Part shown: positions 1 to 64,000 of the stretch, one piece after another
Layout of the letters: each line of letters opens with the position of its first letter
Position numbering within the stretch: position 1 is the first letter of the stretch
DNA from: a virus
Strand: one strand, 5' to 3'
DNA: 64,000 bases
IMG/VR virus record: IMGVR_UViG_3300035659_000004
Location: 36,139-100,138 of that record
The notes under the pieces: generated by a model
Told to the model about the DNA's origin: nothing
Seen by the model: only the letters and a program-made list of their open reading frames with translations
The model's database searches: none
Program-made: the position numbers and the translations under genes

Positions 1-800
1 TAGGGAAAATCTGTTAGGCATAGGTCTTTTGGAAAAGCTGCAACACGTTTCTTAATTTCAGAAAGAGATACCATGCCACGATAATCAGAGAGAATTGCAA
101 GAGCATCTTTTTCAGTGAGGCCCAGCATACTTTTCTGGAGGACTAGGGGGATGGGGAACTTACTTGTTTTTACTGCTTTCGTTACTTTTGGAGACAGCGT
201 CCTGTTTCCGTAAAGGCGTGCAGCATCGTACGTAGCTAAAAGGATATCGTAATCTTTTTCGATACTTAGTTGGAGAGCTTTGAGTTTATTTTGTCGTGTT
301 GTTCCTTTTAAAACTGCGGTATAGAGGGTACCGTTTGAGTGTAGTGCAATCTCATCCACCCAGTTGTCGATGGCTATGAGCGGCGCAATGATGAGGGCCT
401 TTTGTTTTAATTTTGTTAGGGCCTCAACGACCACCTTTGTTTTGCCCGTGCCCATCTCCCAGCGTAACGCCCATCGATAGTTATACAGGAGTTCCGCTAC
501 GCCTTCGTCTTGATGCGCGTAGTTTGGATAGGGTCCTAGCGAGGAGGTCTTTTTCACCTCTTCTAAAAGCACGGAATACGGAAGTACCCGGTCGATATGC
601 ACCTGAGCAGATTCGTCGTGTTCGATTTCTAGTGCTTGAAAATCATTGAGAACTTTTTCAATGAAGGGGGGATAGGCTGGATACATCCAAGCATTGTAGT
701 TTTTGAGGTATGTTCCTCCGAAGATGCGGGATAAGACGGGGTCCTCATCCTTAACGATAAATACAGGGGTTCCGGCAGAGAGCGCGAACGAAGCTTTCAT
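1..800 (-). CDS. SNF2-family helicase, 5' part (runs off the window start)
   Basis: Manual minus-strand translation from ATG at 800 (SD AAGGAG upstream): YAHQDEGV..RWEMGTGKT (Walker A, cf. DEMGLGKT)..ALIIAPL..NWVDEI..LATYD; open to position 1. Not in the supplied ORF track. Confidence 0.8.
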   Translation of the reverse strand, partial: MKASFALSAGTPVFIVKDEDPVLSRIFGGTYLKNYNAWMYPAYPPFIEKVLNDFQALEIEHDESAQVHIDRVLPYSVLLEEVKKTSSLGPYPNYAHQDEGVAELLYNYRWALRWEMGTGKTKVVVEALTKLKQKALIIAPLIAIDNWVDEIALHSNGTLYTAVLKGTTRQNKLKALQLSIEKDYDILLATYDAARLYGNRTLSPKVTKAVKTSKFPIPLVLQKSMLGLTEKDALAILSDYRGMVSLSEIKKRVAAFPKDLCLTDFP

Positions 801-860
801 TTGGGGTCTCCTTACGATAGAATTTGAACAGTCTCGCGAACGAAAAAAGAAAGTTGAATC

Positions 861-2600
861 ATGACAACGACTTCCGAAACGACGTTAATGTCCACGGGTG
901 GACTCGGGCACTCTAACCCGTATTTCACCTATAGTCAGCTCTTTGCGCCAAAGCGGTTAAAAGAACTTTTTAAAATGTGTGAGTACCTGTTTTATAACAG
1001 CCCACACATCTTCGCGGCGCTTCGGAAGTTTGGGGAATATCCGATAACAGAGATTACGTATGATACGGATAATGCTCAGTTAAAAGAGAAACAGAAGAGC
1101 CTTATGGAGAAAGTAATTCGCGCAAAAGAATTCCTTCTGAAGGCGACGCTGGATAAGTATATTTATGGAAATTCCTTCACTTCTATGTACCAACCGTTTG
1201 TCCGGTATTTGACTTGTCCCAAGTGTCGCGCCGCGACCAACATCAAGCACGTCGACTACTCTTTCACGCTGCAGACATTAACCTTTGCTTTTAAATGCAC
1301 GTCCTGTAGCAACCCGGTAACGGTGGGAGAGAAAAACGTGGAGGACCGAAAGTTGATGCTCACCAAGGACATCAACTTCATTAGGTGGGACCCGAAGTGC
1401 ATCGATATCGAGCACAACGTTTTCACTGGGGAATCCATTTACTACTATACGATCCCCGCGGACACCGCGGCGCAGGTTCGACGAGGGCAAAAGCACATCA
1501 TCGATACGACTCCCTGGGGTTTCCTGCAGGCCATCAAGGAGCACAAGCCCTTCAAGTTCGCGCCCGAGGCCATCTTCCATATGAAGTTCTGCGCGCCGGC
1601 AGGTGTGAATCCTCAGTGGGGCCTTCCTCCGTTGCTGCCGGCGTTGGACCGCTTCTTCTACACGCAAATTCTGCGGAAAGCGAATGAGGCCATCGCCCTC
1701 GAGCACCTCGTACCTTTCCGCATCGTATCCCCCGCTGCTTCTTCAAATAGCGGAGACCCTATTCAGTCTATCAACCTCGCGCGGTGGATAGAAAACATGA
1801 AGAAGAACGTGCAGGATTGGAGAAACGACCCCCTGCACATCATGTACGCGCCTGTCCCGGTAGCCGTCTCGCAGCTCAACGGACAGGGGCGAGCTCTGCT
1901 GACGCTAGGGGAAGTGCAGGAAGCGGAGAAGTCCCTCGTTGCGGCCCTCGGTATTCCCCTGGAGTTCCTCTACGGCGGACTCACGGGGCAGGGCATGAGC
2001 GCGACCCTACGCATGATTGAGAACCAGCTCGCGACGCACGTCAGCGACCTCACAGACCTTCTTCAGTGGATGAACGACTCCTGCAGCAAGTTCTTGGGTT
2101 GGGAATCCGTACAGGTGGGGTTGATTCCTTTCCGAATGGTGGACGACACGGAGAAGAAGACGATGCTCCTGCAGCTCTGGCAAGCTGGTTTGCAAGGGAT
2201 GGGTCCGCAGACTATCTCGACAACGACGATGGCGGAAATCAACGACATCGATGTTCAGAAGGAATACGGACGTATCAAAGAAGAGACGATACAAAACGCG
2301 CGCAGAGGCCAAGAGCTGCAGCGTGAGATGAGCAAGATGCAGAATACGATGGCTCAGGAAGTGCAGCAACAGGCCGGAGCAGCAGGTCCACAGGGCTATG
2401 ACCAGCAGCAAATCATCGCGCAAGCAGACCAGTTGGCTCAGCAGTTTTCACAGATGGACCCCTCGACACGACGAAGTCAATTGCATCAGCTGCAGACCGA
2501 GGACCTTGTGATGTATTCGGTCGTGATTCAGCGGCTTGAACAGCAGCAGACGGTTACGCGGCAGCAGGCGACTATTCAGACACAAGGGGGTATGGGATGA
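861..2600 (+). CDS. Putative portal protein with Zn-ribbon insertion and Q-rich C-terminus
   Basis: 579 aa; DKYIYGNSF, IFHMK, WGLPPL, ALGIPLEFL resemble portal motifs; CPKC..CTSC; first gene of the head block. Confidence 0.65.
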   Translation: MTTTSETTLMSTGGLGHSNPYFTYSQLFAPKRLKELFKMCEYLFYNSPHIFAALRKFGEYPITEITYDTDNAQLKEKQKSLMEKVIRAKEFLLKATLDKYIYGNSFTSMYQPFVRYLTCPKCRAATNIKHVDYSFTLQTLTFAFKCTSCSNPVTVGEKNVEDRKLMLTKDINFIRWDPKCIDIEHNVFTGESIYYYTIPADTAAQVRRGQKHIIDTTPWGFLQAIKEHKPFKFAPEAIFHMKFCAPAGVNPQWGLPPLLPALDRFFYTQILRKANEAIALEHLVPFRIVSPAASSNSGDPIQSINLARWIENMKKNVQDWRNDPLHIMYAPVPVAVSQLNGQGRALLTLGEVQEAEKSLVAALGIPLEFLYGGLTGQGMSATLRMIENQLATHVSDLTDLLQWMNDSCSKFLGWESVQVGLIPFRMVDDTEKKTMLLQLWQAGLQGMGPQTISTTTMAEINDIDVQKEYGRIKEETIQNARRGQELQREMSKMQNTMAQEVQQQAGAAGPQGYDQQQIIAQADQLAQQFSQMDPSTRRSQLHQLQTEDLVMYSVVIQRLEQQQTVTRQQATIQTQGGMG

Positions 2601-3151
2601 AAAGTTTCGTAGATGCCATCAATGAATCTCGTGCAAGTGCCATCGAGGACCCGGTTGCTCCGCTGGATAACATCGCAATGTTCATGCCCGAGCCCAAACA
2701 TCCCTTAAAAGGGAAGCCGACGAACTTCGGTCAGAGTTTGAATTGCTCAGGACACTCACGGGTCTTCGTGCTGTGGAGACCCTGGAGCCAATGTCACCGT
2801 TGCATCAAGGGTATCGAGCATGGAGACTACGTGCTTCCAGACGAAGGAGACCACGAATGCCCGCATACGATGCGCACGGATTATGAAGCGACCCTGAATC
2901 AAGGTCTTCGAGGCGATATCCTTTTTCAGACGCAGGAATATTTCACGCTGCACGACGGGACGCGCTGCTGCCATATGGTGTGGTTGACTCCCGACCTTAC
3001 AGCATCTGCGAAGGCCGCCAAACGACAAGAAGTAGCCGATATCTTTTCCCCTATGCACTCTTCTATCATCGCGGAACAAAAAGCGGAGGAAGAGGAAGAA
3101 GCAAAAAAAGAAGCCCTGGAGGCCTCTAATGAGAATCTGGACACGGATTGA
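2597..3151 (+). CDS. Hypothetical protein (Cys/His-rich, acidic tail)
   Basis: 184 aa ORF with ATGA overlap to the portal gene. Confidence 0.6.
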   Translation: MKSFVDAINESRASAIEDPVAPLDNIAMFMPEPKHPLKGKPTNFGQSLNCSGHSRVFVLWRPWSQCHRCIKGIEHGDYVLPDEGDHECPHTMRTDYEATLNQGLRGDILFQTQEYFTLHDGTRCCHMVWLTPDLTASAKAAKRQEVADIFSPMHSSIIAEQKAEEEEEAKKEALEASNENLDTD

Positions 3152-3227
3152 CTCTGCCTCCAGGGCCGAGCTTATTTACGCAACACAGCTAGAAGCAGTG
3201 CTGCTAGAATCAATCCGGGTTGGATGA
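3129..3227 (+). CDS. Possible 32 aa small protein
   Basis: GGAGG SD then ATG; MRIWTRIDSASRAELIYATQLEAVLLESIRVG; followed by hairpin TCACCTCCT/AGGGGGTGA. Confidence 0.3.
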   Translation: MRIWTRIDSASRAELIYATQLEAVLLESIRVG

Positions 3228-3306
3228 CCATTCGTTCTCACCTCCTCTCAGGGGGTGATGCAAAGGTCTCCTCTCTATATACTTGTACCCAAAGTCGAGG
3301 TCGTAT

Positions 3307-6300
3307 ATGAATTTGACACCCATCCTTCAAAGTCCAGATGAGAAGCGCGAACGTATTCGGAATAAGGTCGTGGAAGGACTGACAGAATCATTCCCAATTA
3401 CGGCGCGTAACAAAATCATAGAAGTGACAGATGTTTCTTTTACTCCTCGAGACTACACCTCGAACGAGCAAAAGATGGCTATCTTGAGAGGTGATTCTCT
3501 TTTCGAGACCGCGAAGGGGACAGTGAAAATAAAAGACGCGAAGACGGGTAAAGTCTTGGATGAAGCGAAGGGATTTACATTAGCTCGAGTACCGTGGTTT
3601 ACTCCACGACACACGCTTATTGTCGGAGGAAATGAATATTCGATTGCGAATATGGTGCGTCCTAAACCAGGGGTGTACGCTCGCAAGCGCGCTAATGGAA
3701 TTCTCGAAGCAAGTTTTAATACCATAGGTACTTCGAACTTTAATGTAACGATGGACCCTGAAAAAGGTGAGCCAGAACTCGAATATGAATCCTCGAAGAT
3801 TCCCCTTTACACCATTCTTCGTGCATCGGGTATGTCCCATGAGACTATCGCGAAGAAGTGGGGTACTGCTCTTGCGAATGAGAATCGAAAGAAGCTAGAA
3901 AAGAATCTTCCGCAACACGTAGACCGTCTTTATAAAAAAGTCGTACCGGCGTATGCCCTTCTTCCCGATCTTACTGTCGATGCGAAGATGGCTGAGATTG
4001 TTAAGCGTTATGGTACGGCTAAGATGGACCCAAAAGTAAATGAAAAAACGTTGGGACACGCGTATGGACACGTAACTCCTGACAGTCTTTTGGATGCATC
4101 AGCTAAAGTTTTGAGTATTTTCCGTAACCCAGAAGAAGTCGATGACCGAGATAATCTCGACTTCAAATCTTTGCGTTCAGTAGAGGACTTTTTCAAGGAG
4201 CGTATCCAACTCGATGCTCGAGACATTGGACGTAGAGCTGCTATTAAAATCGAGAATACCCCTGAGGTACGCAAGGCCATGGCTCCCGGGGCGTTCACTC
4301 CTGGCCTCGTCAAATTCATCACGGGCTCGCAGTTGGCAGCTGTTCCGACGCAGACCAACCCCATGGAGCTCATCGATGCCGCAGTACGTGTGACGGCATT
4401 GGGTGAAGGTGGTATTAGTTCCGAACGTGCTATTCCAATGGAAGCACGGATGATTCATCCGACGCAGATTGGAGCTATCGACCCTGTTCGAACGCCTGAG
4501 TCTTTTCGAGCGGGTATTGACGTCCGTGCTGCTATTGGAGCGCATCATGATAAAGATGGTAACATCTATGTTCCCATGTTCGATTTGGCGACGGGGAAAC
4601 AAAAGCATATTCGGGCAGGAGAAATTGCAACTTCAATCGTGGCATTCCCTCAGCAAGTTTTAAAGGGGAAGGTCTCAGCGCTTGTTAATGGACGTGTGGC
4701 GATGGTTCCTGCTAGTAAAGTTCAGTATCAAATACCACACTCATCTGCGATGTATGGACCTACTTCAAATCTCATTCCGTTCATCGAATCGTTGCAAGGG
4801 AATCGCCAACTGATGGGGTCCAAGCATCAGACCCAAGCTATCTCGTTAGTTGATCGAGAAGCTCCCTATGTACAGGTAATGGCGCCGGGTGGAAAATCTT
4901 TTGAGCATCTCATGGCGACGATTGTTAATCCAACAGCGCCAGTTGCGGGAACAATTGAGAAAGTAGATGGGGATTACATCTACATTCGACCACATGATAA
5001 GACAGCAGCCGTTAAAAAGGATAAAGACTCGGACCTCGTGCGCGTGTCATATGATACGTACTTGCCGATGGCTGCTAAGACCTATCTCAACCATACCGTC
5101 ACGGTGAAAGCGGGGGATGAGGTTAAGAAGGATGAGATCCTCGCGGAGTCTAATTTCACGAAAGATAAGACGCTAGCTCTCGGTAAAAATCTTTCCGTTG
5201 CATACATGCCTTATTACGGAGCAAATTCAAATGACGCGGTAGTTATCAGTTCCGGCGCCGCTAAAAAGCTGACGTCCGAACGTCTCTATAAAATTGTGCT
5301 CCCGCGTGACGCTGACATGGTTTTCAATAGTACGAAGCATAAGACGTATTACGGACATACCTACGGACATGACTATTACAAGGGCGTAGATGAAGAAGGA
5401 GTAGTACGCCCGGGTGCGAAAATTAATAGTGGGGAACCTGTCGTATTTGGGTTGCGGAAATCGACCCTGACTTCTGATGATATTCTTCTGGGACGTCTGC
5501 ACAAATCTCTCGTCCGACCTTTCCGAGATGCGACGCAGACCTGGGACCATGACCATCCCGGAGAAGTTATGGATGTCGTAAAGACGCCTAAGAGAATTGC
5601 AATCACAATAAAAACACAGGAACCTATGCAGATAGGTGATAAACTCTGTTACACGGAAGATACAGAAGTCCTGACGACAACGGGGTGGAAGTACATTGTA
5701 GATGTTACCACCGATGATATTTGTTATACGCTCGATACGCAGGGCATAATTCATTTATATAATCCTACACATACTAACTATTATTCTAAAGCAGGACAAC
5801 TTTTTTTAGTACGTTCACAGCATGCAGATTTATCTGTGACGTTGGACCATAGTCAGGTAATTAAAGATGGTGATAGGAATAAATTAGTCCCATCGCGTGA
5901 ATTGGTTAATAAGCCTTTTCAATTGGTGCGCACAGGAATTTGGACGCCGAAGAGTGCTCCTGAGTCAGACTCATGGTGTGCACTAGTTGGTTTATACGCC
6001 GTAAAAGGACATCTTATTCCTGCGACGCTTATACAGGGAGTTATGGACCATTCTGTAGAGATTTATCTACGTCCGCGTATGTTAGAAGAAGAACGTCCTT
6101 GGTTGGACCTTATTTTGCAAGATACGCACCTGAAAGATAAGAGTTATATTCAAGGTGATATTTTGATTATCCGAGACCGAGATTTTTATTTAAGTTGTCA
6201 AGTATTAGGGGACGTCGTAGAACGGCGACTTCCAACATTGGTATTCACTCTGGCTCCTAGCCAAGCCGGGATAATTATTGATAGCGTTTTAAAAGCCGCA

Positions 6301-8667
6301 GGTCATCAGACAGGACGAAGTCATATTCAGTACGGAGATGGGACTGATGTCTGTGTCGTGTATTCGCGGCAGTTAGCGGATGATCTACAGCGCTTGGCGC
6401 TACACGCGGGGTATTCTGCAAACATCGCAACGCATACAGTGAAACGCCCGCAATATGCGAAACGTTATTCGCTGCGGTTCCTCCGAAAACGTAGCAATCC
6501 GTTCATCAATAACCCGAGAGGTAACCAACAGAACACGCGAGTTATCGATTCAGATGCTCCAGTGTTTGGTATTACCATTCCAAATCACACCTTGTACGTG
6601 CGTGTGAATGGAAAGCCTGTGTGGTCAGGTAACTCCGGGCGATACGGGAATAAGGGTGTGGTATCTGAAATCGTTCCGGATGACCAGATGATTAAAGACG
6701 AAGCAGGACGACCTATCGATGTTCTTTTAACGTCAGCAGGTGTTGTCTCGCGCGTGAATCCCGCACAAATAATTGAGACAGCTGTAGGAAAGGTCGTCGA
6801 GAAGACGGGCAAGCCACTCATCGTCGAAAGCTTTTCAGGAAGAGATAATGTGAAGTGGGCGAAAGACCTTCTTCAGGAGCACGGTCTAAAAGACAAAGAG
6901 ATGGTTTTTGACCCGCGTTCTGGAAAGAGTATCCCGAACGTGATGGTGGGACGCCAATACATCTTCAAGATGTTCAAGTCCACGGACACCAACTACAGCG
7001 CACGAGGTGTGGATACCTACGACGCAAATCTTCAGCCTACGAAGGGTGGGTCTGAGAGTGCAAAGGCCATAGGTAAGATGGAGTTCGACGCGCTTGTCGC
7101 ACACAACGCCCGGAATGTGTTGCGTGAGTCTTCGGTCCTGAAGAGTCAGAAGAACGATGAGTACTGGAGAGCTCTTCAGCTAGGATATCCCACGCCTCCT
7201 CCGCGCACGTCTTTCGCTTCGGACAAGTTCTTCAATATGCTGACAGGCGCGGGAGTTCGTGTTGATCGTAAAGGCTCGAAGATAGGGTTGGCGCCTCTCA
7301 CAGACGCGGACGTGATGGAGATGTCGGCAGGTGAGATACAGGACGCGAAGCTCGTCAGTGCTAAGAATTTAATGCCTGAAAAGGGTGGGCTCTTTGATCC
7401 TGCAATCACCGGTGGAATGAAAGGAACGAAGTGGTCACATATCAATTTGGCCGAGCCTATTATCAATCCTATTTTTAATGACCCAGTTCGGCGGTTGTTA
7501 GGGATGACTAACGCGCAGCTCGATAATACCGTGCGCACAAAGGGTATCGGTTACGTTAAATCCGAGCTCGCGAAGATAGACGTCACGAAACGTGAGAGTG
7601 AACTCATGGATATGGCGAATAATAAGAAGGGAAATGTGCTCGATGATGTCACCAAGCAGATAAAGTATTTGCGGGCATTGAAGGCGCAGAACATATCTCC
7701 GGAGAAGGCTTACATCTCGAGCGTTATCCCGGTTCTTCCTCCGATCTTTCGCCCGGTGTTGCCAGGTAAGGGTGGGCAGGAGCTCATTTACGGCGACATC
7801 AATCCGCTGTACCGCGACTTGGTGTACGTGAACAACCAGTTCAAAGAGCTGAAGAAGTCTGGGAAGCTTCCTGACGAAGAGGCCAAGTTGCGAGGAACTC
7901 TCCAATCAGCGGTTGGAGCTGTGTATGGGATGAACGACCCCATCACACAGAAGTCAAAGAGTAGAAATCACAAGGGATTCCTGACGTATATCGCAGGACA
8001 GGGGAGCCCCAAGTACGGGTACGTGCATTCCAAGCTCCTGAAGAAACAGCAGGACTTGGCCGGCCGCGGAACGATTGTCCCGGATACGACTCTGGGAATG
8101 GACGAGGTCGGTCTCCCGGAGAATATGATTTGGACGATGTATAAACCGTTCATGATCACGCGCCTCGTGGGACAGGGGTATCCAGCGCTGCAGGCGAAGC
8201 AGATGGTCGATGATAAGCATCCCGCGGCGCGCGAGGCGATGATGCGCGAGACCCGGGAGCGGCCGGTCATGATCAACCGTGCGCCGACGCTGCATCGATA
8301 TGGAATAGTTGGAGCATATGCCATACCCAATGCCGGAAAGACCATAAGAATCAATCCTTTCGCGGAGGTAGGTACGAACAGCGATTTCGATGGGGATACG
8401 ATGATGGTCCACGTTCCAGCTGGAGCGAACGCTGTCGAAGATGTGAAGCGCATGACGCTTTCGAACACGCTTTATACTGACAAGATTCGCGGCGACCTAC
8501 TCGTGGCGCCTCGGATGGAATCGGTCATGGGGCTCGCGCAAGCTACGGCGGTTACGGGAAGCGGGAAGGCAAAGGTTTACCAAACCAAAGCCGAAGCGAT
8601 GGCGGACTACAATTCAGGAAAGATAGACCTGGGAACGAGGGTCACCATCAAGGACCGCAAGCCGTGA
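3307..8667 (+). CDS. Phage multisubunit RNA polymerase: beta fused to N-terminal half of beta', intein-containing
   Basis: Beta motifs HPTQIGAIDPVRTPE, NRQLMGSKHQTQA, ALGKNLSVAYMPYYG, GDKL/SGRYGNKGV, IGKMEFDAL; beta' motifs GLFDPAI, IPVLPPIFRP, NRAPTLHR, catalytic NSDFDGD (8377-8397). Start moved to ATG 3307 (GAGG SD). Confidence 0.92.
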   Translation: MNLTPILQSPDEKRERIRNKVVEGLTESFPITARNKIIEVTDVSFTPRDYTSNEQKMAILRGDSLFETAKGTVKIKDAKTGKVLDEAKGFTLARVPWFTPRHTLIVGGNEYSIANMVRPKPGVYARKRANGILEASFNTIGTSNFNVTMDPEKGEPELEYESSKIPLYTILRASGMSHETIAKKWGTALANENRKKLEKNLPQHVDRLYKKVVPAYALLPDLTVDAKMAEIVKRYGTAKMDPKVNEKTLGHAYGHVTPDSLLDASAKVLSIFRNPEEVDDRDNLDFKSLRSVEDFFKERIQLDARDIGRRAAIKIENTPEVRKAMAPGAFTPGLVKFITGSQLAAVPTQTNPMELIDAAVRVTALGEGGISSERAIPMEARMIHPTQIGAIDPVRTPESFRAGIDVRAAIGAHHDKDGNIYVPMFDLATGKQKHIRAGEIATSIVAFPQQVLKGKVSALVNGRVAMVPASKVQYQIPHSSAMYGPTSNLIPFIESLQGNRQLMGSKHQTQAISLVDREAPYVQVMAPGGKSFEHLMATIVNPTAPVAGTIEKVDGDYIYIRPHDKTAAVKKDKDSDLVRVSYDTYLPMAAKTYLNHTVTVKAGDEVKKDEILAESNFTKDKTLALGKNLSVAYMPYYGANSNDAVVISSGAAKKLTSERLYKIVLPRDADMVFNSTKHKTYYGHTYGHDYYKGVDEEGVVRPGAKINSGEPVVFGLRKSTLTSDDILLGRLHKSLVRPFRDATQTWDHDHPGEVMDVVKTPKRIAITIKTQEPMQIGDKLCYTEDTEVLTTTGWKYIVDVTTDDICYTLDTQGIIHLYNPTHTNYYSKAGQLFLVRSQHADLSVTLDHSQVIKDGDRNKLVPSRELVNKPFQLVRTGIWTPKSAPESDSWCALVGLYAVKGHLIPATLIQGVMDHSVEIYLRPRMLEEERPWLDLILQDTHLKDKSYIQGDILIIRDRDFYLSCQVLGDVVERRLPTLVFTLAPSQAGIIIDSVLKAAGHQTGRSHIQYGDGTDVCVVYSRQLADDLQRLALHAGYSANIATHTVKRPQYAKRYSLRFLRKRSNPFINNPRGNQQNTRVIDSDAPVFGITIPNHTLYVRVNGKPVWSGNSGRYGNKGVVSEIVPDDQMIKDEAGRPIDVLLTSAGVVSRVNPAQIIETAVGKVVEKTGKPLIVESFSGRDNVKWAKDLLQEHGLKDKEMVFDPRSGKSIPNVMVGRQYIFKMFKSTDTNYSARGVDTYDANLQPTKGGSESAKAIGKMEFDALVAHNARNVLRESSVLKSQKNDEYWRALQLGYPTPPPRTSFASDKFFNMLTGAGVRVDRKGSKIGLAPLTDADVMEMSAGEIQDAKLVSAKNLMPEKGGLFDPAITGGMKGTKWSHINLAEPIINPIFNDPVRRLLGMTNAQLDNTVRTKGIGYVKSELAKIDVTKRESELMDMANNKKGNVLDDVTKQIKYLRALKAQNISPEKAYISSVIPVLPPIFRPVLPGKGGQELIYGDINPLYRDLVYVNNQFKELKKSGKLPDEEAKLRGTLQSAVGAVYGMNDPITQKSKSRNHKGFLTYIAGQGSPKYGYVHSKLLKKQQDLAGRGTIVPDTTLGMDEVGLPENMIWTMYKPFMITRLVGQGYPALQAKQMVDDKHPAAREAMMRETRERPVMINRAPTLHRYGIVGAYAIPNAGKTIRINPFAEVGTNSDFDGDTMMVHVPAGANAVEDVKRMTLSNTLYTDKIRGDLLVAPRMESVMGLAQATAVTGSGKAKVYQTKAEAMADYNSGKIDLGTRVTIKDRKP
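5647..6633 (+). mobile_element. Intein (329 aa) with degenerate LAGLIDADG-like domain
   Basis: Begins CYTEDTEVLTTTGWK, ends NHTLYVRVNGKPVWSGN followed by Ser(+1); interrupts GDKL|SGRYGNKG; block-H-like SRQLADDLQRLA. Confidence 0.9.
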
Positions 8668-10136
8668 CAGATTCTCCGACGATCATCTCCGGACCGGACT
8701 ATACCCTGACTAAACAGGAAGTGGTCGATTACTATAAAGACCCGGGGGTTCGAGAAAAGCTTCTTCAGCATATCGGGAGCAACCCTGTTCTGACTGTGAT
8801 GCAGCGCACCCCCGGGGAGCCCATCTATCGACGCTACGACGCGAAGAAGCAGCCTCTTCTTCTGAATCCCCAGTCGTTAGACGACCTTACGAGGCAACGT
8901 ACCGTGGAGTTCCACTCTACCCTCGGCGAGGGTACACGGGAAATGTGGGTAGATTTGGACCCTGGCTCGGCGGTCTCTCCCGGCCGGCTCAAGCAGACGG
9001 TGAAGCACGTTGAAGACGTGTTGCGAAAACTCCCTCAGGTCACGAATACGAATATCGTTTTTTCAGGAGGTCGAGGCTACCACGTGCGCGCCGAGCTCGA
9101 GAAGGAGCTCAAGACAGACGCCGCCCGAAAGCTTCTTCAAAAGACGTTGCGCCCGCTGCAGACGTCGAGCCCCGACCTTGTGGATGCTCCTCCTGGAGGA
9201 ACTCAGATTCGCTTGGATACCTCGACGTTCCATGCCAAAGGGTCTGTGCGGGCGCCCTACTCTTTGAACGCGACGACGGGACTGGTAGCGTTGCCTGTGG
9301 CGCGTGAAAAGTTGGACATATTCGAGCCCAAGACTGATGCGTCCATCAAGAGTGTCTTGTCCCAAAAAGACATCGGGGAGTTTGCTCCAGGGATTCCTCG
9401 AGAGCGAACGACTCAGCTCCTGCCGACTGCCAAGGGCAAGGCCTGGACGCTTGCGATACAGAAGCACGTAGCTGAAAAGGCTGGACCGCATTGGGACTTG
9501 CGCCTCGTTGACCCCGAGACAGGACAGGCCCATTCCTGGGCGGTCCCTAAGGCTTCTTTTCCGGACTCCAAGCCACGCCTTGCTTTGCAGATGCCAACGC
9601 ATAGCGCGGACTACGCCCTTTCTTTTGGTGCGAAAGGTCCGCAAACTATTCGTGAAGGGTACGGTAAGGGCACGGTGGAGATGGCGCATAAGGAGCCTAT
9701 CCAAGTTTTGGAAATCAATCCAAATAAGGTTGTTTTTCAGCGCGGCTCCGGGGACACTCTGGCGATGCGTCGAACGAACGAAAACAAGTGGTTGCTCCGA
9801 AAGGCAACGAACATGACTGAGAAGAATGCTTTTTACGTTGCTGGATACCGCGCGGCGCTTGCCAAGCTTGGGGCAGCGGCAGTTAAACCTGTGGGAATGC
9901 GTGGAAAAGAGATGTCCTATGGAGAGGGAAACCGTCCCCTGGAAAGTGGAGATTCCCATCTTCCCGCGGGACAGGTTGCGATGATGTTCCAGCAGTTGCC
10001 CCGAGCTCAACGACGAGGTGGCAGTGTATCGTTGGAGAACTCGTCAGCCGTCGGAGATAACCATGCGGATTGGGGTCCAGCAATGGACGTCTCGAGTTTT
10101 GATGGAGCTTCTCCGTATATGGCAGGACGGAACTGA
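8664..10136 (+). CDS. LigD-like AEP primase-polymerase fused to LigD 3'-phosphoesterase domain, with extra C-terminal tail; no ligase domain
   Basis: AEP motifs VEFH, VDLDPG, SGGRGYHV, RAPYSL; PE motifs QKH..HWDLRL, SWAVPK, RLAL..H..Y, GYGKGTV. Confidence 0.85.
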   Translation: MTDSPTIISGPDYTLTKQEVVDYYKDPGVREKLLQHIGSNPVLTVMQRTPGEPIYRRYDAKKQPLLLNPQSLDDLTRQRTVEFHSTLGEGTREMWVDLDPGSAVSPGRLKQTVKHVEDVLRKLPQVTNTNIVFSGGRGYHVRAELEKELKTDAARKLLQKTLRPLQTSSPDLVDAPPGGTQIRLDTSTFHAKGSVRAPYSLNATTGLVALPVAREKLDIFEPKTDASIKSVLSQKDIGEFAPGIPRERTTQLLPTAKGKAWTLAIQKHVAEKAGPHWDLRLVDPETGQAHSWAVPKASFPDSKPRLALQMPTHSADYALSFGAKGPQTIREGYGKGTVEMAHKEPIQVLEINPNKVVFQRGSGDTLAMRRTNENKWLLRKATNMTEKNAFYVAGYRAALAKLGAAAVKPVGMRGKEMSYGEGNRPLESGDSHLPAGQVAMMFQQLPRAQRRGGSVSLENSSAVGDNHADWGPAMDVSSFDGASPYMAGRN

Positions 10137-10139
10137 TCC

Positions 10140-11942
10140 ATGGCAGATAGGACTGACACATTCGGAAGATTGCTTGTAAATGACTTGTTGCCAGACGAGC
10201 ACAAGGTCACGGGACCTATATCGAAGAAATCTTTTTATAAGATGCTCGATACGATGTCGCGTGAGACTCCGGATGCGTATGTCCGCATAGTGCCCGAGTT
10301 AAAACGTCTCGGAGATTCACTTGCTACGACGGAGGGGCTCTCGGTTGGATTGGACGATATCACTCCCAACTATAAAGATAGGAATGAAACACTTGCTCCT
10401 TTTATTACGCGTTTCGATGCGGCTAAAACGGATAAGGCCCGGAGTCAAATAGCAGAAGAAGCGCATGGTAAGATGCAAGATGTGGCGATGCGCCATAAGG
10501 GAACGATGACGATGCAGGTACAGAGTGGGGCACGCGGTAACCCTACTCAGTACACCTCGATTGTGGCATCTCCAACTTCAGCACGAGACGGAAAAGGGAA
10601 TACGGAACCCTGGCTTATCCGACGGTCCCATAGCGAAGGGCTCTCTTCGGCGGATAACTGGGTCGCGGGAAATGAAGCCATTCTTAATACTATCAGTACA
10701 TACACAGCGGTATCTGAGCCGGGTGAATTGGCGAAGATTCTCGTGAGTAACATGAGCGACATCATAGTAACAGAGGATGATTGTGGAACTACTAATGGTG
10801 TGTTTATGACTGCTTTGTCTCCTTCTGTATTGGACCGTTATCTTGCGAAAGAAGTAGGTGGTTTTAAACATAACACGCTTATTACGTCACTCAATCAGTC
10901 CAAATTAGCAAAGATTTCTTCTACTATTCTCGTCCGATCTCCGATGACGTGTGAGGCAGGGGATGGTGTCTGCCAAAAGTGTCAGGGCCTAAATGAAAAG
11001 GGAAGCACGCATGATATCGGAACGAATGTTGGTGTACGCGCGGCCCAGGCAATGGCGGAACCTCTTACGCAATTCGCTCTCGGGGCCAAGCATGGGGCGC
11101 GAACAATTAAAGATGATCGTATCAAGGTGAAGGGGGTCCAAGGGTTTCGACAGATCATTGAATCCCCCCAGCAGTTTGTAAACAAGGCGACGTTGGCGCA
11201 GCTGAATGGAACTGTTGAGCGCATCACTCCGGCTCCACAAGGCGGCCATTACGTCGTGATTGGTGGACAACAACACTACGTAACTCCTAATCTCGCAGTC
11301 ACGGTAAAAGTTGGAACAGTCGTTCAGGCTGGAGACGCTGTAAGTCAAGGAATTCCCAAACCCGACGAAGTCGTACGACTGAAAGGTCTGGGAATAGGGC
11401 GTCAATATATTGTTGATACCTTGGCAGGTCTTTACAAGGACCAGGGTCGAGAATTAGATCAGCGGCATTTCGAGCTGCTCGCTAAGGGAGAGCTCAACTA
11501 CGTGCGCGTTCTCAAAGACCCAAGCCGTAATTTCGTTCCGGGGGACGTAGTTAGTTACAACGTCTTGAGGAGGGAACTGAAGAAGGGTACCAAGGTCATG
11601 CCCGTCGACGACGCCAACGGGGAGACTTTAGGTAAAGCTTATTTTCACTTTTATACAGGAACTCGTGTTACTCCCCAGATTCAGGCCTACCTGAAACAAC
11701 AGGGAGTAAAGGAAGTCATCATCGCTCCGCGTGCGCCTGAAGTAGAATTCATCATGAAAGCTGCGACCCGAGCCCCTCTTCTAAACCCCGATTGGATGGC
11801 TCGATTGTCGCATCGCAATTTGAAAAATACAATCATGCAAGCCACGCACTTTGGAGAATCTTCAGACATCCACGGAAGCCACCCTGTTCCTGCGTATATT
11901 ACGGGAGTAGAATTTGGGCAGGGTACCAAAGGAAAGTACTGA
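10140..11942 (+). CDS. Phage RNA polymerase beta' C-terminal half
   Basis: TFGR, GLSVGLDDI, SGARG, EDDCGT, VRSPMTC..GVCQKCQG, GVRAAQAMAEPLTQ..KH (trigger loop), RHFEL. Confidence 0.9.
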   Translation: MADRTDTFGRLLVNDLLPDEHKVTGPISKKSFYKMLDTMSRETPDAYVRIVPELKRLGDSLATTEGLSVGLDDITPNYKDRNETLAPFITRFDAAKTDKARSQIAEEAHGKMQDVAMRHKGTMTMQVQSGARGNPTQYTSIVASPTSARDGKGNTEPWLIRRSHSEGLSSADNWVAGNEAILNTISTYTAVSEPGELAKILVSNMSDIIVTEDDCGTTNGVFMTALSPSVLDRYLAKEVGGFKHNTLITSLNQSKLAKISSTILVRSPMTCEAGDGVCQKCQGLNEKGSTHDIGTNVGVRAAQAMAEPLTQFALGAKHGARTIKDDRIKVKGVQGFRQIIESPQQFVNKATLAQLNGTVERITPAPQGGHYVVIGGQQHYVTPNLAVTVKVGTVVQAGDAVSQGIPKPDEVVRLKGLGIGRQYIVDTLAGLYKDQGRELDQRHFELLAKGELNYVRVLKDPSRNFVPGDVVSYNVLRRELKKGTKVMPVDDANGETLGKAYFHFYTGTRVTPQIQAYLKQQGVKEVIIAPRAPEVEFIMKAATRAPLLNPDWMARLSHRNLKNTIMQATHFGESSDIHGSHPVPAYITGVEFGQGTKGKY

Positions 11943-11945
11943 AAC

Positions 11946-12434
11946 ATGTTTCAGCAGGGATATAGCGAAGCATTAATGCATCTTGGATTTGAAAAAAATG
12001 CAGCCGGGTGGTGGGCTGCGAAAGCGGTACCTAAGTTAAAAGAGATAGGACAATCCGCTCTGACAAATTTTATAGGACAACCTAAACAGTTTGGGCGCGA
12101 ATTGCGATCAGGTACCGCTTTCGGGTCAGGCGGTTTGATACGGGAAGGTTTTAAAGCTCCTGGAATTATTCAAAAAGGTCTTATGTATGGGTTTCCCGCA
12201 GTTTCTGCTATACAAACTATTCGAAGCAACGACCCTGATAAGGGGGGTGCATTAGGTGGACTCATTGGTGGAACACTCGCAAGCTCCGCGGCGTTTGGGC
12301 CACTTGGAATGCTCGGAGCGATGCCTGCTGGATATCTAGGAGAGGTAGCAGGTAAGCGTTTAGTGCATGGAGCAAAAAATATTTTAGGTATTGGGAATCA
12401 GACTGCTCCAAGATATACTTCTTTGCAGCAGTAA
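11946..12434 (+). CDS. Putative internal virion protein, Gly-zipper, GYxxAL leader
   Basis: MFQQGYSEALMHLGFEKNA; GxxxG-rich hydrophobic segments. Confidence 0.55.
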   Translation: MFQQGYSEALMHLGFEKNAAGWWAAKAVPKLKEIGQSALTNFIGQPKQFGRELRSGTAFGSGGLIREGFKAPGIIQKGLMYGFPAVSAIQTIRSNDPDKGGALGGLIGGTLASSAAFGPLGMLGAMPAGYLGEVAGKRLVHGAKNILGIGNQTAPRYTSLQQ

Positions 12435-12484
12435 GGAAACAAGCCGCGGCACAATTACCCGGCTAAGAACGTAAGGAAGGTCAA

Positions 12485-12976
12485 ATGAACGCAGAACTCG
12501 TGAAGCAAGCGTATGCCTACGGTGCCGCAGTTGCGCTACAGGAACTTGGTTTCAACCCACAGCAAGCTCAGAATGGGGGAGTGAAGTTGGCGGAAGCCAA
12601 GCTCGCCGAGGGGGAAGAAGAAGGTGGAATGCATCCAGCTTTGGCCGCTCTCCTTGGCGGTGGCGCGGGTGCTCTCGGCGGTGCGGCTTTGGGTGCTGGC
12701 AGTGCGTTCATTCCTGGTTTACGCGGCGGAAGAGGTTTGAATAAACTGTTGGGGCGTCCAATGTCCGCGGCACAAGGCGGCGGTATTATGGCTGGAAAGG
12801 TCACACCCGACGCTCTGTTCAAAAACAAATTCGTGCGCAAGCATTTGATGAACCAAGGTGAAGCGGCGGCTGACTTCCTGCCAAAACTGCAGGATGCATA
12901 TCTTCGTGGAATGGGTGGCGCAGGCGTAGGCGCTCTCGGTGGAGGCCTTGCTGGCGGCCTAATGGCGGGTGAGTGA
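12485..12976 (+). CDS. Putative internal virion protein, Gly-zipper
   Basis: SD upstream; KQAYAYGAAVALQELG; GGGAGALGGAALG. Confidence 0.55.
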   Translation: MNAELVKQAYAYGAAVALQELGFNPQQAQNGGVKLAEAKLAEGEEEGGMHPALAALLGGGAGALGGAALGAGSAFIPGLRGGRGLNKLLGRPMSAAQGGGIMAGKVTPDALFKNKFVRKHLMNQGEAAADFLPKLQDAYLRGMGGAGVGALGGGLAGGLMAGE

Positions 12977-12996
12977 TTTAACAAGGAGTAACTAAA

Positions 12997-13860
12997 ATGG
13001 GTCTGTTAAAGCAAGCACACGTCCGTGGCATCAACCACGCCCTCATTGCGAATGGTATCTTGGAATTCCCCAATGCCAAAATCGCTGAAGACGTTGCCGA
13101 TGAGGTTGCGGACAACTATCCCGAGGAAGAAATCCCCGAAGAGACTCCTGAAGATGGACTCTCTGAGGAGCAAGCCTCGGACATCATCAACCAGCTCGCC
13201 GAAGTCGCCGCGGCTATTACCGAGAAGACCGGTGGAGCTCGTGACCGCGGCGTGAACAAGATTGCGGCTGAAGTCTCTCTTCAGGATGCAGCCTTTGCGC
13301 ATGCCCAGTTCTTGGTGAAGCGAGCCATGGAAGAGGGCACCACCAACCCCGGTGAAGGCGCGGTCGTTCCCGAGCTCACGGGTGCTGAGGCTCAGGTCGA
13401 TGCGGTGAACAATCCGTCATCGGCAGTGGTCGTTCCGCAGGGTTCGTCTGCTATCGACACGACCCCTGGCATCGTTGGTCACGCTGAGCCCGCAGCTCAG
13501 CAGCCCGGCGCGAGCGCATCGCCAGCTCCGGATTCCATGGCCGACGTCAAGGCTGCATCCGAAATCATCCGCATCTTGAAGAAGCTGTCGGAAGATGGAA
13601 CACTGCCTTCTGAAGGCGGTCGGATGGACCTGAATACGAATTCCGCGATTTCGACTCCGGTCGTCGCGCAGGGCACAACCAATGCCCCGACCCCGACGGA
13701 GCCCATCCCACAAAAGCCGCATCCCGCAACCGCCGAAGCCGGTCTCAATACGGCTGGTAGCGCTCCCGCGGATGTCTCCAAGGTGGCGGCGTTTTTGCAG
13801 ACCCCCGAAGGCGCGGCATTTTACCGCAAATTCCAAACTGCAAACATCCTAAATCGCTAA
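12997..13860 (+). CDS. Acidic, K-x-A-rich putative head/core protein
   Basis: AGGAG SD; KIA, KRA, KAA, KVA motifs separating low-complexity blocks. Confidence 0.55.
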   Translation: MGLLKQAHVRGINHALIANGILEFPNAKIAEDVADEVADNYPEEEIPEETPEDGLSEEQASDIINQLAEVAAAITEKTGGARDRGVNKIAAEVSLQDAAFAHAQFLVKRAMEEGTTNPGEGAVVPELTGAEAQVDAVNNPSSAVVVPQGSSAIDTTPGIVGHAEPAAQQPGASASPAPDSMADVKAASEIIRILKKLSEDGTLPSEGGRMDLNTNSAISTPVVAQGTTNAPTPTEPIPQKPHPATAEAGLNTAGSAPADVSKVAAFLQTPEGAAFYRKFQTANILNR

Positions 13861-13944
13861 GTTACCACGGCTTCGCTTTCCTCTGTCCTAATTACGTCGT
13901 ACAATTAAACGTTAACGTCTCGTCGACAAGGGAGTATTGCACCT

Positions 13945-16461
13945 ATGCCTACAATGTCCATGTCTCCGGAAGTTCAAGCGTATGGCCAAATGCCGTCGAA
14001 CGAACAAGCCGCGGAGATGTTCAAACAAAGATTTTCGGAGATGGCCTATAACGTAATGATGGCGAAGTTCCCGGAGCTCGCCGCACAGGTGGTGACGTTT
14101 AAGCTCATCGAAACGGACGCCGAGAGTGGCAAGGGCGTAGGCGCTTTTGTTTTGCTCATGGAAGACAAGACCATCTACATCCCTGTTGTGATGGTGGATA
14201 GTCAACTCAAACCTTTCGACATGTTCTATTTCAAGGACCTCAATATCTTCCTGCCTCTTTCCAATGAGTGGCTGGATGAGGTATCGAAGTCCGCGCTGTC
14301 TAACTTAGGCGAGCCGGCCAAGTTGCCACAAGGTGTTGCGCGGGATATGAGTATTCGCGATCTCGTAATCCCGCCCGTTATGCCCGAAGGACGTATAGGT
14401 GTCGCTTCCGATCTGTCTGAAATGTTCAAGGAGGCATCTTATAATCCCAAGCCGCGGTTTCTAGAGTTCGTAAAAAATGCGTCACATGTTGTGCTCGACG
14501 GATTAAAGTTAGCCTTTGAACGCAATCCAAGTTTTGGGCAAAAGGTGGCACGGTATTACGGGAAGAAAGCTTTGATAGAAGCTTTCCAAACGGGATACGC
14601 ACAGACGGTCAAGGTTGCGGAAGAGAAACGCACGTATATGGTTGGCGTTTATACGTCGAGTACTTTTTACGATGCAGTTCCTATGCTGAAAAAGAACTGT
14701 GGTACAAAAATTGCTTCAGACCTTTTTAAGACGATTGCGACCGACGGGTTCGCCGCGGTGGATACGCGCCCGGTCGTAAAGAATACCATCGTCAAGGTGG
14801 AATCCCCCATCGAGCTCACCCCGGCTACCTCCACGGGTTTTTACCATCTGTACTTCCCGGACAAAGCCAAGCAGCTCTGTCTGGTTTCCAAAGCGGTGGT
14901 AGGCGATGACTACGTGGTCATCTACGCCGACGGGAGCAAGGCTTGGACAGTTTACGGTGCAGATGCGAAGACACTGTTGGGAGAACCCGAACATGACGAT
15001 AAAGTTGTAAAGGCTACGGCGGTTTACAAAGCTCTCGAAGGACGCACCCAGAATAAGCCCACCACAGGGAAGTACAACGTTCCGTTGTACGTTTCGAGCA
15101 AGGGCAAACTTCAAATCGGTGCGCCGAAATTCATCACGAAGATGACCGAAGATGGTGGGACGACTTCATTTGATGGAGGCGTTATCGATTCGGATGACAC
15201 GCGCGGTCGCATCATGTCTTCTTCGAGCGGCTCTGGCAATAGTCCGTGCACCTGCGGTTGCCCAACTCTCTACTATCCGAAGAGCACATCCTGGTTTTCG
15301 GTACCGGACCCTTGGGAATCAAAGAAAGAGCCTATCACGGACCCAAGCATCATCACGCGTTGGCTCGACCAATACATCGCGGACAAGACCGATGCTGCTC
15401 CTATCAACGTGAAGAGCGCTGGCCTGGCTCAGTGGTGGGTCGAAGGCGTTCCCACGGCGTCTTATTTGGATGTGGCTATCACGAAGGTGGCCAAGGCTTA
15501 TGACCTTTCGCTAACAGATTCTGCGAACGTCCTGCACGATGCCGCGAAAAATGGTACGTGTCGTCTTCGCTTGGTGAAAAGAGCTCAGGGCGAACAGATG
15601 ATGCAGCAAGAGGCTCCTCCTCAGCAGAGCATGGACCCGGCGATGATGCAACAGCAGCAGGGCATGGACCCGGCGATGATGCAACAGGGCATGGACCCGG
15701 CGATGATGCAGCAGCAGGGCATGGACCCGTCGATGATGGGAATGGGGATGCCTATGCAGCCTCCTCAATTATCCCCGACGGATTTGGCGATTGCTGAAAC
15801 GGTACAAGGTCTGCAGCAAGAGAATCAGGTGCGGATGCAGCAGATTCAAGACCAAATGGCGCAGCAGCAACAGGCTATGCAGCAGGAGACAGAGTCTAAC
15901 GAGAAACTCATCGCTATCCTGACGCAAATTCAACAACGTGCAAATGCTATTGGACAGGCAACAGGTGGGATGGTTCCGCCACAGGCGATGGCTTCTCCGC
16001 TAGCTGCTGGGCAGATGCTCGCACCGACACCCCCGCCGCAACCCGAACCTCCTCCGATGCCCGTGATGCAGGAAGAGGGGCCAGCCTCCGCGGAGATGGT
16101 AGCTTCTCAAATTCATCCCGAGCTCGCGGAGCAGGCTGCTGATTTTCAGGACGCGGGGATGTTCGATACCTCGGTGCTGGCAGTCATGGCTGCGGCGCCC
16201 CTTCTTCGGGACATCGTCAGCACGTACATCCCGAACCTCGAGAAAGCTCTCGACAACATCGGGCGTATTCAGTTGACATTGTGGATGCGGGAGGCTGAAA
16301 CGAAAGCGGCTATCGGGAATGATGCGTACGTGCTGCTCGAGGACAAGCTGCGCAACGTGTTCAAAAATCTAGGAGAAATCGTGCTGCAAGTGAATCGCAA
16401 CGCCCTTGATACCGAAGCGGGCGCGATGCAATCACAGAGGATGTTGGGCGACCAACAATAA
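13945..16461 (+). CDS. Large putative virion protein with Q/M/P-rich repeats
   Basis: 838 aa; several K-x-A motifs; MDPAMMQQ repeats. Confidence 0.6.
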   Translation: MPTMSMSPEVQAYGQMPSNEQAAEMFKQRFSEMAYNVMMAKFPELAAQVVTFKLIETDAESGKGVGAFVLLMEDKTIYIPVVMVDSQLKPFDMFYFKDLNIFLPLSNEWLDEVSKSALSNLGEPAKLPQGVARDMSIRDLVIPPVMPEGRIGVASDLSEMFKEASYNPKPRFLEFVKNASHVVLDGLKLAFERNPSFGQKVARYYGKKALIEAFQTGYAQTVKVAEEKRTYMVGVYTSSTFYDAVPMLKKNCGTKIASDLFKTIATDGFAAVDTRPVVKNTIVKVESPIELTPATSTGFYHLYFPDKAKQLCLVSKAVVGDDYVVIYADGSKAWTVYGADAKTLLGEPEHDDKVVKATAVYKALEGRTQNKPTTGKYNVPLYVSSKGKLQIGAPKFITKMTEDGGTTSFDGGVIDSDDTRGRIMSSSSGSGNSPCTCGCPTLYYPKSTSWFSVPDPWESKKEPITDPSIITRWLDQYIADKTDAAPINVKSAGLAQWWVEGVPTASYLDVAITKVAKAYDLSLTDSANVLHDAAKNGTCRLRLVKRAQGEQMMQQEAPPQQSMDPAMMQQQQGMDPAMMQQGMDPAMMQQQGMDPSMMGMGMPMQPPQLSPTDLAIAETVQGLQQENQVRMQQIQDQMAQQQQAMQQETESNEKLIAILTQIQQRANAIGQATGGMVPPQAMASPLAAGQMLAPTPPPQPEPPPMPVMQEEGPASAEMVASQIHPELAEQAADFQDAGMFDTSVLAVMAAAPLLRDIVSTYIPNLEKALDNIGRIQLTLWMREAETKAAIGNDAYVLLEDKLRNVFKNLGEIVLQVNRNALDTEAGAMQSQRMLGDQQ
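15631..15740 (+). repeat. Coding tandem repeat (G)MDPAMMQQ(QQ), four copies
   Basis: ATGGACCCGGCGATGATGCA repeated with variable Gln-codon tracts. Confidence 0.85.
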
Positions 16462-16466
16462 CTAAA

Positions 16467-17171
16467 ATGTTGGCTCCAATACAGCCCTATTGGCGATGGT
16501 CAAACCTTACGTACGGCATCCAACATAGGACACCTCCTGCGGACCCTTGGCTGGAGCAGCTTTACGATTTGTACCTAGGGAATATAGAAGGGACTGAGTT
16601 TCAACAGGTCGTAGTAAGTCATGTTTTTTCGGAGTTCAAGCGCGACGTTATCATGGCCTATTTTTTCGCAAGGTGTTCCGCTAAGGATATCGAAGAGAGT
16701 CTCGAGCTAGCGCCCGAGATAATCGAAGGTATCGCGCGTCTTTTTTTCGACCGAACAAAGATTCGTACGAAACTCGACCACATTGAATACGCTCGAGAGT
16801 ACATGGAGAGGTTCGCTTGTCCTGAAGGCAAGAATCTCATTTACCTGGGGATGACAGGTGGACCTCTGACGCTGAAGAACAAATTTTGTCTGGGTTATGA
16901 GATGCCCGCAATAGACCAGGACTTCGTTAATCATCGTATGTATCTCACGGCAGTTTCATTTGGGCTAATGGCCAGAGGTAACGCCTTGACTTCGCGTGAA
17001 GGAAAAGAAGCATTGCACTGGTTCCAGCAAGCTTCGGATATGTCGACTACGTATAGGAAGCTTCAACAAGGCGAGGATGATTCTCAAGATGCCATCGTGG
17101 CAATTGAGCAACGTAAGTTTTTGCATAAACCCGAAGCGGTTGGAATAAACCGTAACGACATTCTTCACTGA
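16467..17171 (+). CDS. Hypothetical protein
   Basis: 234 aa ORF within the operon. Confidence 0.6.
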   Translation: MLAPIQPYWRWSNLTYGIQHRTPPADPWLEQLYDLYLGNIEGTEFQQVVVSHVFSEFKRDVIMAYFFARCSAKDIEESLELAPEIIEGIARLFFDRTKIRTKLDHIEYAREYMERFACPEGKNLIYLGMTGGPLTLKNKFCLGYEMPAIDQDFVNHRMYLTAVSFGLMARGNALTSREGKEALHWFQQASDMSTTYRKLQQGEDDSQDAIVAIEQRKFLHKPEAVGINRNDILH

Positions 17172-17186
17172 CAAGGAGTCGGCCTA

Positions 17187-18044
17187 ATGTGGATGCGTAA
17201 CGACTACGAAAAAGCAGCGGATACAATCGCCAAAGAGTTTGCAGCTGGCAACGGCGCGGTGACCATCAACCAGCTTTCCACGAAGATTGCGACCGACGCC
17301 GGTTTGAATCCAGATGGAATTCGAACCCTCGTGCGCCTGGCCAACGTCAACGCTTTCAACGAGCTCTTCGCAAAGCAGGCCGGTAAAGAAGACCGGATGT
17401 TTGAATTTGAGACCGGGGACCCTGAGCTCATAATCTCGGCCCTGCATTCCAACGCGAAGCTTGCACATGTGAGTTCTTTCCCCGTCCAATTGGATAACCA
17501 CGATATGCTCGCGGATTACTTCGGCGGATTTTCAACGAAGGTTGCCGAGGAGATTGAGAATCTCGAAGACAACGAATCGACGGGTGGGTCCGAGTGCGAC
17601 GAGGAGTGCCAGGCCCCAGTGTTGAATAAGGCCGAAGTCACCAATCTTTATAACCGCGCCAAAGGTAAGGTTTCAGAAGAAAAGAAAGCCTCGGAAATCC
17701 GTTGGGGATTGGCCCTCGAGAAAGCTGCACGTGTGACGCGCGAAGTCGCAGGTCGAAATGTGCATTTCGATAAGACAGCTTTTTACCGTGACTTAGTATC
17801 GGCCAGCAACGGAACTTGCTTGGACGATATCAAAGGTCTGCACGCTTTCCTGACCCGAGAAGAAGACGTGGATGTTCTTGGTGGGATGAAGGTCGCAGAG
17901 GTTGTTGATACGATTGCGCCTACTCTGCGAGGTCAGACCGCGGAGATTCTCAGTTACCTAGAAGAAGCGCGGGAAGCACGCTACAATTGGGACAAGTGCG
18001 CTAGCGCTGAGAGGTTCCTAAATGGGATGGAAGTCAGTCGCTGA
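17187..18044 (+). CDS. Putative head protein, K-x-A-rich
   Basis: AGGAG SD; 285 aa; KIA, KLA, KVA, KAA. Confidence 0.55.
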   Translation: MWMRNDYEKAADTIAKEFAAGNGAVTINQLSTKIATDAGLNPDGIRTLVRLANVNAFNELFAKQAGKEDRMFEFETGDPELIISALHSNAKLAHVSSFPVQLDNHDMLADYFGGFSTKVAEEIENLEDNESTGGSECDEECQAPVLNKAEVTNLYNRAKGKVSEEKKASEIRWGLALEKAARVTREVAGRNVHFDKTAFYRDLVSASNGTCLDDIKGLHAFLTREEDVDVLGGMKVAEVVDTIAPTLRGQTAEILSYLEEAREARYNWDKCASAERFLNGMEVSR

Positions 18045-18729
18045 AAAAGTATTTGTAGACCCGGGTCCAGCGCTGAAACGTTTTATTGAAAAGGTTCAGC
18101 GTAACCCTGTTAAGTCTACATTAGCTGTTGGCACTACAGCTGCTGCCGCAAACTCGTTTGGCCCCAAGGCCATGGAACAGGAGAGTGAGTTCATGAAGAA
18201 TCGTCTTGGGTCACCCGACGCCAAGTTTGTGTATGCGTCTGAAAAGGTCGCGGCAATACTAGAAGACCTGTACGTGAAAGAAGCGGCAGGAACTCCCACG
18301 GCGTCTAATCCTTCTGCGTGGAGTAGCGCTTGGACTAAAGGTGTTGAAAGCATAGGGTCAGGAGTTGGACAAGGAGTGGGCGCCGCAGGTGTCCTGGTTT
18401 TGACGGACATCCTTCGAAAAGCAGGACGTGGATTATCTCAAAAACTTCTATATGATTCGAAACGAAAAGAAATGCTTCGAAAGATTTTGTCTCTGGACCC
18501 CATTGTCAGTGCCTTCGAAGCTCAAAATCCAGGGTTGATGCTTAAGGTTTATGCCTCGATGGTTTCAGTTGCTCCTACCTTGAGTCTCGACCAGAATGCC
18601 GTGACTTCTTTCCTGCGTGAAGCGGCTCAAACGCATGGCGCTCTGAATTACATGACGATCAAACAACTGGCTGAAACTGAAAAAGCAATAACAAGTGCTA
18701 AGGGGGACGAGCGTCCTCTAGGATTCTGA
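18022..18729 (+). CDS. Putative virion protein
   Basis: 235 aa; KVA, KEA; Gly-rich hydrophobic segment. Confidence 0.55.
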   Translation: MGWKSVAEKVFVDPGPALKRFIEKVQRNPVKSTLAVGTTAAAANSFGPKAMEQESEFMKNRLGSPDAKFVYASEKVAAILEDLYVKEAAGTPTASNPSAWSSAWTKGVESIGSGVGQGVGAAGVLVLTDILRKAGRGLSQKLLYDSKRKEMLRKILSLDPIVSAFEAQNPGLMLKVYASMVSVAPTLSLDQNAVTSFLREAAQTHGALNYMTIKQLAETEKAITSAKGDERPLGF

Positions 18730-18738
18730 GGTGTATAC

Positions 18739-18957
18739 ATGACATTTGAAGAATTGAGTCAAATGATTCCTGATTCCGTGAAGCTCGCGATGCGCAATGG
18801 ACAGTTCCATAAAGTCGCAGCTGTGATGAATGGCTGGAAGACTACGGAGCTCCCCGAGATTCTCGAGAGCTTTGGGACGAAAGTGGCTAACCGACAAGAG
18901 AAGTACCGCGTCATTACGGACGGATTGTCGGCGCTCGAGAATCTGAAGAAGGGTTGA
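18739..18957 (+). CDS. Small hypothetical protein
   Basis: GAGGT SD; 72 aa; KLA, KVA. Confidence 0.55.
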   Translation: MTFEELSQMIPDSVKLAMRNGQFHKVAAVMNGWKTTELPEILESFGTKVANRQEKYRVITDGLSALENLKKG

Positions 18958-18964
18958 AACTTCG

Positions 18965-21046
18965 ATGATGAAGAAGATTGTCCATCTCGACTCGCACTTC
19001 CCGACCGGCGAGCAAACGGTTCAGCCGGTGATGCTGTGGTCGAGAGGAAAAAGCTTCATCGAGCCCATCACGAAGTATGCCAGCGTTGGAGCTGAGTATT
19101 TCAAGACCATCGAACCCATTCCAGGGCACAGCATTGTTTACGTTCTCGCCGTCAGTGCATGGGAGCGCTACGGCGAGAATCGTAATGGAGATGGTTTTCC
19201 GGACCAGCCGTATAAACCTCTCTCTAGTCCTCCATGGATTTCAGAAGATGAAATTCTAAGCAAGCACTACAAATCTTTTGAGCAGTTCGGTTTCAATTAC
19301 CGTCATCATCAGAACACGGACCCTGAAAAGTCTGTCGGACGTGTGATGCGTGCGTTTTGGAATCCGACCATGTATCGCGTTGAACTCCTGATTGATGTCG
19401 ATAATGCGAAGGCTCCGGATTTAGCAAACCGTATAGCCGCGGGAGAATACCCCCCTGTTTCCATGGGTACTAAGGTCCCCTGGGACGTGTGCCTAATCTG
19501 CGGAAATAGAGCTCCTACCCGCGCCCAATACTGCGACCACCTCCGTTTTCAGATGCGTGAAGTCGTCAACGGATTGAAAGTCGCAGCCTTGAATCCGAGT
19601 TGTAAGTTCTTCGACATCTCCTGGGTGGTACGTCCCGCAGACCCCAACGCTTACATGTTGAAGAAGGTCGCGGAAGAGGCCTATGAAATCAAGCTCTCGG
19701 GAGCAGCTGCAGGTGAATACTTGGACGAGATGCAAGAGCGTAAGATGGCCGCACACAAACTCGCGGTCATCGACAAGGTCGTACAGGGAATTCCAGTAGA
19801 TGCTAAAACCGAGGGTGTTGACCCCATGCATCTTCAGAATATCCAGACGATGCAACCCACCGCCCAGAGCATGAGCGCAGGTCTTCCCGAGCTCCCGGAT
19901 GATTTGCTCCGGCGCCTGGCTTCTTCTTTTTCGCTGCCGGAAATCTTCACCTCGACGTTGGCGATGGGCATGCCTCTTTGCACCCGCGAGGTCGTGAAGA
20001 TTACTATCTACCGGCAGATGCCCCAGGTTCCGAACATGGATGGGATAGCGGATGCGGCTGTTGCAGCTCGACAGCCCCTGCTCGGTCTTTTTCAAGAGCA
20101 CCCTCAAATGCTGGATGCTTTTGAAAAGGATTTGGACATCGACCAATGTCATCTCAATCCAAAAGTTGCGGAAATGATTGGCACTGGAATGGAAAAACGT
20201 TCGGGTATTTACGAGTATTTGAAACGGAAATACATCCCGGGAAAATACCGTGACGAAACTTCTCAATTGACGCCTTTCACGCTCACGGACCCTGTTTCAG
20301 GGCAGCGCTATGGGACCAATCGTTGGGCAGCTATCCAAGCTCACGACGAAATTGCGAAAAAGAATTTACGCAAAGTTATTGGTGGAGGCGCGGCGTTGGG
20401 TGGGGCTTACGGTCTCATTTCTGCAGGGCTTCGTAGCAAAGGTTTATCTAAACTGAATCCCCTCGTAGCGGGTACCTTAGGTGCTGTTGGTCTTTCTAAC
20501 TTGCCTTCCATGGGTGCTCACTACATGACCGATCAAGGTGTCCCTATCCCAGTACTCACAGAGCTCACGAAGATGAGCGTGGACTCTTCTAGTTTTTCAC
20601 GCTCCCTCGCATTGCCTCTTTTTGGTACACTTGGAACAATGGCTCTTCTTGGAATGGATCGTAGACACCGTTTAGCCCAGGGCTATATTCCGGGTGACCC
20701 TAGTGAAGGAGTCTTACGGCGAGGGGTTGATACGCTCGGCTCTGCTGCAGCTAATTACCCCCTGCTTTTTGCAGGACTAGGAACCATGGGTCTTCGTGCT
20801 GCAGGGAATACGCAAACAGCTAAATACCTCGGAGAAAATATTGTCGGACCTTTAGCGCAAAAGGGAAAGAGTTGGGCTAATAAAACGGATGAAGCTCTTC
20901 GAGGTTGGGCTAAGAAGACAGACCAGGGTGTAAAAGATTGGGCGAGTACGAAGACCTCGTCAGACACGGTAGGTCTTCCTGATTTGGATATGGACAAAAT
21001 TGCTGAAAGTCTCGGCAAAATTCTGTTAGCAAACACGGTCTTGTAG
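18965..21046 (+). CDS. Prohead (capsid maturation) protease with Zn-ribbon and long C-terminal extension
   Basis: NRNGDGF, HHQN..GRV, VSMG, CLICGN..CDH, DISWVVRPADPNA (HK97/assemblin-type pattern); upstream of the capsid gene. Confidence 0.75.
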   Translation: MMKKIVHLDSHFPTGEQTVQPVMLWSRGKSFIEPITKYASVGAEYFKTIEPIPGHSIVYVLAVSAWERYGENRNGDGFPDQPYKPLSSPPWISEDEILSKHYKSFEQFGFNYRHHQNTDPEKSVGRVMRAFWNPTMYRVELLIDVDNAKAPDLANRIAAGEYPPVSMGTKVPWDVCLICGNRAPTRAQYCDHLRFQMREVVNGLKVAALNPSCKFFDISWVVRPADPNAYMLKKVAEEAYEIKLSGAAAGEYLDEMQERKMAAHKLAVIDKVVQGIPVDAKTEGVDPMHLQNIQTMQPTAQSMSAGLPELPDDLLRRLASSFSLPEIFTSTLAMGMPLCTREVVKITIYRQMPQVPNMDGIADAAVAARQPLLGLFQEHPQMLDAFEKDLDIDQCHLNPKVAEMIGTGMEKRSGIYEYLKRKYIPGKYRDETSQLTPFTLTDPVSGQRYGTNRWAAIQAHDEIAKKNLRKVIGGGAALGGAYGLISAGLRSKGLSKLNPLVAGTLGAVGLSNLPSMGAHYMTDQGVPIPVLTELTKMSVDSSSFSRSLALPLFGTLGTMALLGMDRRHRLAQGYIPGDPSEGVLRRGVDTLGSAAANYPLLFAGLGTMGLRAAGNTQTAKYLGENIVGPLAQKGKSWANKTDEALRGWAKKTDQGVKDWASTKTSSDTVGLPDLDMDKIAESLGKILLANTVL

Positions 21047-21099
21047 GATGAAGACGAGCACCATATGATTGGTGCGTAAAAGGAAAGAGGTCAAGCACC

Positions 21100-21654
21100 A
21101 TGGAATTCGGTAAGATGCTCGCTAACTTTAACGCTCCCGCTGCTTCTCAAACCAAGACAGCCAGCGCGGATAACTCCAAACAGCAGCTTGCTAGCGCCGT
21201 GGAAGCCACAAAGGTTGCCTCGGCGACGCAATCGACGGACGCGGTGGAGGCTCTCATGAAGACTGCTGCCACTTTGGCGGAAAATGAAAAGACGGCAGAG
21301 CTGGTGCATGCGCATATGAGCGGCCGGGCTTTCGCGCAGGGTGCTTTGGAAGTGTTTGCGGCAGCGGATTCTGCAGCTCAAAAAGTAGCGTCTGCGTATC
21401 CGCAACCGCAACTGCAATTACAGGATGACACAATGGTAAAAGCCGCGGCTGAGCAAGGCTACCAGGATACGATGGTTAAAGCTGCCGCCGAGCAGGGTTA
21501 TCGCGACACGATGACCAAGGCTGCCGCGGAGTACAACCAGGGCTACGAAGCGGCCGTCACTGACGCCGTCAACGCCGCCGCCAACGAGTTCTACAAGGGT
21601 GCACAAGAGGCCATGATTCTCATTCAGGCCGCTCGCAACCAGAAGAACGGTTGA
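21100..21654 (+). CDS. Putative scaffolding protein
   Basis: Ala-rich helical; many K-x-A; DTMVKAAAEQGY repeated about three times. Confidence 0.55.
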   Translation: MEFGKMLANFNAPAASQTKTASADNSKQQLASAVEATKVASATQSTDAVEALMKTAATLAENEKTAELVHAHMSGRAFAQGALEVFAAADSAAQKVASAYPQPQLQLQDDTMVKAAAEQGYQDTMVKAAAEQGYRDTMTKAAAEYNQGYEAAVTDAVNAAANEFYKGAQEAMILIQAARNQKNG

Positions 21655-21661
21655 GTGAACC

Positions 21662-21877
21662 ATGGCTAGACCTCTTCCGAGTGTGGATGCTGTTGTTGCC
21701 CGCGTAAAAGCGTTGGCACAAGAAGAGGCCACTAAGTTGGCTTCTTCCTCGGCGCCGATGCTCACCGACAATGTAGCCCAAGGCCTGCAGAAGTTGGCGA
21801 GTGACCTTCGGGCAGAGGCTTCGGTGCGCGTGTCTGTTCAGGACGTTCTGGACTTCGCACAGGCGGTGAACCGATGA
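21662..21877 (+). CDS. Small helical head-assembly protein
   Basis: 71 aa; KLA twice. Confidence 0.55.
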   Translation: MARPLPSVDAVVARVKALAQEEATKLASSSAPMLTDNVAQGLQKLASDLRAEASVRVSVQDVLDFAQAVNR

Positions 21878-22032
21878 CATCTCCCGTGGCAAACCAACTT
21901 CGTACTGTAGCTCAAGAGCTCCGCAAAGAAGCCTCCGTGCGCGAAGAGACGAAGCTGCTGAAGGTGGCCCAAGTCCTTTCCGCAGCGCGGGCGCTGGACG
22001 AGCTCCGAGCCCTGCTGAACGGAAGGCAATAA
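21874..22032 (+). CDS. Small 52 aa protein (not in ORF track)
   Basis: ATGA overlap; MTSPVANQLRTVAQELRKEASVREETKLLKVAQVLSAARALDELRALLNGRQ. Confidence 0.6.
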   Translation: MTSPVANQLRTVAQELRKEASVREETKLLKVAQVLSAARALDELRALLNGRQ

Positions 22033-22035
22033 CCA

Positions 22036-22368
22036 ATGCTAGACCTGATTAAGGTAGCGGAAGTCCTCGAGGCCGCAGCCAACTATATCGAGGCGACTGA
22101 GACTAAGCAGGCCGAAGCGGCGAATGCTATTCGGGATGCGGAAGTCTCCAAACTGGCCAGCCGTATTCGAGATGCTGTGGGAGAAAACGTTTCTCCTGAG
22201 GTTCTCAAGCTGGCCGCGGTCAACCCCGAAGTCACCGAGCTCCTTTCCCGCCTCGCGGGTGGAGACCGGGTTGATTCCCTGGGTGGCCCTGAAACGACGA
22301 AAACAGCTTCTTCTTCCTCTTCGCTGCCCGAAGCAGAAGCTGCTTTTGTAAACTTCCTTCTGAGCTGA
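22036..22368 (+). CDS. Putative scaffold/core protein
   Basis: 110 aa; KVA, KQA, KLA, KTA. Confidence 0.55.
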   Translation: MLDLIKVAEVLEAAANYIEATETKQAEAANAIRDAEVSKLASRIRDAVGENVSPEVLKLAAVNPEVTELLSRLAGGDRVDSLGGPETTKTASSSSSLPEAEAAFVNFLLS

Positions 22369-22394
22369 AGGACTTGAAAGGGATGAGGTAACAC

Positions 22395-22913
22395 ATGTCG
22401 ATTCTCACGAGCGGTTTCGACGTCATCACCCACGACCCGCCCGAGAACGCAAAGGCGGCCCTCGCACTGGTGTTGAGCGTCTACAATCCACCGGCCGTTA
22501 GTTCCAGCGGAACTCCGACTGCCGGTACCATCCCCGCGGGTTCCATCGTTGTGATGAACTCCACGGGATACGCCATTCCAGCCGACAACGATGCGGCGAC
22601 CACCAACGCTCCGGTGTTGATGTTCATCACTATCGATGGCGACATGGACTACGATGGCTCCTTCGTGCACAAGTTGACGTGCATCCAGGGAGGCATCGAG
22701 ATTCTGACCCCACAGTATTTCGTCACGACATACGCTCCGGGCGCCATGCTGTCCTGCGGTCATGCTGGCTCTTCTCCTGTCTCTACCGGCAAGTTCCGCG
22801 CTGTCGGTTCGGGCGAGCAGATTTACGGTGTAGTTGGTCCTCGCGGTGTCAATGCCACCACGGGTCTCCTAGACGTCATTATTCCGCAGGGCATTAGCCC
22901 GGCGTCGGCATAA
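22395..22913 (+). CDS. Putative capsid decoration/stabilising protein
   Basis: 172 aa, beta-rich, immediately before the major capsid gene; GAGGT SD. Confidence 0.55.
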   Translation: MSILTSGFDVITHDPPENAKAALALVLSVYNPPAVSSSGTPTAGTIPAGSIVVMNSTGYAIPADNDAATTNAPVLMFITIDGDMDYDGSFVHKLTCIQGGIEILTPQYFVTTYAPGAMLSCGHAGSSPVSTGKFRAVGSGEQIYGVVGPRGVNATTGLLDVIIPQGISPASA

Positions 22914-22925
22914 GGGAGGCACCAG

Positions 22926-23846
22926 ATGGCATACAACGTTGAAACCTCTACTCATTCCGCGCAGTTCCTGAACAAGTCCTTCATCTCCAAGATTGAAGGT
23001 GGCCAGACCAAGGAAGCGGTCGAGGCCAGCTCGCTGTTCATCCGCGAGCGTCTTCGTCAGGCTGCTGCTGTTCGTGAAGTGATCATCCCCCAAGGTGTGA
23101 CCGAAGAGGACATCGACCGGGACGAGAGCACCGATCAGCCGAAGATCATCATCGACAAGGAGCCGGATTCGTCGGCTACCTTCGTGCAATTCCAGGGAAC
23201 TGGTCGACGCACGTGGTTCAAGGGTCCTCGTTACTCGGTTCGCTTCGGCAAGGTCGAGTCGCAGAGATTCACCAAATCGAAGGCTGAGCTCATGACCTAC
23301 CGTTCTGACATTCGCAAGATTTTGTCAGACAATTCGGTCATGGACATGGCGGACGAAGAGGATCGTAAATTCTACGAGCTCGTCGCTGCCATCATTGCTG
23401 CGAACCCGTCGGTACAGCGTACCTCGGGTCCGTTCCAGAGCGGCACCTTCAAGACTGCCTGCCAGGCGATGCTGACCGGAACTCGCAAACGTCCCATCGG
23501 CAAGCTACTCTTGAGCAAAGAGCGCTACATGGACGCACTCGACCTGCCGGCGACCTCTGTCGGTGACGAGATCGCGAAGCGCCATTTCGATGAGGGTATC
23601 GAAGCTTCTCAGAAGCTTTGGGGACTCCCGGTCGTGACCCACGTCAAGTCGGATATCTATCCGACCGACAAGGGTTGGATCTTCTCCCCAACCTCGCCGA
23701 ACAATTTCCTCGGCAACTTTTTCACTCTGCAAGATGCAACTCTGTTCATCAAGCAGGAAGCTGACATCATCTCCTTCTGGACGTACGAATACATCGGAAT
23801 CGGTTTGGCCAATTCTTTGTCCATGCAGGAAATCGTTTTTAGTTGA
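22926..23846 (+). CDS. Major capsid protein (HK97 fold, inferred)
   Basis: 306 aa; GGGAGG SD; C-ending codon bias; follows protease, scaffold and decoration genes. Confidence 0.7.
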   Translation: MAYNVETSTHSAQFLNKSFISKIEGGQTKEAVEASSLFIRERLRQAAAVREVIIPQGVTEEDIDRDESTDQPKIIIDKEPDSSATFVQFQGTGRRTWFKGPRYSVRFGKVESQRFTKSKAELMTYRSDIRKILSDNSVMDMADEEDRKFYELVAAIIAANPSVQRTSGPFQSGTFKTACQAMLTGTRKRPIGKLLLSKERYMDALDLPATSVGDEIAKRHFDEGIEASQKLWGLPVVTHVKSDIYPTDKGWIFSPTSPNNFLGNFFTLQDATLFIKQEADIISFWTYEYIGIGLANSLSMQEIVFS

Positions 23847-23867
23847 TGAGAAAGTAGGCTACTCGCC

Positions 23868-24401
23868 ATGAAACTCTGCAAGGTTAAAAACGTCACTGAT
23901 AGTCGATTGATCATCCTTGCCGTTCGCGACAGAGATGGTCAGCCAATTTCTTTTGAACCAGGTGAATGCAAACAGATGATGTCTGCCACGGTCGACCATC
24001 CCGCCGTGTCCGTGCATATCGGTCGGGGACTGCAGCTCGTGGAAGGGCAAGAACTCGTTGAGGAAGTGCCGAAGACAAAGGTGCTGGAAGTTGCTATTTC
24101 ACCAGCCCCGCCGCCTGCACCAAAGGTAGAAGCACCGGCCGTCGAGCCGGTCGTGGAAACCTTGGTGATTCAGGAAGCACCGGCTACACCTGTGGACTCA
24201 TATGCTAATGCACCTGGCATAACGGAAGAAAACATTTCGACGATTCAGGAAGCGTATCCAACCCTCGCAGATTTGGCAAATGCCAATAAAGACGCTCTCA
24301 TGAAATTAGGTTTCAGTAAATATGGCGCGCGAAAACTAACCGCGTGGGCAGCCGCGAAGTTTGAAAACGCTGTAGCTATTGAAGTCGAAGACGACGAGTA
24401 G
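23868..24401 (+). CDS. Protein with C-terminal helix-hairpin-helix-like domain
   Basis: APGITEE..TLADLANANKDALMKLGFSKYGARKL after a Pro/Glu linker. Confidence 0.5.
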   Translation: MKLCKVKNVTDSRLIILAVRDRDGQPISFEPGECKQMMSATVDHPAVSVHIGRGLQLVEGQELVEEVPKTKVLEVAISPAPPPAPKVEAPAVEPVVETLVIQEAPATPVDSYANAPGITEENISTIQEAYPTLADLANANKDALMKLGFSKYGARKLTAWAAAKFENAVAIEVEDDE

Positions 24402-24477
24402 CTTTTCTTCTATCTCTATCCCCTTCCCTCAATTCTCTCTTCTCCCTTAGAACCCAGTTCTATCCTACAATTCAAGC

Positions 24478-24846
24478 ATGACTGTCGTCGTCAATCATAA
24501 CTATCCGCAGGCGCACGCCTTGCAGGTCCTTCAAGCAGACGGAACGCCTATTGAAGGCGCCCATATCATTATATATAACGCAAATACGTACCATGGTCCG
24601 TCTATGTCAGGATGGGTGACGCAGCAAAACGTTCTTTTTGAAAAGCCTTTTGATAGCACAATGATTCTTTGTGGAGATCCCGAGGCTTTCACAGTCGTCA
24701 TCCAAACCGGTTGGGTCGGGGATGTTTATACCGATGAAAATGGGGAATGGACCTCCGATATTCTTTTACCGGAGGCCCAGACTTGGCTTCTTTATATCGA
24801 TTTTTCGCCTAACTATACGCCCCGTATCGTTGAGGTGACAACGTGA
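24478..24846 (+). CDS. Putative beta-sandwich structural protein, probably leaderless
   Basis: DGTPIEGA..YTDENGEW; TACAAT 6 nt before ATG. Confidence 0.5.
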   Translation: MTVVVNHNYPQAHALQVLQADGTPIEGAHIIIYNANTYHGPSMSGWVTQQNVLFEKPFDSTMILCGDPEAFTVVIQTGWVGDVYTDENGEWTSDILLPEAQTWLLYIDFSPNYTPRIVEVTT

Positions 24847-25577
24847 CAGAAGACAAAACAACTAGGAAAACAATTCCGCCAGTTCCTCCATCAAAGGACG
24901 CGAGGAAATTTGCACGATCTAGTTTGTCATGGGGTGAGATGAATGACGGCGGAAAATTCGCCACTCCGCAGGAATTAAAGATGGCACGGCTACCTGCGGT
25001 GCAACGCGCACAATCGGGGGAAAGAACTGGGGAAGAAGTATCGAGTGTCTTTATGCCAGTGGAAGACCTTTACTGGATTAAAGATTCACTTCACAACTTG
25101 CGTAAAGACAAAGCGGATAGAACTTTCCTAATGGCGTCTATCCAAACGTATGAAGAAAAATTGGAGATAATAAATATACGATTAGACGAAATCAGTCACT
25201 GCAAAAAAGAAACTGATTTTTTGGAATTAAAAGAAGCTGTGAATAGTTGGCGTACTTTTTTTCGTAATATCGTAGCTGTCGGGTCTATCGGAGTTTTAGT
25301 CGTTATAGGTGGATGGTTGTGGCAGTATTATACTATCGTTAGCCAGGTAACTAAAACGAGCGAAATTATAATACAAGTTTCGCAGAGTACGGAGACTCTT
25401 AGAAGTAATTATGAAAAGTATAGGCAGGAACATTTTGCGGAGAGTGTTAAGGCTTTAGCTGAAAATGATGCTAAATTTGTGCGATTAGAGTACAAATTAC
25501 TTTCAGCTATATCGCAGTTGTCACAAGGTGTTACACTAATAGAACCTGAAAAACCAAAGGCTCCATTAAAGAAATAG
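24843..25577 (+). CDS. Single-TM coiled-coil membrane protein
   Basis: IVAVGSIGVLVVIGGWLW flanked by heptad segments. Confidence 0.5.
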   Translation: MTEDKTTRKTIPPVPPSKDARKFARSSLSWGEMNDGGKFATPQELKMARLPAVQRAQSGERTGEEVSSVFMPVEDLYWIKDSLHNLRKDKADRTFLMASIQTYEEKLEIINIRLDEISHCKKETDFLELKEAVNSWRTFFRNIVAVGSIGVLVVIGGWLWQYYTIVSQVTKTSEIIIQVSQSTETLRSNYEKYRQEHFAESVKALAENDAKFVRLEYKLLSAISQLSQGVTLIEPEKPKAPLKK

Positions 25578-25586
25578 GAGAAAATA

Positions 25587-26060
25587 ATGAGCAACTATAC
25601 TTACCCAATCATCCCCGGTAAAACCGTGATAGGGATACGTCAAACTATTGTGGGAAGTGCCTTTACGGGAGTAGCTCCTACTTTTCCACTCGTCCCGGGT
25701 CCGGGTTCAGGTACGGCATCTGCGGCTAAGTTCGTAGGGGGCATGTACACCTACGGAGACCCGGAAGACCTTTCGGTTGTGACGCTGGATGCGGGCGGCT
25801 TGTTCGATTTGTCGAACAATTATTGCCTGTCGTTGAGGTGTATTCGTGCTTTTTGCGGAACTGGAAAAATTTATAACCTTTATATTCAAGACCGGGATGG
25901 ATCGAATATTACCACTGTTTTAACTTCAGCTGATGCGGATAAAACGAATAGGGAATTTGCAGGAACGAGTCTCATCGTTCTTCCCAGCCAAACAGTGAAA
26001 ATTACAACCAACGCCGCAGGGACCGTTGATTTGTATTTTTGTCGCTACGAGTATCCCTGA
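25587..26060 (+). CDS. Structural protein, paralog 1
   Basis: GGAG SD; MSNYTY...CRYEYP. Confidence 0.6.
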   Translation: MSNYTYPIIPGKTVIGIRQTIVGSAFTGVAPTFPLVPGPGSGTASAAKFVGGMYTYGDPEDLSVVTLDAGGLFDLSNNYCLSLRCIRAFCGTGKIYNLYIQDRDGSNITTVLTSADADKTNREFAGTSLIVLPSQTVKITTNAAGTVDLYFCRYEYP

Positions 26061-26077
26061 GAGGAATAGGTGAAAGC

Positions 26078-26533
26078 GTGAGCAACTATACTTATCAAGT
26101 CGTCGTAGGTAAAACAGTTGTAGCCGTGCGTCAAACTACGAGTGTTGCTATGATAGGGGCCGCTCCTACTATCGCTGTTGTAGGAGCAGCCTACCCTGCT
26201 AAGTATGCCAATGGTTTGTACACCTATTGTGATCCGGCAAACCACTCTACCGTGACTTTGAATGCGGGAGGCTTATTCGATTTTTCGGATAATGCCTGTC
26301 TGTCGTTACGTTGCGTTCGTGCATTTTGTGGCGGAGGCCAGACTTACAGTGTCTTCGTCCAAGACCGCGGCGGAGCAAATGTTGCAACTATTCTGGCAGG
26401 TGAAGGTGCAAACGCCACGAGCCATGAATTTGATGGAACGGGCATCATCGTTCTTCCCGGACAGAACGTGAAGATAACGACCACTGCAGCGGGAATCATC
26501 GATGCGTATTTTACACGCTACGAGTTTCCCTGA
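26078..26533 (+). CDS. Structural protein, paralog 2
   Basis: GTG start (M)SNYTY...TRYEFP; collinear with the previous gene (AGGLFD, CLSLRC.RAFCG, QDR.G). Confidence 0.6.
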   Translation: MSNYTYQVVVGKTVVAVRQTTSVAMIGAAPTIAVVGAAYPAKYANGLYTYCDPANHSTVTLNAGGLFDFSDNACLSLRCVRAFCGGGQTYSVFVQDRGGANVATILAGEGANATSHEFDGTGIIVLPGQNVKITTTAAGIIDAYFTRYEFP

Positions 26534-26549
26534 GCAAAAGAGGTGAGCG

Positions 26550-27017
26550 ATGCCAGTTGTTCTTCCTTCGACCGGTGACCCATTAACCACGGATGACGTT
26601 CGTTGGTTCTTGCGTGATACCCCTGAGCACAACATCATCCTCCCGGATAATGTTGAGTTCAGCACGGAAGATATTAACCGCGCGATCCGTTTCACCGTGG
26701 CCAAGTACAACGTGCTGCCTCCTCTGACCACGTACACGTACGACATGATCAATGAGTACGTTCTCCTGTGTGGGGTCTGTGCCATCCTTCTTCGGTCCGA
26801 GGGTCTTCGACAGAATCGAAATGAAGTGCGAGCACAGGACGGAAATATCGCTCCCGTAAATCTGGATGAAAAGCAGGCTCAGTACGCGGCCTGGGCGGAC
26901 CGTCTACAGCAGGAGTTCGATCTCCATTGTCGCCTCTCGAAGACAGAGGCCAACATGGAAGCGTGCTATGATGGCCAGGCTTCCGGGTACCGCTACCTCG
27001 GGCGCTGGACAACCTGA
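26550..27017 (+). CDS. Putative head-tail adaptor/neck protein
   Basis: VRWFLRD..FSTEDI pattern; position between head and tail genes. Confidence 0.55.
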   Translation: MPVVLPSTGDPLTTDDVRWFLRDTPEHNIILPDNVEFSTEDINRAIRFTVAKYNVLPPLTTYTYDMINEYVLLCGVCAILLRSEGLRQNRNEVRAQDGNIAPVNLDEKQAQYAAWADRLQQEFDLHCRLSKTEANMEACYDGQASGYRYLGRWTT

Positions 27018-27020
27018 CCC

Positions 27021-27899
27021 ATGCCACTCTACCCTTCTTCTGTCATCCATTCCGTCAGTAATCCGCCTCTTCGAACCGATGCGTACATCGAAATTACGCG
27101 GATGTTTCCGATATTTCCTAGACGAGTTTTCGTCCAGTGGGTTCTTCGAAATCCGGTTATAGGAGAGGCATACCAGTTCACGGTGGAGAGATCCGGTAGT
27201 GCCGCGGGTCCTTGGGAGATGCTGACCACCAACCCGACGAATGAGTTCTATTATGCGGACACGAATTTTCCAGCGAACCCCCTCGAGGGCGAGCCTGACC
27301 TCATGTCCATATCCCGCGTCGTCTATTACCGGGTGACGGCTATACCCCATGGGGCCAATGACACCCTCACGATTATAAAAAAAGTAGAGCCTTGGCTCGA
27401 CCGCCGACGTGAGGGCATCCATCGGAAGCTCGTGCGAGACGCGATGATATCCCTGCAGCGTGTTGTCGGGACGGAGATGGCCGCGCTGAAGAAGAAGCGG
27501 TGGGGTCACCGCTGTTCTCTCTGCCTGAGCAAGTCGGGGATGTCGGTCGACCCCTATTGTCCCGAATGCTATGGCACGGGCATTACAGACGGATTCTGGG
27601 CTCCTGTTTACGGGTGGGCTCAACTTTTCACGGCGCCTATTTCCGTCCAGTCCGCTCTTCAGGGCGAGACGGAGATGCGTCAGACCCGGGTGCTGATGGC
27701 GAACGTCCCGCAGATGAATGAAGAAGACTTTCTCGTTTTTCTACGGAGCAACCGACGTTTTCGGGTCTTGGAAGTGACCCCCACGCAGATACACAACGTT
27801 GATGTTCATCAGGAGCTTATTGTTTCTGAGCTGAGTCCGGATAGCACAGAGTACAATATAGGCGTGGACCCGTGGCGCGAATCATGCTGGTGGGTGTAA
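27021..27899 (+). CDS. Putative neck/head-closure protein with Zn finger
   Basis: CSLC..CPECYGTG; position. Confidence 0.5.
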   Translation: MPLYPSSVIHSVSNPPLRTDAYIEITRMFPIFPRRVFVQWVLRNPVIGEAYQFTVERSGSAAGPWEMLTTNPTNEFYYADTNFPANPLEGEPDLMSISRVVYYRVTAIPHGANDTLTIIKKVEPWLDRRREGIHRKLVRDAMISLQRVVGTEMAALKKKRWGHRCSLCLSKSGMSVDPYCPECYGTGITDGFWAPVYGWAQLFTAPISVQSALQGETEMRQTRVLMANVPQMNEEDFLVFLRSNRRFRVLEVTPTQIHNVDVHQELIVSELSPDSTEYNIGVDPWRESCWWV

Positions 27900-27902
27900 C
27901 CG

Positions 27903-28700
27903 ATGGCCATCTTTCAAGTAGCGCAGACCTATAACGGAAAGGCTCTTCCCCTAGAAATAGGAGAGCACAAAAATATAACGGTGGGCTCACCGTTAGCCGT
28001 TATCGGTCTTTTCGTTTTGGCGCTACAGCATCGGTTCAGCCCCTCGTCTATTGGGACGGATAATTTGGTTGGTGATTCTCCTGACCTTCGTGTACCTGTC
28101 GAATGGGAAGATCCCACGGTCCCAGAGCCTCTTCCTTGGATTTGGTCGGGAGATTTGAAGCCCGCGGATGAATGCAATCCTTCGAATGCAGGGGCTTCTC
28201 GTCCGATCTATATTGGTCCGTCGTTCGACCGGAATAAAAACATCCGTAATTACCAGCCCGCCATCTATGTCGACCGTGGGAATGTCACCGTACAAAAAGT
28301 GTCGAATAACAATTTTGTAGGTCAGCACTGCGCCAGCGGTCTGGAAGCTTTCGGCGCCATCGCTCGAATCCCTATCCAAATTGATTGCACGGCGTTGAGC
28401 TACGGAGATTCGAACATCATCGCGGACACGGTGTGGTTCTACATTTTGGCGAGTCGTAATATTCTCAGCCGCTCGTTTGGATTTCATCAAATCGTAGAAC
28501 CTGTACTCGGGGCAACCGTTCCAGAAGAGACGGATAAGCAGATTTTTCACACGCAAATCTATTGCGATGTGGAGGTATTTATCCGTTGGAGTTCACGCCC
28601 GATTGCTCCGCTTATTAACGACATCGTATTGCGCGTTGGCAAGGCTGGAAGTGTAGATGACGTACTCGTAGACATCGTGCTTCGGGAAAGTCGAAGCTGA
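27903..28700 (+). CDS. Putative tail terminator/completion protein
   Basis: PAIYVDRG; immediately before the sheath gene. Confidence 0.45.
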   Translation: MAIFQVAQTYNGKALPLEIGEHKNITVGSPLAVIGLFVLALQHRFSPSSIGTDNLVGDSPDLRVPVEWEDPTVPEPLPWIWSGDLKPADECNPSNAGASRPIYIGPSFDRNKNIRNYQPAIYVDRGNVTVQKVSNNNFVGQHCASGLEAFGAIARIPIQIDCTALSYGDSNIIADTVWFYILASRNILSRSFGFHQIVEPVLGATVPEETDKQIFHTQIYCDVEVFIRWSSRPIAPLINDIVLRVGKAGSVDDVLVDIVLRESRS

Positions 28701-28738
28701 CCATATAATTCCGTAGCAACCAGAGGAGTGAAAATACG

Positions 28739-31453
28739 ATGCCTCTATCTAGACCGAACACTGTCATTTATCAAGAGTACGCGGACCTTTCCGTTGTTCC
28801 GGCCACCCCATTCCTGAACAGCCTCATTGTGGGTCCCTGCTACCAGCTGTTGGACTACCTCGATGACATGGATGACTGTTATGCCGGATTGTACGGGACG
28901 CTACGGATGGCGTATCCCCGCACGACTCCGACGGCCGCCGTAGTCATCGCGACTCCTCCTGAGCTCGAAACTGGGGCAATCCTCGAAGATGACAGCGTGT
29001 CGATTTTCTTCGATGAGGCACAGGTGGTGATAACAGAGGTAACGGGCTCAGGCAGTCCGACCAACGGCATATTTTACGCAAGTGATAATCTGTTTACGAC
29101 CACGAATAACACAGGCTTTCACATGAATGATAAATATGTGCAAGCTGGAGACACGCTCATCGCGCAAGCCAATGGCGCTGCAGACTGCATCAAAACTGTA
29201 AAAGAGTTGGCTTTTACTTTTTACGATAAGGGGGCCGGAAATCCACTGAGCTTCACAACAGCAGGAGTGGATATTGGAGATATCATCACAGTGTCTGCGG
29301 ATGCTGCGACTCCTTCTCGCGACGGCATTTACACCGTAAAAAAGAAGTACATCGTCAATGGGTCCGTGGTTGCTGATGCCATCGAGATCGAAGATGCGAC
29401 GAGTCTTTCCACGGGATCAGAAGGATTGGCGCATGTCCGTATTACCTCAGCAGGTGGTACTAAGAAATTTGATAGCACGACTGACGGTACTACGGGGAAA
29501 GTAAATTTGGGTGATTGGTGCAACCTACGAGTCACAACCGATTTCGATACGGCGAATGCGGCGAACTGCCGTTGGCGCGTCGAGCGTCAGCTGAGCGACG
29601 TGGAGCTTGCATCGTCAGATTTCTCGGTAAATACGACGACCAAAGCTGTTACATTGATTGCCGGAGTTACCGCGACTGTGAGCACCGTCATCGGCGCGAA
29701 GCCTGTCTCCTACGCGAAGATGTACATGCAGTACAAGGCCTTGCGCCTCGACCTGCAAAACATCGCGGAGGTTTCATCCCCGTCTGAAGCTATCGCGCTT
29801 TTGGGAAAATATGATGCGCGTAACCCGCTCTGCGTGGGCGTGCACGTCGCATTGGCGAATACCACGACTCCCATCAAGTGCTACGGTATCGCGGCGGATA
29901 CCCTGGCAGGATATGGCGATTTCATCGAGCGCACCAGCCATCTATCGGATATCTACGCTGTCACACCACTGACATATGACACCAGCATCATCGGTTCTCT
30001 GAAAGATGCGTGGGAAAACTACGCTGACCCAGACTACGTGCTGCAGCGCGGCATCAAGCAAAAGTTCCGGACGACTCTCGGCGCCGTGGACCTCGTCACG
30101 CAGAGTGACGTTATCGTAGCGAAGGGTGGTGCGTCGACGCTGGTGAAAGCTGGCACGACCCCGACGGGGAATAAGACGCTCACGCTTTCGGGTCTCGTAG
30201 GTCAAACTGCCGATTTTAGCGCAGCCAGTGTCCTTCCGGGTGACATTGTGCATGCTACCATCGGCGGTGTCGTCTTGGGACCTTTCACAGTTGCACATGT
30301 TAATACTGCTTTGATTCTGGAAACAGAAGAAGCTCTCGCAGGTCTGGGTGCTGCTAGTAATGCACTCGACACTTTGGACATCACAGACCCGACTGGAGTT
30401 ATTCATCGGTTCACAGCTCTCACGTACTCCGTTGGTGTAAAAGAATTCGTCCTCGGAGCAAGTGTTCTTGACGCCCTTTATCTGACGCTGAGTTCTTCAA
30501 ACTCGACGTTCATCACCAGTGGCGTCGTTCCGGGTGACCTCCTTCAGATGCCGAGCGATCCCGAGACAACGACCTGGACGACCTACGACACGTGGGAAGT
30601 AGCCTCGGTGGACAGCGAGACACGCATCACGATTGCCAACAACGGCAACAATTCGTCCGACCTCGAAAACGAGTTCCCACACTTGGTCAAGCGCACAGCC
30701 GCAACAGACCGCTCCGTAACACAGGGCACGCTTTACTTCCGCGTCAAGCGTGACATGACCAAGACCGAGCAGGTCAACTACATGCTCGCGGTCGCGCACA
30801 GCTTGGATAGCAAGCGCGCGCTGCTCTACTACCCAAACAGCGTGGACGTGACCGACCTCGTGGACGGCAGCAAGACGCGTACTGGTACCGCCGCCGAGCT
30901 CGCCGATCCCCAGCCGGGTTACTACCTGGCCTGCATGGTCGCGGGACAGACCGCGAGCCAGCCGTCGCAGCAGGGCTTCACGAACATGGGTGGAAACGGT
31001 ATCTCCCGTGTTTATAACTCGAACGACTACTTCAGCGAAGAGCAGCTGACCAGTTTGTCGAACGGCGGCGTGTACGTCTTCGTGCAGGATGCTCCGACTG
31101 CGCTACCTTATACAATTCATGCGGTGACGACGGACGTTCTTTCGCTCGAGACTGGTGAGTACATGCACGTGAAGAATTTGGATTACCTTTCGATGTCCTT
31201 CCTCGAGACCTTGCGCCCCTTCAACGGGAAGTGGAACATCACGCCCGACGCTCTCCAATTCATCACGCAGGCTTTGTACGCGGTTATCACCACGCACAAG
31301 ACAGCCTACAGAGCTCGGATTGGTGCGCCACTTATCAACGCTACGGTACGCACGGTTTACCAGAACACCGATGTTGAAGACCGGATTGAAGCGTATATTG
31401 ACGTTAACCTGCCCACGGTGCTCAACACCATCGGCCTGCACTTGGTGTCATAA
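28739..31453 (+). CDS. Tail sheath protein with large insertions
   Basis: 904 aa; N-term RPNTVIYQE; C-term PSQQGFTN..LSNGGVYVF..TT..GKWNIT..IEAYIDVNLPTVLNTIGLHL. Confidence 0.8.
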   Translation: MPLSRPNTVIYQEYADLSVVPATPFLNSLIVGPCYQLLDYLDDMDDCYAGLYGTLRMAYPRTTPTAAVVIATPPELETGAILEDDSVSIFFDEAQVVITEVTGSGSPTNGIFYASDNLFTTTNNTGFHMNDKYVQAGDTLIAQANGAADCIKTVKELAFTFYDKGAGNPLSFTTAGVDIGDIITVSADAATPSRDGIYTVKKKYIVNGSVVADAIEIEDATSLSTGSEGLAHVRITSAGGTKKFDSTTDGTTGKVNLGDWCNLRVTTDFDTANAANCRWRVERQLSDVELASSDFSVNTTTKAVTLIAGVTATVSTVIGAKPVSYAKMYMQYKALRLDLQNIAEVSSPSEAIALLGKYDARNPLCVGVHVALANTTTPIKCYGIAADTLAGYGDFIERTSHLSDIYAVTPLTYDTSIIGSLKDAWENYADPDYVLQRGIKQKFRTTLGAVDLVTQSDVIVAKGGASTLVKAGTTPTGNKTLTLSGLVGQTADFSAASVLPGDIVHATIGGVVLGPFTVAHVNTALILETEEALAGLGAASNALDTLDITDPTGVIHRFTALTYSVGVKEFVLGASVLDALYLTLSSSNSTFITSGVVPGDLLQMPSDPETTTWTTYDTWEVASVDSETRITIANNGNNSSDLENEFPHLVKRTAATDRSVTQGTLYFRVKRDMTKTEQVNYMLAVAHSLDSKRALLYYPNSVDVTDLVDGSKTRTGTAAELADPQPGYYLACMVAGQTASQPSQQGFTNMGGNGISRVYNSNDYFSEEQLTSLSNGGVYVFVQDAPTALPYTIHAVTTDVLSLETGEYMHVKNLDYLSMSFLETLRPFNGKWNITPDALQFITQALYAVITTHKTAYRARIGAPLINATVRTVYQNTDVEDRIEAYIDVNLPTVLNTIGLHLVS

Positions 31454-31887
31454 TGAAAAGCGTTTTTTACCAAGCAGGTTACGACGAAGCCCTCGTGAAG
31501 ATGGGCGGCTGGGGTTCGGCGATACAAAAAGGTGTCTCGGCTGCTGGCAAATGGATAGGAAATCTTGGAGCCAAGATGGGTCCTGTAGCGCCTGCGGGAG
31601 TAGGTAAGGCTGCTCCAACGGGATGGCTTGCGGGGAAAGCCCAAGGTGCGGCCCAAGGTTTGGGTCAATCCATCAGCAACCTCGCCGCGGCCCCGGGTCA
31701 AACCCTTTGGCAGGGCGCTGGAAACTTCGGAAAGAACATGCTCGGGATGGGAAATGCCGCGACTACAAGCGGTGTCTTAGGCCGCGGCGCCATGGGCGTT
31801 GGCCTGGTGGGTGGCGCTACGGGTGGATTTGGACAAAGATCGCAACCAGGGCCGGGGAAACTACCGGGTCCGGGACAGATGCAATAG
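31453..31887 (+). CDS. Gly-rich putative internal virion protein, GYxxAL leader
   Basis: MKSVFYQAGYDEALVKMG. Confidence 0.55.
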   Translation: MKSVFYQAGYDEALVKMGGWGSAIQKGVSAAGKWIGNLGAKMGPVAPAGVGKAAPTGWLAGKAQGAAQGLGQSISNLAAAPGQTLWQGAGNFGKNMLGMGNAATTSGVLGRGAMGVGLVGGATGGFGQRSQPGPGKLPGPGQMQ

Positions 31888-31896
31888 GAGGCTCGG

Positions 31897-32655
31897 ATGC
31901 CGCTTGGAATCACTCACGGTCTAGGTAGCTGGAGAATCCAGCAGAATAACGTCGAGCGTCATACCGATAATGCTGCCTACACCGCAGCTAACCCGGAGGA
32001 TACGCTCATCCTCGCCGGCCCTCCGCGGTTCATGGACGTCATGCAAGCCGAGGACAGTGGCGTTGGTAGCCTCCTAGCCATCGGCATGACCCAGACCTTT
32101 CAGTTCACGAGCCAGGTGCCACTGCAGCCCATGCAGGCCATCGGTTCGTCACGCCTCTTCTTCACCCGAGGAAAGAGCCAGACGTCCTGGAGGCTCGGTC
32201 GTCTGCTGACGAACGGTAGGAACCTCCTGCGCGTGCTCTATCACAACGCGGTGGCCGCGGGGTTGGATGTTGGAGAGCTCGACGAGCCCCCAGTTCCAGC
32301 CGGGCAGGGAACGCAGAACACCATGTTCTACGCCAACCTCGACTCCGAGCTCTTTTACGTGCCCTTCGGTATCGCGGTTCTCTTCCGTGACCGCGCGAAG
32401 GACCTACTCGGCGCCTTCTACTTCGAGCTGTGCATGGTCAACATGTATACCCTCGGCTTCACCATCGGTCAGAACATGGTGATGGAAGACATCAGCGGAT
32501 TGTGCGACCGCGTCGTTCCATTCTCCCCCAGCACGTTGTTGGCAACTCCCGGACTTGACCGCAAGGCCTTGGACGAAGTCATCGGCTTCACCTCTGCCGG
32601 CGACCCGAGCGTCCCGACCGACTGGATTACCGGAATGGACGACCTGCCTGTCTGA
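31897..32655 (+). CDS. Putative tail tube protein
   Basis: AGGAGG SD; IGMTQTFQF..AIGS..FELCMVNMY; follows the sheath gene. Confidence 0.6.
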   Translation: MPLGITHGLGSWRIQQNNVERHTDNAAYTAANPEDTLILAGPPRFMDVMQAEDSGVGSLLAIGMTQTFQFTSQVPLQPMQAIGSSRLFFTRGKSQTSWRLGRLLTNGRNLLRVLYHNAVAAGLDVGELDEPPVPAGQGTQNTMFYANLDSELFYVPFGIAVLFRDRAKDLLGAFYFELCMVNMYTLGFTIGQNMVMEDISGLCDRVVPFSPSTLLATPGLDRKALDEVIGFTSAGDPSVPTDWITGMDDLPV

Positions 32656-32688
32656 TTCTTTTCTTTTGGTCCCGTGCTAGTATTTGGC

Positions 32689-34227
32689 ATGAGCACCCCA
32701 GAAGATATCTCCAAAACAATACGCTTCGGAAAAACCCCACTATCCAGTGCACCGTTTTCATCTGGCGGAAAAGTCTTAGGGACCATCGAGTCCTATAACG
32801 ACAACACGAAAACGTACACGGTCATCACGCAGGGGAATAAGCGAAACCCAAATGCCCTTGGAGGACGTCTTCAGGGTATCCCAAGAAAGCTCACGCATTC
32901 AGGGGACCAGGTCGTCTTGAGTCCGGAGACAACGGTCATCGTCGACTTCGAGCTCGGCATCCCCTACATCGACGGCGTCCTGCCCCAAGCCGCGACTTCT
33001 TCAGCTGCATATTCTGTTGCTCCTAATATGGGGGCAACCCCCGGGAGCGGGGCGGCCAACGTCCGGGACTCCGGGGGAACGTACCGAACGGCAAACGCCC
33101 CGACGGGAATGCTCCCCGGAGACCAGGTCCTCGCGGGCGAAGACGGGAACTATGTCGCGGCGCTGCGGGGAAAGATTTCAAAGCTGCATGGAAGCGAGCG
33201 GGCACAGGTCATCGTCTCGGGATTGCATGATCTCGTGCGTGTCATCAGCGAAAACTACGAGAACTTTTCATCGTTCGGAAACCTCGAGATAAAAAACAAG
33301 GACGGGAGGAGCTCCCTTTCTTTTCGCGGGGGCTCTGACCAGGCATCGCAAACGGGTGGAGAGCTCGAGGCCTGGACCTTCCGTTTGGATATAGGAGATA
33401 CGGGAAATCTTTTCGACCTGCGTGTGACCTCCCCGGATAACAGCAAAACATTTGCACGTATTAAAATGTCGCCAGATGGCTTCCTGGAAATCTTCGGGGA
33501 GCTCGCGCGAGCGGATAGCACCGCGGGCGACAGATATACGACGACAGGGACTAACCATTACGTGCGCACGTCTGGAAATCATAAAGAAGATATTCGAGGG
33601 ACGTCTTCAAAAAATATTCAAAGCGGCTCGACGGAAAACGTTGCAGCCAACCGCGTAGTCAATGTGGGAATGGATGATATCGTTTCCGCTAATCGTAATG
33701 AAATCAAGAGCATAGGAGCGCAACAAATCACAACCGTGATGGGAGGTCTACCCCTCAATGCAAAGCCTACGGATAAAGCTAAAGAAGTTAAAATCGTCAA
33801 TGGAAGCTATGTTATCGAGATTGGAAGCCCTAAAGACGGAGGCGTTCCGTCCGCTATGTCAGGCTATAAGGTTTTTGTGCACAATGGTGCAATTATCATT
33901 GGAGAAAATCCCCTATTACCCGCTACGCAGTGTAGCGTAAATCTCAACACGCTTAAACCCGGTTCTATTGGATTGGGTTGTATCGTCCCAGGCCCCTGGA
34001 CAGAAGCCGCGATGAACCCGCCCACGGGGTCGGCCATGGTCTATGAAAAATGGCTCATCCTTTTCAACGTGCTCATTCAAGCTCTGGATAATCACCAACA
34101 TGTTGCAACGTATGGGGGAGGTCCTACACTCTCTACGATCCCTGGAACTCCCGGAGTCTATTTTCAAGGGATCACTAGCAGCCTCACGGCAGCGGTGAAA
34201 AGTCTGAAGGTAAAGATCGGCGCCTAA
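32689..34227 (+). CDS. Baseplate spike / gp5-gpV-like protein
   Basis: OB-like N-terminus, beta-helix-like repeats (S.N..E.I), C-terminal NHQH; likely leaderless start at ATG 32689. Confidence 0.6.
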   Translation: MSTPEDISKTIRFGKTPLSSAPFSSGGKVLGTIESYNDNTKTYTVITQGNKRNPNALGGRLQGIPRKLTHSGDQVVLSPETTVIVDFELGIPYIDGVLPQAATSSAAYSVAPNMGATPGSGAANVRDSGGTYRTANAPTGMLPGDQVLAGEDGNYVAALRGKISKLHGSERAQVIVSGLHDLVRVISENYENFSSFGNLEIKNKDGRSSLSFRGGSDQASQTGGELEAWTFRLDIGDTGNLFDLRVTSPDNSKTFARIKMSPDGFLEIFGELARADSTAGDRYTTTGTNHYVRTSGNHKEDIRGTSSKNIQSGSTENVAANRVVNVGMDDIVSANRNEIKSIGAQQITTVMGGLPLNAKPTDKAKEVKIVNGSYVIEIGSPKDGGVPSAMSGYKVFVHNGAIIIGENPLLPATQCSVNLNTLKPGSIGLGCIVPGPWTEAAMNPPTGSAMVYEKWLILFNVLIQALDNHQHVATYGGGPTLSTIPGTPGVYFQGITSSLTAAVKSLKVKIGA

Positions 34228-34275
34228 CCTATAATTCTCGAAAAGTGGGCAAACACAGCCCTATGGAGGATTCAG

Positions 34276-35115
34276 ATGCCAACAGTAAGATTGAACGCAT
34301 TAGTCGGGGCTGTACACATTCAAGACCCCTATCCGGCAACTGGCGGTCTTTCCGTCACCGCTCCGGCTCTTTCATACGCAACCTTCTCCTGTAACTGGGA
34401 TGTCTTTCAGCGTATCGCTCCACAGATTGCGACGCTAGAAGCAGCCGGTCTTGCTACGTATGTAATCAGCGGTGGGACAGACAATCTCTGGGCCATTGAA
34501 GGCGACCTCCCGGGTATGCCCCGCATCGACCGCGTATCGAAGCACGCCTTAACCCTGACTGGTGAGACAGGCCTGGTCATCGAGGGATATAAGTTCACGG
34601 GTGGACAGAGCTTCGCCAGCACGCGCCTGGATTACGCAGCAGCAAATACGGACTTGGTCATCTCCGCGCGAGTCCCAGGTTACACGGGAAATGCGCTTTA
34701 TGTGGAAATCATTGATAGTGGCACTAGCGGTCTTGCGGTATCCTTAACCCATGGAAATACTTGCACTGTTAACCTGGGTGCTGCTACTCCTACAGCAACG
34801 CAAATTGCGGCCGCTATCAATGCAGAAATTACCCTCTACCTGCTCTTTAAAGCCTTGGTAGATGGAACAGGCGGTGGAAAACCTACCATCAAAACGGCGC
34901 AAGCCCTCACAGGTGGTGAAGGTCCAGGGATGGTTGTGACGTGCGCGGGTCTGGCATGCGACATTCGCACCATCACAACTTCGTCTGATCCCTTGCACGC
35001 CATGACCGTGGACGTCCCGAACATGACCTCCGTCTCGGGCGCTGGAGAAGCTGTAAACTTTGAACTTCGTTCGGGTGGAAAAATTGCAACCATATCGTTG
35101 CAGATAGCTCCGTGA
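34276..35115 (+). CDS. Structural protein
   Basis: GGAGG SD; PGYTGN..TATQIAAAIN..LTGG sheath-insertion-like motifs. Confidence 0.55.
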   Translation: MPTVRLNALVGAVHIQDPYPATGGLSVTAPALSYATFSCNWDVFQRIAPQIATLEAAGLATYVISGGTDNLWAIEGDLPGMPRIDRVSKHALTLTGETGLVIEGYKFTGGQSFASTRLDYAAANTDLVISARVPGYTGNALYVEIIDSGTSGLAVSLTHGNTCTVNLGAATPTATQIAAAINAEITLYLLFKALVDGTGGGKPTIKTAQALTGGEGPGMVVTCAGLACDIRTITTSSDPLHAMTVDVPNMTSVSGAGEAVNFELRSGGKIATISLQIAP

Positions 35116-35146
35116 TTCTTTGCCCTGATTCGCATAGAATTAGGGC

Positions 35147-37753
35147 ATGAAAAAGAGTGCAAACCAATTAGTAGATTCAATTCGTGAAAAAATAGAAGCA
35201 CCCGGTGCTTTACGAGAAGCTGCTCCTTGGCTTGCAGCTGCTGGAACAGGTGCCTTGGGATACGGACTCTTACGGCATAAGAGTTTCGCTCCTTTGGGGA
35301 CACAACTTCGAAGTTTGCAAGAGGCTACTAAGGGGAAACCTTTTAGAATTGCTACTGGTGAGAATACCACTCTTTTAGATAGAATAAAGCAGTCTCTTGT
35401 TTTTGGGTCCCCTGTAATACCTACAGGTCAAAAAGCACGGGGGACAGTTCTTCACCATACAAACGCTCCGTTAGGTGGAGGTGACGTTGAAATAAATACA
35501 GGATCAATTGTTGATGATCTTCTTGATAAATGGACGTTTGATAAGGTGATGCGTACGGGTGTTGGAGCTGGGCCTGGGATGACTTCAGCTCTACCTAATA
35601 CGATGCGCCTGGATGAAGCTTTAAAGCGTGTCGGAGGTGACCCCAAACGCTTGAAAGAAATCTTTCCAGACTTCATATTAAAGGTTCGAGATTCATCGAT
35701 GGGGCGTGGAATATTTAAGTCCCTTGACGACTCGGGTGTGAGTGAAGCTTTTAAAGATCCGACACAATTTATTTTCCAAGAGAAGATGCCGATTAAGAAT
35801 GAGTACCGTGTACACACTTTGAACAATGAGCCTTTCACTGCTACACATCGGTATTTACCTGAGCCGTTACGTGGGTTGTGGGATAAAACAATGGAGAAAC
35901 TTTTTAGGGCGGGGGGAGGTGGAGGAGCTGTTGTACCTTTGATGGGAAAAAGGCGAAGAGACCTACACGACTTCATTCGAAAAAGTACTGCGCATTTAAA
36001 ACCTGCAGATGGAAAAAGTCTTTCAGATGTAGGTGAGTCGATGCATATTGCATGGGATGTTGCAGAACTCCCAGATGGGACTTTTAAATTAATAGAAGCT
36101 AACCCAATTCCTGGTACTTTGATGAATCCCATAGTAGGGAGAAAACTTCGACGCCAAGTAATGGGTAATTGGTCTAGACCTATTTCAGCTCTAGGAGGTG
36201 CGGCCTTAGCGGCACCTACAGGACTACTAACGAATGAAGCTTTGAAGCGTTTTGCTCCTGACCAAAACACTCCAATGAAAAAGACCGCGGAGCAGCTCAG
36301 TTGGGCTGTACTCTTCAAGTTTGCGGCACGGGAGGGAGACCCGAGGGTATGGCGGAAAATCGTAGATACTGTAGCTAAGGCTAAGGGGTATAACCCTCCA
36401 ACTGATGAAGAGTTGAATGAAATGTTTACACCAGACTGGGAGTCCAAACATCCCAGCACTGAATCCGCAATATTTGATTCTCCATGGTTTAAACGCAACA
36501 TGGATGCTGGAGCACGTACTAGAGCAGGTAGTGCTCGAAATTACACAGGCCCCATAAATGATCCGAGCGATGCTGCCGATGCGGCTGAAGCTGCTCGAGC
36601 TGCCGAGCAAGCTGCACAACAAATGAGTGTTCAGCGTCAACAAATGTTAGATGCTCTTGCAAGTAATAGTAAGTTAGAGATGGGAATGGGAGCGCTTGCA
36701 ACCATAGGGGCAATTCAACCTACCTGGATGGGTATTCAGAGTACACAACAAGCCAAAACACCAGAAGAACGTTATGCCATATTAGGGTTAGGTGGCGGAT
36801 TATCGGGCTTATCTGGAGGACAAGCTTTTGATAGCTTTAGACGGGCAGGATGGAGTAAAGAATTACATAAGATGATAACTAATCCAGACAATATTGATTT
36901 AAAACGTTTTTCTTTTTTGGCTGGAAAGATTAATAACCCCCCTTCAAGATTTAGTTCGCGCTATAAGGGAGGATTAGCAGGACTGGGATTGGGATTAGGA
37001 GGGGCGGCTATTTGGAATCAATTATCTAAAAATAAGACGTTAGATAAAGCGGCTTCTATAACTCCAGAAGAAATTGCACTCGGATTAGCTGGAAAAGCTG
37101 CACGTCCCGGGATCACAGAAGAAGAGATTCTAGAGTTAGGCCAAAAAATAAAAGAGGACGAGCTCGCAGCAAACAAATGGGAACCGGTTAAAAAGGGTAT
37201 AGGTGGCGGTGTATTAGGCGCAGGGTTGGGAAGAGTTATACCAAAGATGCAGCGCCTCGGAAAAGTACCTGGAATTCTTGCAGGTGCAGGGATAGGTGCA
37301 GGGGTAGGTGGGTTAGCTGGAATGCTTGATCGTTATTTATCGGGTGTTTTAGGTGAGGACAAAGGACAGATATTAGGGAACACCGCTAGGACAGGACGCT
37401 TAACAAAAGAAGACCAGGGTGTTTTTCACGCTACGGAGTTCGCGCCGTATGCGATTGGTACACAACCTGGAGCTAAGCCCCTATCTACAGCGCGTACACG
37501 TGACCTTCGGAATACAGTGCTAGCTCGTAATATGGCGACGGGTGCTGCTGTCAGTATTCCTAGTGCCGTTATGGCAGGACTTTTAATGCGCTCAGCTGGA
37601 GTATCTAAGACTAACATTCTGGATGCGGGTCTAGCTGCTATTCTTGGAGGTACTGGAGGAGGAGCTTTCATTTCTCCAGCGCATTCCAATATGATTATTG
37701 ATTTACATAATAGAGGATATAGTCGTCTAGCTAACCGAATTGAAAGGGATTAA
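35147..37753 (+). CDS. Multimodular protein with RimK-like ATP-grasp domain and Gly-zipper segments
   Basis: FILKVRDSSMGRGI, FQEKM..EYRV, WDV..IEANPIPG; modules begin MKKSA / MKKTA / DKAA. Confidence 0.75.
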   Translation: MKKSANQLVDSIREKIEAPGALREAAPWLAAAGTGALGYGLLRHKSFAPLGTQLRSLQEATKGKPFRIATGENTTLLDRIKQSLVFGSPVIPTGQKARGTVLHHTNAPLGGGDVEINTGSIVDDLLDKWTFDKVMRTGVGAGPGMTSALPNTMRLDEALKRVGGDPKRLKEIFPDFILKVRDSSMGRGIFKSLDDSGVSEAFKDPTQFIFQEKMPIKNEYRVHTLNNEPFTATHRYLPEPLRGLWDKTMEKLFRAGGGGGAVVPLMGKRRRDLHDFIRKSTAHLKPADGKSLSDVGESMHIAWDVAELPDGTFKLIEANPIPGTLMNPIVGRKLRRQVMGNWSRPISALGGAALAAPTGLLTNEALKRFAPDQNTPMKKTAEQLSWAVLFKFAAREGDPRVWRKIVDTVAKAKGYNPPTDEELNEMFTPDWESKHPSTESAIFDSPWFKRNMDAGARTRAGSARNYTGPINDPSDAADAAEAARAAEQAAQQMSVQRQQMLDALASNSKLEMGMGALATIGAIQPTWMGIQSTQQAKTPEERYAILGLGGGLSGLSGGQAFDSFRRAGWSKELHKMITNPDNIDLKRFSFLAGKINNPPSRFSSRYKGGLAGLGLGLGGAAIWNQLSKNKTLDKAASITPEEIALGLAGKAARPGITEEEILELGQKIKEDELAANKWEPVKKGIGGGVLGAGLGRVIPKMQRLGKVPGILAGAGIGAGVGGLAGMLDRYLSGVLGEDKGQILGNTARTGRLTKEDQGVFHATEFAPYAIGTQPGAKPLSTARTRDLRNTVLARNMATGAAVSIPSAVMAGLLMRSAGVSKTNILDAGLAAILGGTGGGAFISPAHSNMIIDLHNRGYSRLANRIERD

Positions 37754-37758
37754 TTCCA

Positions 37759-39012
37759 ATGCGCAAAACCGCTGAACAACTATCCTGGTCCGTTCTTTTT
37801 AAATACGCTGAACGTGAAGGGAACCCCACTCTGTGGCGGAAAATGATAAACATTGTGGCCCGAAGCCAGGGTTTTAATCCCCCAACTGACGCGGAGTTTG
37901 CTGAAATCTTTACGCCAGATTGGCAATCCCGTCATCCACATATCGAAGACGCTATTAATAATTCAGCGTGGTATCAACGCAGTAGAGAAGCAAATCGTTC
38001 GGCACCTGGGGGAACCAAAGAGAGACCTAGATCGAAACCTCGGGAACCTGTTACGCCTGAACAAGAAGCCGCAAATCGTGCGTATGACGCGGAACAAGCT
38101 AAATCACGGAATGCCGAGCAAGCTAAGTCGCGTTCATCTCGTGCCAAAGCTGATCCTTATGGGGACCCTGGGTGGTCTAACTATGATCCTTATAGTTCAC
38201 GCGGGAAGAGTAGGTCCGGAGCCGGGTCAGGGTATTATGGAGCAGGATATGGGGCGGGAGCCGGGGCAGGGTATGGTGCGAGAACTGGTCCAGCGTACGG
38301 TTCGGGTCCTGCAGCTGATCCTTTCGGAGCATGGAACAGTTGGAATGATCGCTACCATAACACGCAGCGTGAAGAAGAGAGAGCTAGAGCTGCTGCAGAC
38401 GCCGCGGAAAAGAATAGAAGGGCAGAAGCAGATTACGCGGAACAAAAGCGTAGAAGTGATGAGTGGCGTGCAGAAAATGCCAGGAGAGCCGAGGAGCACA
38501 GGCGCCAAAGAGACGCGGAATATGCGGCTACGCGCGAACAAGGTGTGCGTAGGGACGCCGCCTATGGCCAAAGTCGCGCACACCGTTCGAAGATGTGGGC
38601 GGCACGAGACGCGGCAGTACAGCACGGAATAGTTGCACCTTTGGTATGGGGTGGAATGGGTCTAGCATCGGGCGCGTCGACGGAAGATCCCGCTACACGC
38701 TATGGTGTAATGGGCACAACTGGAGCATTTGCTGGAGCTCATGCTGGCTATGGGTTAGGCGAAAATATAAATGCGGGGCGTATGTCTAATGCATCTGTAG
38801 ATGTTCCATTCCACGTCCCTGCAGGATTTGAAGCCGTCAAACCATATTCCCGATTTAATTCCGGTTTAGCTAGCGGTGTCGGAGGAGTTTTAGGCTTAGG
38901 TACAGGATTAGGAGTGTCGCATCTAATCCAAAAATATTACGATAAGAAAAAGAAAAATAATCCGATGAAGAAAGCGGCGAGCGTGATAGCGGTTAACGTT
39001 TTAACTATTTAG
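37759..39012 (+). CDS. Paralog of the internal module of the previous gene; charged coil plus Gly-zipper
   Basis: MRKTAEQLSWSVLFKYA..FTPDWQSRHP matches MKKTAEQLSWAVLFKFA..FTPDWESKHP at 36275. Confidence 0.7.
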   Translation: MRKTAEQLSWSVLFKYAEREGNPTLWRKMINIVARSQGFNPPTDAEFAEIFTPDWQSRHPHIEDAINNSAWYQRSREANRSAPGGTKERPRSKPREPVTPEQEAANRAYDAEQAKSRNAEQAKSRSSRAKADPYGDPGWSNYDPYSSRGKSRSGAGSGYYGAGYGAGAGAGYGARTGPAYGSGPAADPFGAWNSWNDRYHNTQREEERARAAADAAEKNRRAEADYAEQKRRSDEWRAENARRAEEHRRQRDAEYAATREQGVRRDAAYGQSRAHRSKMWAARDAAVQHGIVAPLVWGGMGLASGASTEDPATRYGVMGTTGAFAGAHAGYGLGENINAGRMSNASVDVPFHVPAGFEAVKPYSRFNSGLASGVGGVLGLGTGLGVSHLIQKYYDKKKKNNPMKKAASVIAVNVLTI

Positions 39013-39265
39013 GACTCTGACTCCCTCCATACCCACTCTGTGTTCGCGTCGCTACAAAATCCCCATGCGTGTGCATGTACCCAGCCCTCTGCGCTTTACA
39101 GCCAGGGTACGAAGGGATGCACACCTTGCTGAGCTTTGGAGCGTTAACCCAGATGGCTACCATCGGCCCTTTGCAACCGGGGCACGTCCAATGAGTCACG
39201 TCGTTTTCGACGAGCTCTTCAATCAGCCGGCCGCAATCGGTACACTGAAAATCCTTCATCCTCAT
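39005..39265 (-). CDS. FmdB-like zinc-ribbon protein
   Basis: DFQCTDCG..EEL..CPGC. Confidence 0.65.
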   Translation of the reverse strand: MRMKDFQCTDCGRLIEELVENDVTHWTCPGCKGPMVAIWVNAPKLSKVCIPSYPGCKAQRAGYMHTHGDFVATRTQSGYGGSQSPK

Positions 39266-41118
39266 GTGGAAACCTCTATGGGTTGCAAGTCGTCACCAAA
39301 AGTTGTGGCGAGTGGTGCGGGAACTGTACAAAGTTTCAGGGGTTGTAGCGACTCGTCAAACATGGCGGACTCGACTTCCGCCGTCGCATTCAAGTCGGCG
39401 CCGAAGGTTGCTTCCTCCAACCCGCCGATGGATTCCCCGAGGGAATCAACGAGGGATTCGACCTCGGCGCTCCCCGACGCGAAGATAGCTTTAAGCAGGG
39501 CAGTCGAGGCCTGGACCCGGGCCTTGGGACCCCCGGCCATGAGGATGATGCCCATGACGTACTCGTCTCCGCGGTGGAAAGGTGGGGCGTTGGGGAAGCT
39601 CTCCGAAAGAGAGTTGGCCAGGTCCGATAGGAAGTACTGGTTCCCACCTGACCCCTCGAAAGCCCGGACGTAGACGCCTCCTACTTTTGAAGGAAGACGC
39701 AGGAGCTCAGTCAGCGCCTTTATCTGCAGGAGGATGTCTTCGACGATGGTCTCGTACCGAAGAATCTCTGCTTTCAAGAACGCGACGTAGTCCTTGAGCA
39801 TATTCCCCGGGACCTCGAGCCGGGCGGCCAGGGCCTCGATGTACCCCGCGGCGACGCGGATGAAGTACGCCAAGGGCGGGATGAGCTCGGCTACGGATGG
39901 AGACCGGACCCAGTCGGGTGGCGTGCTGTCGGGGTATGTGGGGAAGGGAAATACCTGGGGCATGTTGGAGAGGTCCCAGTAACTCATCTCCACCCCCAAG
40001 CTCGTATCCCACACACCATCCGCGATGGCACTTGTCGCCCCGTCGTACGCCGTCAACGCCCAGGCCATAGCGAAGTGGTAGGTGTCCCCATCTTCAACGG
40101 GCAGGTCACGGACGACAAAAGAGTTTTCCCCAATCTTGAATTCGCCCTCGCTCACAACCCAGATGTCGCTGCCACGTTTCGTGGATGAGGTGACGTGTTG
40201 TGTTCCAATGAGCTCGATGACGTTGTTCGCGGTGGTGGCGTGGATGTTATTTCGAATAGCGAAAATAGCCCGGCGCCGCGGTATAAGGATCATGTTGCCC
40301 AGGTCGGGCAGCACTTTGAAAGGGACATCCATTGTGTCCCACTTCAGGAGGACACTCAATTTTTTGGACTTGCCCGGTTTCACCAAGGCATAGGCCTGCA
40401 GGTTCTCGGGCTTCGGCACCTTGGACTCGTTCGATGCTTTGAAAAGACTTCCGAACGTTCCTTTCAGGCGCCACATGTCATCCAAGAATCCGAAGGGATC
40501 GACGTTCGTACCGAGCACCATGACGAGTCCACCAACCCAGTCGGCCTCGTTCATGAACTGCGGACGATTACGGTCTCCTCGGTCCTGAAGAGAAGCGGCG
40601 ACCTGTCGATAGAACCCGGCATTCCCGCCGTTGTACCTATTCGCGTTCGTTAAAAATTTGCGGGTTTCGTCCGTCATCGGAGCGTCTGTGGGTGCCGGGG
40701 CAAAGAGCTTGCTAGGAGGAGGTGTTAAATCCCCGAAGCCTGCGAAGGTCGTATTAAATCTTTTTCCACTCGGCACCAGCATCGCGTAGACGCCGGCGTC
40801 TTCGAGTAGTCCTTCGAGGAAGGCTTTTATCTGGTCGATGATTTGTTTGATGATGGCCGAGGCCGCATCCTTCAAACCGATTATCAAGTTGGCAATGACT
40901 TCGAGGAGGGCGACAACAGCATTCAATACCTTGCGCAACTCATCGATAATCTTCGCGATTCTTTCGAGGGGAGCGAAATTGGGGATTGAAAGCTCGAGCT
41001 TTCCCCAAGGAGAGGTGGGGTCTCCTGGAGTGCTCTCGTAAAAAAGGTCGCGCTCCTTTTGCTTCTTACGAAGTTGGTCTGCTTTCCAGGCCTCTATCTT
41101 TTCTCGCTGAGTTGGCAT
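39262..41118 (-). CDS. Hypothetical protein (possibly baseplate-associated)
   Basis: 618 aa; two internal helical repeats each followed by GVY..G(G)N..F..P.F..VG..M. Confidence 0.6.
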   Translation of the reverse strand: MPTQREKIEAWKADQLRKKQKERDLFYESTPGDPTSPWGKLELSIPNFAPLERIAKIIDELRKVLNAVVALLEVIANLIIGLKDAASAIIKQIIDQIKAFLEGLLEDAGVYAMLVPSGKRFNTTFAGFGDLTPPPSKLFAPAPTDAPMTDETRKFLTNANRYNGGNAGFYRQVAASLQDRGDRNRPQFMNEADWVGGLVMVLGTNVDPFGFLDDMWRLKGTFGSLFKASNESKVPKPENLQAYALVKPGKSKKLSVLLKWDTMDVPFKVLPDLGNMILIPRRRAIFAIRNNIHATTANNVIELIGTQHVTSSTKRGSDIWVVSEGEFKIGENSFVVRDLPVEDGDTYHFAMAWALTAYDGATSAIADGVWDTSLGVEMSYWDLSNMPQVFPFPTYPDSTPPDWVRSPSVAELIPPLAYFIRVAAGYIEALAARLEVPGNMLKDYVAFLKAEILRYETIVEDILLQIKALTELLRLPSKVGGVYVRAFEGSGGNQYFLSDLANSLSESFPNAPPFHRGDEYVMGIILMAGGPKARVQASTALLKAIFASGSAEVESLVDSLGESIGGLEEATFGADLNATAEVESAMFDESLQPLKLCTVPAPLATTFGDDLQPIEVST

Positions 41119-41121
41119 GTT

Positions 41122-41748
41122 TTAGTCGTCCCCGTAAATGATGTCGTAATGGTCTGCAGGAGGTATAGGCTCCACGCCCGTGCCCGTGCTTACGAGAGGT
41201 CCATGCAGCATCGCAAGTCTTATGGCAAACTCGCAATCGTAAAGAACGAATTGACGAAGTTGCCGGATAGGCCAATCCACTATCGAATGTCGCATGGTAT
41301 AGACACAGTTGAGTAGTGTTTCGTAGGCGTCTGCCATGGGATGTGCAAATTCCCACAGGGCATCAAAAGACCTGGGACGGAGTGCTATCTTCAGGTACGC
41401 GCATTTCCAAAGGTCCGTATAGGGCGATGAAAAAAGTGAAGAATTGTTGGTATAAAGATAATGCGCCTCTCTATTCAAACTTCGACAGAAGACATAAATC
41501 GAAGCTATATCTTTTACGAGATTCTTTTTCGGTACCTCAAAGTCATTGGCATACGCCATGTCCACACGCATGACTCCTGTAGGAAGAATCGCTAGGCTCG
41601 GGTTCGTCCGAAGAATATGTGCGATACATAGGGACCTAGGGATGTCGGATTTGTACTGGTCGATGTATCCCCCGTAAATCGTTTCTACTTCACGATATGT
41701 GGACTCATTTAGTTTTGCCATATAATAGGCATCGGTTCGAATTCTCAT
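41122..41748 (-). CDS. Hypothetical protein
   Basis: 208 aa, coupled minus-strand operon. Confidence 0.55.
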   Translation of the reverse strand: MRIRTDAYYMAKLNESTYREVETIYGGYIDQYKSDIPRSLCIAHILRTNPSLAILPTGVMRVDMAYANDFEVPKKNLVKDIASIYVFCRSLNREAHYLYTNNSSLFSSPYTDLWKCAYLKIALRPRSFDALWEFAHPMADAYETLLNCVYTMRHSIVDWPIRQLRQFVLYDCEFAIRLAMLHGPLVSTGTGVEPIPPADHYDIIYGDD

Positions 41749-42005
41749 TAAAAGTCCTCACCCTTGGATACGAAGGTCACCGCTGATTTTTCGTCCAGTA
41801 AAGCCTTCCTAATCATAGGGGTCGTCGTTATGACATGTTCCTTGTAGGCCTTCGTTAATTTATCTGCTTCTTCGAAACCCAGTGTTTTAAGCTGCGCAGC
41901 GCCACGTGCCACCATCTGGTAGGTAGCAAGGCGGCCCAATCTCGCAGCTATCAGCCCTAATTTCTGCAGCCCTAATGGTGGGGCTATCCCGTTGACCCAG
42001 TTCAT
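41748..42005 (-). CDS. Hypothetical protein, probably leaderless
   Basis: TATGCT 6 nt before ATG 42005 (MNWVNG...). Confidence 0.5.
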   Translation of the reverse strand: MNWVNGIAPPLGLQKLGLIAARLGRLATYQMVARGAAQLKTLGFEEADKLTKAYKEHVITTTPMIRKALLDEKSAVTFVSKGEDF

Positions 42006-42038
42006 GGGACGAGCATAACACAAACGGACGGAGGAAAC

Positions 42039-42203
42039 ATGTCGGAAGGCTGGAAGGTAGTCTTTTCGGATTTGGGCCGAAAGGTACTACAGGCTGCGGT
42101 TGTTGTGGTGGTAGAAGAAGTGATTCGTAGGAATGTCCAAGCCTATCCCGAGTATCAAGACCAAAATAAATATCGAAGTAAAAAAGAACGCGTAACAGAT
42201 TAA
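42039..42203 (+). CDS. Small 54 aa protein, MSxxW family (not in ORF track)
   Basis: GGAGG SD; MSEGWKVVFSDLGRKVLQAAVVVVVEEVIRR. Confidence 0.6.
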   Translation: MSEGWKVVFSDLGRKVLQAAVVVVVEEVIRRNVQAYPEYQDQNKYRSKKERVTD

Positions 42204-42374
42204 AACAACGTACTCCCCCATTCGTATGCTGCGCGAAGAACTCTTTCGCACTATCCGTCCACGCGACGTAAAAAAGGGGGACCCTCTGTTACGTTCATTC
42301 ATTTGGATCTAACCAGCGCATTCCGCGTTGGAAAGGATAACAACCATGTTCTATGAAAGATAAGTAGGTAACAC

Positions 42375-42587
42375 ATGTCATCAGGTTGGTCAGAATTCGG
42401 AAAAGGTCTCATCAAGGTATTGGCCATAGCGTTGGTGGAGGAAGTGGTACGACAAGGTTTTACGCAATACTCCGACATGAAGGAGCAAACGGAGAGGCCA
42501 CCCAGACAGGCTCGACGGAACTCGAAGCGTTCCTATACGCGTAAGGCGAAAACCACATCGAAAGCAAAAGGGACAGCTCATGTCTGA
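42375..42587 (+). CDS. Small protein, MSxxW family
   Basis: MSSGWSEFGKGLIKVLAIALVEEVVR. Confidence 0.6.
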   Translation: MSSGWSEFGKGLIKVLAIALVEEVVRQGFTQYSDMKEQTERPPRQARRNSKRSYTRKAKTTSKAKGTAHV

Positions 42588-42789
42588 AGCTTGGAAAATC
42601 CTTTTCAAAGAGTTCCTCATAAGTTTCGGACAAGCTTTTGTAGCTGCTTTCCTTGCGGAGGTTGCTTCTCAAATCCTCAGGAAGATGCCCGACCTAGTAG
42701 AGTTTCTTAGACTTCAGATGGTACAAATATATCATACCTTAACAGCAGGATATGATAGGGATTATCCTCGTCTTTTACCCACCGTTTAG
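42580..42789 (+). CDS. Small protein, MSxxW family
   Basis: MSEAWKILFKEFLISFGQAFVAAFLAEV. Confidence 0.6.
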   Translation: MSEAWKILFKEFLISFGQAFVAAFLAEVASQILRKMPDLVEFLRLQMVQIYHTLTAGYDRDYPRLLPTV

Positions 42790-42792
42790 GAG

Positions 42793-42881
42793 TCAAAAAA
42801 TGGGGTCATTTTAGGTATAAGAATATGAGGAAAACTATAGTAGTTCTCCCAAACCACCCCATGCTGCAGCGTGGGAAAGGA
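42793..42881 (+). promoter_or_regulatory. Phage-specific promoter plus leader hairpin
   Basis: TCAAAA-N15-GGTATAAG; hairpin CCCATGC-TGCA-GCGTGGG; AAAGGAG SD. Confidence 0.6.
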
Positions 42882-42888
42882 GTTCATC

Positions 42889-43146
42889 ATGGATAACGTT
42901 CTCAAGACTGCTCTTGGTATCTGCCTGGGAATCGGGGCCTTCAAGATCACGGAATACGGCATCAGGGAAGCCTTGGCGTACGGTAAGAAGTCGGACTGGT
43001 ACGTCGAGGATCAAGGCCGCGATGCGGCCAAGAAGGCCAAGTCCGCCAAGGAGGCTGCCGCGGAGGCGGCCAAAAAGGCTGAGCGAGCCGCGGCCGCGTC
43101 GGCGGCGGCAGCCGCTGAGGCCGCGAATCCGACCCCCGCGTCCTGA
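42889..43146 (+). CDS. Small membrane-anchored Ala/Lys-rich protein
   Basis: SD; N-terminal hydrophobic helix. Confidence 0.6.
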   Translation: MDNVLKTALGICLGIGAFKITEYGIREALAYGKKSDWYVEDQGRDAAKKAKSAKEAAAEAAKKAERAAAASAAAAAEAANPTPAS

Positions 43147-43157
43147 TGTAACGGTTT

Positions 43158-43228
43158 AGAAGTCCGCTTAGAGGGGAGACCACCGGTCTCCTCTCTGAGC
43201 TCCTCCCCTCTGGGCGGACTTCTTTTTT
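43158..43228 (+). terminator. Intrinsic terminator
   Basis: AGAAGTCCGCTTAGAGGGG / CCCCTCTGGGCGGACTTCT then T-run. Confidence 0.75.
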
Positions 43229-43240
43229 GATTTCAGCGTT

Positions 43241-43332
43241 CCTAAAACGAGGGGGTATTTGGGTACAAGTATATGTAGAAGAACATGTTGTTCTATCTAC
43301 TAACCCCAGTGCTGCAGCGCTGGAGAAGGAGC
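43241..43332 (+). promoter_or_regulatory. Phage-specific promoter plus leader hairpin
   Basis: CCTAAA-N15-GGTACAAG; hairpin CCAGTGC-TGCA-GCGCTGG; AGAAGGAG. Confidence 0.6.
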
Positions 43333-43336
43333 TGTT

Positions 43337-43558
43337 ATGGAAAAGAAGAACCGAATAGCCGCATCCATTCTTGGTGTTCTGTCGGGAACCCTGGGAGTGG
43401 TGATCGCAGGTATCACCTTGATCGCGGCCAATGCGGCGTTGGCCGAGGAGGCCAAGAAATCCGAAGTGGACGAATTTATGGAGGCCTTGAAAGAGGCGAA
43501 TGAGCGCCTGGCTCAAGCGATGGCGGCGCTCCAAGTGAAGATGGCGCCAAAGGCTTAA
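43337..43558 (+). CDS. Small membrane-anchored coiled-coil protein
   Basis: 73 aa; N-terminal TM segment. Confidence 0.6.
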   Translation: MEKKNRIAASILGVLSGTLGVVIAGITLIAANAALAEEAKKSEVDEFMEALKEANERLAQAMAALQVKMAPKA

Positions 43559-43569
43559 TATGTGATTCC

Positions 43570-43607
43570 GCCTGTCTCAACCACCTGTTGGGACGGGCTT
43601 CTTTTTT
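43570..43607 (+). terminator. Intrinsic terminator
   Basis: GCCTGTCTCAAC / GTTGGGACGGGC then TTCTTTTTT. Confidence 0.75.
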
Positions 43608-43668
43608 GTCTTGCACAAACTAACCCGATAGCTTATAGATTGTAAAAAGCCTACAGGAGGATTGTAAA

Positions 43669-44376
43669 ATGACAACAGGACCGTATTTCTTGGACCTGGC
43701 TCTGGACAAGTACGAAGTCTGTTGCGCCGTGCAGCACAACGGAGAGCTCTGCGAAGTCGATGCCGTTGAAGAGCTCACGGCAACGCACCCAGACGGGCAG
43801 ACGTTCTACATCCCCCTGTGCGGGGACAAGCTGCATCGCATCAAGGCTATCGGGGCAAAGAAGCACATCGAGAGCGGGCTCGACCCACGAGCCATTACAG
43901 AGATTGCTTTCAGCGGTCTCTTCCTGCAACCACAGGGAATGCAGCAGAAATGTAAGATGACCGAATGGGACCGCTTTTCAGTCCCAATCGGAATCACAGG
44001 GTACGGCGAAAAACCCAGTAGAAAAAGCGCCGGCAAGAAATCCCCCCTCAAGTCAGAACCTATCGAAGTCTCCCCAAAAATCTTGAAAGCACCCGTGTCG
44101 TGGCACTGGGTCGACGATACTTTCAAATGGATGGACACGGATGGGGAAGTGAAACCTCTATCCAAGATGTCCCAGCAACATCTCATTCTCACCGTCCTAG
44201 CCATCCGAGACGAGAACTACCAATCCTGCCCAAAAAAAATTGCCTGGACTAAAAATCTCATCGCACCTAGTTTCAAACTCCAATACCCTGATGGCGCCCT
44301 CTCTGTTGGAACTCGAGAAGCCAACGCAAAGCTTGAAGAGTTCGAAGAAGTGTTGGCTGAGCTGGGGGTGCTTTAG
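43669..44376 (+). CDS. Hypothetical protein
   Basis: AGGAGG SD; 235 aa. Confidence 0.6.
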   Translation: MTTGPYFLDLALDKYEVCCAVQHNGELCEVDAVEELTATHPDGQTFYIPLCGDKLHRIKAIGAKKHIESGLDPRAITEIAFSGLFLQPQGMQQKCKMTEWDRFSVPIGITGYGEKPSRKSAGKKSPLKSEPIEVSPKILKAPVSWHWVDDTFKWMDTDGEVKPLSKMSQQHLILTVLAIRDENYQSCPKKIAWTKNLIAPSFKLQYPDGALSVGTREANAKLEEFEEVLAELGVL

Positions 44377-44390
44377 GGTATACTTGGAGT

Positions 44391-45017
44391 ATGAACGCGT
44401 ATGGAATGTTCAAAAGAGCTATTGCCGTTGGAGTCCAAGTCCCAGGACTTCCTTTAACTATCCCAGGAAGTTTTACTCAATACGAACGTCTTCCGGGGAT
44501 GTCCGAGTGGGCACCTCATGAAGTAATCACACGTATGGGTAAAGGGATGCATAGAGGTGAAGACCTTGATGCTTTAATTGAAAAAGAAAAGGAAAAAGGT
44601 CTAGGTAAGTCTCTGGCTATAGGTGCCGCAGGTGGCGGACTCGGAGGTGGGTTGCTGGGTCGTCTTGTCTCCGGAGAAGCTGCAACAGCTCCTATTAAAG
44701 AGCTTTTACGTGAGGGAACAGGTGCATCTCTACGTGGACTTCGTGGTCTTTCTAGGATTCCAGGTGCCGCGAAAGCCCTTGCTCTTGGCGGGGTCGGACT
44801 CGGAACACTCGCAAGTGGGATAGGATGGGGGATGGGTTCTGGGGATCGCGCAGATACAGCCCGCGCTGTTGCTCGTGGGTTACGTCGCGAACAGACAATG
44901 CAGACGAATGCCAACCTGCAAAACCAAGCGTTGCGCCAACAACTTCTAACACATAACCCAATGCCTTCCGCAACCGCGGCGCAACCCCTAGTCGCACAAG
45001 TAGGAAAAGCGATATGA
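44391..45017 (+). CDS. Gly-zipper putative virion protein, probably leaderless
   Basis: TATACT 6 nt before ATG; MFKRA; GGGLGGGLLG. Confidence 0.55.
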   Translation: MNAYGMFKRAIAVGVQVPGLPLTIPGSFTQYERLPGMSEWAPHEVITRMGKGMHRGEDLDALIEKEKEKGLGKSLAIGAAGGGLGGGLLGRLVSGEAATAPIKELLREGTGASLRGLRGLSRIPGAAKALALGGVGLGTLASGIGWGMGSGDRADTARAVARGLRREQTMQTNANLQNQALRQQLLTHNPMPSATAAQPLVAQVGKAI

Positions 45018-45304
45018 TGCGGGGAATTCAAAAGATAGCGGATATTGATCCTTCAATAATAGCGGGCGGAGCCGCGGGAATTGGTGCTTATTCGCTTGCC
45101 AAAAAAATACCAAATGTCGCGGTAGCATCGCCTTTCATCGCAGGAGCAGTAACAGCTCTACTTGTGGGAGCAATGGTTGCTTCAAAAGTACGAGCTCAAG
45201 CACAACAGCCGACCTTTTCCCCACGACAAGCACAGTTTCAGCAAGATGGTTTTTTGCCCGGAGAACGCGTCAATTTTCCCGCGGGACACTCCTACTACAA
45301 ATGA
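45014..45304 (+). CDS. Small membrane protein
   Basis: QKIA followed by two hydrophobic helices. Confidence 0.55.
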   Translation: MMRGIQKIADIDPSIIAGGAAGIGAYSLAKKIPNVAVASPFIAGAVTALLVGAMVASKVRAQAQQPTFSPRQAQFQQDGFLPGERVNFPAGHSYYK

Positions 45305-45426
45305 CCGAGCCCACACCACGCCCGACCATCTATAAGATGCCGTCGAAGAATCTTCCGCGCAAACCCGCGTCCGAGCAGGACAAACGGCTCTGGGAAAAAA
45401 ACAAGAAAAAGCATGGTATAAAATGA
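45301..45426 (+). CDS. Possible 41 aa basic peptide
   Basis: ATGA overlap; MTEPTPRPTIYKMPSKNLPRKPASEQDKRLWEKNKKKHGIK. Confidence 0.35.
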   Translation: MTEPTPRPTIYKMPSKNLPRKPASEQDKRLWEKNKKKHGIK

Positions 45427-45615
45427 TGTCGCGGCCTCCGTGTAGCTAGTTGAGTAGGCTCGCTGAGCTCAACTTCGCTGCTGTTACAGCAGTAATACAG
45501 ACTCAATACCCGGAGGGAGAAATTGGGACCGGCGGTGCCCGCTCCCAGTTTATCTCATACATTGTTGCTTCTCGGGCGGAAGCAAACAATGTACACGTAC
45601 ACGGAGGTCGTGACA
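45427..45615 (+). ncRNA. Candidate structured non-coding RNA (five-way junction)
   Basis: 18 bp closing helix 45427-45444/45598-45615 with G.U pairs on the + strand; four internal hairpins. Confidence 0.6.
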
Positions 45616-45883
45616 CTTTTGGCCGTACTGCAGCATTTCTTTTCAGAAGAATATGCTAGCTGAAGATACTTCAGTAATACAAGCACGCAACTAGAAAAAG
45701 AGTCTGACTAAGACTTTTCGCTTCTAGCTCCTCGCGACTTTTTTACGTCGGACGTTAAAAAGTCAGCTCCTCGCGTCGAAGGTAAAAGTCTTAGCGGGAA
45801 CTCTCAGGAGTGCGGCAGGAGAGGGGTACGTGTGTGACAAACATGGTACCCTTCTTTTTTTGGTTTTGGATTATACTTAGGAT

Positions 45884-46237
45884 ATGCAAGCTACCTATAA
45901 CAAACTCCTTGATTGGTACAAAAAGCAGCCATGGTGGGGGAAGGTCCTCTTCTTCGGGGTCTTCATCCTCTTGGGTGTGCTCTTCATCGCTTTCAATTTT
46001 TCGTCTCTTTTTGCAGGGACGGGATTTGTTTCTCCTAAAAAGATTTCGACGTCTCCTCCTTTTGGGAAGATAAACGAATCTCTTGATGTCCAAATTGAGA
46101 ATGCTAAAAAAGTATTGCTAACGAGACTCGAGACAGTTCGCCAGGTGGGCGTACGCTCGATGGAGCGGCAAAAAGCCATCCAAAAAGCTACGACGATGGA
46201 GGAGCTCGACAAGTTAAAGGAGAAATACGGATTATGA
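45884..46237 (+). CDS. Membrane-anchored coiled-coil protein (possible spanin/lysis component), probably leaderless
   Basis: N-terminal TM; TATACT 6 nt before ATG. Confidence 0.5.
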   Translation: MQATYNKLLDWYKKQPWWGKVLFFGVFILLGVLFIAFNFSSLFAGTGFVSPKKISTSPPFGKINESLDVQIENAKKVLLTRLETVRQVGVRSMERQKAIQKATTMEELDKLKEKYGL

Positions 46238-46686
46238 AAAAAGGTATATGGTCTTTGTCTCTTCTCCTTTTCTTGTTTCTTACTAAACCGATACAGGCTG
46301 AAGACTTCCCTGAACGAAAAGTACCAGACGTAAAAACGACGACGTTGCAAGGCAAGGACTATAAATGTTTTGACACAGCCCAATATTCGTCGCTTCTGCT
46401 TATGTCCTCGGATTACCAGGCTCTTCGGCAGGTCTATTATCTGAATGTCCCCAAGCTCTATAATGACTTGGAAGATTTGTACGTCCTCAAACTGTCGCTC
46501 AAGGATGACGAGCTTGCTGTGGTCAAAGGGCATTTGAGTAACGCACAGAAAGAACTCGCAGCTCGGTCTTTAGTCGACGAAAAAGTCGTGAAGAAACTAC
46601 AGTTGTCTGCGACAGGTTGGAAAGTTATCTCTGGAGTGGAAGCTGCGTTGCTCGTGGCCGTAACTGGTTACGCTATCTTCAAGTAA
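46234..46686 (+). CDS. Signal-peptide protein with C-terminal hydrophobic anchor (possible lysis component)
   Basis: MKKGIWSLSLLLFLFLTKPIQA; C-term AALLVAVTGYAIFK. Confidence 0.5.
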   Translation: MKKGIWSLSLLLFLFLTKPIQAEDFPERKVPDVKTTTLQGKDYKCFDTAQYSSLLLMSSDYQALRQVYYLNVPKLYNDLEDLYVLKLSLKDDELAVVKGHLSNAQKELAARSLVDEKVVKKLQLSATGWKVISGVEAALLVAVTGYAIFK

Positions 46687-47224
46687 AAAGTCCCATCGCT
46701 TCTTGCAACCCCGGACGTGCAGCTCTATTCTGGAATAAGCTATTCACGACAGGGGTCTGGGATTGAGCTTGAAGAAGTTGGTCAGCTTGCCGGAATTGTG
46801 CAGCTTGTTGGGGATAAGCTCCTGCGAATTGATTTTGGTGTGCGATATTCACAGGTGTCTTGGGGGCGGCCTGTAAGCGGACTGTCGCTGGGTCATACCC
46901 AGGGAGATTTTTAGCTCGAGCTGCAGGTGCGACAGTTGCTGATGGTGTTTGTTCCGCTAGAGTTCTAAACGGAGTTTGGGGTTCCACCGTTCGAGATTTA
47001 AGGCCTTCCATAAATTCTCTTTGTGTTGGGGTAGGAACTCCTGGGCGCACCGTCGGTCGAAGAGCTGCTCGCATGGCGGTACTCTCAGGTGCCACCATAG
47101 CCGTAGCCGGCGCGCGTGTGAAGAGGCTCTTCGCCGCTCGCGCGGCTGAGTCTAGGATACCTGCTTCTTTTTGAAATCCCAGGTCCCAAAGCGCTTGGGT
47201 ATATCCTAGCTGCTGAAAATTCAT
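46679..47224 (-). CDS. Putative internal virion protein, GYxxAL leader
   Basis: MNFQQLGYTQALWDLGFQKEAG. Confidence 0.6.
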   Translation of the reverse strand: MNFQQLGYTQALWDLGFQKEAGILDSAARAAKSLFTRAPATAMVAPESTAMRAALRPTVRPGVPTPTQREFMEGLKSRTVEPQTPFRTLAEQTPSATVAPAARAKNLPGYDPATVRLQAAPKTPVNIAHQNQFAGAYPQQAAQFRQADQLLQAQSQTPVVNSLFQNRAARPGLQEAMGLFT

Positions 47225-47664
47225 TGGTATCCTGCCTGCATTTGCATCTGTGGGTCGTACTGCTGCATGGGCTGTCCCGGAGGTGGAGCTCCCGAGCCCA
47301 TCACATATCCTAGGCCACCCGCTCCTGCGCCAGTCAGAGCTATACTCTTGAGTGGGTTACTCCGAATACGCGCTAAAAGACCCGGAGATGCTGTTGCTGC
47401 AGGCGCTGCGGCTGCTGCTTCTGTGGCTGCTGCCGCTGCCGGAGCTGCTGCCGCTGCCGGAGCTGCTGCCGCTGCCGGAGCTGCTGCCGCTGCCGGAGCT
47501 GCTGCCGCTGCCGGAGCTGCTGCCGCTGCCGGAGTTTTTGGAGTACGCGTAAAGAATCCTTTCGCTTTCGACGCTAGAGTCTTTGCCCCTGAGATTAATC
47601 CCGCTTCTTTTATCAGACCCATATCGACTAATGCCGCTTGATATCCTGCTTGTTTGAAAGGCAT
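47221..47664 (-). CDS. Putative internal virion protein, GYxxAL leader, PAAAAA repeats
   Basis: GGAGG SD; MPFKQAGYQAALVDMGLIKEAG. Confidence 0.6.
   Translation of the reverse strand: MPFKQAGYQAALVDMGLIKEAGLISGAKTLASKAKGFFTRTPKTPAAAAAPAAAAAPAAAAAPAAAAAPAAAAAPAAAAATEAAAAAPAATASPGLLARIRSNPLKSIALTGAGAGGLGYVMGSGAPPPGQPMQQYDPQMQMQAGYQ
47426..47533. repeat. Perfect 18 bp tandem repeat, six copies
   Basis: GCTGCTGCCGCTGCCGGA x6, encoding PAAAAA on the minus strand. Confidence 0.95.
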
Positions 47665-47680
47665 ACTGCGTTCCTCCGTG

Positions 47681-47709
47681 CCAAAATTTTACTCGATTAC
47701 TGGTACAAG
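47681..47709 (+). promoter_or_regulatory. Phage-specific promoter
   Basis: CCAAAA-N15-GGTACAAG. Confidence 0.55.
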
Positions 47710-47740
47710 CTGTTGAACAATTTTACAATGAGGTGCCAAC

Positions 47741-47968
47741 ATGATTTTCGAGAAAAGAATCAAAGAGTTGAAAAAGAGAAGGCGTTGGGCCACGGTCTTG
47801 GGATTCGCTTTTCCTTTTGCTCTACTTTTTACGACAGGCGGGAGCTTTTTAATTGCGTCCATAGGTGGTATCTTCTTTTCGGCGATTGCACGGACACTGA
47901 TCACGGAAGAATTGGAAGCGCTCAACAAGACCATCTACCTTGGAGGAAAAAGATATGGCCGTCACTAG
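47741..47968 (+). CDS. Small two-TM protein
   Basis: GAGGT SD; two hydrophobic helices. Confidence 0.55.
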   Translation: MIFEKRIKELKKRRRWATVLGFAFPFALLFTTGGSFLIASIGGIFFSAIARTLITEELEALNKTIYLGGKRYGRH

Positions 47969-48314
47969 TTTGGAAGAAGGGTTAAAGACTCGGGTGGAAG
48001 ACCTTCGTAGATTGTGGGATGACACGATGCAGATACGAGTTCCATTTACGGATACGCGGCGGGTGAAGATTGAGAATTACCTAGCAGAAATTCCGATACG
48101 TATACGGCGTCGAGAAGGATACGAGGCTCTTTTTGCATTAACACGAATCGCCACACTAATTGGGGAGGTTCGTATCGAATTCAAAGATGCTCCCAATATT
48201 GAGGTAGGAGATGTCAATGGAACTGACAAAAGAGACACTGAAAAATGTGCCGTTGAAGAGACTCCGACAGACATACGATCTGCTCAGCACCGAACTCCCA
48301 AGTCTGACCGATGA
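47955..48314 (+). CDS. Hypothetical protein
   Basis: GGAGG SD before MAVTS. Confidence 0.5.
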   Translation: MAVTSLEEGLKTRVEDLRRLWDDTMQIRVPFTDTRRVKIENYLAEIPIRIRRREGYEALFALTRIATLIGEVRIEFKDAPNIEVGDVNGTDKRDTEKCAVEETPTDIRSAQHRTPKSDR

Positions 48315-48636
48315 GTGCTACCTGATTATCCTCGAGCGCTTGATGTCGATAGTCGGAGAGGATGCGGTAATCACGGCGACACATGATGGAGTTGCGGGAT
48401 GCACGATTGTGCATATCGCGGGGCTTGTGGGAAAGGCTGCGGACGTCGCATCGGTAGCAGAAGAAGCCGCGGAGGTACACGGATTCGACGTGAGTCTTTT
48501 AACCGAAAACAATGGGATAGGTATGCATTACATTTTCAGGTTGCACCATCTTCCCCTCGAGCTCGACTGGATTTGGAACACGGTTAATACGACTCCAATT
48601 ACGCTCAAGACCATCATCAAAAAATTGAAGAAGTAG
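48211..48636 (+). CDS. Hypothetical protein
   Basis: 141 aa; SD-like GAGGTAGGAG. Confidence 0.5.
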   Translation: MSMELTKETLKNVPLKRLRQTYDLLSTELPSLTDECYLIILERLMSIVGEDAVITATHDGVAGCTIVHIAGLVGKAADVASVAEEAAEVHGFDVSLLTENNGIGMHYIFRLHHLPLELDWIWNTVNTTPITLKTIIKKLKK

Positions 48637-48657
48637 TTCTCTACAAAAAGAAAGGCG

Positions 48658-49896
48658 GTGACGCTTATGAAGCTTCATCACCCTGAGCGTTACGCGATCA
48701 AATATCGCGACGGCTTGCAGGACGCTATTAAGCGGTTCAACGAAAGGGAATATACCGGAGAGCATCTACTGAAATCACTCTACGCACTCACACCCATCGC
48801 GGTATACATGCAACCCTGGCTACGAAGTATCCTAAAAGATTTAGACAACCCTACCTCATACACCCTGCTCATCAATGATGTTCGGTTACAAGAAGGATTT
48901 GATGCCTTTATGCACACATTGAAGTCCCTTGGCGGCGCCCCTGAACATCTTCAGGAAGAGGTGATGACCGCGGTCAAATATGCGCATTCGTATCTGACGT
49001 GGGAGATGAACGGCAAGCGTATCTATGAAGTACACCCTGACCTTTCATGGGCTCTGCAACGTACGGAGCTTCACGACTTTCCCGCGGAGGATTTGCATCT
49101 TCCCTGCAGCTCTTTGTACCTGGAGCTTCCTCCTACATTACAGGTGCCCAACCGAATCACCGGAGACCATCCGTGTGTGGGCGCCTTCATCATGGAAGAG
49201 CTTTTGGATAACGTCCGGATTTGGCGATTCATGATTGTTGGAGGTCCGGGACCGTCGGCTGAGAGCCAGATGTGCGTGGAGAAGTTTGGAGATGATGATG
49301 CCCTGTTCCATTACTGGATGGACCTCGGACAGACCACCGCGCAGGAGTGCATCGATAAGCAACTCGAAATTAGTAAAATGAAGCAACAGCGAACGTATTA
49401 CTGGAAAGGAAAAGCTTATGATGTCATTCAACCTCCATATGTACGCAGCGATGCTGAGCGCTTGTCCTTCAATGAAACGTTAACAGCGACATTCCGATAC
49501 ATCATGAATTGCGTCATCTACGCGACCACCGCGGAGTCTGACGTTTGGTTCTACGAAGCGTCGAAAGAGTACCGAGACCTAAAAGACCGAGCAATAAAAG
49601 CGACAGGGGAAAAGCGGAAGCGTCTTTTTAAAGAGCTCAAGAACTACGAGTCCCGCACGCGGTACGTGATGGGGAGCAAGACCGTCATCGACCGCAAGCG
49701 TACGAAGGAACCTAAGGGCGAGAGCGAGGGACGTGTACTTACAAAAGGCGGGTTGGTTGCGGGACACTGGCAGCGGTATTGGATAGGGGAAGGGCGGAAA
49801 CAATGCGTACGTAAACTGAGACTTCCCTTCTGGCGTGGGCCGGGAGAAGAAGTTATTAAAGTCGACGAGGGTCGGCATGTGACGAAGCTCAAATAA
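48658..49896 (+). CDS. Phage hypothetical protein
   Basis: 412 aa; C-terminal VAGHWQRYW..PFWRG. Confidence 0.65.
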   Translation: MTLMKLHHPERYAIKYRDGLQDAIKRFNEREYTGEHLLKSLYALTPIAVYMQPWLRSILKDLDNPTSYTLLINDVRLQEGFDAFMHTLKSLGGAPEHLQEEVMTAVKYAHSYLTWEMNGKRIYEVHPDLSWALQRTELHDFPAEDLHLPCSSLYLELPPTLQVPNRITGDHPCVGAFIMEELLDNVRIWRFMIVGGPGPSAESQMCVEKFGDDDALFHYWMDLGQTTAQECIDKQLEISKMKQQRTYYWKGKAYDVIQPPYVRSDAERLSFNETLTATFRYIMNCVIYATTAESDVWFYEASKEYRDLKDRAIKATGEKRKRLFKELKNYESRTRYVMGSKTVIDRKRTKEPKGESEGRVLTKGGLVAGHWQRYWIGEGRKQCVRKLRLPFWRGPGEEVIKVDEGRHVTKLK

Positions 49897-49970
49897 ATCC
49901 AGCCTTTTAGTGGTACAAGCCTTTGTGTTTGTGGGGGTTTCAATTCATTCCGAACAGAAAGGAAGGACAC

Positions 49971-50243
49971 ATGGTTCTCAAGGCAGTGAAATGGGAGACA
50001 GAAAAAGTTGGGAGATTGATCTTAAATGAGTCCGTGGTTCAAAACGGACGGGTCTTAAGACGGGATTCACTGCGCTTAAAGAAACAAAAAGAACGGAACG
50101 GAATTAGGTTCGTCGCGTTGTTGTCCACGGACTTCGACGCGTACGACGGTTATTCAGGGTACGTCTGTCCGTCTTGCGGGGGGACGGAAAGGACCAGCTG
50201 CTGCGAGTGTGCGGCCTGTGGGATGAGGAAGATGGCATGGTAA
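49971..50243 (+). CDS. Small Zn-finger protein
   Basis: CPSCG..CCECAACG; downstream of GGTACAAG (49912). Confidence 0.5.
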   Translation: MVLKAVKWETEKVGRLILNESVVQNGRVLRRDSLRLKKQKERNGIRFVALLSTDFDAYDGYSGYVCPSCGGTERTSCCECAACGMRKMAW

Positions 50244-50578
50244 CATTCAATCGAATTCATGATAATGCGACGAAGTTGGACAGGAAGTGGCCCGGGCGCA
50301 AGACATTTTCAGCCCGGACCATCGCCGAAGTGCTTGAGGTTCGATACGAGGACTTCATCGCTATGGTCCGCTGTGGCGCCTTCCCTGCGTGGAAAGAGAG
50401 TGGCGTTTGGGCTATTCCCATGTGGGAGAGAGGATGCCCTCTAGAATGGGCAGAGAATCGGCGGTATGATGTGGCCCGGCGCTTCCGGTCGGGAAGGGTG
50501 CCGGTGGAGGCGCTGCTCGAGGAGCTCGTCATGCTCGTCGAGAAGAAGGCGAAGAAGGAGGTATCCAATGGGCTATAG
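50237..50578 (+). CDS. Excisionase/MerR-like HTH protein
   Basis: ARTIAEVLEV..VRCGAFPAWK..WAIP. Confidence 0.45.
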   Translation: MVTFNRIHDNATKLDRKWPGRKTFSARTIAEVLEVRYEDFIAMVRCGAFPAWKESGVWAIPMWERGCPLEWAENRRYDVARRFRSGRVPVEALLEELVMLVEKKAKKEVSNGL

Positions 50579-50924
50579 AAGCCAGGTGGGGCTGGTCGTC
50601 CAGGTCGAGGACTTCGAAGGGAAGCTTTTAAAAGAGGCGCAAGTAGTCCAGGATTTGGTGCGGATACTCCTCTCGGAAGCGGACGACATCGAGACGGACG
50701 ATGGGTTTTTGGGTAGCTTCCATTATGCGCTTTATAGATGGAACGATATTAAATGGTATGACGAATACGTAGCGGTTGAGTGGATCGAAAAATACAGAAA
50801 TGTAGCTTCTGAGACGACATCCTTTATTCGTCTGGGAGAGGAAGTGTGTGACCTCGAAGAGGAACATTGCACAACAGACGATTGTCCATTCCACTTGGGT
50901 TGGAGCCGTAAAATAACCTGGTAA
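50568..50924 (+). CDS. Acidic phage hypothetical protein
   Basis: AGGAGG SD; MGYRSQV..IKWYD..FIRLGEE. Confidence 0.6.
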   Translation: MGYRSQVGLVVQVEDFEGKLLKEAQVVQDLVRILLSEADDIETDDGFLGSFHYALYRWNDIKWYDEYVAVEWIEKYRNVASETTSFIRLGEEVCDLEEEHCTTDDCPFHLGWSRKITW

Positions 50925-50972
50925 CAAAAAGCGTTACGGGACTCGACATCCCGTAACGTCATACTCTTTCAC

Positions 50973-51140
50973 ATGAAGAAATTAATCGAAACAGTTGCAC
51001 AAATAGCCCAGATTATGGAAGAGGTTTACTGGGAAGAGGTTCAGCAGGATAGGCTCCCATCTGTCGCTTATAGGGAGGCCCTTCGACGCGTACGCGTTCG
51101 ACTTTATTCACTGCAGAAAATGCAAGGGTTATTAGAATGA
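50973..51140 (+). CDS. Possible 55 aa protein
   Basis: MKKLIETVAQ..; ATGA overlap with the next gene. Confidence 0.4.
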   Translation: MKKLIETVAQIAQIMEEVYWEEVQQDRLPSVAYREALRRVRVRLYSLQKMQGLLE

Positions 51141-51640
51141 TTCTAGAAGAACAAATCGAGAATTATCTGAAAGCCGAACCCACGCGAAAATATACGACGC
51201 GGGACATATCGGTGCGCTTTGGGCGTACACGTGCTGTCACCGAAGTATTAAAAAAAATTCGCTCCGGCTTGATTCCACAGTTGCACTGCATAGTAACGGG
51301 CTCTCGTTATGAATACCTCTACATGCCTGAAGGGTGTGTGGTTGAAACGAAGGTCGTGACATTCCGTGAGCTGCTGGAATATGGGTACCTGCAAGAGGCC
51401 AATCGTCAGTTTTTTAATCCATTGGGGATGAGTCTGGCTCTTGTAGATAATGGAAATCCTTCTCTTATCGTTTACGATTTTCGGCATACGGAACAAGTAG
51501 TGGCTTTTAGCCCAGAGGTTGTGAGTAGTCCTAAGTTTAAGAAACGAATTGAATACGTAGAAAAGAAATGTATTCAACGCCTCAAACGAAAGAAAGCTGA
51601 TGTTACTTCACCGCGGAATAGCTCTGTCTATCGACCTTGA
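51137..51640 (+). CDS. Hypothetical protein
   Basis: 167 aa; GYLQEANRQFFNPLG. Confidence 0.55.
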   Translation: MILEEQIENYLKAEPTRKYTTRDISVRFGRTRAVTEVLKKIRSGLIPQLHCIVTGSRYEYLYMPEGCVVETKVVTFRELLEYGYLQEANRQFFNPLGMSLALVDNGNPSLIVYDFRHTEQVVAFSPEVVSSPKFKKRIEYVEKKCIQRLKRKKADVTSPRNSSVYRP

Positions 51641-52229
51641 TTATTTTAATACACTTGGTTTTGTTAAATTAGATAAATTCTTTAATCTTGTTGTCCGAGC
51701 GGTGCCTCGCGTTCCAACTTTTCTTGTAAACGACCACGCAGACTTAGTGCCTTTCTTTAATCAATACGATAACTATAGCACGCTTATTAATGTAGACCAT
51801 CATTCAGACCTTATGTCTATTGAAGAGAGCAAACCTAAGATGCTTACATGCGGAAATTGGGTTGGATATGTTCCATATAAAGATAAGCATTATATCTGGC
51901 TTACACCTAATAGACATAATGCTATATATGAGAAACACGGATGCTGTTCAGACGATGTGGATTTTTGGGAAAAGGATGCACGAAAAAAGTACGGGTGGAA
52001 AAACATAACTGTCACGCAACAAATACGTGCTATAAAATGGACGGACGTCAATTCCATTGGTATTGCACTGAGTGAACCATGTTATACTGAGCGCGAAATT
52101 ATTTACTACTTCATTAAAAATTGGTACTGGAAGTTAATCGGACGGGGGCTAAACGTTTTTCCTATTTGTCAACGGCGCATAACTTGGTTGTTACAGGCAA
52201 TAAACTATACAAAAGAAAGGACGGCATGA
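51600..52229 (+). CDS. UPF0489-like (arginase-fold) protein
   Basis: SIDLDYF, NVDHHSDL, CGNWV. Confidence 0.55.
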   Translation: MLLHRGIALSIDLDYFNTLGFVKLDKFFNLVVRAVPRVPTFLVNDHADLVPFFNQYDNYSTLINVDHHSDLMSIEESKPKMLTCGNWVGYVPYKDKHYIWLTPNRHNAIYEKHGCCSDDVDFWEKDARKKYGWKNITVTQQIRAIKWTDVNSIGIALSEPCYTEREIIYYFIKNWYWKLIGRGLNVFPICQRRITWLLQAINYTKERTA

Positions 52230-52232
52230 AAC

Positions 52233-52970
52233 ATGCCCCGTTTTGAACCCGCAACCCTGCCACGGACAAAAGCGTGGCGTCAGGTTCTCCACCTATTGTC
52301 AGTCGACGGTACTATACCGCAGATTGCCGCCGCAACTGTTGTTGCAGCCCGACTTGCTTTCAGAACTGCGGAAGAGGACCCGACTCTACTACGAACTGAA
52401 GCTTTCCTGGAAGCGCTGCGTCCGACCTCGGACGTTGAGGAGCTCGGCGCACAGCTTCGGGAACATATCAGTGACTTGCGAAACCCTATTACGGCTCTGG
52501 AGCTTCTGGGGGCGATCCCAAACGCTCTCATTAGAGACGGGGAGGAACGGGGAAACTCTGCTCTCGCCGAGCTCGCAACCCTGGCGTTGACCGAAGTGCT
52601 GTCAGAGGCATTTCGGGGCAAAGGCCTTGATCCTTTTGATGCCGGTGCCTGCCAGATTATGCGAGCTCTTAACGTCCTCACACGCCCTGACCAAAAACAT
52701 CGCCTTCGTGCGTCGTTCTGGGGAGTGTTTCTGTATCGAAGTTTGCAGTATTTCCTGTCGCGCGAAACCTCGAACCGTGTAGGGGAGCGTCGAAGGTTTC
52801 GTAGCAGTGCGGAGCTCGAAACATGGTGTCATCAGCTAAAAGATTACTGTCTAGGAATGGCCGAAAGTTTTTTGGGCCTAAGAAGAGTCGTCCATCGTTT
52901 CTCTCCTCAACTACACATCGAAGACGAGCGAATATTGCCCGCTTTGATTAAATGCGTCGCTGACGCATAA
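52233..52970 (+). CDS. Hypothetical all-alpha protein
   Basis: AGAAAGGA SD; LPRTKAWRQV..YFLSRE. Confidence 0.6.
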   Translation: MPRFEPATLPRTKAWRQVLHLLSVDGTIPQIAAATVVAARLAFRTAEEDPTLLRTEAFLEALRPTSDVEELGAQLREHISDLRNPITALELLGAIPNALIRDGEERGNSALAELATLALTEVLSEAFRGKGLDPFDAGACQIMRALNVLTRPDQKHRLRASFWGVFLYRSLQYFLSRETSNRVGERRRFRSSAELETWCHQLKDYCLGMAESFLGLRRVVHRFSPQLHIEDERILPALIKCVADA

Positions 52971-53005
52971 ACTGTTTTTAAATCCAAACTGAAAGGATTG
53001 TAATC

Positions 53006-53233
53006 ATGAGTTGGGACAAATTTGGTAAGGTCGGAACGGCTGGTGTGGCAGGTGCTGCCGCTGGATATGGTGCTTCTCAGTATTTTGGAATGCGTACAGC
53101 AGGAATGGCGGGACCGGGCGGTGGCTTTGGAAGTTCTGCAGGCGTCGCAAGTGGCATATTTGGTGCATTAGCGAGTATGGCTACTTTTGCAGTCGTAGAT
53201 TCCATCATAGACGACGCCCTAACGAAAAAATAA
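53006..53233 (+). CDS. Small Gly/Ala-rich membrane peptide
   Basis: GAAAGGA SD; GxxxG runs. Confidence 0.55.
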   Translation: MSWDKFGKVGTAGVAGAAAGYGASQYFGMRTAGMAGPGGGFGSSAGVASGIFGALASMATFAVVDSIIDDALTKK

Positions 53234-53236
53234 ACT

Positions 53237-53695
53237 ATGAAATACGCAGTCCAAATAGAGCGAAGTTTAATCCATTATGCTCTGGTTCACGTCGAGGCTG
53301 AAAACGTGAAGGATGCTAAAATTAAGGCAAACGCTATTCCAGATGATAAGCTAGAATGGGAGATATCCGACGAGGCGTATTGCAATGTTTCCTGTGAACC
53401 AGTCATCGAATGTATTCCCGACCCAGGCATCCCCGAGTGCCCCGCATGCGGCTGCTCAGTTTTTAACGAGCTACAGCAAATCGCAGCCGGTCAGCGCGTG
53501 CGCTGGAACGTAGTTGAAAAGTACCTTGAATACGGTGAGCTCTCAATCCACGAGGTTGAGAACGTTGAAGGAATTGAGTGCGCGGATTGCGGCAAGGATC
53601 TCGGTGTGGATTTTTTCCAGCCGTGGCATCGAGATAAGACGCGCAGTGAGATATACGGCGAACATGAACCAACACAACCAAAGGAGGATGCGTGA
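53237..53695 (+). CDS. Hypothetical protein with Zn ribbon
   Basis: VEAEN..DA..KA; CPACG..CADCG. Confidence 0.55.
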   Translation: MKYAVQIERSLIHYALVHVEAENVKDAKIKANAIPDDKLEWEISDEAYCNVSCEPVIECIPDPGIPECPACGCSVFNELQQIAAGQRVRWNVVEKYLEYGELSIHEVENVEGIECADCGKDLGVDFFQPWHRDKTRSEIYGEHEPTQPKEDA

Positions 53696-53991
53696 TGACG
53701 GAAGTTACAAAGCTGGTAAAAGGTGAAAAAGTACCTGTACCAGTCGCTCTGATTGGCGGTAGCGGGTCTGGATGGGTGACAGCCGACCCCGCTACAGACG
53801 GCCTCATGGTAGTTCCCAAGATGGGAGTCGAAGCGGTGATTTTGTCTGACAAAGAATTGGCAGACTTTGGATACGTACGAAAGGTGGTCGAGACACGTGC
53901 CAGTTTACCAAGTCCTCCGGACAATAAGCCGCAACGAAAGAGTACTCGTCAACGCCAACAGCGCGGCGGAGGCTCGAGAAAAAGCAGATGA
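53692..53991 (+). CDS. Hypothetical protein
   Basis: AGGAGG SD. Confidence 0.45.
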   Translation: MMTEVTKLVKGEKVPVPVALIGGSGSGWVTADPATDGLMVVPKMGVEAVILSDKELADFGYVRKVVETRASLPSPPDNKPQRKSTRQRQQRGGGSRKSR

Positions 53992-54121
53992 TGTTCCAGA
54001 CGATGAGTGGATTGAAATCGATGAAGACTGCAGCGTCGAGATTTTTTCTGTAGTCGAAGATTTCGCAGACGGATCTTGCCAGGACCTTGCCCGGGACCCC
54101 TCCACTTCCGTTCGGAACTAA
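53897..54121 (+). CDS. Small protein similar to the N-terminus of the 53237 ORF
   Basis: GTG start; VNANSAAEAREKADDVPDD vs VEAENVKDAKIKANAIPDD. Confidence 0.45.
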   Translation: MPVYQVLRTISRNERVLVNANSAAEAREKADDVPDDEWIEIDEDCSVEIFSVVEDFADGSCQDLARDPSTSVRN

Positions 54122-54138
54122 CCCCCTGCTAGTCACCA

Positions 54139-54175
54139 GGCTCATTGGCTCATTGGCTTATTGGCTCATTGGCTC
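54139..54175. repeat. Intergenic 8 bp tandem repeat
   Basis: GGCTCATT, about 4.6 copies (one GGCTTATT). Confidence 0.9.
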
Positions 54176-54243
54176 TATGACTTTTTAATTGGGGATGCCC
54201 AATACGCATTTTCAAAAATTGGTGGTGGGGCTTCGGCCCTGCC

Positions 54244-54316
54244 TCAAATTTTGCTCATATACGTGGTAAAAGAGTGCGTAGTATTTTCAACCGTGTCGAT
54301 GTTCGGCACAGAAAGG
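54244..54316 (+). promoter_or_regulatory. Phage-specific promoter plus CAACC-hairpin-AGAAAGG leader
   Basis: TCAAAT-N15-GGTAAAAG; GTGTCGA-TGT-TCGGCAC. Confidence 0.6.
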
Positions 54317-54323
54317 ATTTATA

Positions 54324-54599
54324 ATGGGTGACCCGCTAAAATATTTTAGATTAGGGTTCGTGGGGGAGCGCGTTAAAGAACCAAATATAGATTATGAAGC
54401 TGGAGTACAGGCGTACGTAGAAGTTACGACGGCCGTTAATAGGATGAGCATCCAGTACATAAAAGGTTTTAAAGACGGATGTCATCAGGTTCGACGTTAT
54501 GAAGGAGATACCATCTACGACGATGGTTATGCCGCGGGCAAGAAAGCTTTTCATACCGTCTGCGAAGAACGTCGTACCTTTTTAGGTCTGAATGATTAG
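54324..54599 (+). CDS. Hypothetical protein
   Basis: 91 aa after the leader element. Confidence 0.55.
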   Translation: MGDPLKYFRLGFVGERVKEPNIDYEAGVQAYVEVTTAVNRMSIQYIKGFKDGCHQVRRYEGDTIYDDGYAAGKKAFHTVCEERRTFLGLND

Positions 54600-54656
54600 G
54601 TCTCTTTCTGTGTTTTAAACTATCGACTAAAATAGTAAAAAACACAGGGAGGAACC

Positions 54657-54923
54657 ATGCCCGCGTACCAACCCATTCTCATCTGCCCCCTTTGTCAGGA
54701 ACAGCAGTGGTTAACTTTGGGAGACGCGAAAGTACTCATAAGTACAGCAATGCACCGTGGAGATCGGTCTGTCAATTGTCCTGGCTGTGGCTGGGATTTT
54801 TCATCCAAGAAGAACATCACATTCCAACGTATTCCGGAAAGAGAGGTATACGAATGCCACGCTCTAAGCGCGAGAATCAAATCCGACACGCGCGAAGGCG
54901 TGCGCGAGAAAGGTTCGGTTTAA
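54657..54923 (+). CDS. Zn-ribbon protein
   Basis: GGGAGG SD; CPLC..CPGC. Confidence 0.55.
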   Translation: MPAYQPILICPLCQEQQWLTLGDAKVLISTAMHRGDRSVNCPGCGWDFSSKKNITFQRIPEREVYECHALSARIKSDTREGVREKGSV

Positions 54924-55171
54924 ACGCAACACACCTACAACAACTCGAGAAAGATATACAAAACCAGAAGTGTCAGCTCCTCGAGCGGCAGTCTGGCATC
55001 CGTACCGTCTGGTACACCGTAGTCGAAGAGATCGAAGTCGTGGCCGTGTACGACAGCTGTCGTAACGTGGTCGTAACCCTAATTCCATTTTCATGGTGGA
55101 AGGAGAATCATAAGTGCCCAGATTTGAATGTTGGACAGACAACGAACCCACTGTCGCACCTACCCACGTAA
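54854..55171 (+). CDS. Small protein with HAxxRxxER motif
   Basis: GAGGT SD; HARRRARERFG..VVAVYD..VVTL. Confidence 0.5.
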   Translation: MPRSKRENQIRHARRRARERFGLNATHLQQLEKDIQNQKCQLLERQSGIRTVWYTVVEEIEVVAVYDSCRNVVVTLIPFSWWKENHKCPDLNVGQTTNPLSHLPT

Positions 55172-55347
55172 ACGAACCCACTCCCGCCAAGGCTGCCGAA
55201 GCCTTCTTCAAAGGAGCAATATTGTACAAATACCCGGAGGTAGGGATAGAGGTTTTCGTGGTCACGGAGGACGGTGAAGTCCTGAGGTACCAGGTGGAAA
55301 CGATTATAACGGTGGTGTCGAAGATGCTACATAAAGAAGAGATATGA
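55114..55347 (+). CDS. Hypothetical protein
   Basis: AAGGAG SD; 77 aa. Confidence 0.45.
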   Translation: MPRFECWTDNEPTVAPTHVNEPTPAKAAEAFFKGAILYKYPEVGIEVFVVTEDGEVLRYQVETIITVVSKMLHKEEI

Positions 55348-55374
55348 TGTTTACTTTGTGACTCTAAGAAAACA

Positions 55375-56055
55375 ATGAGAGGAGGGATTATGACTAGACC
55401 CAAAGATATTGATTGGGATAAAGTTGAGGATTTAGGAAAAGTACCAGATCCTATTATAGCTAAACGTCTAGGATGTGGGCGCGCAAGTGTACTGCGTGCT
55501 CGCACAATACGGGGTATAGCCGCATGTAAACCCTTTCCAGATTGGACTCGCGTTTCTGACTTAGGAAAAATATGGGATTCTGTTATAGCAAAACGCCTAG
55601 GGATAAAGATTGCTACGGTGCATTCTGCGCGTAAGCGCTTAGGTATATCCCCCTATAAGGAAACTTATACTTGCATATGCTGTGGTAAGACTAAGGAGAC
55701 GCAACAGAAAAACGCTCACTTATGTAGTGAAAACTGTGGTAGTGCACTCGACCGAGCAGTTAAAATACTGGGTGCTGATAATAGGGCCGAATTGAGTATT
55801 CCGTTACTTCAGGCACATCTTAAATTAACTAAAAACCTAAAAGAATACACGGGGATTGGAGGCCAATTAGGTATAAATTGGGATGCAGTTACTGTATTAG
55901 GCAAATTTTCAGACGCTAAAATAGCGCAAATTATTGGTTGCAGTAGAACTACAGTTAAACAGGCTAGACGCAGGCGTGGAATACCCCTACAAACAAGACA
56001 GGAAAATACCAATGCAGTTCAACAAAGTCAGTGCCCTCATGAAGCTTCAAGATGA
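55375..56055 (+). CDS. Protein with three HTH repeats and a Zn finger
   Basis: W..V..LGK..D..IA...G x3; CICCG..CSENC. Confidence 0.7.
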   Translation: MRGGIMTRPKDIDWDKVEDLGKVPDPIIAKRLGCGRASVLRARTIRGIAACKPFPDWTRVSDLGKIWDSVIAKRLGIKIATVHSARKRLGISPYKETYTCICCGKTKETQQKNAHLCSENCGSALDRAVKILGADNRAELSIPLLQAHLKLTKNLKEYTGIGGQLGINWDAVTVLGKFSDAKIAQIIGCSRTTVKQARRRRGIPLQTRQENTNAVQQSQCPHEASR

Positions 56056-56323
56056 CTACATCCAAAAACTCATCGACGGAAAGGCAAGTAAATCTGAAAT
56101 TCGAGATGCCGTTGTTCTAATGCGGGCGCAAATTAATTGCGCAAGTTTTGCTTTACGGCATGGCAAAGCTTCTAGTCGAATACACGTACATTGCGACTAT
56201 ATTCCCGAAGTCTTTTTCACTAAAGAAGCGTCCGAAGCAGCCAAAGACTCCACAGCTAATACCGTGCAAGAGGTTCGAGAAATTATGCCGTGGGAAGTCC
56301 CAGATAAAAAGGATGAGGAATGA
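56012..56323 (+). CDS. Hypothetical protein
   Basis: MQFNKV; coupled to its neighbours. Confidence 0.5.
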   Translation: MQFNKVSALMKLQDDYIQKLIDGKASKSEIRDAVVLMRAQINCASFALRHGKASSRIHVHCDYIPEVFFTKEASEAAKDSTANTVQEVREIMPWEVPDKKDEE

Positions 56324-56910
56324 CCAAAGTAAATGCCGAACACCTCGCCAAACTCTGTTGCGTTTCCCCAGTATGGTTAGGAGGGTTTTTTGCACGAATA
56401 GATTTCGCTCTCGATTGTGAAGGGAAGTTTGACTCCGAAGATTTGTGGGACCGGTTAGAGAGGGGAAAACCAAGAGAAGCATGCGCAGAGAAAAGCGCAG
56501 AGGACACAGCTCTCAGCCTGCGCTCTTCGGTTATAGACCTCTTTCATCGGAATAAGATTTCAGCCAAATGGAAAGTTGCCTGGGGGTCGCAGAAGAATAC
56601 GATTCTGAATATAACCTTACCAGGAGGGCGTGAGATGAGTATCGCGGTACGGTCGGCTACGAAAGGTGGGAAGGGTTATAACTTCTTCCTTACGGCGCCG
56701 TATCTGCCCTGGTACTGTTTCGTATTAGGATCGCCTGACTGTGTGATGTTAAAACGTTCGGACGAACTCTCCTCGGCTGTAAATTGGAAAGACAGAGAAA
56801 AGCTCAATGTAGCGGTACAAGAACTCGATACAGATGGGCTCTTCATAAACCAAATCGAGTATCTCAAGCAAGACTTGATGTTACTCGAGAAAGATGACGA
56901 TACTGAATGA
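56320..56910 (+). CDS. Hypothetical protein
   Basis: 196 aa; ATGA overlap. Confidence 0.55.
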   Translation: MTKVNAEHLAKLCCVSPVWLGGFFARIDFALDCEGKFDSEDLWDRLERGKPREACAEKSAEDTALSLRSSVIDLFHRNKISAKWKVAWGSQKNTILNITLPGGREMSIAVRSATKGGKGYNFFLTAPYLPWYCFVLGSPDCVMLKRSDELSSAVNWKDREKLNVAVQELDTDGLFINQIEYLKQDLMLLEKDDDTE

Positions 56911-57073
56911 ACATATGGGGAAGGTACCAAGGCCGCCCACCTGAGAAAATAGATTCCGACCTTCCTAAAAACGATGCGCTGCGCTGCTTATACGAGTATA
57001 GACTCGCGTTTGGGAAGGATTGGATTCTATGGCTTGGTCGAAAGAAGGATGACCCAACACGAAGGAGAGAGTT

Positions 57074-57274
57074 GTGAGTTTAGCTAAAGACGAGATATTC
57101 AGACAAATGGAAGAGGAAGTGAAATGTGTTAATTGTCGTTATTGGAGTGCCGAGAATCCGGGCCTCTACGAAACAGGTGAATGCTCTCAGTGTGGTGAGT
57201 TTACGATGGGTTCGTCGAATTGCTCTGCAACTAAAATGAGTAGTGACGAATTCGAACCCCCAGAGGACGACTGA
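57074..57274 (+). CDS. Small Cys-rich protein
   Basis: AAGGAG SD; CVNC..CSQC. Confidence 0.5.
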   Translation: MSLAKDEIFRQMEEEVKCVNCRYWSAENPGLYETGECSQCGEFTMGSSNCSATKMSSDEFEPPEDD

Positions 57275-57280
57275 GTAAGC

Positions 57281-57327
57281 AGCGGGAGAGGAATGGCATA
57301 GGCTTACTTTTCTCCCGCTCTTTTTTT
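57281..57327 (+). terminator. Intrinsic terminator
   Basis: AGCGGGAGAGG / TTTCTCCCGCT then T-run. Confidence 0.65.
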
Positions 57328-57341
57328 AATGGGAGCTCCTC

Positions 57342-57707
57342 ATGAAATGGCGCCCAACAAAAGTAGAAAAACAAATCAAGTGGATAAAGGATGTGTACAC
57401 CCCTAGGACGCAGGCGATTTCTCCTTCCACTATCCTATCAATAATTGAACCGTTCGGGGGGAAACCCCACCCGCGCTTTCGGCAGTTCTGGTACTTCGAC
57501 ACGATGGAGTTGCGCGTCTTCTGGAAAGAATATCTGGAAGAGGAATTTGAAATTCTCATCCAACAAGACGCGACGGGATTGATGCGCATCGCAGAGGGCA
57601 TGGTGCTTATCGGACACCTCGTAAGAAATCCTGGAAAGAATAATCCCCTAACCGTGAGGCTCAACGCGCTGATTAAAAAAGAGAAGAGAAAGGGGAGACG
57701 GCGTTGA
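57342..57707 (+). CDS. Hypothetical protein
   Basis: GGGAG SD; 121 aa. Confidence 0.5.
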   Translation: MKWRPTKVEKQIKWIKDVYTPRTQAISPSTILSIIEPFGGKPHPRFRQFWYFDTMELRVFWKEYLEEEFEILIQQDATGLMRIAEGMVLIGHLVRNPGKNNPLTVRLNALIKKEKRKGRRR

Positions 57708-57814
57708 GGGGGAAGGCTATAATTAAAAAGAACTGAAAGGAGCTCACATGTCTGACATCGTCCTCCTTTTAATCATCATCATTCTCATCCTGCTTTTTCG
57801 CTAAGGGGTATTGA

Positions 57815-58213
57815 ATGCGAGCGCGTATGTGCCACAAGTGTTCGTCGGATATTACTGAAAAATTTCAAGCAACTGAGTATTGCCCAACGTGTTGGGAGAA
57901 GATATTGGGAGATATTAGTTCCAACAATTACCCCTGCAGCGACCATTCCTGTGTCTTCACGCACCCCGGAGGCATGGGGACCAATGGCGGCTGCCACTGC
58001 ATGGAGACCTTTCCTATACCTAGGAAGATACGGAGACTATTGGAACGCGAGATACGAATCTCGAATGTGCGAGCAAAACAGAACGGCAAAAAAGAAGTGC
58101 TTCGATGGTTTGAACGTGCTATTAACGATAAGATTTGGCGTGACGGGGAGAGCAGCGGGACCATTGAGAAACAACTGAGATACATCCTGGAAAAAATGAG
58201 GTTTGAGCTATGA
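57815..58213 (+). CDS. Cys-rich hypothetical protein
   Basis: CHKC..CPTC; GMGTNGGCHC. Confidence 0.55.
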   Translation: MRARMCHKCSSDITEKFQATEYCPTCWEKILGDISSNNYPCSDHSCVFTHPGGMGTNGGCHCMETFPIPRKIRRLLEREIRISNVRAKQNGKKEVLRWFERAINDKIWRDGESSGTIEKQLRYILEKMRFEL

Positions 58214-58722
58214 GTGAAAACGATATCAGGGGATGGGGTTGGAGAGATGCTGATTCTAAAGAGCATGGGCCTTTTTCGAGTCGGGAAGAAGCTCTCTTCG
58301 ATATTGCTGAATACTTCGAGGAGTCTGGCCCCAATCACCGTGTCGAGGTGGGAAGGGTGCGCGTCCTCGAGGCCAAAGATTTTATACGCGTCGATATCGA
58401 CAACCTCTTGGAAGAGGCTGACGATAATGCTTTCGACGTGTACGGATGGGATGAGAGCCGCCTCTTCGACTTTGCGAATATGGAGACGGTGGGGATAGCT
58501 GTTAATGAACTAAAGGATTTCGTCGAGGCGTGGGTCGAAAAGTATCTTACAAACATGACGGGCTTCTGGGTGCTCGACGACGAGGAAGAAGTCCTCGTAC
58601 AGGGGAAAGGGGGCGACGCAGAAGTTGAAGAGGAGTGGTTTTGCGACGAGCCCGGAAGCAAAGAAGGGGCGGATGAAAAAGCCGATGAAGGGGAAGACGC
58701 GGAAAAGAAAGAAGACGACTAG
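58210..58722 (+). CDS. Acidic hypothetical protein
   Basis: HGPFSSREEAL; D/E-rich. Confidence 0.6.
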   Translation: MSENDIRGWGWRDADSKEHGPFSSREEALFDIAEYFEESGPNHRVEVGRVRVLEAKDFIRVDIDNLLEEADDNAFDVYGWDESRLFDFANMETVGIAVNELKDFVEAWVEKYLTNMTGFWVLDDEEEVLVQGKGGDAEVEEEWFCDEPGSKEGADEKADEGEDAEKKEDD

Positions 58723-58745
58723 GGTTTTTCGGCCAGTGGCCTAAC

Positions 58746-59210
58746 TCAGAGGGTTGAGTGCCAGAAGGTCATCAATTCCTCATAAACAGTTCGCGTCAAT
58801 AATACATAGTAGCTACCAGCACTTCTCGTTCGAATCTCTATGAGATTCACCCAATCTACACTTTCATCCTGTTTGTTTGCAGCCTTAACGGCGTTGTCCA
58901 TTACCGCGAGTGCCAAATTACATGGAGCAATTCCGCCTATGCTGATAACTTCTTTAACAGGTACATACACTGGAGACCCGACGGGCAGATGTAGCTCGAT
59001 TGTTTTGGGATACAGTTCTTTTTCACCATCCTCTGGTGGATAGATGAGGTAGATAGGAAGGTTCAAATCTGAGAGTTCTCGCGACTTTTCAAAACCCTCC
59101 TCAATCAACTGCAGAATTCGAAGCGGTTTGAGAATGTGATTTGAGCACCCTTGGTAGATATCTTGCGCGTAGATGAGGATAGAGTCCCAGTCGATATCAC
59201 TGTACTTCAT
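58746..59210 (-). CDS. Hypothetical protein
   Basis: GAAAGGAG SD on the minus strand; 154 aa. Confidence 0.6.
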   Translation of the reverse strand: MKYSDIDWDSILIYAQDIYQGCSNHILKPLRILQLIEEGFEKSRELSDLNLPIYLIYPPEDGEKELYPKTIELHLPVGSPVYVPVKEVISIGGIAPCNLALAVMDNAVKAANKQDESVDWVNLIEIRTRSAGSYYVLLTRTVYEELMTFWHSTL

Positions 59211-59304
59211 GTTGCTGCTCCTTTCGTGGTGGTGGTTGAACAGCGAGAGGATAATAGGGGATATTAGGGGTGGATGTCAACAGCTAATATGTTATGGTTT
59301 TTAT

Positions 59305-59398
59305 GAGCGCCCCGTGCTCTCCTTGGCCGACTGGAAGGCAAAAATCGTGCACGTTGTAAATCACAGTTCGAATCTGTGAGGAGAGTGCGGGGGCGCTC
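59305..59398 (+). ncRNA. tRNA-like RNA with aberrant anticodon arm and extended acceptor helix
   Basis: CTCTCCT/AGGAGAG acceptor, D-arm GCC-GACTGGAA-GGC, T-arm CACAG-TTCGAAT-CTGTG; no CCA; T-run after. Confidence 0.65.
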
Positions 59399-59423
59399 TT
59401 CTTTTGATGTCAGATTCTCCTCG

Positions 59424-59453
59424 TCAAAAACGTCTAGGTATTTTTGGTAAAAG
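59424..59453 (+). promoter_or_regulatory. Phage-specific promoter
   Basis: TCAAAA-N16-GGTAAAAG. Confidence 0.55.
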
Positions 59454-59458
59454 AATAT

Positions 59459-59712
59459 GAGGAGAAATCATCGAGTTGGAGAGCAGCCGCTATTGGTGGC
59501 GGCGCGCTACCTCCGACCCGTGTCCCTTCTAGGGGCAAGGGGAATCACCACTATTGGCCACGCACTTGGCCAGGTGGAGGGATGACGAAGGAACAAGTCC
59601 CCGCCTCCAGTGGAGAGGCAAAGGGGCGGTAGCCCGCGGGCGAAAGGTTCCATGTGCATCTTTTCTAAGAGGTTAACCGCACAACTCTACCTCTTCAACC
59701 CAAAGAGTGTGC
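59459..59712 (+). ncRNA. Candidate structured RNA / long leader ending in an H-type pseudoknot
   Basis: Nested helices described in findings; ends just upstream of the AGGAG SD. Confidence 0.5.
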
Positions 59713-59728
59713 AATGTAGGAGAGAACA

Positions 59729-60553
59729 ATGCCTAAGTACATCATCACGCACCCTGGTCAGGCTCATCGAGACGAGTTCTTGTCGATTGCGATAGCGTTC
59801 CAAGCGATTGGCCCGCTGCAGGTCTACCGCCGAGAACCCACTGAAGAAGAGCTCGAAGACCCCAACATCTTGGTGTTGGACGTGGGGGGGAGGCACGAAC
59901 CCCGAAAGATGAATTTTGACCACCATCAGCGTGGTCGGAGTGAGACGCCCGAGTGCGCACTCTCTTTGTTCGCACGGTTTCTCGGGCTTGAAGAAGTCCT
60001 CGAGTTCCGTAAATGGTACCGACCCACTATCCTGATGGATGTGCTCGGGCCGTTCGCTACCGCCAAGGAGCTCGGCCTGCCTCGGTTCCCCTTCGAGTTG
60101 AGTGGCCCCATCGAGGGGCAAATCATAGAGGAATTCGAAAAGGCGGAGGTCATAGAAGTCGGGTCTCTTATGTCTAATTTGCTGTGCATGATTGGAGATG
60201 GGATGGTCACCGCGGCTCGTGAGTACGCTGCGAAAGTGGCGGTACTCTCCGAGATGGTCAAGGTCGTCGAGATCCACGGGCTAAACGCCTTGGTGTTCGA
60301 GACTTCTGATACCGAGGGCACACAGGACCTCAGGGATAAGAAGTACCCGGACGCAGCGGTGGCCCTGTCCTGGGACGACCGCGGCGCTGGCTGGTCGTTG
60401 TACCGCTTCAACGACCATCCCCGTGTCGACTTCTCCGTCCTCGAGGGAGACCCTGTGGTAGCGTTTGCCCACAAGGGCGGCTTCATTGCAAAGACGCGTG
60501 AGCGCCTTGAGCTCAATGAAGTCCTAGGCTTGGTGGCGCGGGCCATTAGTTAG
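59729..60553 (+). CDS. MYG1 (UPF0160) family metal-dependent exonuclease/hydrolase
   Basis: ITHPGQAHRDE, VLDVGG, FDHHQ, FAHKGGFIA. Confidence 0.85.
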   Translation: MPKYIITHPGQAHRDEFLSIAIAFQAIGPLQVYRREPTEEELEDPNILVLDVGGRHEPRKMNFDHHQRGRSETPECALSLFARFLGLEEVLEFRKWYRPTILMDVLGPFATAKELGLPRFPFELSGPIEGQIIEEFEKAEVIEVGSLMSNLLCMIGDGMVTAAREYAAKVAVLSEMVKVVEIHGLNALVFETSDTEGTQDLRDKKYPDAAVALSWDDRGAGWSLYRFNDHPRVDFSVLEGDPVVAFAHKGGFIAKTRERLELNEVLGLVARAIS

Positions 60554-60574
60554 TTCCTGCTCCTCGGGTAGGAG

Positions 60575-60610
60575 GGGAGAAGAAGCGAGCATTGAAGCTT
60601 CTTCTCTTTT
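60575..60610 (+). terminator. Intrinsic terminator
   Basis: GAGAAGAAGC / GCTTCTTCTC then TTTT. Confidence 0.7.
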
Positions 60611-60638
60611 GCTGCGACGTAATTCAGGGGTTCTTTTT

Positions 60639-60689
60639 GGTACAAGAAAGTAAGAGGAAACAACCGCGGTGCTGAGCGCCGCAGAAGGG
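60639..60689 (+). promoter_or_regulatory. Phage-specific promoter plus 31 bp leader repeat, copy 1
   Basis: GGTACAAG; AACAACCGCGGTGCTGAGCGCCGCAGAAGGG. Confidence 0.7.
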
Positions 60690-60697
60690 GGATTACT

Positions 60698-61051
60698 ATG
60701 AAAATAGTAACTCTGAATTTTGAGAGGCTTATTCCGATGTACGGCAACCGCGACCCAAAAACGGGTTGGTTGTCGTCCGACCCGACGGGAATGGACTGTG
60801 AGGTCGACACGGCCTACCGCCACACTTGGGTGGTAGAGGACCGTGGAACGGCAGTGCGCCGCCGCGTGGCGGTCGTTCGGAGGTACACCGTCCTCTTGAC
60901 GGGGGAACGATGGTACGAACGGGGGAAATACACCACCTGGGAAGCGGCCCCGGGTGTGAATACGGACATTTGCGTCTACTGCGGCTACGACAATGGGCCG
61001 CAGGGAGAGGGGCGACAGGGATGGGACTGTGGGATGTGTGGGGGGAATTAA
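60698..61051 (+). CDS. Hypothetical protein with C-terminal Zn ribbon
   Basis: CVYCG..GWDCGMCG. Confidence 0.55.
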   Translation: MKIVTLNFERLIPMYGNRDPKTGWLSSDPTGMDCEVDTAYRHTWVVEDRGTAVRRRVAVVRRYTVLLTGERWYERGKYTTWEAAPGVNTDICVYCGYDNGPQGEGRQGWDCGMCGGN

Positions 61052-61092
61052 TGTGATGCAAACGCGCCTGCGGGCGCAGAACGGAGCGAACC

Positions 61093-61662
61093 ATGTTTGA
61101 GTATCCTAAGGTCTTCAAGCGGAGGGGTGACCCTCTCCGCGGCACGGGGGTGGAAGCCCCGGTGCTGGCCCTGGCCATGCAAGTGGCCTGCGCTCTCGAG
61201 GAGTGCCTCCGAGGGGAGGGTTCTCTCCAGGCTCAAAAGGCTGCAGAAGCTATCGAGCTCCTGCGGCCGACGGGCCGGCTCGGCGCGTATCTCCTCGAGC
61301 GCGCCCGAGAGTTCGACGTCGAGGAACTTGTCCACCCGGACGAGTTCCCCCGCATCACCTGGATATTGCGTATCCGGGTGGTGCTCGAAGAGCTCAGAGT
61401 CGGGTGCCAGGCACTTGACGCAGAGCTCGCCTCCGCGGAAGGGGCAGTCCTGGCCCTGCCCGCGGATACGTTCTATGCGACCACCGGGGGAGTCGCCCGC
61501 AAGGGTACCTGGTGGTCATCCCGGTTCGACCTCGACGTTGACCTCCCGGAGGAGGACATCGTTGAGGCCCTCCAATGGCGCGAGTGCGCCACGGGTTGTC
61601 CCATCTGTGGGGACACTCGCGAGGGAGAGGGGTGGGAGTGTCCGGGATGTGGAACAATATGA
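61093..61662 (+). CDS. Hypothetical protein with C-terminal Zn ribbon
   Basis: CPICG..GWECPGCG. Confidence 0.55.
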   Translation: MFEYPKVFKRRGDPLRGTGVEAPVLALAMQVACALEECLRGEGSLQAQKAAEAIELLRPTGRLGAYLLERAREFDVEELVHPDEFPRITWILRIRVVLEELRVGCQALDAELASAEGAVLALPADTFYATTGGVARKGTWWSSRFDLDVDLPEEDIVEALQWRECATGCPICGDTREGEGWECPGCGTI

Positions 61663-61668
61663 ACGCAA

Positions 61669-61716
61669 CCCCCGCACCGTACACAATGCCGTGTATGCGT
61701 GCGGGGCTTTTCTTTT
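61669..61716 (+). terminator. Intrinsic terminator
   Basis: CCCCGCAC / GTGCGGGG long stem then T-rich tract. Confidence 0.7.
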
Positions 61717-61730
61717 GCTCCAGCGTCAAT

Positions 61731-61801
61731 TCAAATTGGAAGACTTTTTCAGGTATAAGGAAGTAACGCGAACAACCGCGGTGCTGAGCGCCGCAGAAGG
61801 G
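61731..61801 (+). promoter_or_regulatory. Phage-specific promoter plus 31 bp leader repeat, copy 2
   Basis: TCAAAT-N15-GGTATAAG; 61771-61801 identical to 60659-60689. Confidence 0.7.
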
Positions 61802-61809
61802 TAAATATC

Positions 61810-62007
61810 ATGACAAGTGCAGAGTTTGCTAGGTTCATAGACCCCCCGAGCTATCAAGAAATAGAAGCATCAATTAAACAAATAACAGAAGAATTCCGGT
61901 GGGTAAGTGCCCACGGAGTTCGGTTTAAAGTGGTGGAAAAGAATGAAAGAAATATCCTGGTTGCCGTTCTGAAAACAGGGCGGGAGATTCAGATAGGATG
62001 TTTCTGA
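61810..62007 (+). CDS. Small hypothetical protein
   Basis: 65 aa after the leader. Confidence 0.55.
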   Translation: MTSAEFARFIDPPSYQEIEASIKQITEEFRWVSAHGVRFKVVEKNERNILVAVLKTGREIQIGCF

Positions 62008-62140
62008 GGGCGCTAGCTGGTCCAGATAACCGGGGGTGTCGCCGACAAATGGGATGACGCCAGCCGCCGATTAGTTGCCCTCGCCAAGTGCCTCACTCTC
62101 ATCTAGCCCTATTCTGGGCATTTCTTTTGCTCCTAACGCA

Positions 62141-62212
62141 TCAAAATCCTCCATCTTTTCAGGTACATAGAGATGAGACAGAACAACCGTGGTCCTGAAG
62201 GCCACAGAATGG
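62141..62212 (+). promoter_or_regulatory. Phage-specific promoter plus covarying leader hairpin
   Basis: TCAAAA-N15-GGTACATA; AACAACC-GTGGTC-CTGAA-GGCCAC-AGAATGG. Confidence 0.65.
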
Positions 62213-62223
62213 AAGACATAAAA

Positions 62224-62592
62224 ATGAGAACTCTAATTTACAACGTCACAACCCCCAACACCCTCAGCCGTGAAGGGTACGTCGTGGCCGTCTCGACGAT
62301 GCGTCACGGCTATTGGTGCAAGCACACCAGTACGGGCATTATCCAGCTGGCCCACCTCTCAGTCGGCGACATGTTCTTCGACGAGAGCAACAGCCGCATC
62401 GTGAAGATTTGTATGAACGGCATTCGGGTCTCGAAGACGGGGCGAGTACTACGATACGAAATCGATGTTGAAGACTGGATCAAGCCAACGACGACGTGGG
62501 AAGAAGTTATGAAGGTGGCGGAGGGAGCAGGGAAGCGTTGCCTCAAATTGCAGGAGCAACTGACAAACAAAAAAACATTTTTCGCACTTTAA
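62224..62592 (+). CDS. Hypothetical protein
   Basis: Start placed downstream of the leader element. Confidence 0.5.
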   Translation: MRTLIYNVTTPNTLSREGYVVAVSTMRHGYWCKHTSTGIIQLAHLSVGDMFFDESNSRIVKICMNGIRVSKTGRVLRYEIDVEDWIKPTTTWEEVMKVAEGAGKRCLKLQEQLTNKKTFFAL

Positions 62593-62664
62593 TGTTTACA
62601 AATCTGTGAACATGCCTCAAATATGTAGATAGAGGACTTGCGAAAAAAGCAAGGAGAAAAAATC

Positions 62665-62847
62665 ATGAGCCAAGTAATACTAGCATCGCCCGGTCGGAAG
62701 ACGCGCGGTGTCTTCCATACGCGAGAGGACGCCCGCGAGTTCCAGAACGAGAGACCGGACTGGACTGAAGACGTTCCGAGGTGCAAAAAGTGTGGCTTGG
62801 AGCTAGTTGTTACCGACGGTCTGCCACATAAATGTCCGCATTTCTAG
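62665..62847 (+). CDS. Small Zn-binding protein
   Basis: AAGGAG SD; CKKCG..HKC. Confidence 0.5.
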   Translation: MSQVILASPGRKTRGVFHTREDAREFQNERPDWTEDVPRCKKCGLELVVTDGLPHKCPHF

Positions 62848-62960
62848 CGTTTACGCTCCACCCCACGCGCGAACGTAACTAGGCGCTACCATCCTAACGC
62901 TGGGGTGGAGCTCTCCTCTTTTCTAAGCCTGCCTTTCATCCCACATTAGGAGTCATAAAA

Positions 62961-63659
62961 ATGAAAATACGCCACGAAACTATAGAAGCTAAGCTGAAGC
63001 GCTTCTCAAAGCTCGACCCCGATACGGGGTGTCTCATTTGGACTGGGCCGAAGGGCGGAGGGTATGGCAGGCTATGGATACCAGCAAAAGGGAGGAGAAG
63101 AGCACATGTACTGGCGTGGGAATGTGTCCACGGTCCACGGCCTGAAGGATGTGAAATACGCCATACGTGCAGGAATAAACTCTGCATTAACGTCCTTCAT
63201 CTGGTTCTATCTAAGGTTTCAGCGACAGAAGACGATATCGAGTGGCAACTAGAACGCCTAAAAAGAAGAATAATTGTTAATCCTCGTACGGGTTGTTGGG
63301 AATGGCAAGGTTCTAAGACTTCTAGAGGATACGGACGCTTAAAAATCGGAAAGCACCTCGTTTATGTGCATCGTCTGATGTGGGAATGTGTGTATGGTGA
63401 CACTCAAGGGCTTCAGGTTCTTCATAAATATGATAATCCAAGTTGCGTACGCCCTAATCATTTATTCCTCGGAACACATGCGGAGAATATGCAGGATAAA
63501 GCACGCAAAAATCGGTCAGGTTTTAAATTAAATATAAAGGCCGTTAGAGATGTCCGCGTAAGTAAACTCTCTCCGAAAGAACTAGCCGAAAAGTACGGAG
63601 TATCTATTAAAACTATCTATCGTATTTTAAACCGCAGCATATGGAAACACGTCGAATAA
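62961..63659 (+). CDS. Tandem HNH homing endonuclease with C-terminal HTH
   Basis: Two GC..W.G..GYG..H...W..H...N..C....HL units; ELAEKYGVSIKTIYRI. Confidence 0.85.
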   Translation: MKIRHETIEAKLKRFSKLDPDTGCLIWTGPKGGGYGRLWIPAKGRRRAHVLAWECVHGPRPEGCEIRHTCRNKLCINVLHLVLSKVSATEDDIEWQLERLKRRIIVNPRTGCWEWQGSKTSRGYGRLKIGKHLVYVHRLMWECVYGDTQGLQVLHKYDNPSCVRPNHLFLGTHAENMQDKARKNRSGFKLNIKAVRDVRVSKLSPKELAEKYGVSIKTIYRILNRSIWKHVE

Positions 63660-63719
63660 TTTTTTAGAATATTGTTCTCCCACTCGCGGAAAAATACCGC
63701 CGCGAGTACGGGGGACACT

Positions 63720-63744
63720 AAAGAGCCTTTATGGCTCTTTTTTT
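63720..63744 (+). terminator. Intrinsic terminator
   Basis: AAAGAGCC-TTTAT-GGCTCTTT then TTTT. Confidence 0.7.
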
Positions 63745-63836
63745 GGTTCTATCCCTCCTAAAAGAATCTCGATAAAAGTGGTAAAAGATGACGGTGTAGT
63801 TTTGCACCTATAAATCTAGATAAAGGAGAAAGGAAA

Positions 63837-64000
63837 ATGCCTAAGCCTATCCGTGTAAACATTAAACTCAAAAATAATATTTTAATGACTCTTAGAGAAG
63901 CTGCAGGTCTATCGACCGTACAGGTAGCTGAAAAAGCACAGATGCCTTATTACGCGTACATAGCATTAGAAAGTCTGTCGAAAAGTCCTTTAAGGAAAGA
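63837..64000 (+). CDS. XRE-like HTH protein, 5' part
   Basis: After CTAAAA-N16-GGTAAAAG and SD; LREAAGLSTVQVAEKA..YIALE; runs off the window. Confidence 0.55.
   Translation, partial: MPKPIRVNIKLKNNILMTLREAAGLSTVQVAEKAQMPYYAYIALESLSKSPLRK

Follow-up and report, generated by a model that had tools for sequence, protein, structure and literature searches.

What is a LigD-like end-processing gene doing between the two genes of a phage's only RNA polymerase (RNAP)? The phage in question is uncultured and has a genome of ~180 kb, and the 64,000-nucleotide stretch analysed here (the window) includes this slot, which is occupied by a gene for a protein of 490 aa (P0001; positions 8664..10136, plus strand). 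Based on the ORF list, Pfam, alignment, structural model, and fold matching, we assign to this protein a polymerase domain (Pol), a 3'-phosphoesterase domain (PE), and a C-terminal tail. Upstream is the fused RNAP beta and N-terminal beta' part (beta-beta'N; 1794 aa; 3283..8667, plus strand), recognized by the Pfam families Rpb2_6, Rpb2_3, Rpb1_1, and Rpb1_2 and ending ~70 aa past the NSDFDGD catalytic loop, and downstream is the C-terminal part of beta' (beta'C; 600 aa; 10140..11942, plus strand), recognized by Rpb1_5. The same partition is found in Vibrio phage D69 and Salmonella phage Arash (beta'C identities of 31% and 29%, respectively), and each genome in the phage clade has a single RNAP. 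The GTG start of the Pol-PE gene at 8664 overlaps the beta-beta'N stop codon (TGA, 8665-8667) as GTGA, and its own stop codon (10134-10136) is followed by a 3-nt spacer and the beta'C ATG at 10140. Homologues begin at the same site, some of them with ATG. The three ORFs are one tightly coupled operon that adjoins the head genes. As for base composition, the GC content of the Pol-PE gene (0.56) falls inside the range of its neighbours (0.43-0.59; window, 0.51), and we therefore rejected a recent horizontal insertion on this measure. The initial annotation had described an AEP and PE gene with no ligase or Ku, coupled tightly to both RNAP genes and ending in a tagged tail, an anatomy that was borne out by the ORF coordinates, the overlap and spacer, and the domain searches.

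The polymerase domain (aa 1-235; 8664..9368, plus strand) is assigned to the LigD-type AEP polymerases by a Pfam match, alignment to Mycobacterium tuberculosis LigD Pol, the structural model, and Foldseek. Here, LigD_Prim-Pol (PF21686) matched aa 60-233 at 58.4 bits, above its curated cut-off of 27.4, while TIGR02778 gave only 46 bits against a cut-off of 214.7, so that the domain does not belong to this equivalog. The acidic triad (Asp97, Asp99, and Asp185) aligns with the DLD and VD motifs of the M. tuberculosis domain and is invariant in our alignment of 36 homologues (A1; 35-81% identity). The AEP motif S134-G135-x-x-G138-x-H140 is also present, with His140 replaced by Tyr in some homologues. 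Moreover, Lys17 (conserved in at least 90%) aligns with the lysine of the M. tuberculosis TK motif, which we take to be part of the DNA 5'-phosphate pocket; the second lysine could not be aligned. The AF2 model of this domain has a pLDDT above 90 and superposes on the M. tuberculosis LigD polymerase domain with a TM-score of 0.70, and Foldseek returned 2iru, 2irx, and 2fao (E-values of ~1e-11 to 1e-12; target TM-scores of 0.68-0.71).

The LigD 3'-phosphoesterase domain (aa 250-383; 9411..9812, plus strand) was identified by Pfam, by alignment to the P. aeruginosa LigD PE (3n9b), and by its fold match to 3p4h. LigD_N (PF13298) matched aa 266-340 with 28.8 bits, slightly below the cut-off of 31.1, while the A1 profile matched solved PE structures with an E-value of 4.9e-14 and the AF2 model gave a TM-score of 0.85 to the archaeal PE 3p4h. 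Six residues (His268, His276, Asp278, Arg280, His313, and Tyr317) align with the metal and phosphate ligands His42, His48, Asp50, Arg52, His84, and Tyr88 of the P. aeruginosa domain and are invariant in the 36 homologues; Gln266 also belongs to the conserved set. The position of P. aeruginosa Glu82, presumably the residue needed for ribonucleoside resection, is instead taken by Pro311, which is nearly invariant in the Pol-PE family. Judged by its active-site residues, the protein is predicted to be an end-processing enzyme of the LigD type that has kept its catalytic equipment but has no ligase. In addition, a dN/dS of ~0.08 against the locus L004 (dS saturated) indicates that the gene is under purifying selection.

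Both end-remodelling domains are thus shared, in fold and in catalytic residues, with the bacterial LigD proteins of M. tuberculosis (Rv0938, Pol-PE-Lig) and P. aeruginosa (PA2138, PE-Lig-Pol), and the Pol-to-PE order is the mycobacterial one, as seen also in the match to positions 137-451 of NF007210. Unlike LigD, however, the phage protein lacks a ligase domain and a Ku partner, has an extra phage-specific tail, is encoded within a phage RNAP operon, scores far under the equivalog cut-offs, and carries Pro at the Glu82 position. A closer parallel in being ligase-less is offered by the archaeal stand-alone NHEJ Pol and PE of Methanocella paludicola (5dmu and 5dmp) and the PE proteins 3p4h and 3p43, among which is the best structural match for the PE domain, but the archaeal Pol and PE are separate proteins with Ku and ligase encoded nearby, whereas those of the phage are fused and have neither. 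Mycobacterial Prim-PolC, which works with LigC in excision repair (PMC5663958), is likewise an AEP gap-filler with a separate ligase and is a structural match to the phage Pol, though it is cellular and has no PE domain, while the phage enzyme is viral and does.

The tail (aa 384-490, ~107 aa; 9813..10133, plus strand) was delimited by hhalign, by its retention in the relative L098, and by the model, in which it is mostly disordered (pLDDT largely below 50) apart from helices at residues 389-401 and 434-443. Its dN/dS is ~0.11 against L004. More conspicuously, an hhalign comparison of A1 with L032:13361-13663, a free-standing 100-aa ORF that directly abuts beta'C on its upstream side in a sister lineage, gave a probability of 93.7% and an E-value of 1.9e-7 across the whole tail. 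L098, the one relative without Pol-PE, keeps the tail together with a PE remnant, and the in-frame fusion of Pol-PE and tail is kept in 36/36 homologues. By contrast with the L032 ORF, hhalign detected no homology to the tail in the 143-aa ORF in the slot of L036 (probability of 0.1%). By these comparisons, the tail is a small protein of ~100 aa, of independent origin and native to the RNAP slot, that was joined to the C-terminus of the enzyme. The status of the tail as a separate, slot-native protein had been overlooked in the initial annotation.

Within the tail is a helix with the motif GYxxALxKLG (GYRAALAKLG; aa 394-403; 9843..9872, plus strand), found by motif search and homologue alignment, in which Gly394 and Lys401 are invariant and which is preceded by K387-N388-A389. 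Four other proteins of the genome have this motif, as against ~0.01 expected by chance in a rough estimate from amino-acid frequencies. All four, found by motif search, are small, with the tag at the N-terminus and genes in or near the head-gene region: a Gly-rich protein in which the tag comes first and K-N-A follows (11946..12434, plus strand), whose orthologues in L003, L004, L014, and L030 retain the N-terminal tag; a second Gly-rich protein (31453..31887, plus strand); a protein with the tag and then K-E-A (46679..47224, minus strand); and an Ala-rich protein, again with K-E-A after the tag (47221..47664, minus strand). Neither these proteins nor most of their neighbours matched a Pfam or PHROGs family. 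Only in Pol-PE is the tag internal. In the 173-kb relative G001, recurrences of the tag are confined to 12-54 kb. Capsid-targeted internal proteins of phage T4 have an N-terminal targeting sequence that is removed by the prohead protease. As an analogy only, there too a short peptide is common to otherwise unrelated proteins, with a candidate cleavage motif (here, K-x-A/G/S) after it, though there is no sequence relation and the motif is internal in Pol-PE, and it is by this analogy that targeting and cleavage might be supposed here. Co-folding the tail (aa 381-490) with the capsid protein (22926-23846) and the scaffold candidate (21100-21654) yielded a score of 0.01, which speaks neither for nor against binding.

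We then asked how constant this arrangement is among relatives. In 29/29 IMG/VR loci with a full-length homologue, the gene lies between beta-beta'N and beta'C, and of 22 relatives retrieved by beta'C alone, 21 have a Pol-PE gene in the same slot, so that the refuting condition named with the original reading, absence of the gene from this site in relatives, does not hold. When the window is counted with the 29 loci, most of the 30 show overlapping or abutting junctions between the three genes, and in 25 the Pol-PE start lies -11 to 0 nt from the beta'N stop. Many loci are near-duplicates, however, so the independent lineages are fewer than these counts suggest, and since phage modules tend to keep their gene order in any case, location by itself says little about function. 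The identities of Pol-PE and of beta'C to the query vary together (r=0.95), as would be expected of a gene that co-diverges vertically with the RNAP. In sister lineages, the slot contains Pol, a P-loop kinase, and PE in L033, and a tag-like N-terminus, PE, an ATP ligase, DUF4269, and a C39 peptidase (PE-ligase-NTase-peptidase) in L032, while in L036 PE occupies the slot alone and Pol comes behind beta'C. L098 carries an SNF2 helicase bearing a variant of the tag. Outside the IMG/VR records, a tblastn search of 50,697 deposited phage genomes returned no homologue of the Pol-PE protein, and PHROGs held no matching family.

A search with Pfam (PF01068) revealed no ligase domain in the Pol-PE protein. 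In keeping with the original remark that no Ku or ligase was visible, the extension to the rest of the genome returned no ATP-dependent ligase (PF01068), NAD-dependent ligase, or RNA ligase in the 100-kb record or in the relatives G001-G003 (95-100% complete), and no Ku (PF02735) in G000, G001-G003, Arash, or D69, though these zero hits are weak evidence of absence because the same family scan overlooked the known PE of G001. With this gene content, a phage without Ku or ligase cannot finish end joining alone.

How, then, might such an enzyme serve the phage? In the reading we prefer, the Mn-type AEP polymerase would extend 3'-OH ends where the DNA is gapped or broken, and the phosphoesterase would remove 3'-phosphates or other 3' blocks, so that damaged ends, nicks, and gaps in the phage DNA would be healed, with sealing left to a host ligase. 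Joined to the N-terminus of the ~100-aa protein native to the slot, the enzyme would be tethered by this tail to the phage's only RNAP and/or loaded into the prohead via the GYxxALxKLG helix, and would arrive or act together with the RNAP. Here, we infer the substrate, tethering, packaging, and timing, and the proposal as a whole, from intact enzyme to host sealing, is put forward tentatively, its chances being a little short of even. On the narrower point, since its fusion partner is a small protein proper to the slot, the enzyme probably travels with the RNAP. Phage-encoded RNAP is present in the particles of phiKZ-like phages, N4, and Arash. In Arash, the RNAP homologues dominate the virion proteome, ranking first and fifth by detection (PMC10585845), although carry-over is likely because 116/272 proteins were detected. 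For the co-packaging and injection proposed in the initial annotation, the support is indirect and consists of these Arash detections and of the helix that the tail shares with small proteins encoded in or near the head-gene region. Arash is a distant cultured relative (~30% identity) with the same beta-beta'N and beta'C partition but without the Pol-PE gene. The present clade has one RNAP set only, and no LigD-like enzyme has been described in the RNAP operons of phiKZ-like phages, N4, or Arash.

Alternatively, the enzyme could be a cytoplasmic, late-expressed repair protein that is neither packaged nor RNAP-bound, and that shares its transcription with the RNAP and head genes for no other reason than insertion at a permissive junction, its targets being replication and packaging intermediates or nuclease damage. 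The RNAP split is indeed an insertion hot spot, with nine unrelated genes there in Arash and two small ORFs in D69, and other large phages have PE-ligase fusions and giant Lig-Pol-PE proteins away from any RNAP; the loss of the enzyme in L098 also fits and shows that it is dispensable. On the other hand, although their domains have been shuffled in three sister lineages, end-processing modules recur in this slot, and the fusion to a slot-native tagged protein is in-frame and without exception among the homologues, and we regard a purely cytoplasmic role as rather unlikely, though a serious contender. The translational coupling between the RNAP halves might instead suggest an accessory acting on RNA or transcription, one that makes or trims RNA primers for the RNAP, or that heals the 3' ends left by host nucleases in tRNA or transcripts. 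The preference of LigD Pol for rNTPs and the trimming of 3' ribonucleotides by PE would suit such a role, and the sister form with a P-loop kinase resembles RNA-healing enzymes. However, the near-complete genomes of the clade yielded no RNA ligase, the AEP is nearest to DNA-break and gap-repair polymerases in Foldseek, and Lys17 aligns with a lysine that is presumably part of the DNA 5'-phosphate pocket, all of which leave an RNA-directed role improbable.

For a role as the replication primase-polymerase of the phage, one can point to the AEP fold, the weak PriS matches of the protein in profile searches, and the JGI label 'DNA primase' on several homologues. Yet ORFs of 1171-1237 aa in G001-G003 contain a zinc ribbon of the DnaG kind, a Toprim domain, or both, and we rejected the replicative primase reading because the clade has this DnaG-type primase of its own. 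The search for a partner domain (helicase, PriCT, or zinc-finger) was negative, the polymerase is fused to an end-healing domain, and the gene lies in a late/structural region. A replicative function is therefore very improbable, and the priming role suggested in the initial annotation becomes unlikely in so far as replication is concerned. Barely credible is that the gene is a selfish or decaying passenger without function for the phage: while its loss in L098 and the presence of inteins in the adjacent RNAP genes would be compatible with this, the catalytic residues are invariant, dN/dS is low, divergence follows that of the RNAP, no endonuclease domain is present, and the GC content is not outlying.

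Returning to the preferred reading of a healing enzyme that accompanies the RNAP, a bolder extension, which we think doubtful, is that the slot encodes a small adaptor, loaded into the prohead by its GYxxALxKLG helix, and that RNAP bound to other conserved motifs of the adaptor enters too. Different lineages would then have fused different repair enzymes to it or to the tag (Pol-PE, Pol-kinase-PE, PE-ligase-NTase-peptidase, or, in L098, the SNF2 helicase with the tag variant), and the outcome would be a modular kit for repair and transcription that enters the cell by injection along with the genome.

In bacteria, end-processing domains of the LigD type are textbook parts of NHEJ, and our literature search found no paper on phages using them in such a manner. 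Here, a large clade of uncultured ~180-kb phages has a ligase-less Pol-PE welded to a small RNAP-operon protein. Were it to accompany the RNAP, the enzyme would be a protein-delivered counter-measure against damage to incoming DNA, and the shared helix would offer a portable loading signal that cargo engineering could exploit. Even otherwise, the gene is a clear case of a phage retaining just the two end-remodelling activities of NHEJ, with sealing by the host.

Lastly, the beta part of the upstream RNAP gene has an intein-like insertion of ~340 aa within the GDK..GNKGV motif (5593..6612, plus strand), which was delimited by its boundary residues and its presence or absence across loci and which matched no Pfam or NCBIfam family. 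Its first residue is Cys and its last is Asn, followed by Ser, and its GC content is 0.43; cleanly missing from most relatives, it is found in the window and in L003-5, L007, L009, and L017.

The window gene at 8664–10136 (+ strand) encodes a 490-residue protein with a LigD-type polymerase (Pol) domain, a phosphoesterase (PE) domain and a C-terminal tail (residues 384–490). For the LigD primase-polymerase domain the Pfam score was well over the cut-off, and for the LigD PE domain slightly under it, while a phmmer search against the PDB found the polymerase domain of M. tuberculosis LigD as well as an archaeal PE. Moreover, the profile of 36 homologues matched solved PE proteins (E = 4.9e-14), and the AF2 model built from that alignment (pLDDT above 90 for residues 1–235 and about 84–94 for residues 250–383) returned LigD polymerase domains, Prim-PolC and LigD/archaeal PE structures as the top Foldseek ranks. 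Here, the acidic triad of the polymerase aligned to D97, D99 and D185, and Gln40, His42, His48, Asp50, Arg52, His84 and Tyr88 of the P. aeruginosa PE aligned to Q266, H268, H276, D278, R280, H313 and Y317; the triad and all seven PE residues are invariant across homologues of 35–81% identity, and the sole departure among the PE residues is a conserved Pro at the Glu82 position. The dN/dS was about 0.08 against one 81% identical relative, with dS saturated. Because of these profile and fold matches, invariant residues and low dN/dS, the protein is a real Pol-PE and, as judged from its sequence, most likely an active enzyme. Nevertheless, it is not a LigD, since the ligase domain is missing. The best NCBIfam match, a mycobacterial Pol-PE-Lig LigD, covers the Pol and PE parts only and scores far under the cut-off.

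This gene lies in the split of the phage RNAP, in a window taken from a 100-kb IMG/VR virus record of 56% estimated completeness. Upstream, a single ORF joins RNAP beta to the N-terminal portion of beta' (3283–8667, + strand) and ends about 70 residues past the NSDFDGD loop, and downstream is the remainder of beta', beta'C (10140–11942, + strand). As the initial annotation had described, the gene starts (GTG, 8664) within the stop codon of its upstream neighbour, giving GTGA, and 3 nt separate the Pol-PE stop from the beta'C ATG, both reproduced by the ORF coordinates. Homologues begin at the same start residue, some with ATG. It had also proposed examining synteny, and relatives do keep the gene at this site. 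A full-length homologue sits exactly between the two RNAP genes in 29 of 29 IMG/VR loci (38–81% identity), and a second search by beta'C alone, hence blind to Pol-PE, gave 22 loci (53–89% identity), 21 of them with the Pol-PE gene directly 5' of beta'C, though several loci are near-duplicates and independent lineages are thus fewer than these counts. Among the window and the 29 loci, the upstream junction is overlapping or abutting (−11 to 0 nt) in 25 of 30, and most have a downstream junction of −4 to +3 nt. Pol-PE identity co-varies with that of beta'C (r = 0.95), with Pol-PE evolving faster. The cultured outgroups Vibrio phage D69 and Salmonella phage Arash share the RNAP partition, but the gap holds two small ORFs in D69 and nine genes, two annotated as virion proteins, in Arash.

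The tail is largely disordered in the AF2 model, with two short helices, and is under purifying selection. Its conserved motifs are a GYxxALxKLG helix (the tag; residues 394–403, window 9843–9872), a P-A-G-Q-L-A helix, R-L-N-R..W and G-x-S-P. The tag helix is preceded by K-x-G/A/S in 36 of 36 homologues and by a Met just upstream in 25, a pattern resembling the fusion of a small ORF. In the related locus L032, a free-standing 100-residue ORF abutting beta'C aligns with the entire tail (hhalign probability 93.7%, E = 1.9e-7), and in L098, alone among the beta'C relatives in lacking Pol-PE, the ORF 5' of beta'C retains a PE remnant and the full tail. Therefore, the tail is native to the slot between the RNAP genes and the Pol-PE enzyme is the addition. 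L098 also has a repeated, tag-like motif, K-T-A-N-Q-I-A-D-E-A-L-x-K, in four adjacent proteins (266–5983): a 214-residue protein, an SNF2-family helicase, a DUF5662 protein and a glycine-zipper protein. An N-terminal extension with P-x-S-x-A-Q-R-x-A-V-W-A, which may be a second portable peptide, occurs in seven of the aligned homologues (P0015, P0024, P0025, P0029, P0032, P0034 and P0059 of alignment A1), and a similar motif lies at the N-terminus of a DUF5661 protein encoded within the L032 split (11794–12786).

In sister lineages the slot has other contents. The L033 slot (RNAP about 45% identical) encodes a 1031-residue Pol, P-loop kinase and PE protein, that of L032 (8932–11751) a 939-residue protein with a tag-like N-terminus, PE, ATP-dependent ligase, DUF4269 and C39 peptidase, and L036 has a lone PE in the slot and Pol after beta'C. 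Thus, nucleic-acid end-healing modules recur in the slot despite domain shuffling, which points to a functional link more strongly than conserved gene order would by itself. At other sites in large phages, PE mostly occurs as a ligase fusion, and giant Lig-Pol-PE proteins of about 2800 residues exist remote from any RNAP. Two such ORFs (L057, 6130–14685 of a 301-kb contig; L062, 2833–11139 of a 42-kb contig), with no RNAP nearby, have an N-terminal ligase, a central AEP (by tblastn; marginal in Pfam, for L057 only) and a C-terminal PE, and that of L057 also has a DJ-1/PfpI domain. Our literature search found no paper describing a ligase-less Pol-PE in a phage RNAP operon.

Four small low-complexity proteins of the same genome (window 11946 and 31453, and 46679 and 47221 on the minus strand) begin with the tag helix, and there K-x-A comes after it; the remaining tail motifs were found in the Pol-PE-tail protein alone. 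Orthologues of the small proteins retain the tag, and the near-complete relative G001 has it at five orthologous places, all within 12–54 kb of its 173 kb; one further match is doubtful. The neighbourhood of the tagged proteins includes the head maturation protease (18965–21046) and a capsid protein. The shared tag fits a candidate loading or docking peptide. A scaffold candidate 3' of the protease (21100–21654) has three tag-like, GY-containing repeats.

The initial annotation had noted that the protein lacks a ligase domain and that no Ku is visible in the window, and none was found here: Ku and ATP-dependent, NAD-dependent and RNA ligases went undetected in the 100-kb record and in three gene-bearing relatives (G001–G003, 95–100% complete) by a family search of limited sensitivity, which missed the known PE of G001. 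In contrast, Arash and D69, which both lack Pol-PE, have ATP-dependent ligases, and D69 additionally an RNA ligase; Pol-PE and ligase appear complementary. Each genome has one beta-type RNAP gene. A large ORF with a DnaG-type zinc ribbon, a Toprim domain or both occurs in each of the five genomes, so that replication does not require the AEP as its primase.

The initial reading is thus partly supported: a real enzyme, its conserved place and a tie to the RNAP operon through the fused, slot-native tail all stand, while packaging and injection with RNAP remain an inference. The experimental evidence on virions is from Arash: in purified particles, beta and beta' rank first and fifth in detection among 116 of 272 proteins detected, and the authors consider carry-over possible (PMC10585845); Arash is distant, its RNAP being only about 30% identical and Pol-PE missing. 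Most likely, Pol-PE, tethered to or loaded with RNAP, would take 3' blocks off phage DNA and perform short fill-in synthesis, leaving sealing to the host ligase.

Other features of the operon were also observed. Just 5' of it in all relatives is a conserved 579-residue protein of unknown function (window 861–2600) with no family match, and D69 has a 593-residue ORF of similar size at the equivalent position (a positional correspondence only). RNAP beta carries an intein-like insert of about 340 residues (window 5593–6612; GC 0.43) within the GDK..GNKGV motif, starting with Cys and ending with Asn followed by Ser; without a match in Pfam or NCBIfam, it is found in some relatives and cleanly missing from others. 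A second large insertion (about 1.4–1.5 kb), in beta'N of six relatives (L006, L007, L010, L015, L016 and L029) near residue ~1705 of the window protein, adjoins the catalytic NADFDGD region and is probably another intein.

Follow-up and report, generated by a model that had tools for sequence, protein, structure and literature searches.

The 64,000-nucleotide stretch of viral DNA analysed here (the window) comes from an uncultured phage of ~175 kb whose virions probably contain a phage-encoded RNA polymerase (RNAP), and it raises the question of whether a peptide of ~20 residues, common to several otherwise dissimilar proteins, is an address that sends them into the phage head, as an initial annotation had proposed. 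A search of all six frames of the whole 100,138-bp record for the strict pattern GY..A[LM]..[LM]G returned exactly five matches, compared to a mean of 0.025 and a maximum of 1 in 200 residue shuffles; the motif is non-random. All five matches lie in real genes, four at the N-terminus and one inside a LigD-type PrimPol/phosphoesterase protein, each with the peptide and at the place given by the initial annotation (Table 1). The DNA of the five copies agrees only where the peptide requires it, indicating that selection acts on the tag peptide. Start codons of the tagged genes are supported by Shine-Dalgarno-like sequences or stop/start overlaps, and within the portal-to-tail block translational linkage is seen for five of the seven genes that have a tag or a tag-like sequence.

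Table 1. Tag copies, tag-like sequences and landmark genes in the window.
Feature	Coordinates	Strand	Remarks
Portal protein	861..2600	+	Start of structural block
Fused RNAP beta + beta' N-terminal part (beta-beta'N)	3283..8667	+	Inside structural block; no tag
Internal tag M-TEKNA-FYVAGYRAALAKLG-AAAVK	9813..9887	+	Flexible C-terminal tail of LigD-like PrimPol/phosphoesterase protein (490 aa, 8664-10136); MTEKNAFYVAGYRAALAKLG from 9813
RNAP beta' C-terminal part (beta'C)	10140..11942	+	No tag; tagged gene on either side
N-terminal tag MFQQGYSEALMHLGFEKNAAG	11946..12008	+	162-aa Gly-zipper protein, gene 11946-12434, beginning MFQQGYSEALMHLGFEKNA; K-N-A directly after tag
Looser tag KQAYAYGAAVALQELGF	12485..12976	+	163-aa Gly-rich protein, reading YAYGAAVALQELGF; below HMM threshold
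Loosest tag-like N-terminus LKQAHVRGINHALIANGI..PNAKIAE	12997..13860	+	287-aa protein, reading RGINHALIANGI...KIAE
Head-maturation-protease-like protein	18965..21046	+	693 aa, long C-terminal extension; phrog_18299, E 9.7e-9, aa 72-197
Ala-rich scaffold candidate	21100..21654	+	Many K-x-A sites; two to three GY repeats (~21424-21567)
Major capsid protein	22926..23846	+	N-terminal G-x-T-K-E-A, conserved in Arash and Vibrio phage D69
N-terminal tag MKSVFYQAGYDEALVKMGG	31453..31521	+	144-aa Gly-rich protein, gene 31453-31887, beginning MKSVFYQAGYDEALVKMG
N-terminal tag MNFQQLGYTQALWDLGFQKEAG	47159..47224	-	181-aa Pro/Gln/Ala-rich protein, gene 46679-47224, beginning MNFQQLGYTQALWDLGFQKEA; conserved in G001
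N-terminal tag MPFKQAGYQAALVDMGLIKEAG	47599..47664	-	147-aa protein, gene 47221-47664, beginning MPFKQAGYQAALVDMGLIKEA; Ala/Pro linker, C-terminal Gly-zipper

With the consensus [FY]-x-x-G-[Y]-x-x-[A/T/V]-L-x-x-[L/M]-G, the tag is predicted to form a short amphipathic helix that ends in a Gly break and is followed in most cases by h-x-K-x-A. In AlphaFold models it stands as a lone helix in flexible, low-confidence sequence, unpacked against enzyme or body. The model of the 11946 product shows a helix over residues 2-12, then a break (L-G-F-E) and, starting at K17, a second helix, with low pLDDT throughout, and in the LigD-like protein the enzyme domains (residues 1-381) are modelled confidently, the tag helix (388-401) has a pLDDT of ~50 and the other tail residues lie below 50.

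The tag recurs at the same positions in ~20 related uncultured phages, orthologous across relatives with 53-89% beta'C identity, and a 97%-complete relative (G001) holds the same five strict matches, the tags of the clade lying in or beside its head/virion gene block. The tagged genes conserved clade-wide are the two direct flanks of the beta'C gene, LigD-like upstream and Gly-zipper downstream (the orthologous tag of the latter follows beta'C in ~20 relatives), and most relatives have these two strong tags only. Some relatives carry two or three tandem tags in one protein (P0014, P0019, P0024). A profile scan, a check suggested by the initial annotation, was run exhaustively over 1.84 billion proteins and gave 24 matches at E<=1e-3, ~19 of them genuine and nearly all of these starting within the first 10 residues of small, phage-like proteins of 69-230 aa. 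These data support the view that the tag is a conserved module bound to a fixed position, which is nearly always the N-terminus. The looser versions reported at 12485 and 12997 are visible and are kept in G001, G002 and L007, but score <=2.2 bits with the tag HMM, without significance. The repeats reported in the scaffold candidate are real too (AEQGY[QR]DTM[VT]KAA at residues ~109-156), but they match the first half of the tag alone and weakly, with 8.2 bits and E ~1 in the HMM comparison and a probability of 20% (P 1e-3) in hhalign.

The initial annotation had further placed a K-x-A site beside the tag in the usual case, and this holds for most copies: K.A lies <=10 aa downstream of 30 of 42 N-terminal tags (upstream of 4), and for LigD-type internal tags it lies upstream in 8 of 11 (K-N-A at 9822-9830 in the window) and downstream in none, an orientation bias whose Fisher P of 3e-4 overstates independence, as the sample is essentially two orthologous families and a few others. 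It does not hold for the 31453-type tag, where K-x-A does not follow immediately and, in the window, the nearest downstream h-x-K-x-A begins at residue 50. Head-cluster proteins contain 62 K.A versus 24.9+-4.8 expected from composition (~2.5-fold) and 27 h.K.A versus 6.4+-2.4, and the rest of the genome is at compositional expectation. Different residues occupy the middle position (E, N, T, L, F, Q, I), K and A being the conserved ones, which does not match a gp21-type [L/I]-x-Glu specificity. The capsid protein and the protease each have K-x-A close to the N-terminus, and these sites are conserved out to the cultured relatives Arash and Vibrio D69. Because many cluster K-x-A sites have no GY helix, the helix half of the tag appears to be kept beyond what a cleavage site needs. 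On grounds of homology, K-x-A cleavage can be tentatively assigned to the protease-like protein, whose Arash homologue, gp222, was detected in virions.

The reading that we favour, while giving it slightly less than an even chance, is that the tag is a docking leader resembling the T4 capsid-targeting sequence (CTS) and is released at a K-x-A protease site. The tag helix would dock its carrier on the core of the assembling prohead, the partner perhaps being the scaffold or another internal protein, and the head-maturation protease would then cut at K-x-A, so that N-terminal tags would be clipped off the packaged cargo; in the LigD-like protein the cut would fall on the enzyme side and free the PrimPol/phosphoesterase from its tag-bearing tail. 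The proposal of a modular tag gains from the conserved free helix, the head-block context and the K-x-A enrichment, but fits less well with the weak match of the scaffold repeats, with the missing downstream K-x-A of 31453-type and LigD-type tags, with the tagged gene pair outside the structural block (46679-47664), with the two tagged genes of most relatives and with the polymerase: beta-beta'N and beta'C, the largest presumed cargo, carry no tag and almost no h-x-K-x-A. In purified Arash particles, mass spectrometry identified RNAP beta, RNAP beta' and every equivalent head-cluster product (PMC10585845); that preparation listed 116 proteins, replication enzymes included, and is therefore of low specificity, and since Arash and D69 have neither the tag nor the tagged families, the proteomics does not transfer directly.

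Short N-terminal head-loading leaders have precedents in T4, SPN3US and P1 (PMC5694885, PMC9024508). In T4, the CTS is found on IPI, IPII, IPIII, Alt, gp67 and gp68 and is removed by the prohead protease gp21 (PMC5694885). Like the CTS, the tag takes up a short stretch (10-20 aa) at the N-terminus of dissimilar proteins, with a candidate maturation-protease motif directly after it, encoded among head genes and borne by presumed head-carried proteins, as judged here from sequence alone; unlike the CTS, it has an unrelated sequence, its motif is h-x-K-x-A rather than [L/I]-x-E, and one carrier has it internally, C-terminal to an enzyme and with the motif placed on the opposite side. The phage itself is not T4-like, as its capsid protein matches only those of Arash and Vibrio D69. 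The phiKZ-like giant phages (SPN3US gp53/gp54 and gp47; phiKZ and 201phi2-1 head proteins) likewise have a multisubunit RNA polymerase among head genes, conserved N-termini on paralogous or dissimilar head proteins, a prohead protease with its own motif and an ejection protein with a transmembrane-like segment after the propeptide, but their propeptides are mostly >100 aa (leaders here ~20 aa) with the motif S/A/G-x-E, and the polymerase is laid out differently here, with beta-beta'N fused and beta'C separate. In P1, a ~30-residue N-terminal stretch sends the large enzyme DarB into the capsid, but this is a single protein rather than a cross-family tag, and the available part of the report describes no adjacent cleavage motif (PMC9024508). 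By analogy, then, the tag looks like a new version of the T4 load-into-head-then-clip signal. If so, head-loading leaders would be a general solution beyond T4 and its giant relatives, and a clade of ~175-kb polymerase-injecting phages, unrelated to these and almost uncharacterised, would have reached it with another peptide and another protease code; the compact ~20-residue tag and simple release motif could be used to package foreign proteins, and would provide a rule to predict the capsid-travelling proteins of uncultured phages.

The LigD-like protein, the sole enzyme among the presumed tagged cargo, would in that case be the first hint in this clade of a DNA-end-processing enzyme delivered with the genome. 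Its tag follows both the LigD_Prim-Pol (residues 60-233) and LigD 3'-phosphoesterase (266-340) domains and, with a conserved in-frame Met, starts a C-terminal tail of ~100 aa; this Met, 2-9 aa before the tag in 10 of 11 orthologues, is often part of MTP[FY], which free-standing tagged genes also have. The Shine-Dalgarno-like sequence before it ranges from strong (L015, L020, L021) to absent and is confounded by K-E-A codons, and one public gene call (P0013) begins at the internal Met, yet within a continuous 489-aa ORF. Given such a tail start, a free tail protein and the enzyme-tail fusion could co-assemble. Nested or fused scaffold domains serve for loading in lambda C/Nu3 and in protease-scaffold fusions, which the enzyme-tail fusion and possible free tail would resemble, with a putative internal initiation. 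We also considered a two-way 'anchor and release' module, rather unlikely as a whole, in which the tag serves either as an N-terminal clip-off leader or as a C-tail anchor, with K-x-A on the cargo side. The docking helix might mimic the scaffold GY repeats, the LigD-like gene would also make a free tag-plus-tail protein from the internal start to co-assemble with the fusion, and the PrimPol/3'-phosphoesterase would be loaded into the capsid beside the injected RNA polymerase.

A different role, to which we assign a still lower probability, is that of a helix for docking or oligomerisation, which would hold a few proteins together in one complex and would not be a capsid address as such. The tag might bind the virion RNA polymerase, which is itself untagged and whose beta'C gene is directly flanked by the two clade-wide tags, or other copies of itself in an ejection or membrane complex, in keeping with the tandem copies in P0014, P0019 and P0024 and with a small-xxx-small helix-packing face, G(7)-x-x-x-A/T/V(11), within the tag. 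However, K-x-A on the cargo side suggests that tag and body are parted, which would defeat a lasting tether, and tagged genes also lie far from the polymerase genes (31453; 46679-47664).

Equally improbable in our view, the small tagged proteins may be old paralogues with drifted low-complexity bodies, their N-terminus being a propeptide that the protease removes and that has no addressing role but, for example, keeps membrane-active Gly-zipper proteins inert, and the LigD-like tail would stem from fusion with one such gene. A gene fusion or nested start would be expected to leave the Met seen before the LigD-type tags; moreover, 11946, 12485 and 12997 are adjacent, as are 47224 and 47664, and in the family encoded downstream of beta'C conservation extends over the whole length, beyond the tag. 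Gly (10-25%) and Ala (12-35%) are abundant in the 12485 product and in all strict carriers but one, compatible with old paralogy. The statement that the carriers are otherwise unrelated nevertheless stands by BLASTP, with the proviso that most bodies are Gly/Ala-rich and of low complexity and one is an enzyme, and with one exception, as the 47224 and 47664 products have ~42 N-terminal residues in common. With the tag removed, every other pair gave E >0.09, and the bodies showed no similarity even with composition adjustment and no low-complexity filter, in a test whose power is limited by low complexity. They also differ in kind (Gly-zipper, Pro/Gln-rich disordered, and a LigD tail with its own conserved motifs), and the conservation of the helix half exceeds the needs of a cleavage site alone. 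Within that power, a single paralogous family is not supported: homology beyond the shared tag was found for the 47224/47664 pair only.

Helical leaders with conserved aromatic residues, such as this tag, are typical recognition elements, and a weak R2K_3 ATP-grasp match (E 0.0014, below the Pfam cut-off) lies in a virion-block protein of 868 aa (35147-37753), but a RiPP-like leader for this or another modifying enzyme is very improbable, since the complete genome G002 bears tags but encodes no homologue of the 868-aa protein (tag and candidate maturase do not strictly co-occur), an unsystematic look found no further candidate maturase, and the link of tag to K-x-A points toward the protease.

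The tagged genes far from the polymerase genes differ in setting. The 46679-47664 pair forms a separate divergent operon, 7.7 kb past the structural block and beside a run of small genes, and members of the 47221-47664 family (P0022, P0028, P0031) retain the C-terminus together with the tag. The neighbours of gene 31453-31887 are a sheath-like gene and the tail gene that comes next, and their counterparts in Arash and D69 are directly adjacent, indicating that 31453-31887 is an insertion.

The peptides quoted in the initial annotation for a shared GYxxALxx[LM]G motif were all found where it had placed them. A search of the six-frame translation of the 100-kb record with the strict pattern GY..A[LM]..[LM]G returned 5 matches against 0.025 expected, and the identical five strict matches occur in G001, one of two near-complete relatives compared at full length (G001, 172,892 bp; G002, 179,063 bp). 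The starts of the tag genes are supported by Shine-Dalgarno-like sequences or stop/start overlaps, and an HMM of the tag scored true copies at 22-40 bits and everything else among the 8,498 ORFs of the three genomes at 10 bits or less. The looser versions noted at 12485 and 12997 are recognisable, conserved variants, but they fall below the threshold of the tag HMM. Across 36 copies, the consensus comprises [FY]4, G7 (36/36), Y8 (24/36), A/T/V11 (35/36), L12 (29/36), L/M15 (35/36), G16 (36/36), a hydrophobic residue at 17, K19 (21/36) and A21 (20/36). We conclude that the tag is real, conserved and well delimited.

To follow its spread, relatives were gathered via the C-terminal part of RNA polymerase beta' (beta'C), which yielded 22 viral contigs. 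Nearly all of these contigs have a gene directly 3' of beta'C that opens with the tag, and a LigD-like protein that bears it at about residue 395-450, heading a C-terminal tail of about 100 residues. Whole-record searches revealed just these two strong copies in most relatives, compared with five in G001 and in the window's own record, and four in another relative (G015). When 1.84 billion representative proteins were searched exhaustively with the tag profile, 24 matched at E<=1e-3, of which about 19 are genuine, the remainder being TPR-, TAL- or mTERF-like helical repeats; nearly all of the genuine matches start within 10 residues of the N-terminus in proteins of 69-230 aa, and the tag is present twice or three times in a few. 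A word-indexed protein search recovered the same clade only, scans of viral and genome collections for three of the matching database proteins (P0013, P0019, P0033) gave no matches, and neither the tagged proteins nor the 868-aa protein (35147-37753) have homologues in cultured phages. None of the small tagged proteins could be assigned to a Pfam or PHROGs family, a profile search of the PDB using the tag found nothing below E 0.6, and a protein atlas search gave low-score leads only, to Gly-zipper and tape-measure-like models. Because the five DNA copies in the window match only at positions constrained by the peptide, the tag is old and maintained by protein-level selection; its recent spread by recombination was rejected on the same grounds.

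The initial annotation had described the carriers as otherwise unrelated. BLASTP of the tag-stripped bodies revealed no mutual similarity, except for about 42 residues in common between the products of 47224 and 47664, but the small tagged proteins may still be old paralogues, since most bodies are Gly/Ala/Pro/Gln-rich, a composition in which homology soon fades, and several tagged genes adjoin. In the family that follows beta'C, conservation spans the entire length, beyond the tag, and AlphaFold predicts the tag as an N-terminal helix (residues 2-12, low confidence), with a break at L-G-F-E and the next helix from K17. The clear case of modularity, as judged from the predicted structure, is the LigD-like protein, with a well-folded enzyme (residues 1-381, pLDDT about 90) and the tag as an isolated helix (388-401) within a low-confidence tail. 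An in-frame Met occurs 2-9 residues ahead of the internal tag in 10 of 11 LigD-like orthologues, often in the context MTP[FY], identical to that of the free-standing tagged genes. The Met was noted in the window protein (at 9813) and in orthologues from L002-L022 and L054. It could be left over from an ancient fusion of two genes, or it could serve as a nested start, which would give a free product of about 100 residues consisting of tag plus tail. The purine-rich stretch upstream of the Met is confounded by K-E-A codons. Public gene calls (P0013, P0016 and P0033) start at this Met region; P0013, apparently a separate 107-aa gene for a free-standing LigD tail on 40-46 kb contigs, was rejected as such, being an internal-start call within a continuous 489-aa ORF.

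The source IMG/VR virus record (100,138 bp, with the window as its bases 36139-100138) is estimated to be 56% complete. Positions 861-39012 of the window form one structural block on the plus strand, whose main features are listed below.

Features of the structural block (window positions)
Feature	Position	Strand	Remark
Portal	861-2600	+	
Fused RNA polymerase beta + beta'N	3283-8667	+	
LigD-type PrimPol + 3'-phosphoesterase protein	8664-10136	+	
RNA polymerase beta'C	10140-11942	+	
Three small genes	11946, 12485, 12997	+	after beta'C
838-aa protein, then three more genes	13945-16461 (838-aa gene)	+	between 12997 gene and protease-like gene
693-aa head-maturation-protease-like protein	18965-21046	+	phrog_18299, E 9.7e-9
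Ala-rich scaffold candidate	21100-21654	+	
Major capsid protein	22926-23846	+	
Tail genes, among them one for a 904-aa, weakly sheath-like protein	28739-31453 (904-aa gene)	+	after capsid gene

Among phages in culture, the closest are Salmonella phage Arash and the Vibrio phages D69, D148 and D181 (29-31% identity in beta'C, 38-40% in the capsid protein). Mass spectrometry of purified Arash particles identified RNA polymerase beta as the top protein by spectra, together with beta' and all proteins of the corresponding cluster from beta'C to the capsid gene, in a preparation whose 116 proteins in all imply limited specificity (PMC10585845). The 838-aa protein, a homologue of the Arash virion protein gp218, carries repeats rich in Gln, Met and Pro (QQGMDPAMM) in the C-terminal half. 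A SNF2-type helicase gene (3-800, minus strand) lies divergent from the portal gene; the Arash helicase gene gp217 directly follows beta'C, and its product is abundant in particles. In one relative, L007, the RNA polymerase beta-beta'N gene (2820-8237 of that contig) has an apparent intein-like or homing-endonuclease-like insert that is absent from the window's gene.

Proteins of the head gene cluster (11946-22913) are enriched in K-x-A, a candidate motif for cleavage by the head protease: 62 occurrences compared with 24.9+-4.8 expected from composition (about 2.5-fold), and 27 compared with 6.4+-2.4 (about 4-fold) for the stricter h-x-K-x-A, whereas both are at expectation in the remainder of the 100-kb record. 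The motif is dense in the scaffold candidate and occurs near the N-termini of the protease and of the capsid protein (there as G-x-T-K-E-A), both kept as far as Arash and D69. K-x-A lies within 10 residues downstream of 30/42 N-terminal tags and upstream of 4/42, compared with downstream of 0/11 and just upstream (enzyme side) of 8/11 LigD-type internal tags, counts that are phylogenetically non-independent and chiefly contrast two orthologous families. The simplest reading is that K-x-A beside the tag would be a protease site parting cargo from tag. The protease-like domain spans only about the first 240 residues of its protein, including a Cys/His cluster (CLICGN...CDH), and the remaining 450 or so contain Gly-rich hydrophobic helices and more K-x-A sites. 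L007 encodes an additional 91-aa ORF (9722-9997) between the LigD-like gene and beta'C, which begins MVKMKKTANQIADEVIEKVA, a leader that contains K-x-A and a degenerate form of the tag.

In the best-supported model, a docking helix would carry its protein to the prohead core during assembly, where the head protease would cleave at K-x-A and the cargo would then be released. We regard such capsid loading as plausible, at slightly less than an even chance. Precedents are the capsid targeting sequences of T4 (10-20 residues) and the conserved N-termini of SPN3US gp53/gp54 (PMC5694885), as well as the 30-residue DarB signal of P1 (PMC9024508). If it does load capsids, it would represent a new form of a known signal type in a barely studied phage clade. 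Between the GY repeats of the scaffold candidate and the first half of the tag there is a weak resemblance (8.2 bits; hhalign probability 20%), so that mimicry or binding of the scaffold by the tag is a lead only. Against capsid loading count the RNA polymerase subunits, which lack the tag, the cultured relatives, which lack both tag and tagged families, and two tagged genes (46679-47664, minus strand) that sit past the end of the structural block in a divergent operon of their own. Both clade-wide tags flank beta'C, an arrangement that also counts against capsid loading and would fit docking to RNA polymerase equally well. A leader for a modifying enzyme finds no support: the sole candidate enzyme, the ATP-grasp-like 868-aa protein, is missing from G002, which bears tags. 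A membrane-binding amphipathic helix seems unlikely, given a mean net charge of 0 and a polar face of Gln/Asp/Glu/Thr.

Promoter classes indicative of expression timing did not emerge from inspection of upstream regions by eye or from a search for ATTGTAAAA (17 found, 13.9 expected); a sigma-70 scan of 39-49 kb showed no excess, and 9-mer enrichment in 219 upstream regions of the three genomes revealed nothing. The 76 nt at 47665-47740, which lie between divergent genes and upstream of the tagged operon on the minus strand, are nearly identical in the window's record and G001, though the coding DNA on either side has diverged, and are likely a regulatory element. The operon's 70-nt leader region is also strikingly conserved in these two genomes. 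Lastly, the 868-aa (35147-37753) and 417-aa (37759-39012) proteins have a common module, M[KR]K[TS]AEQLSW.VLFK[FY]A.REG. In the former, which also has a weak ATP-grasp (R2K_3) match and Gly-zipper segments, the module is internal, immediately after PMKKTA, and looks like a polyprotein junction.
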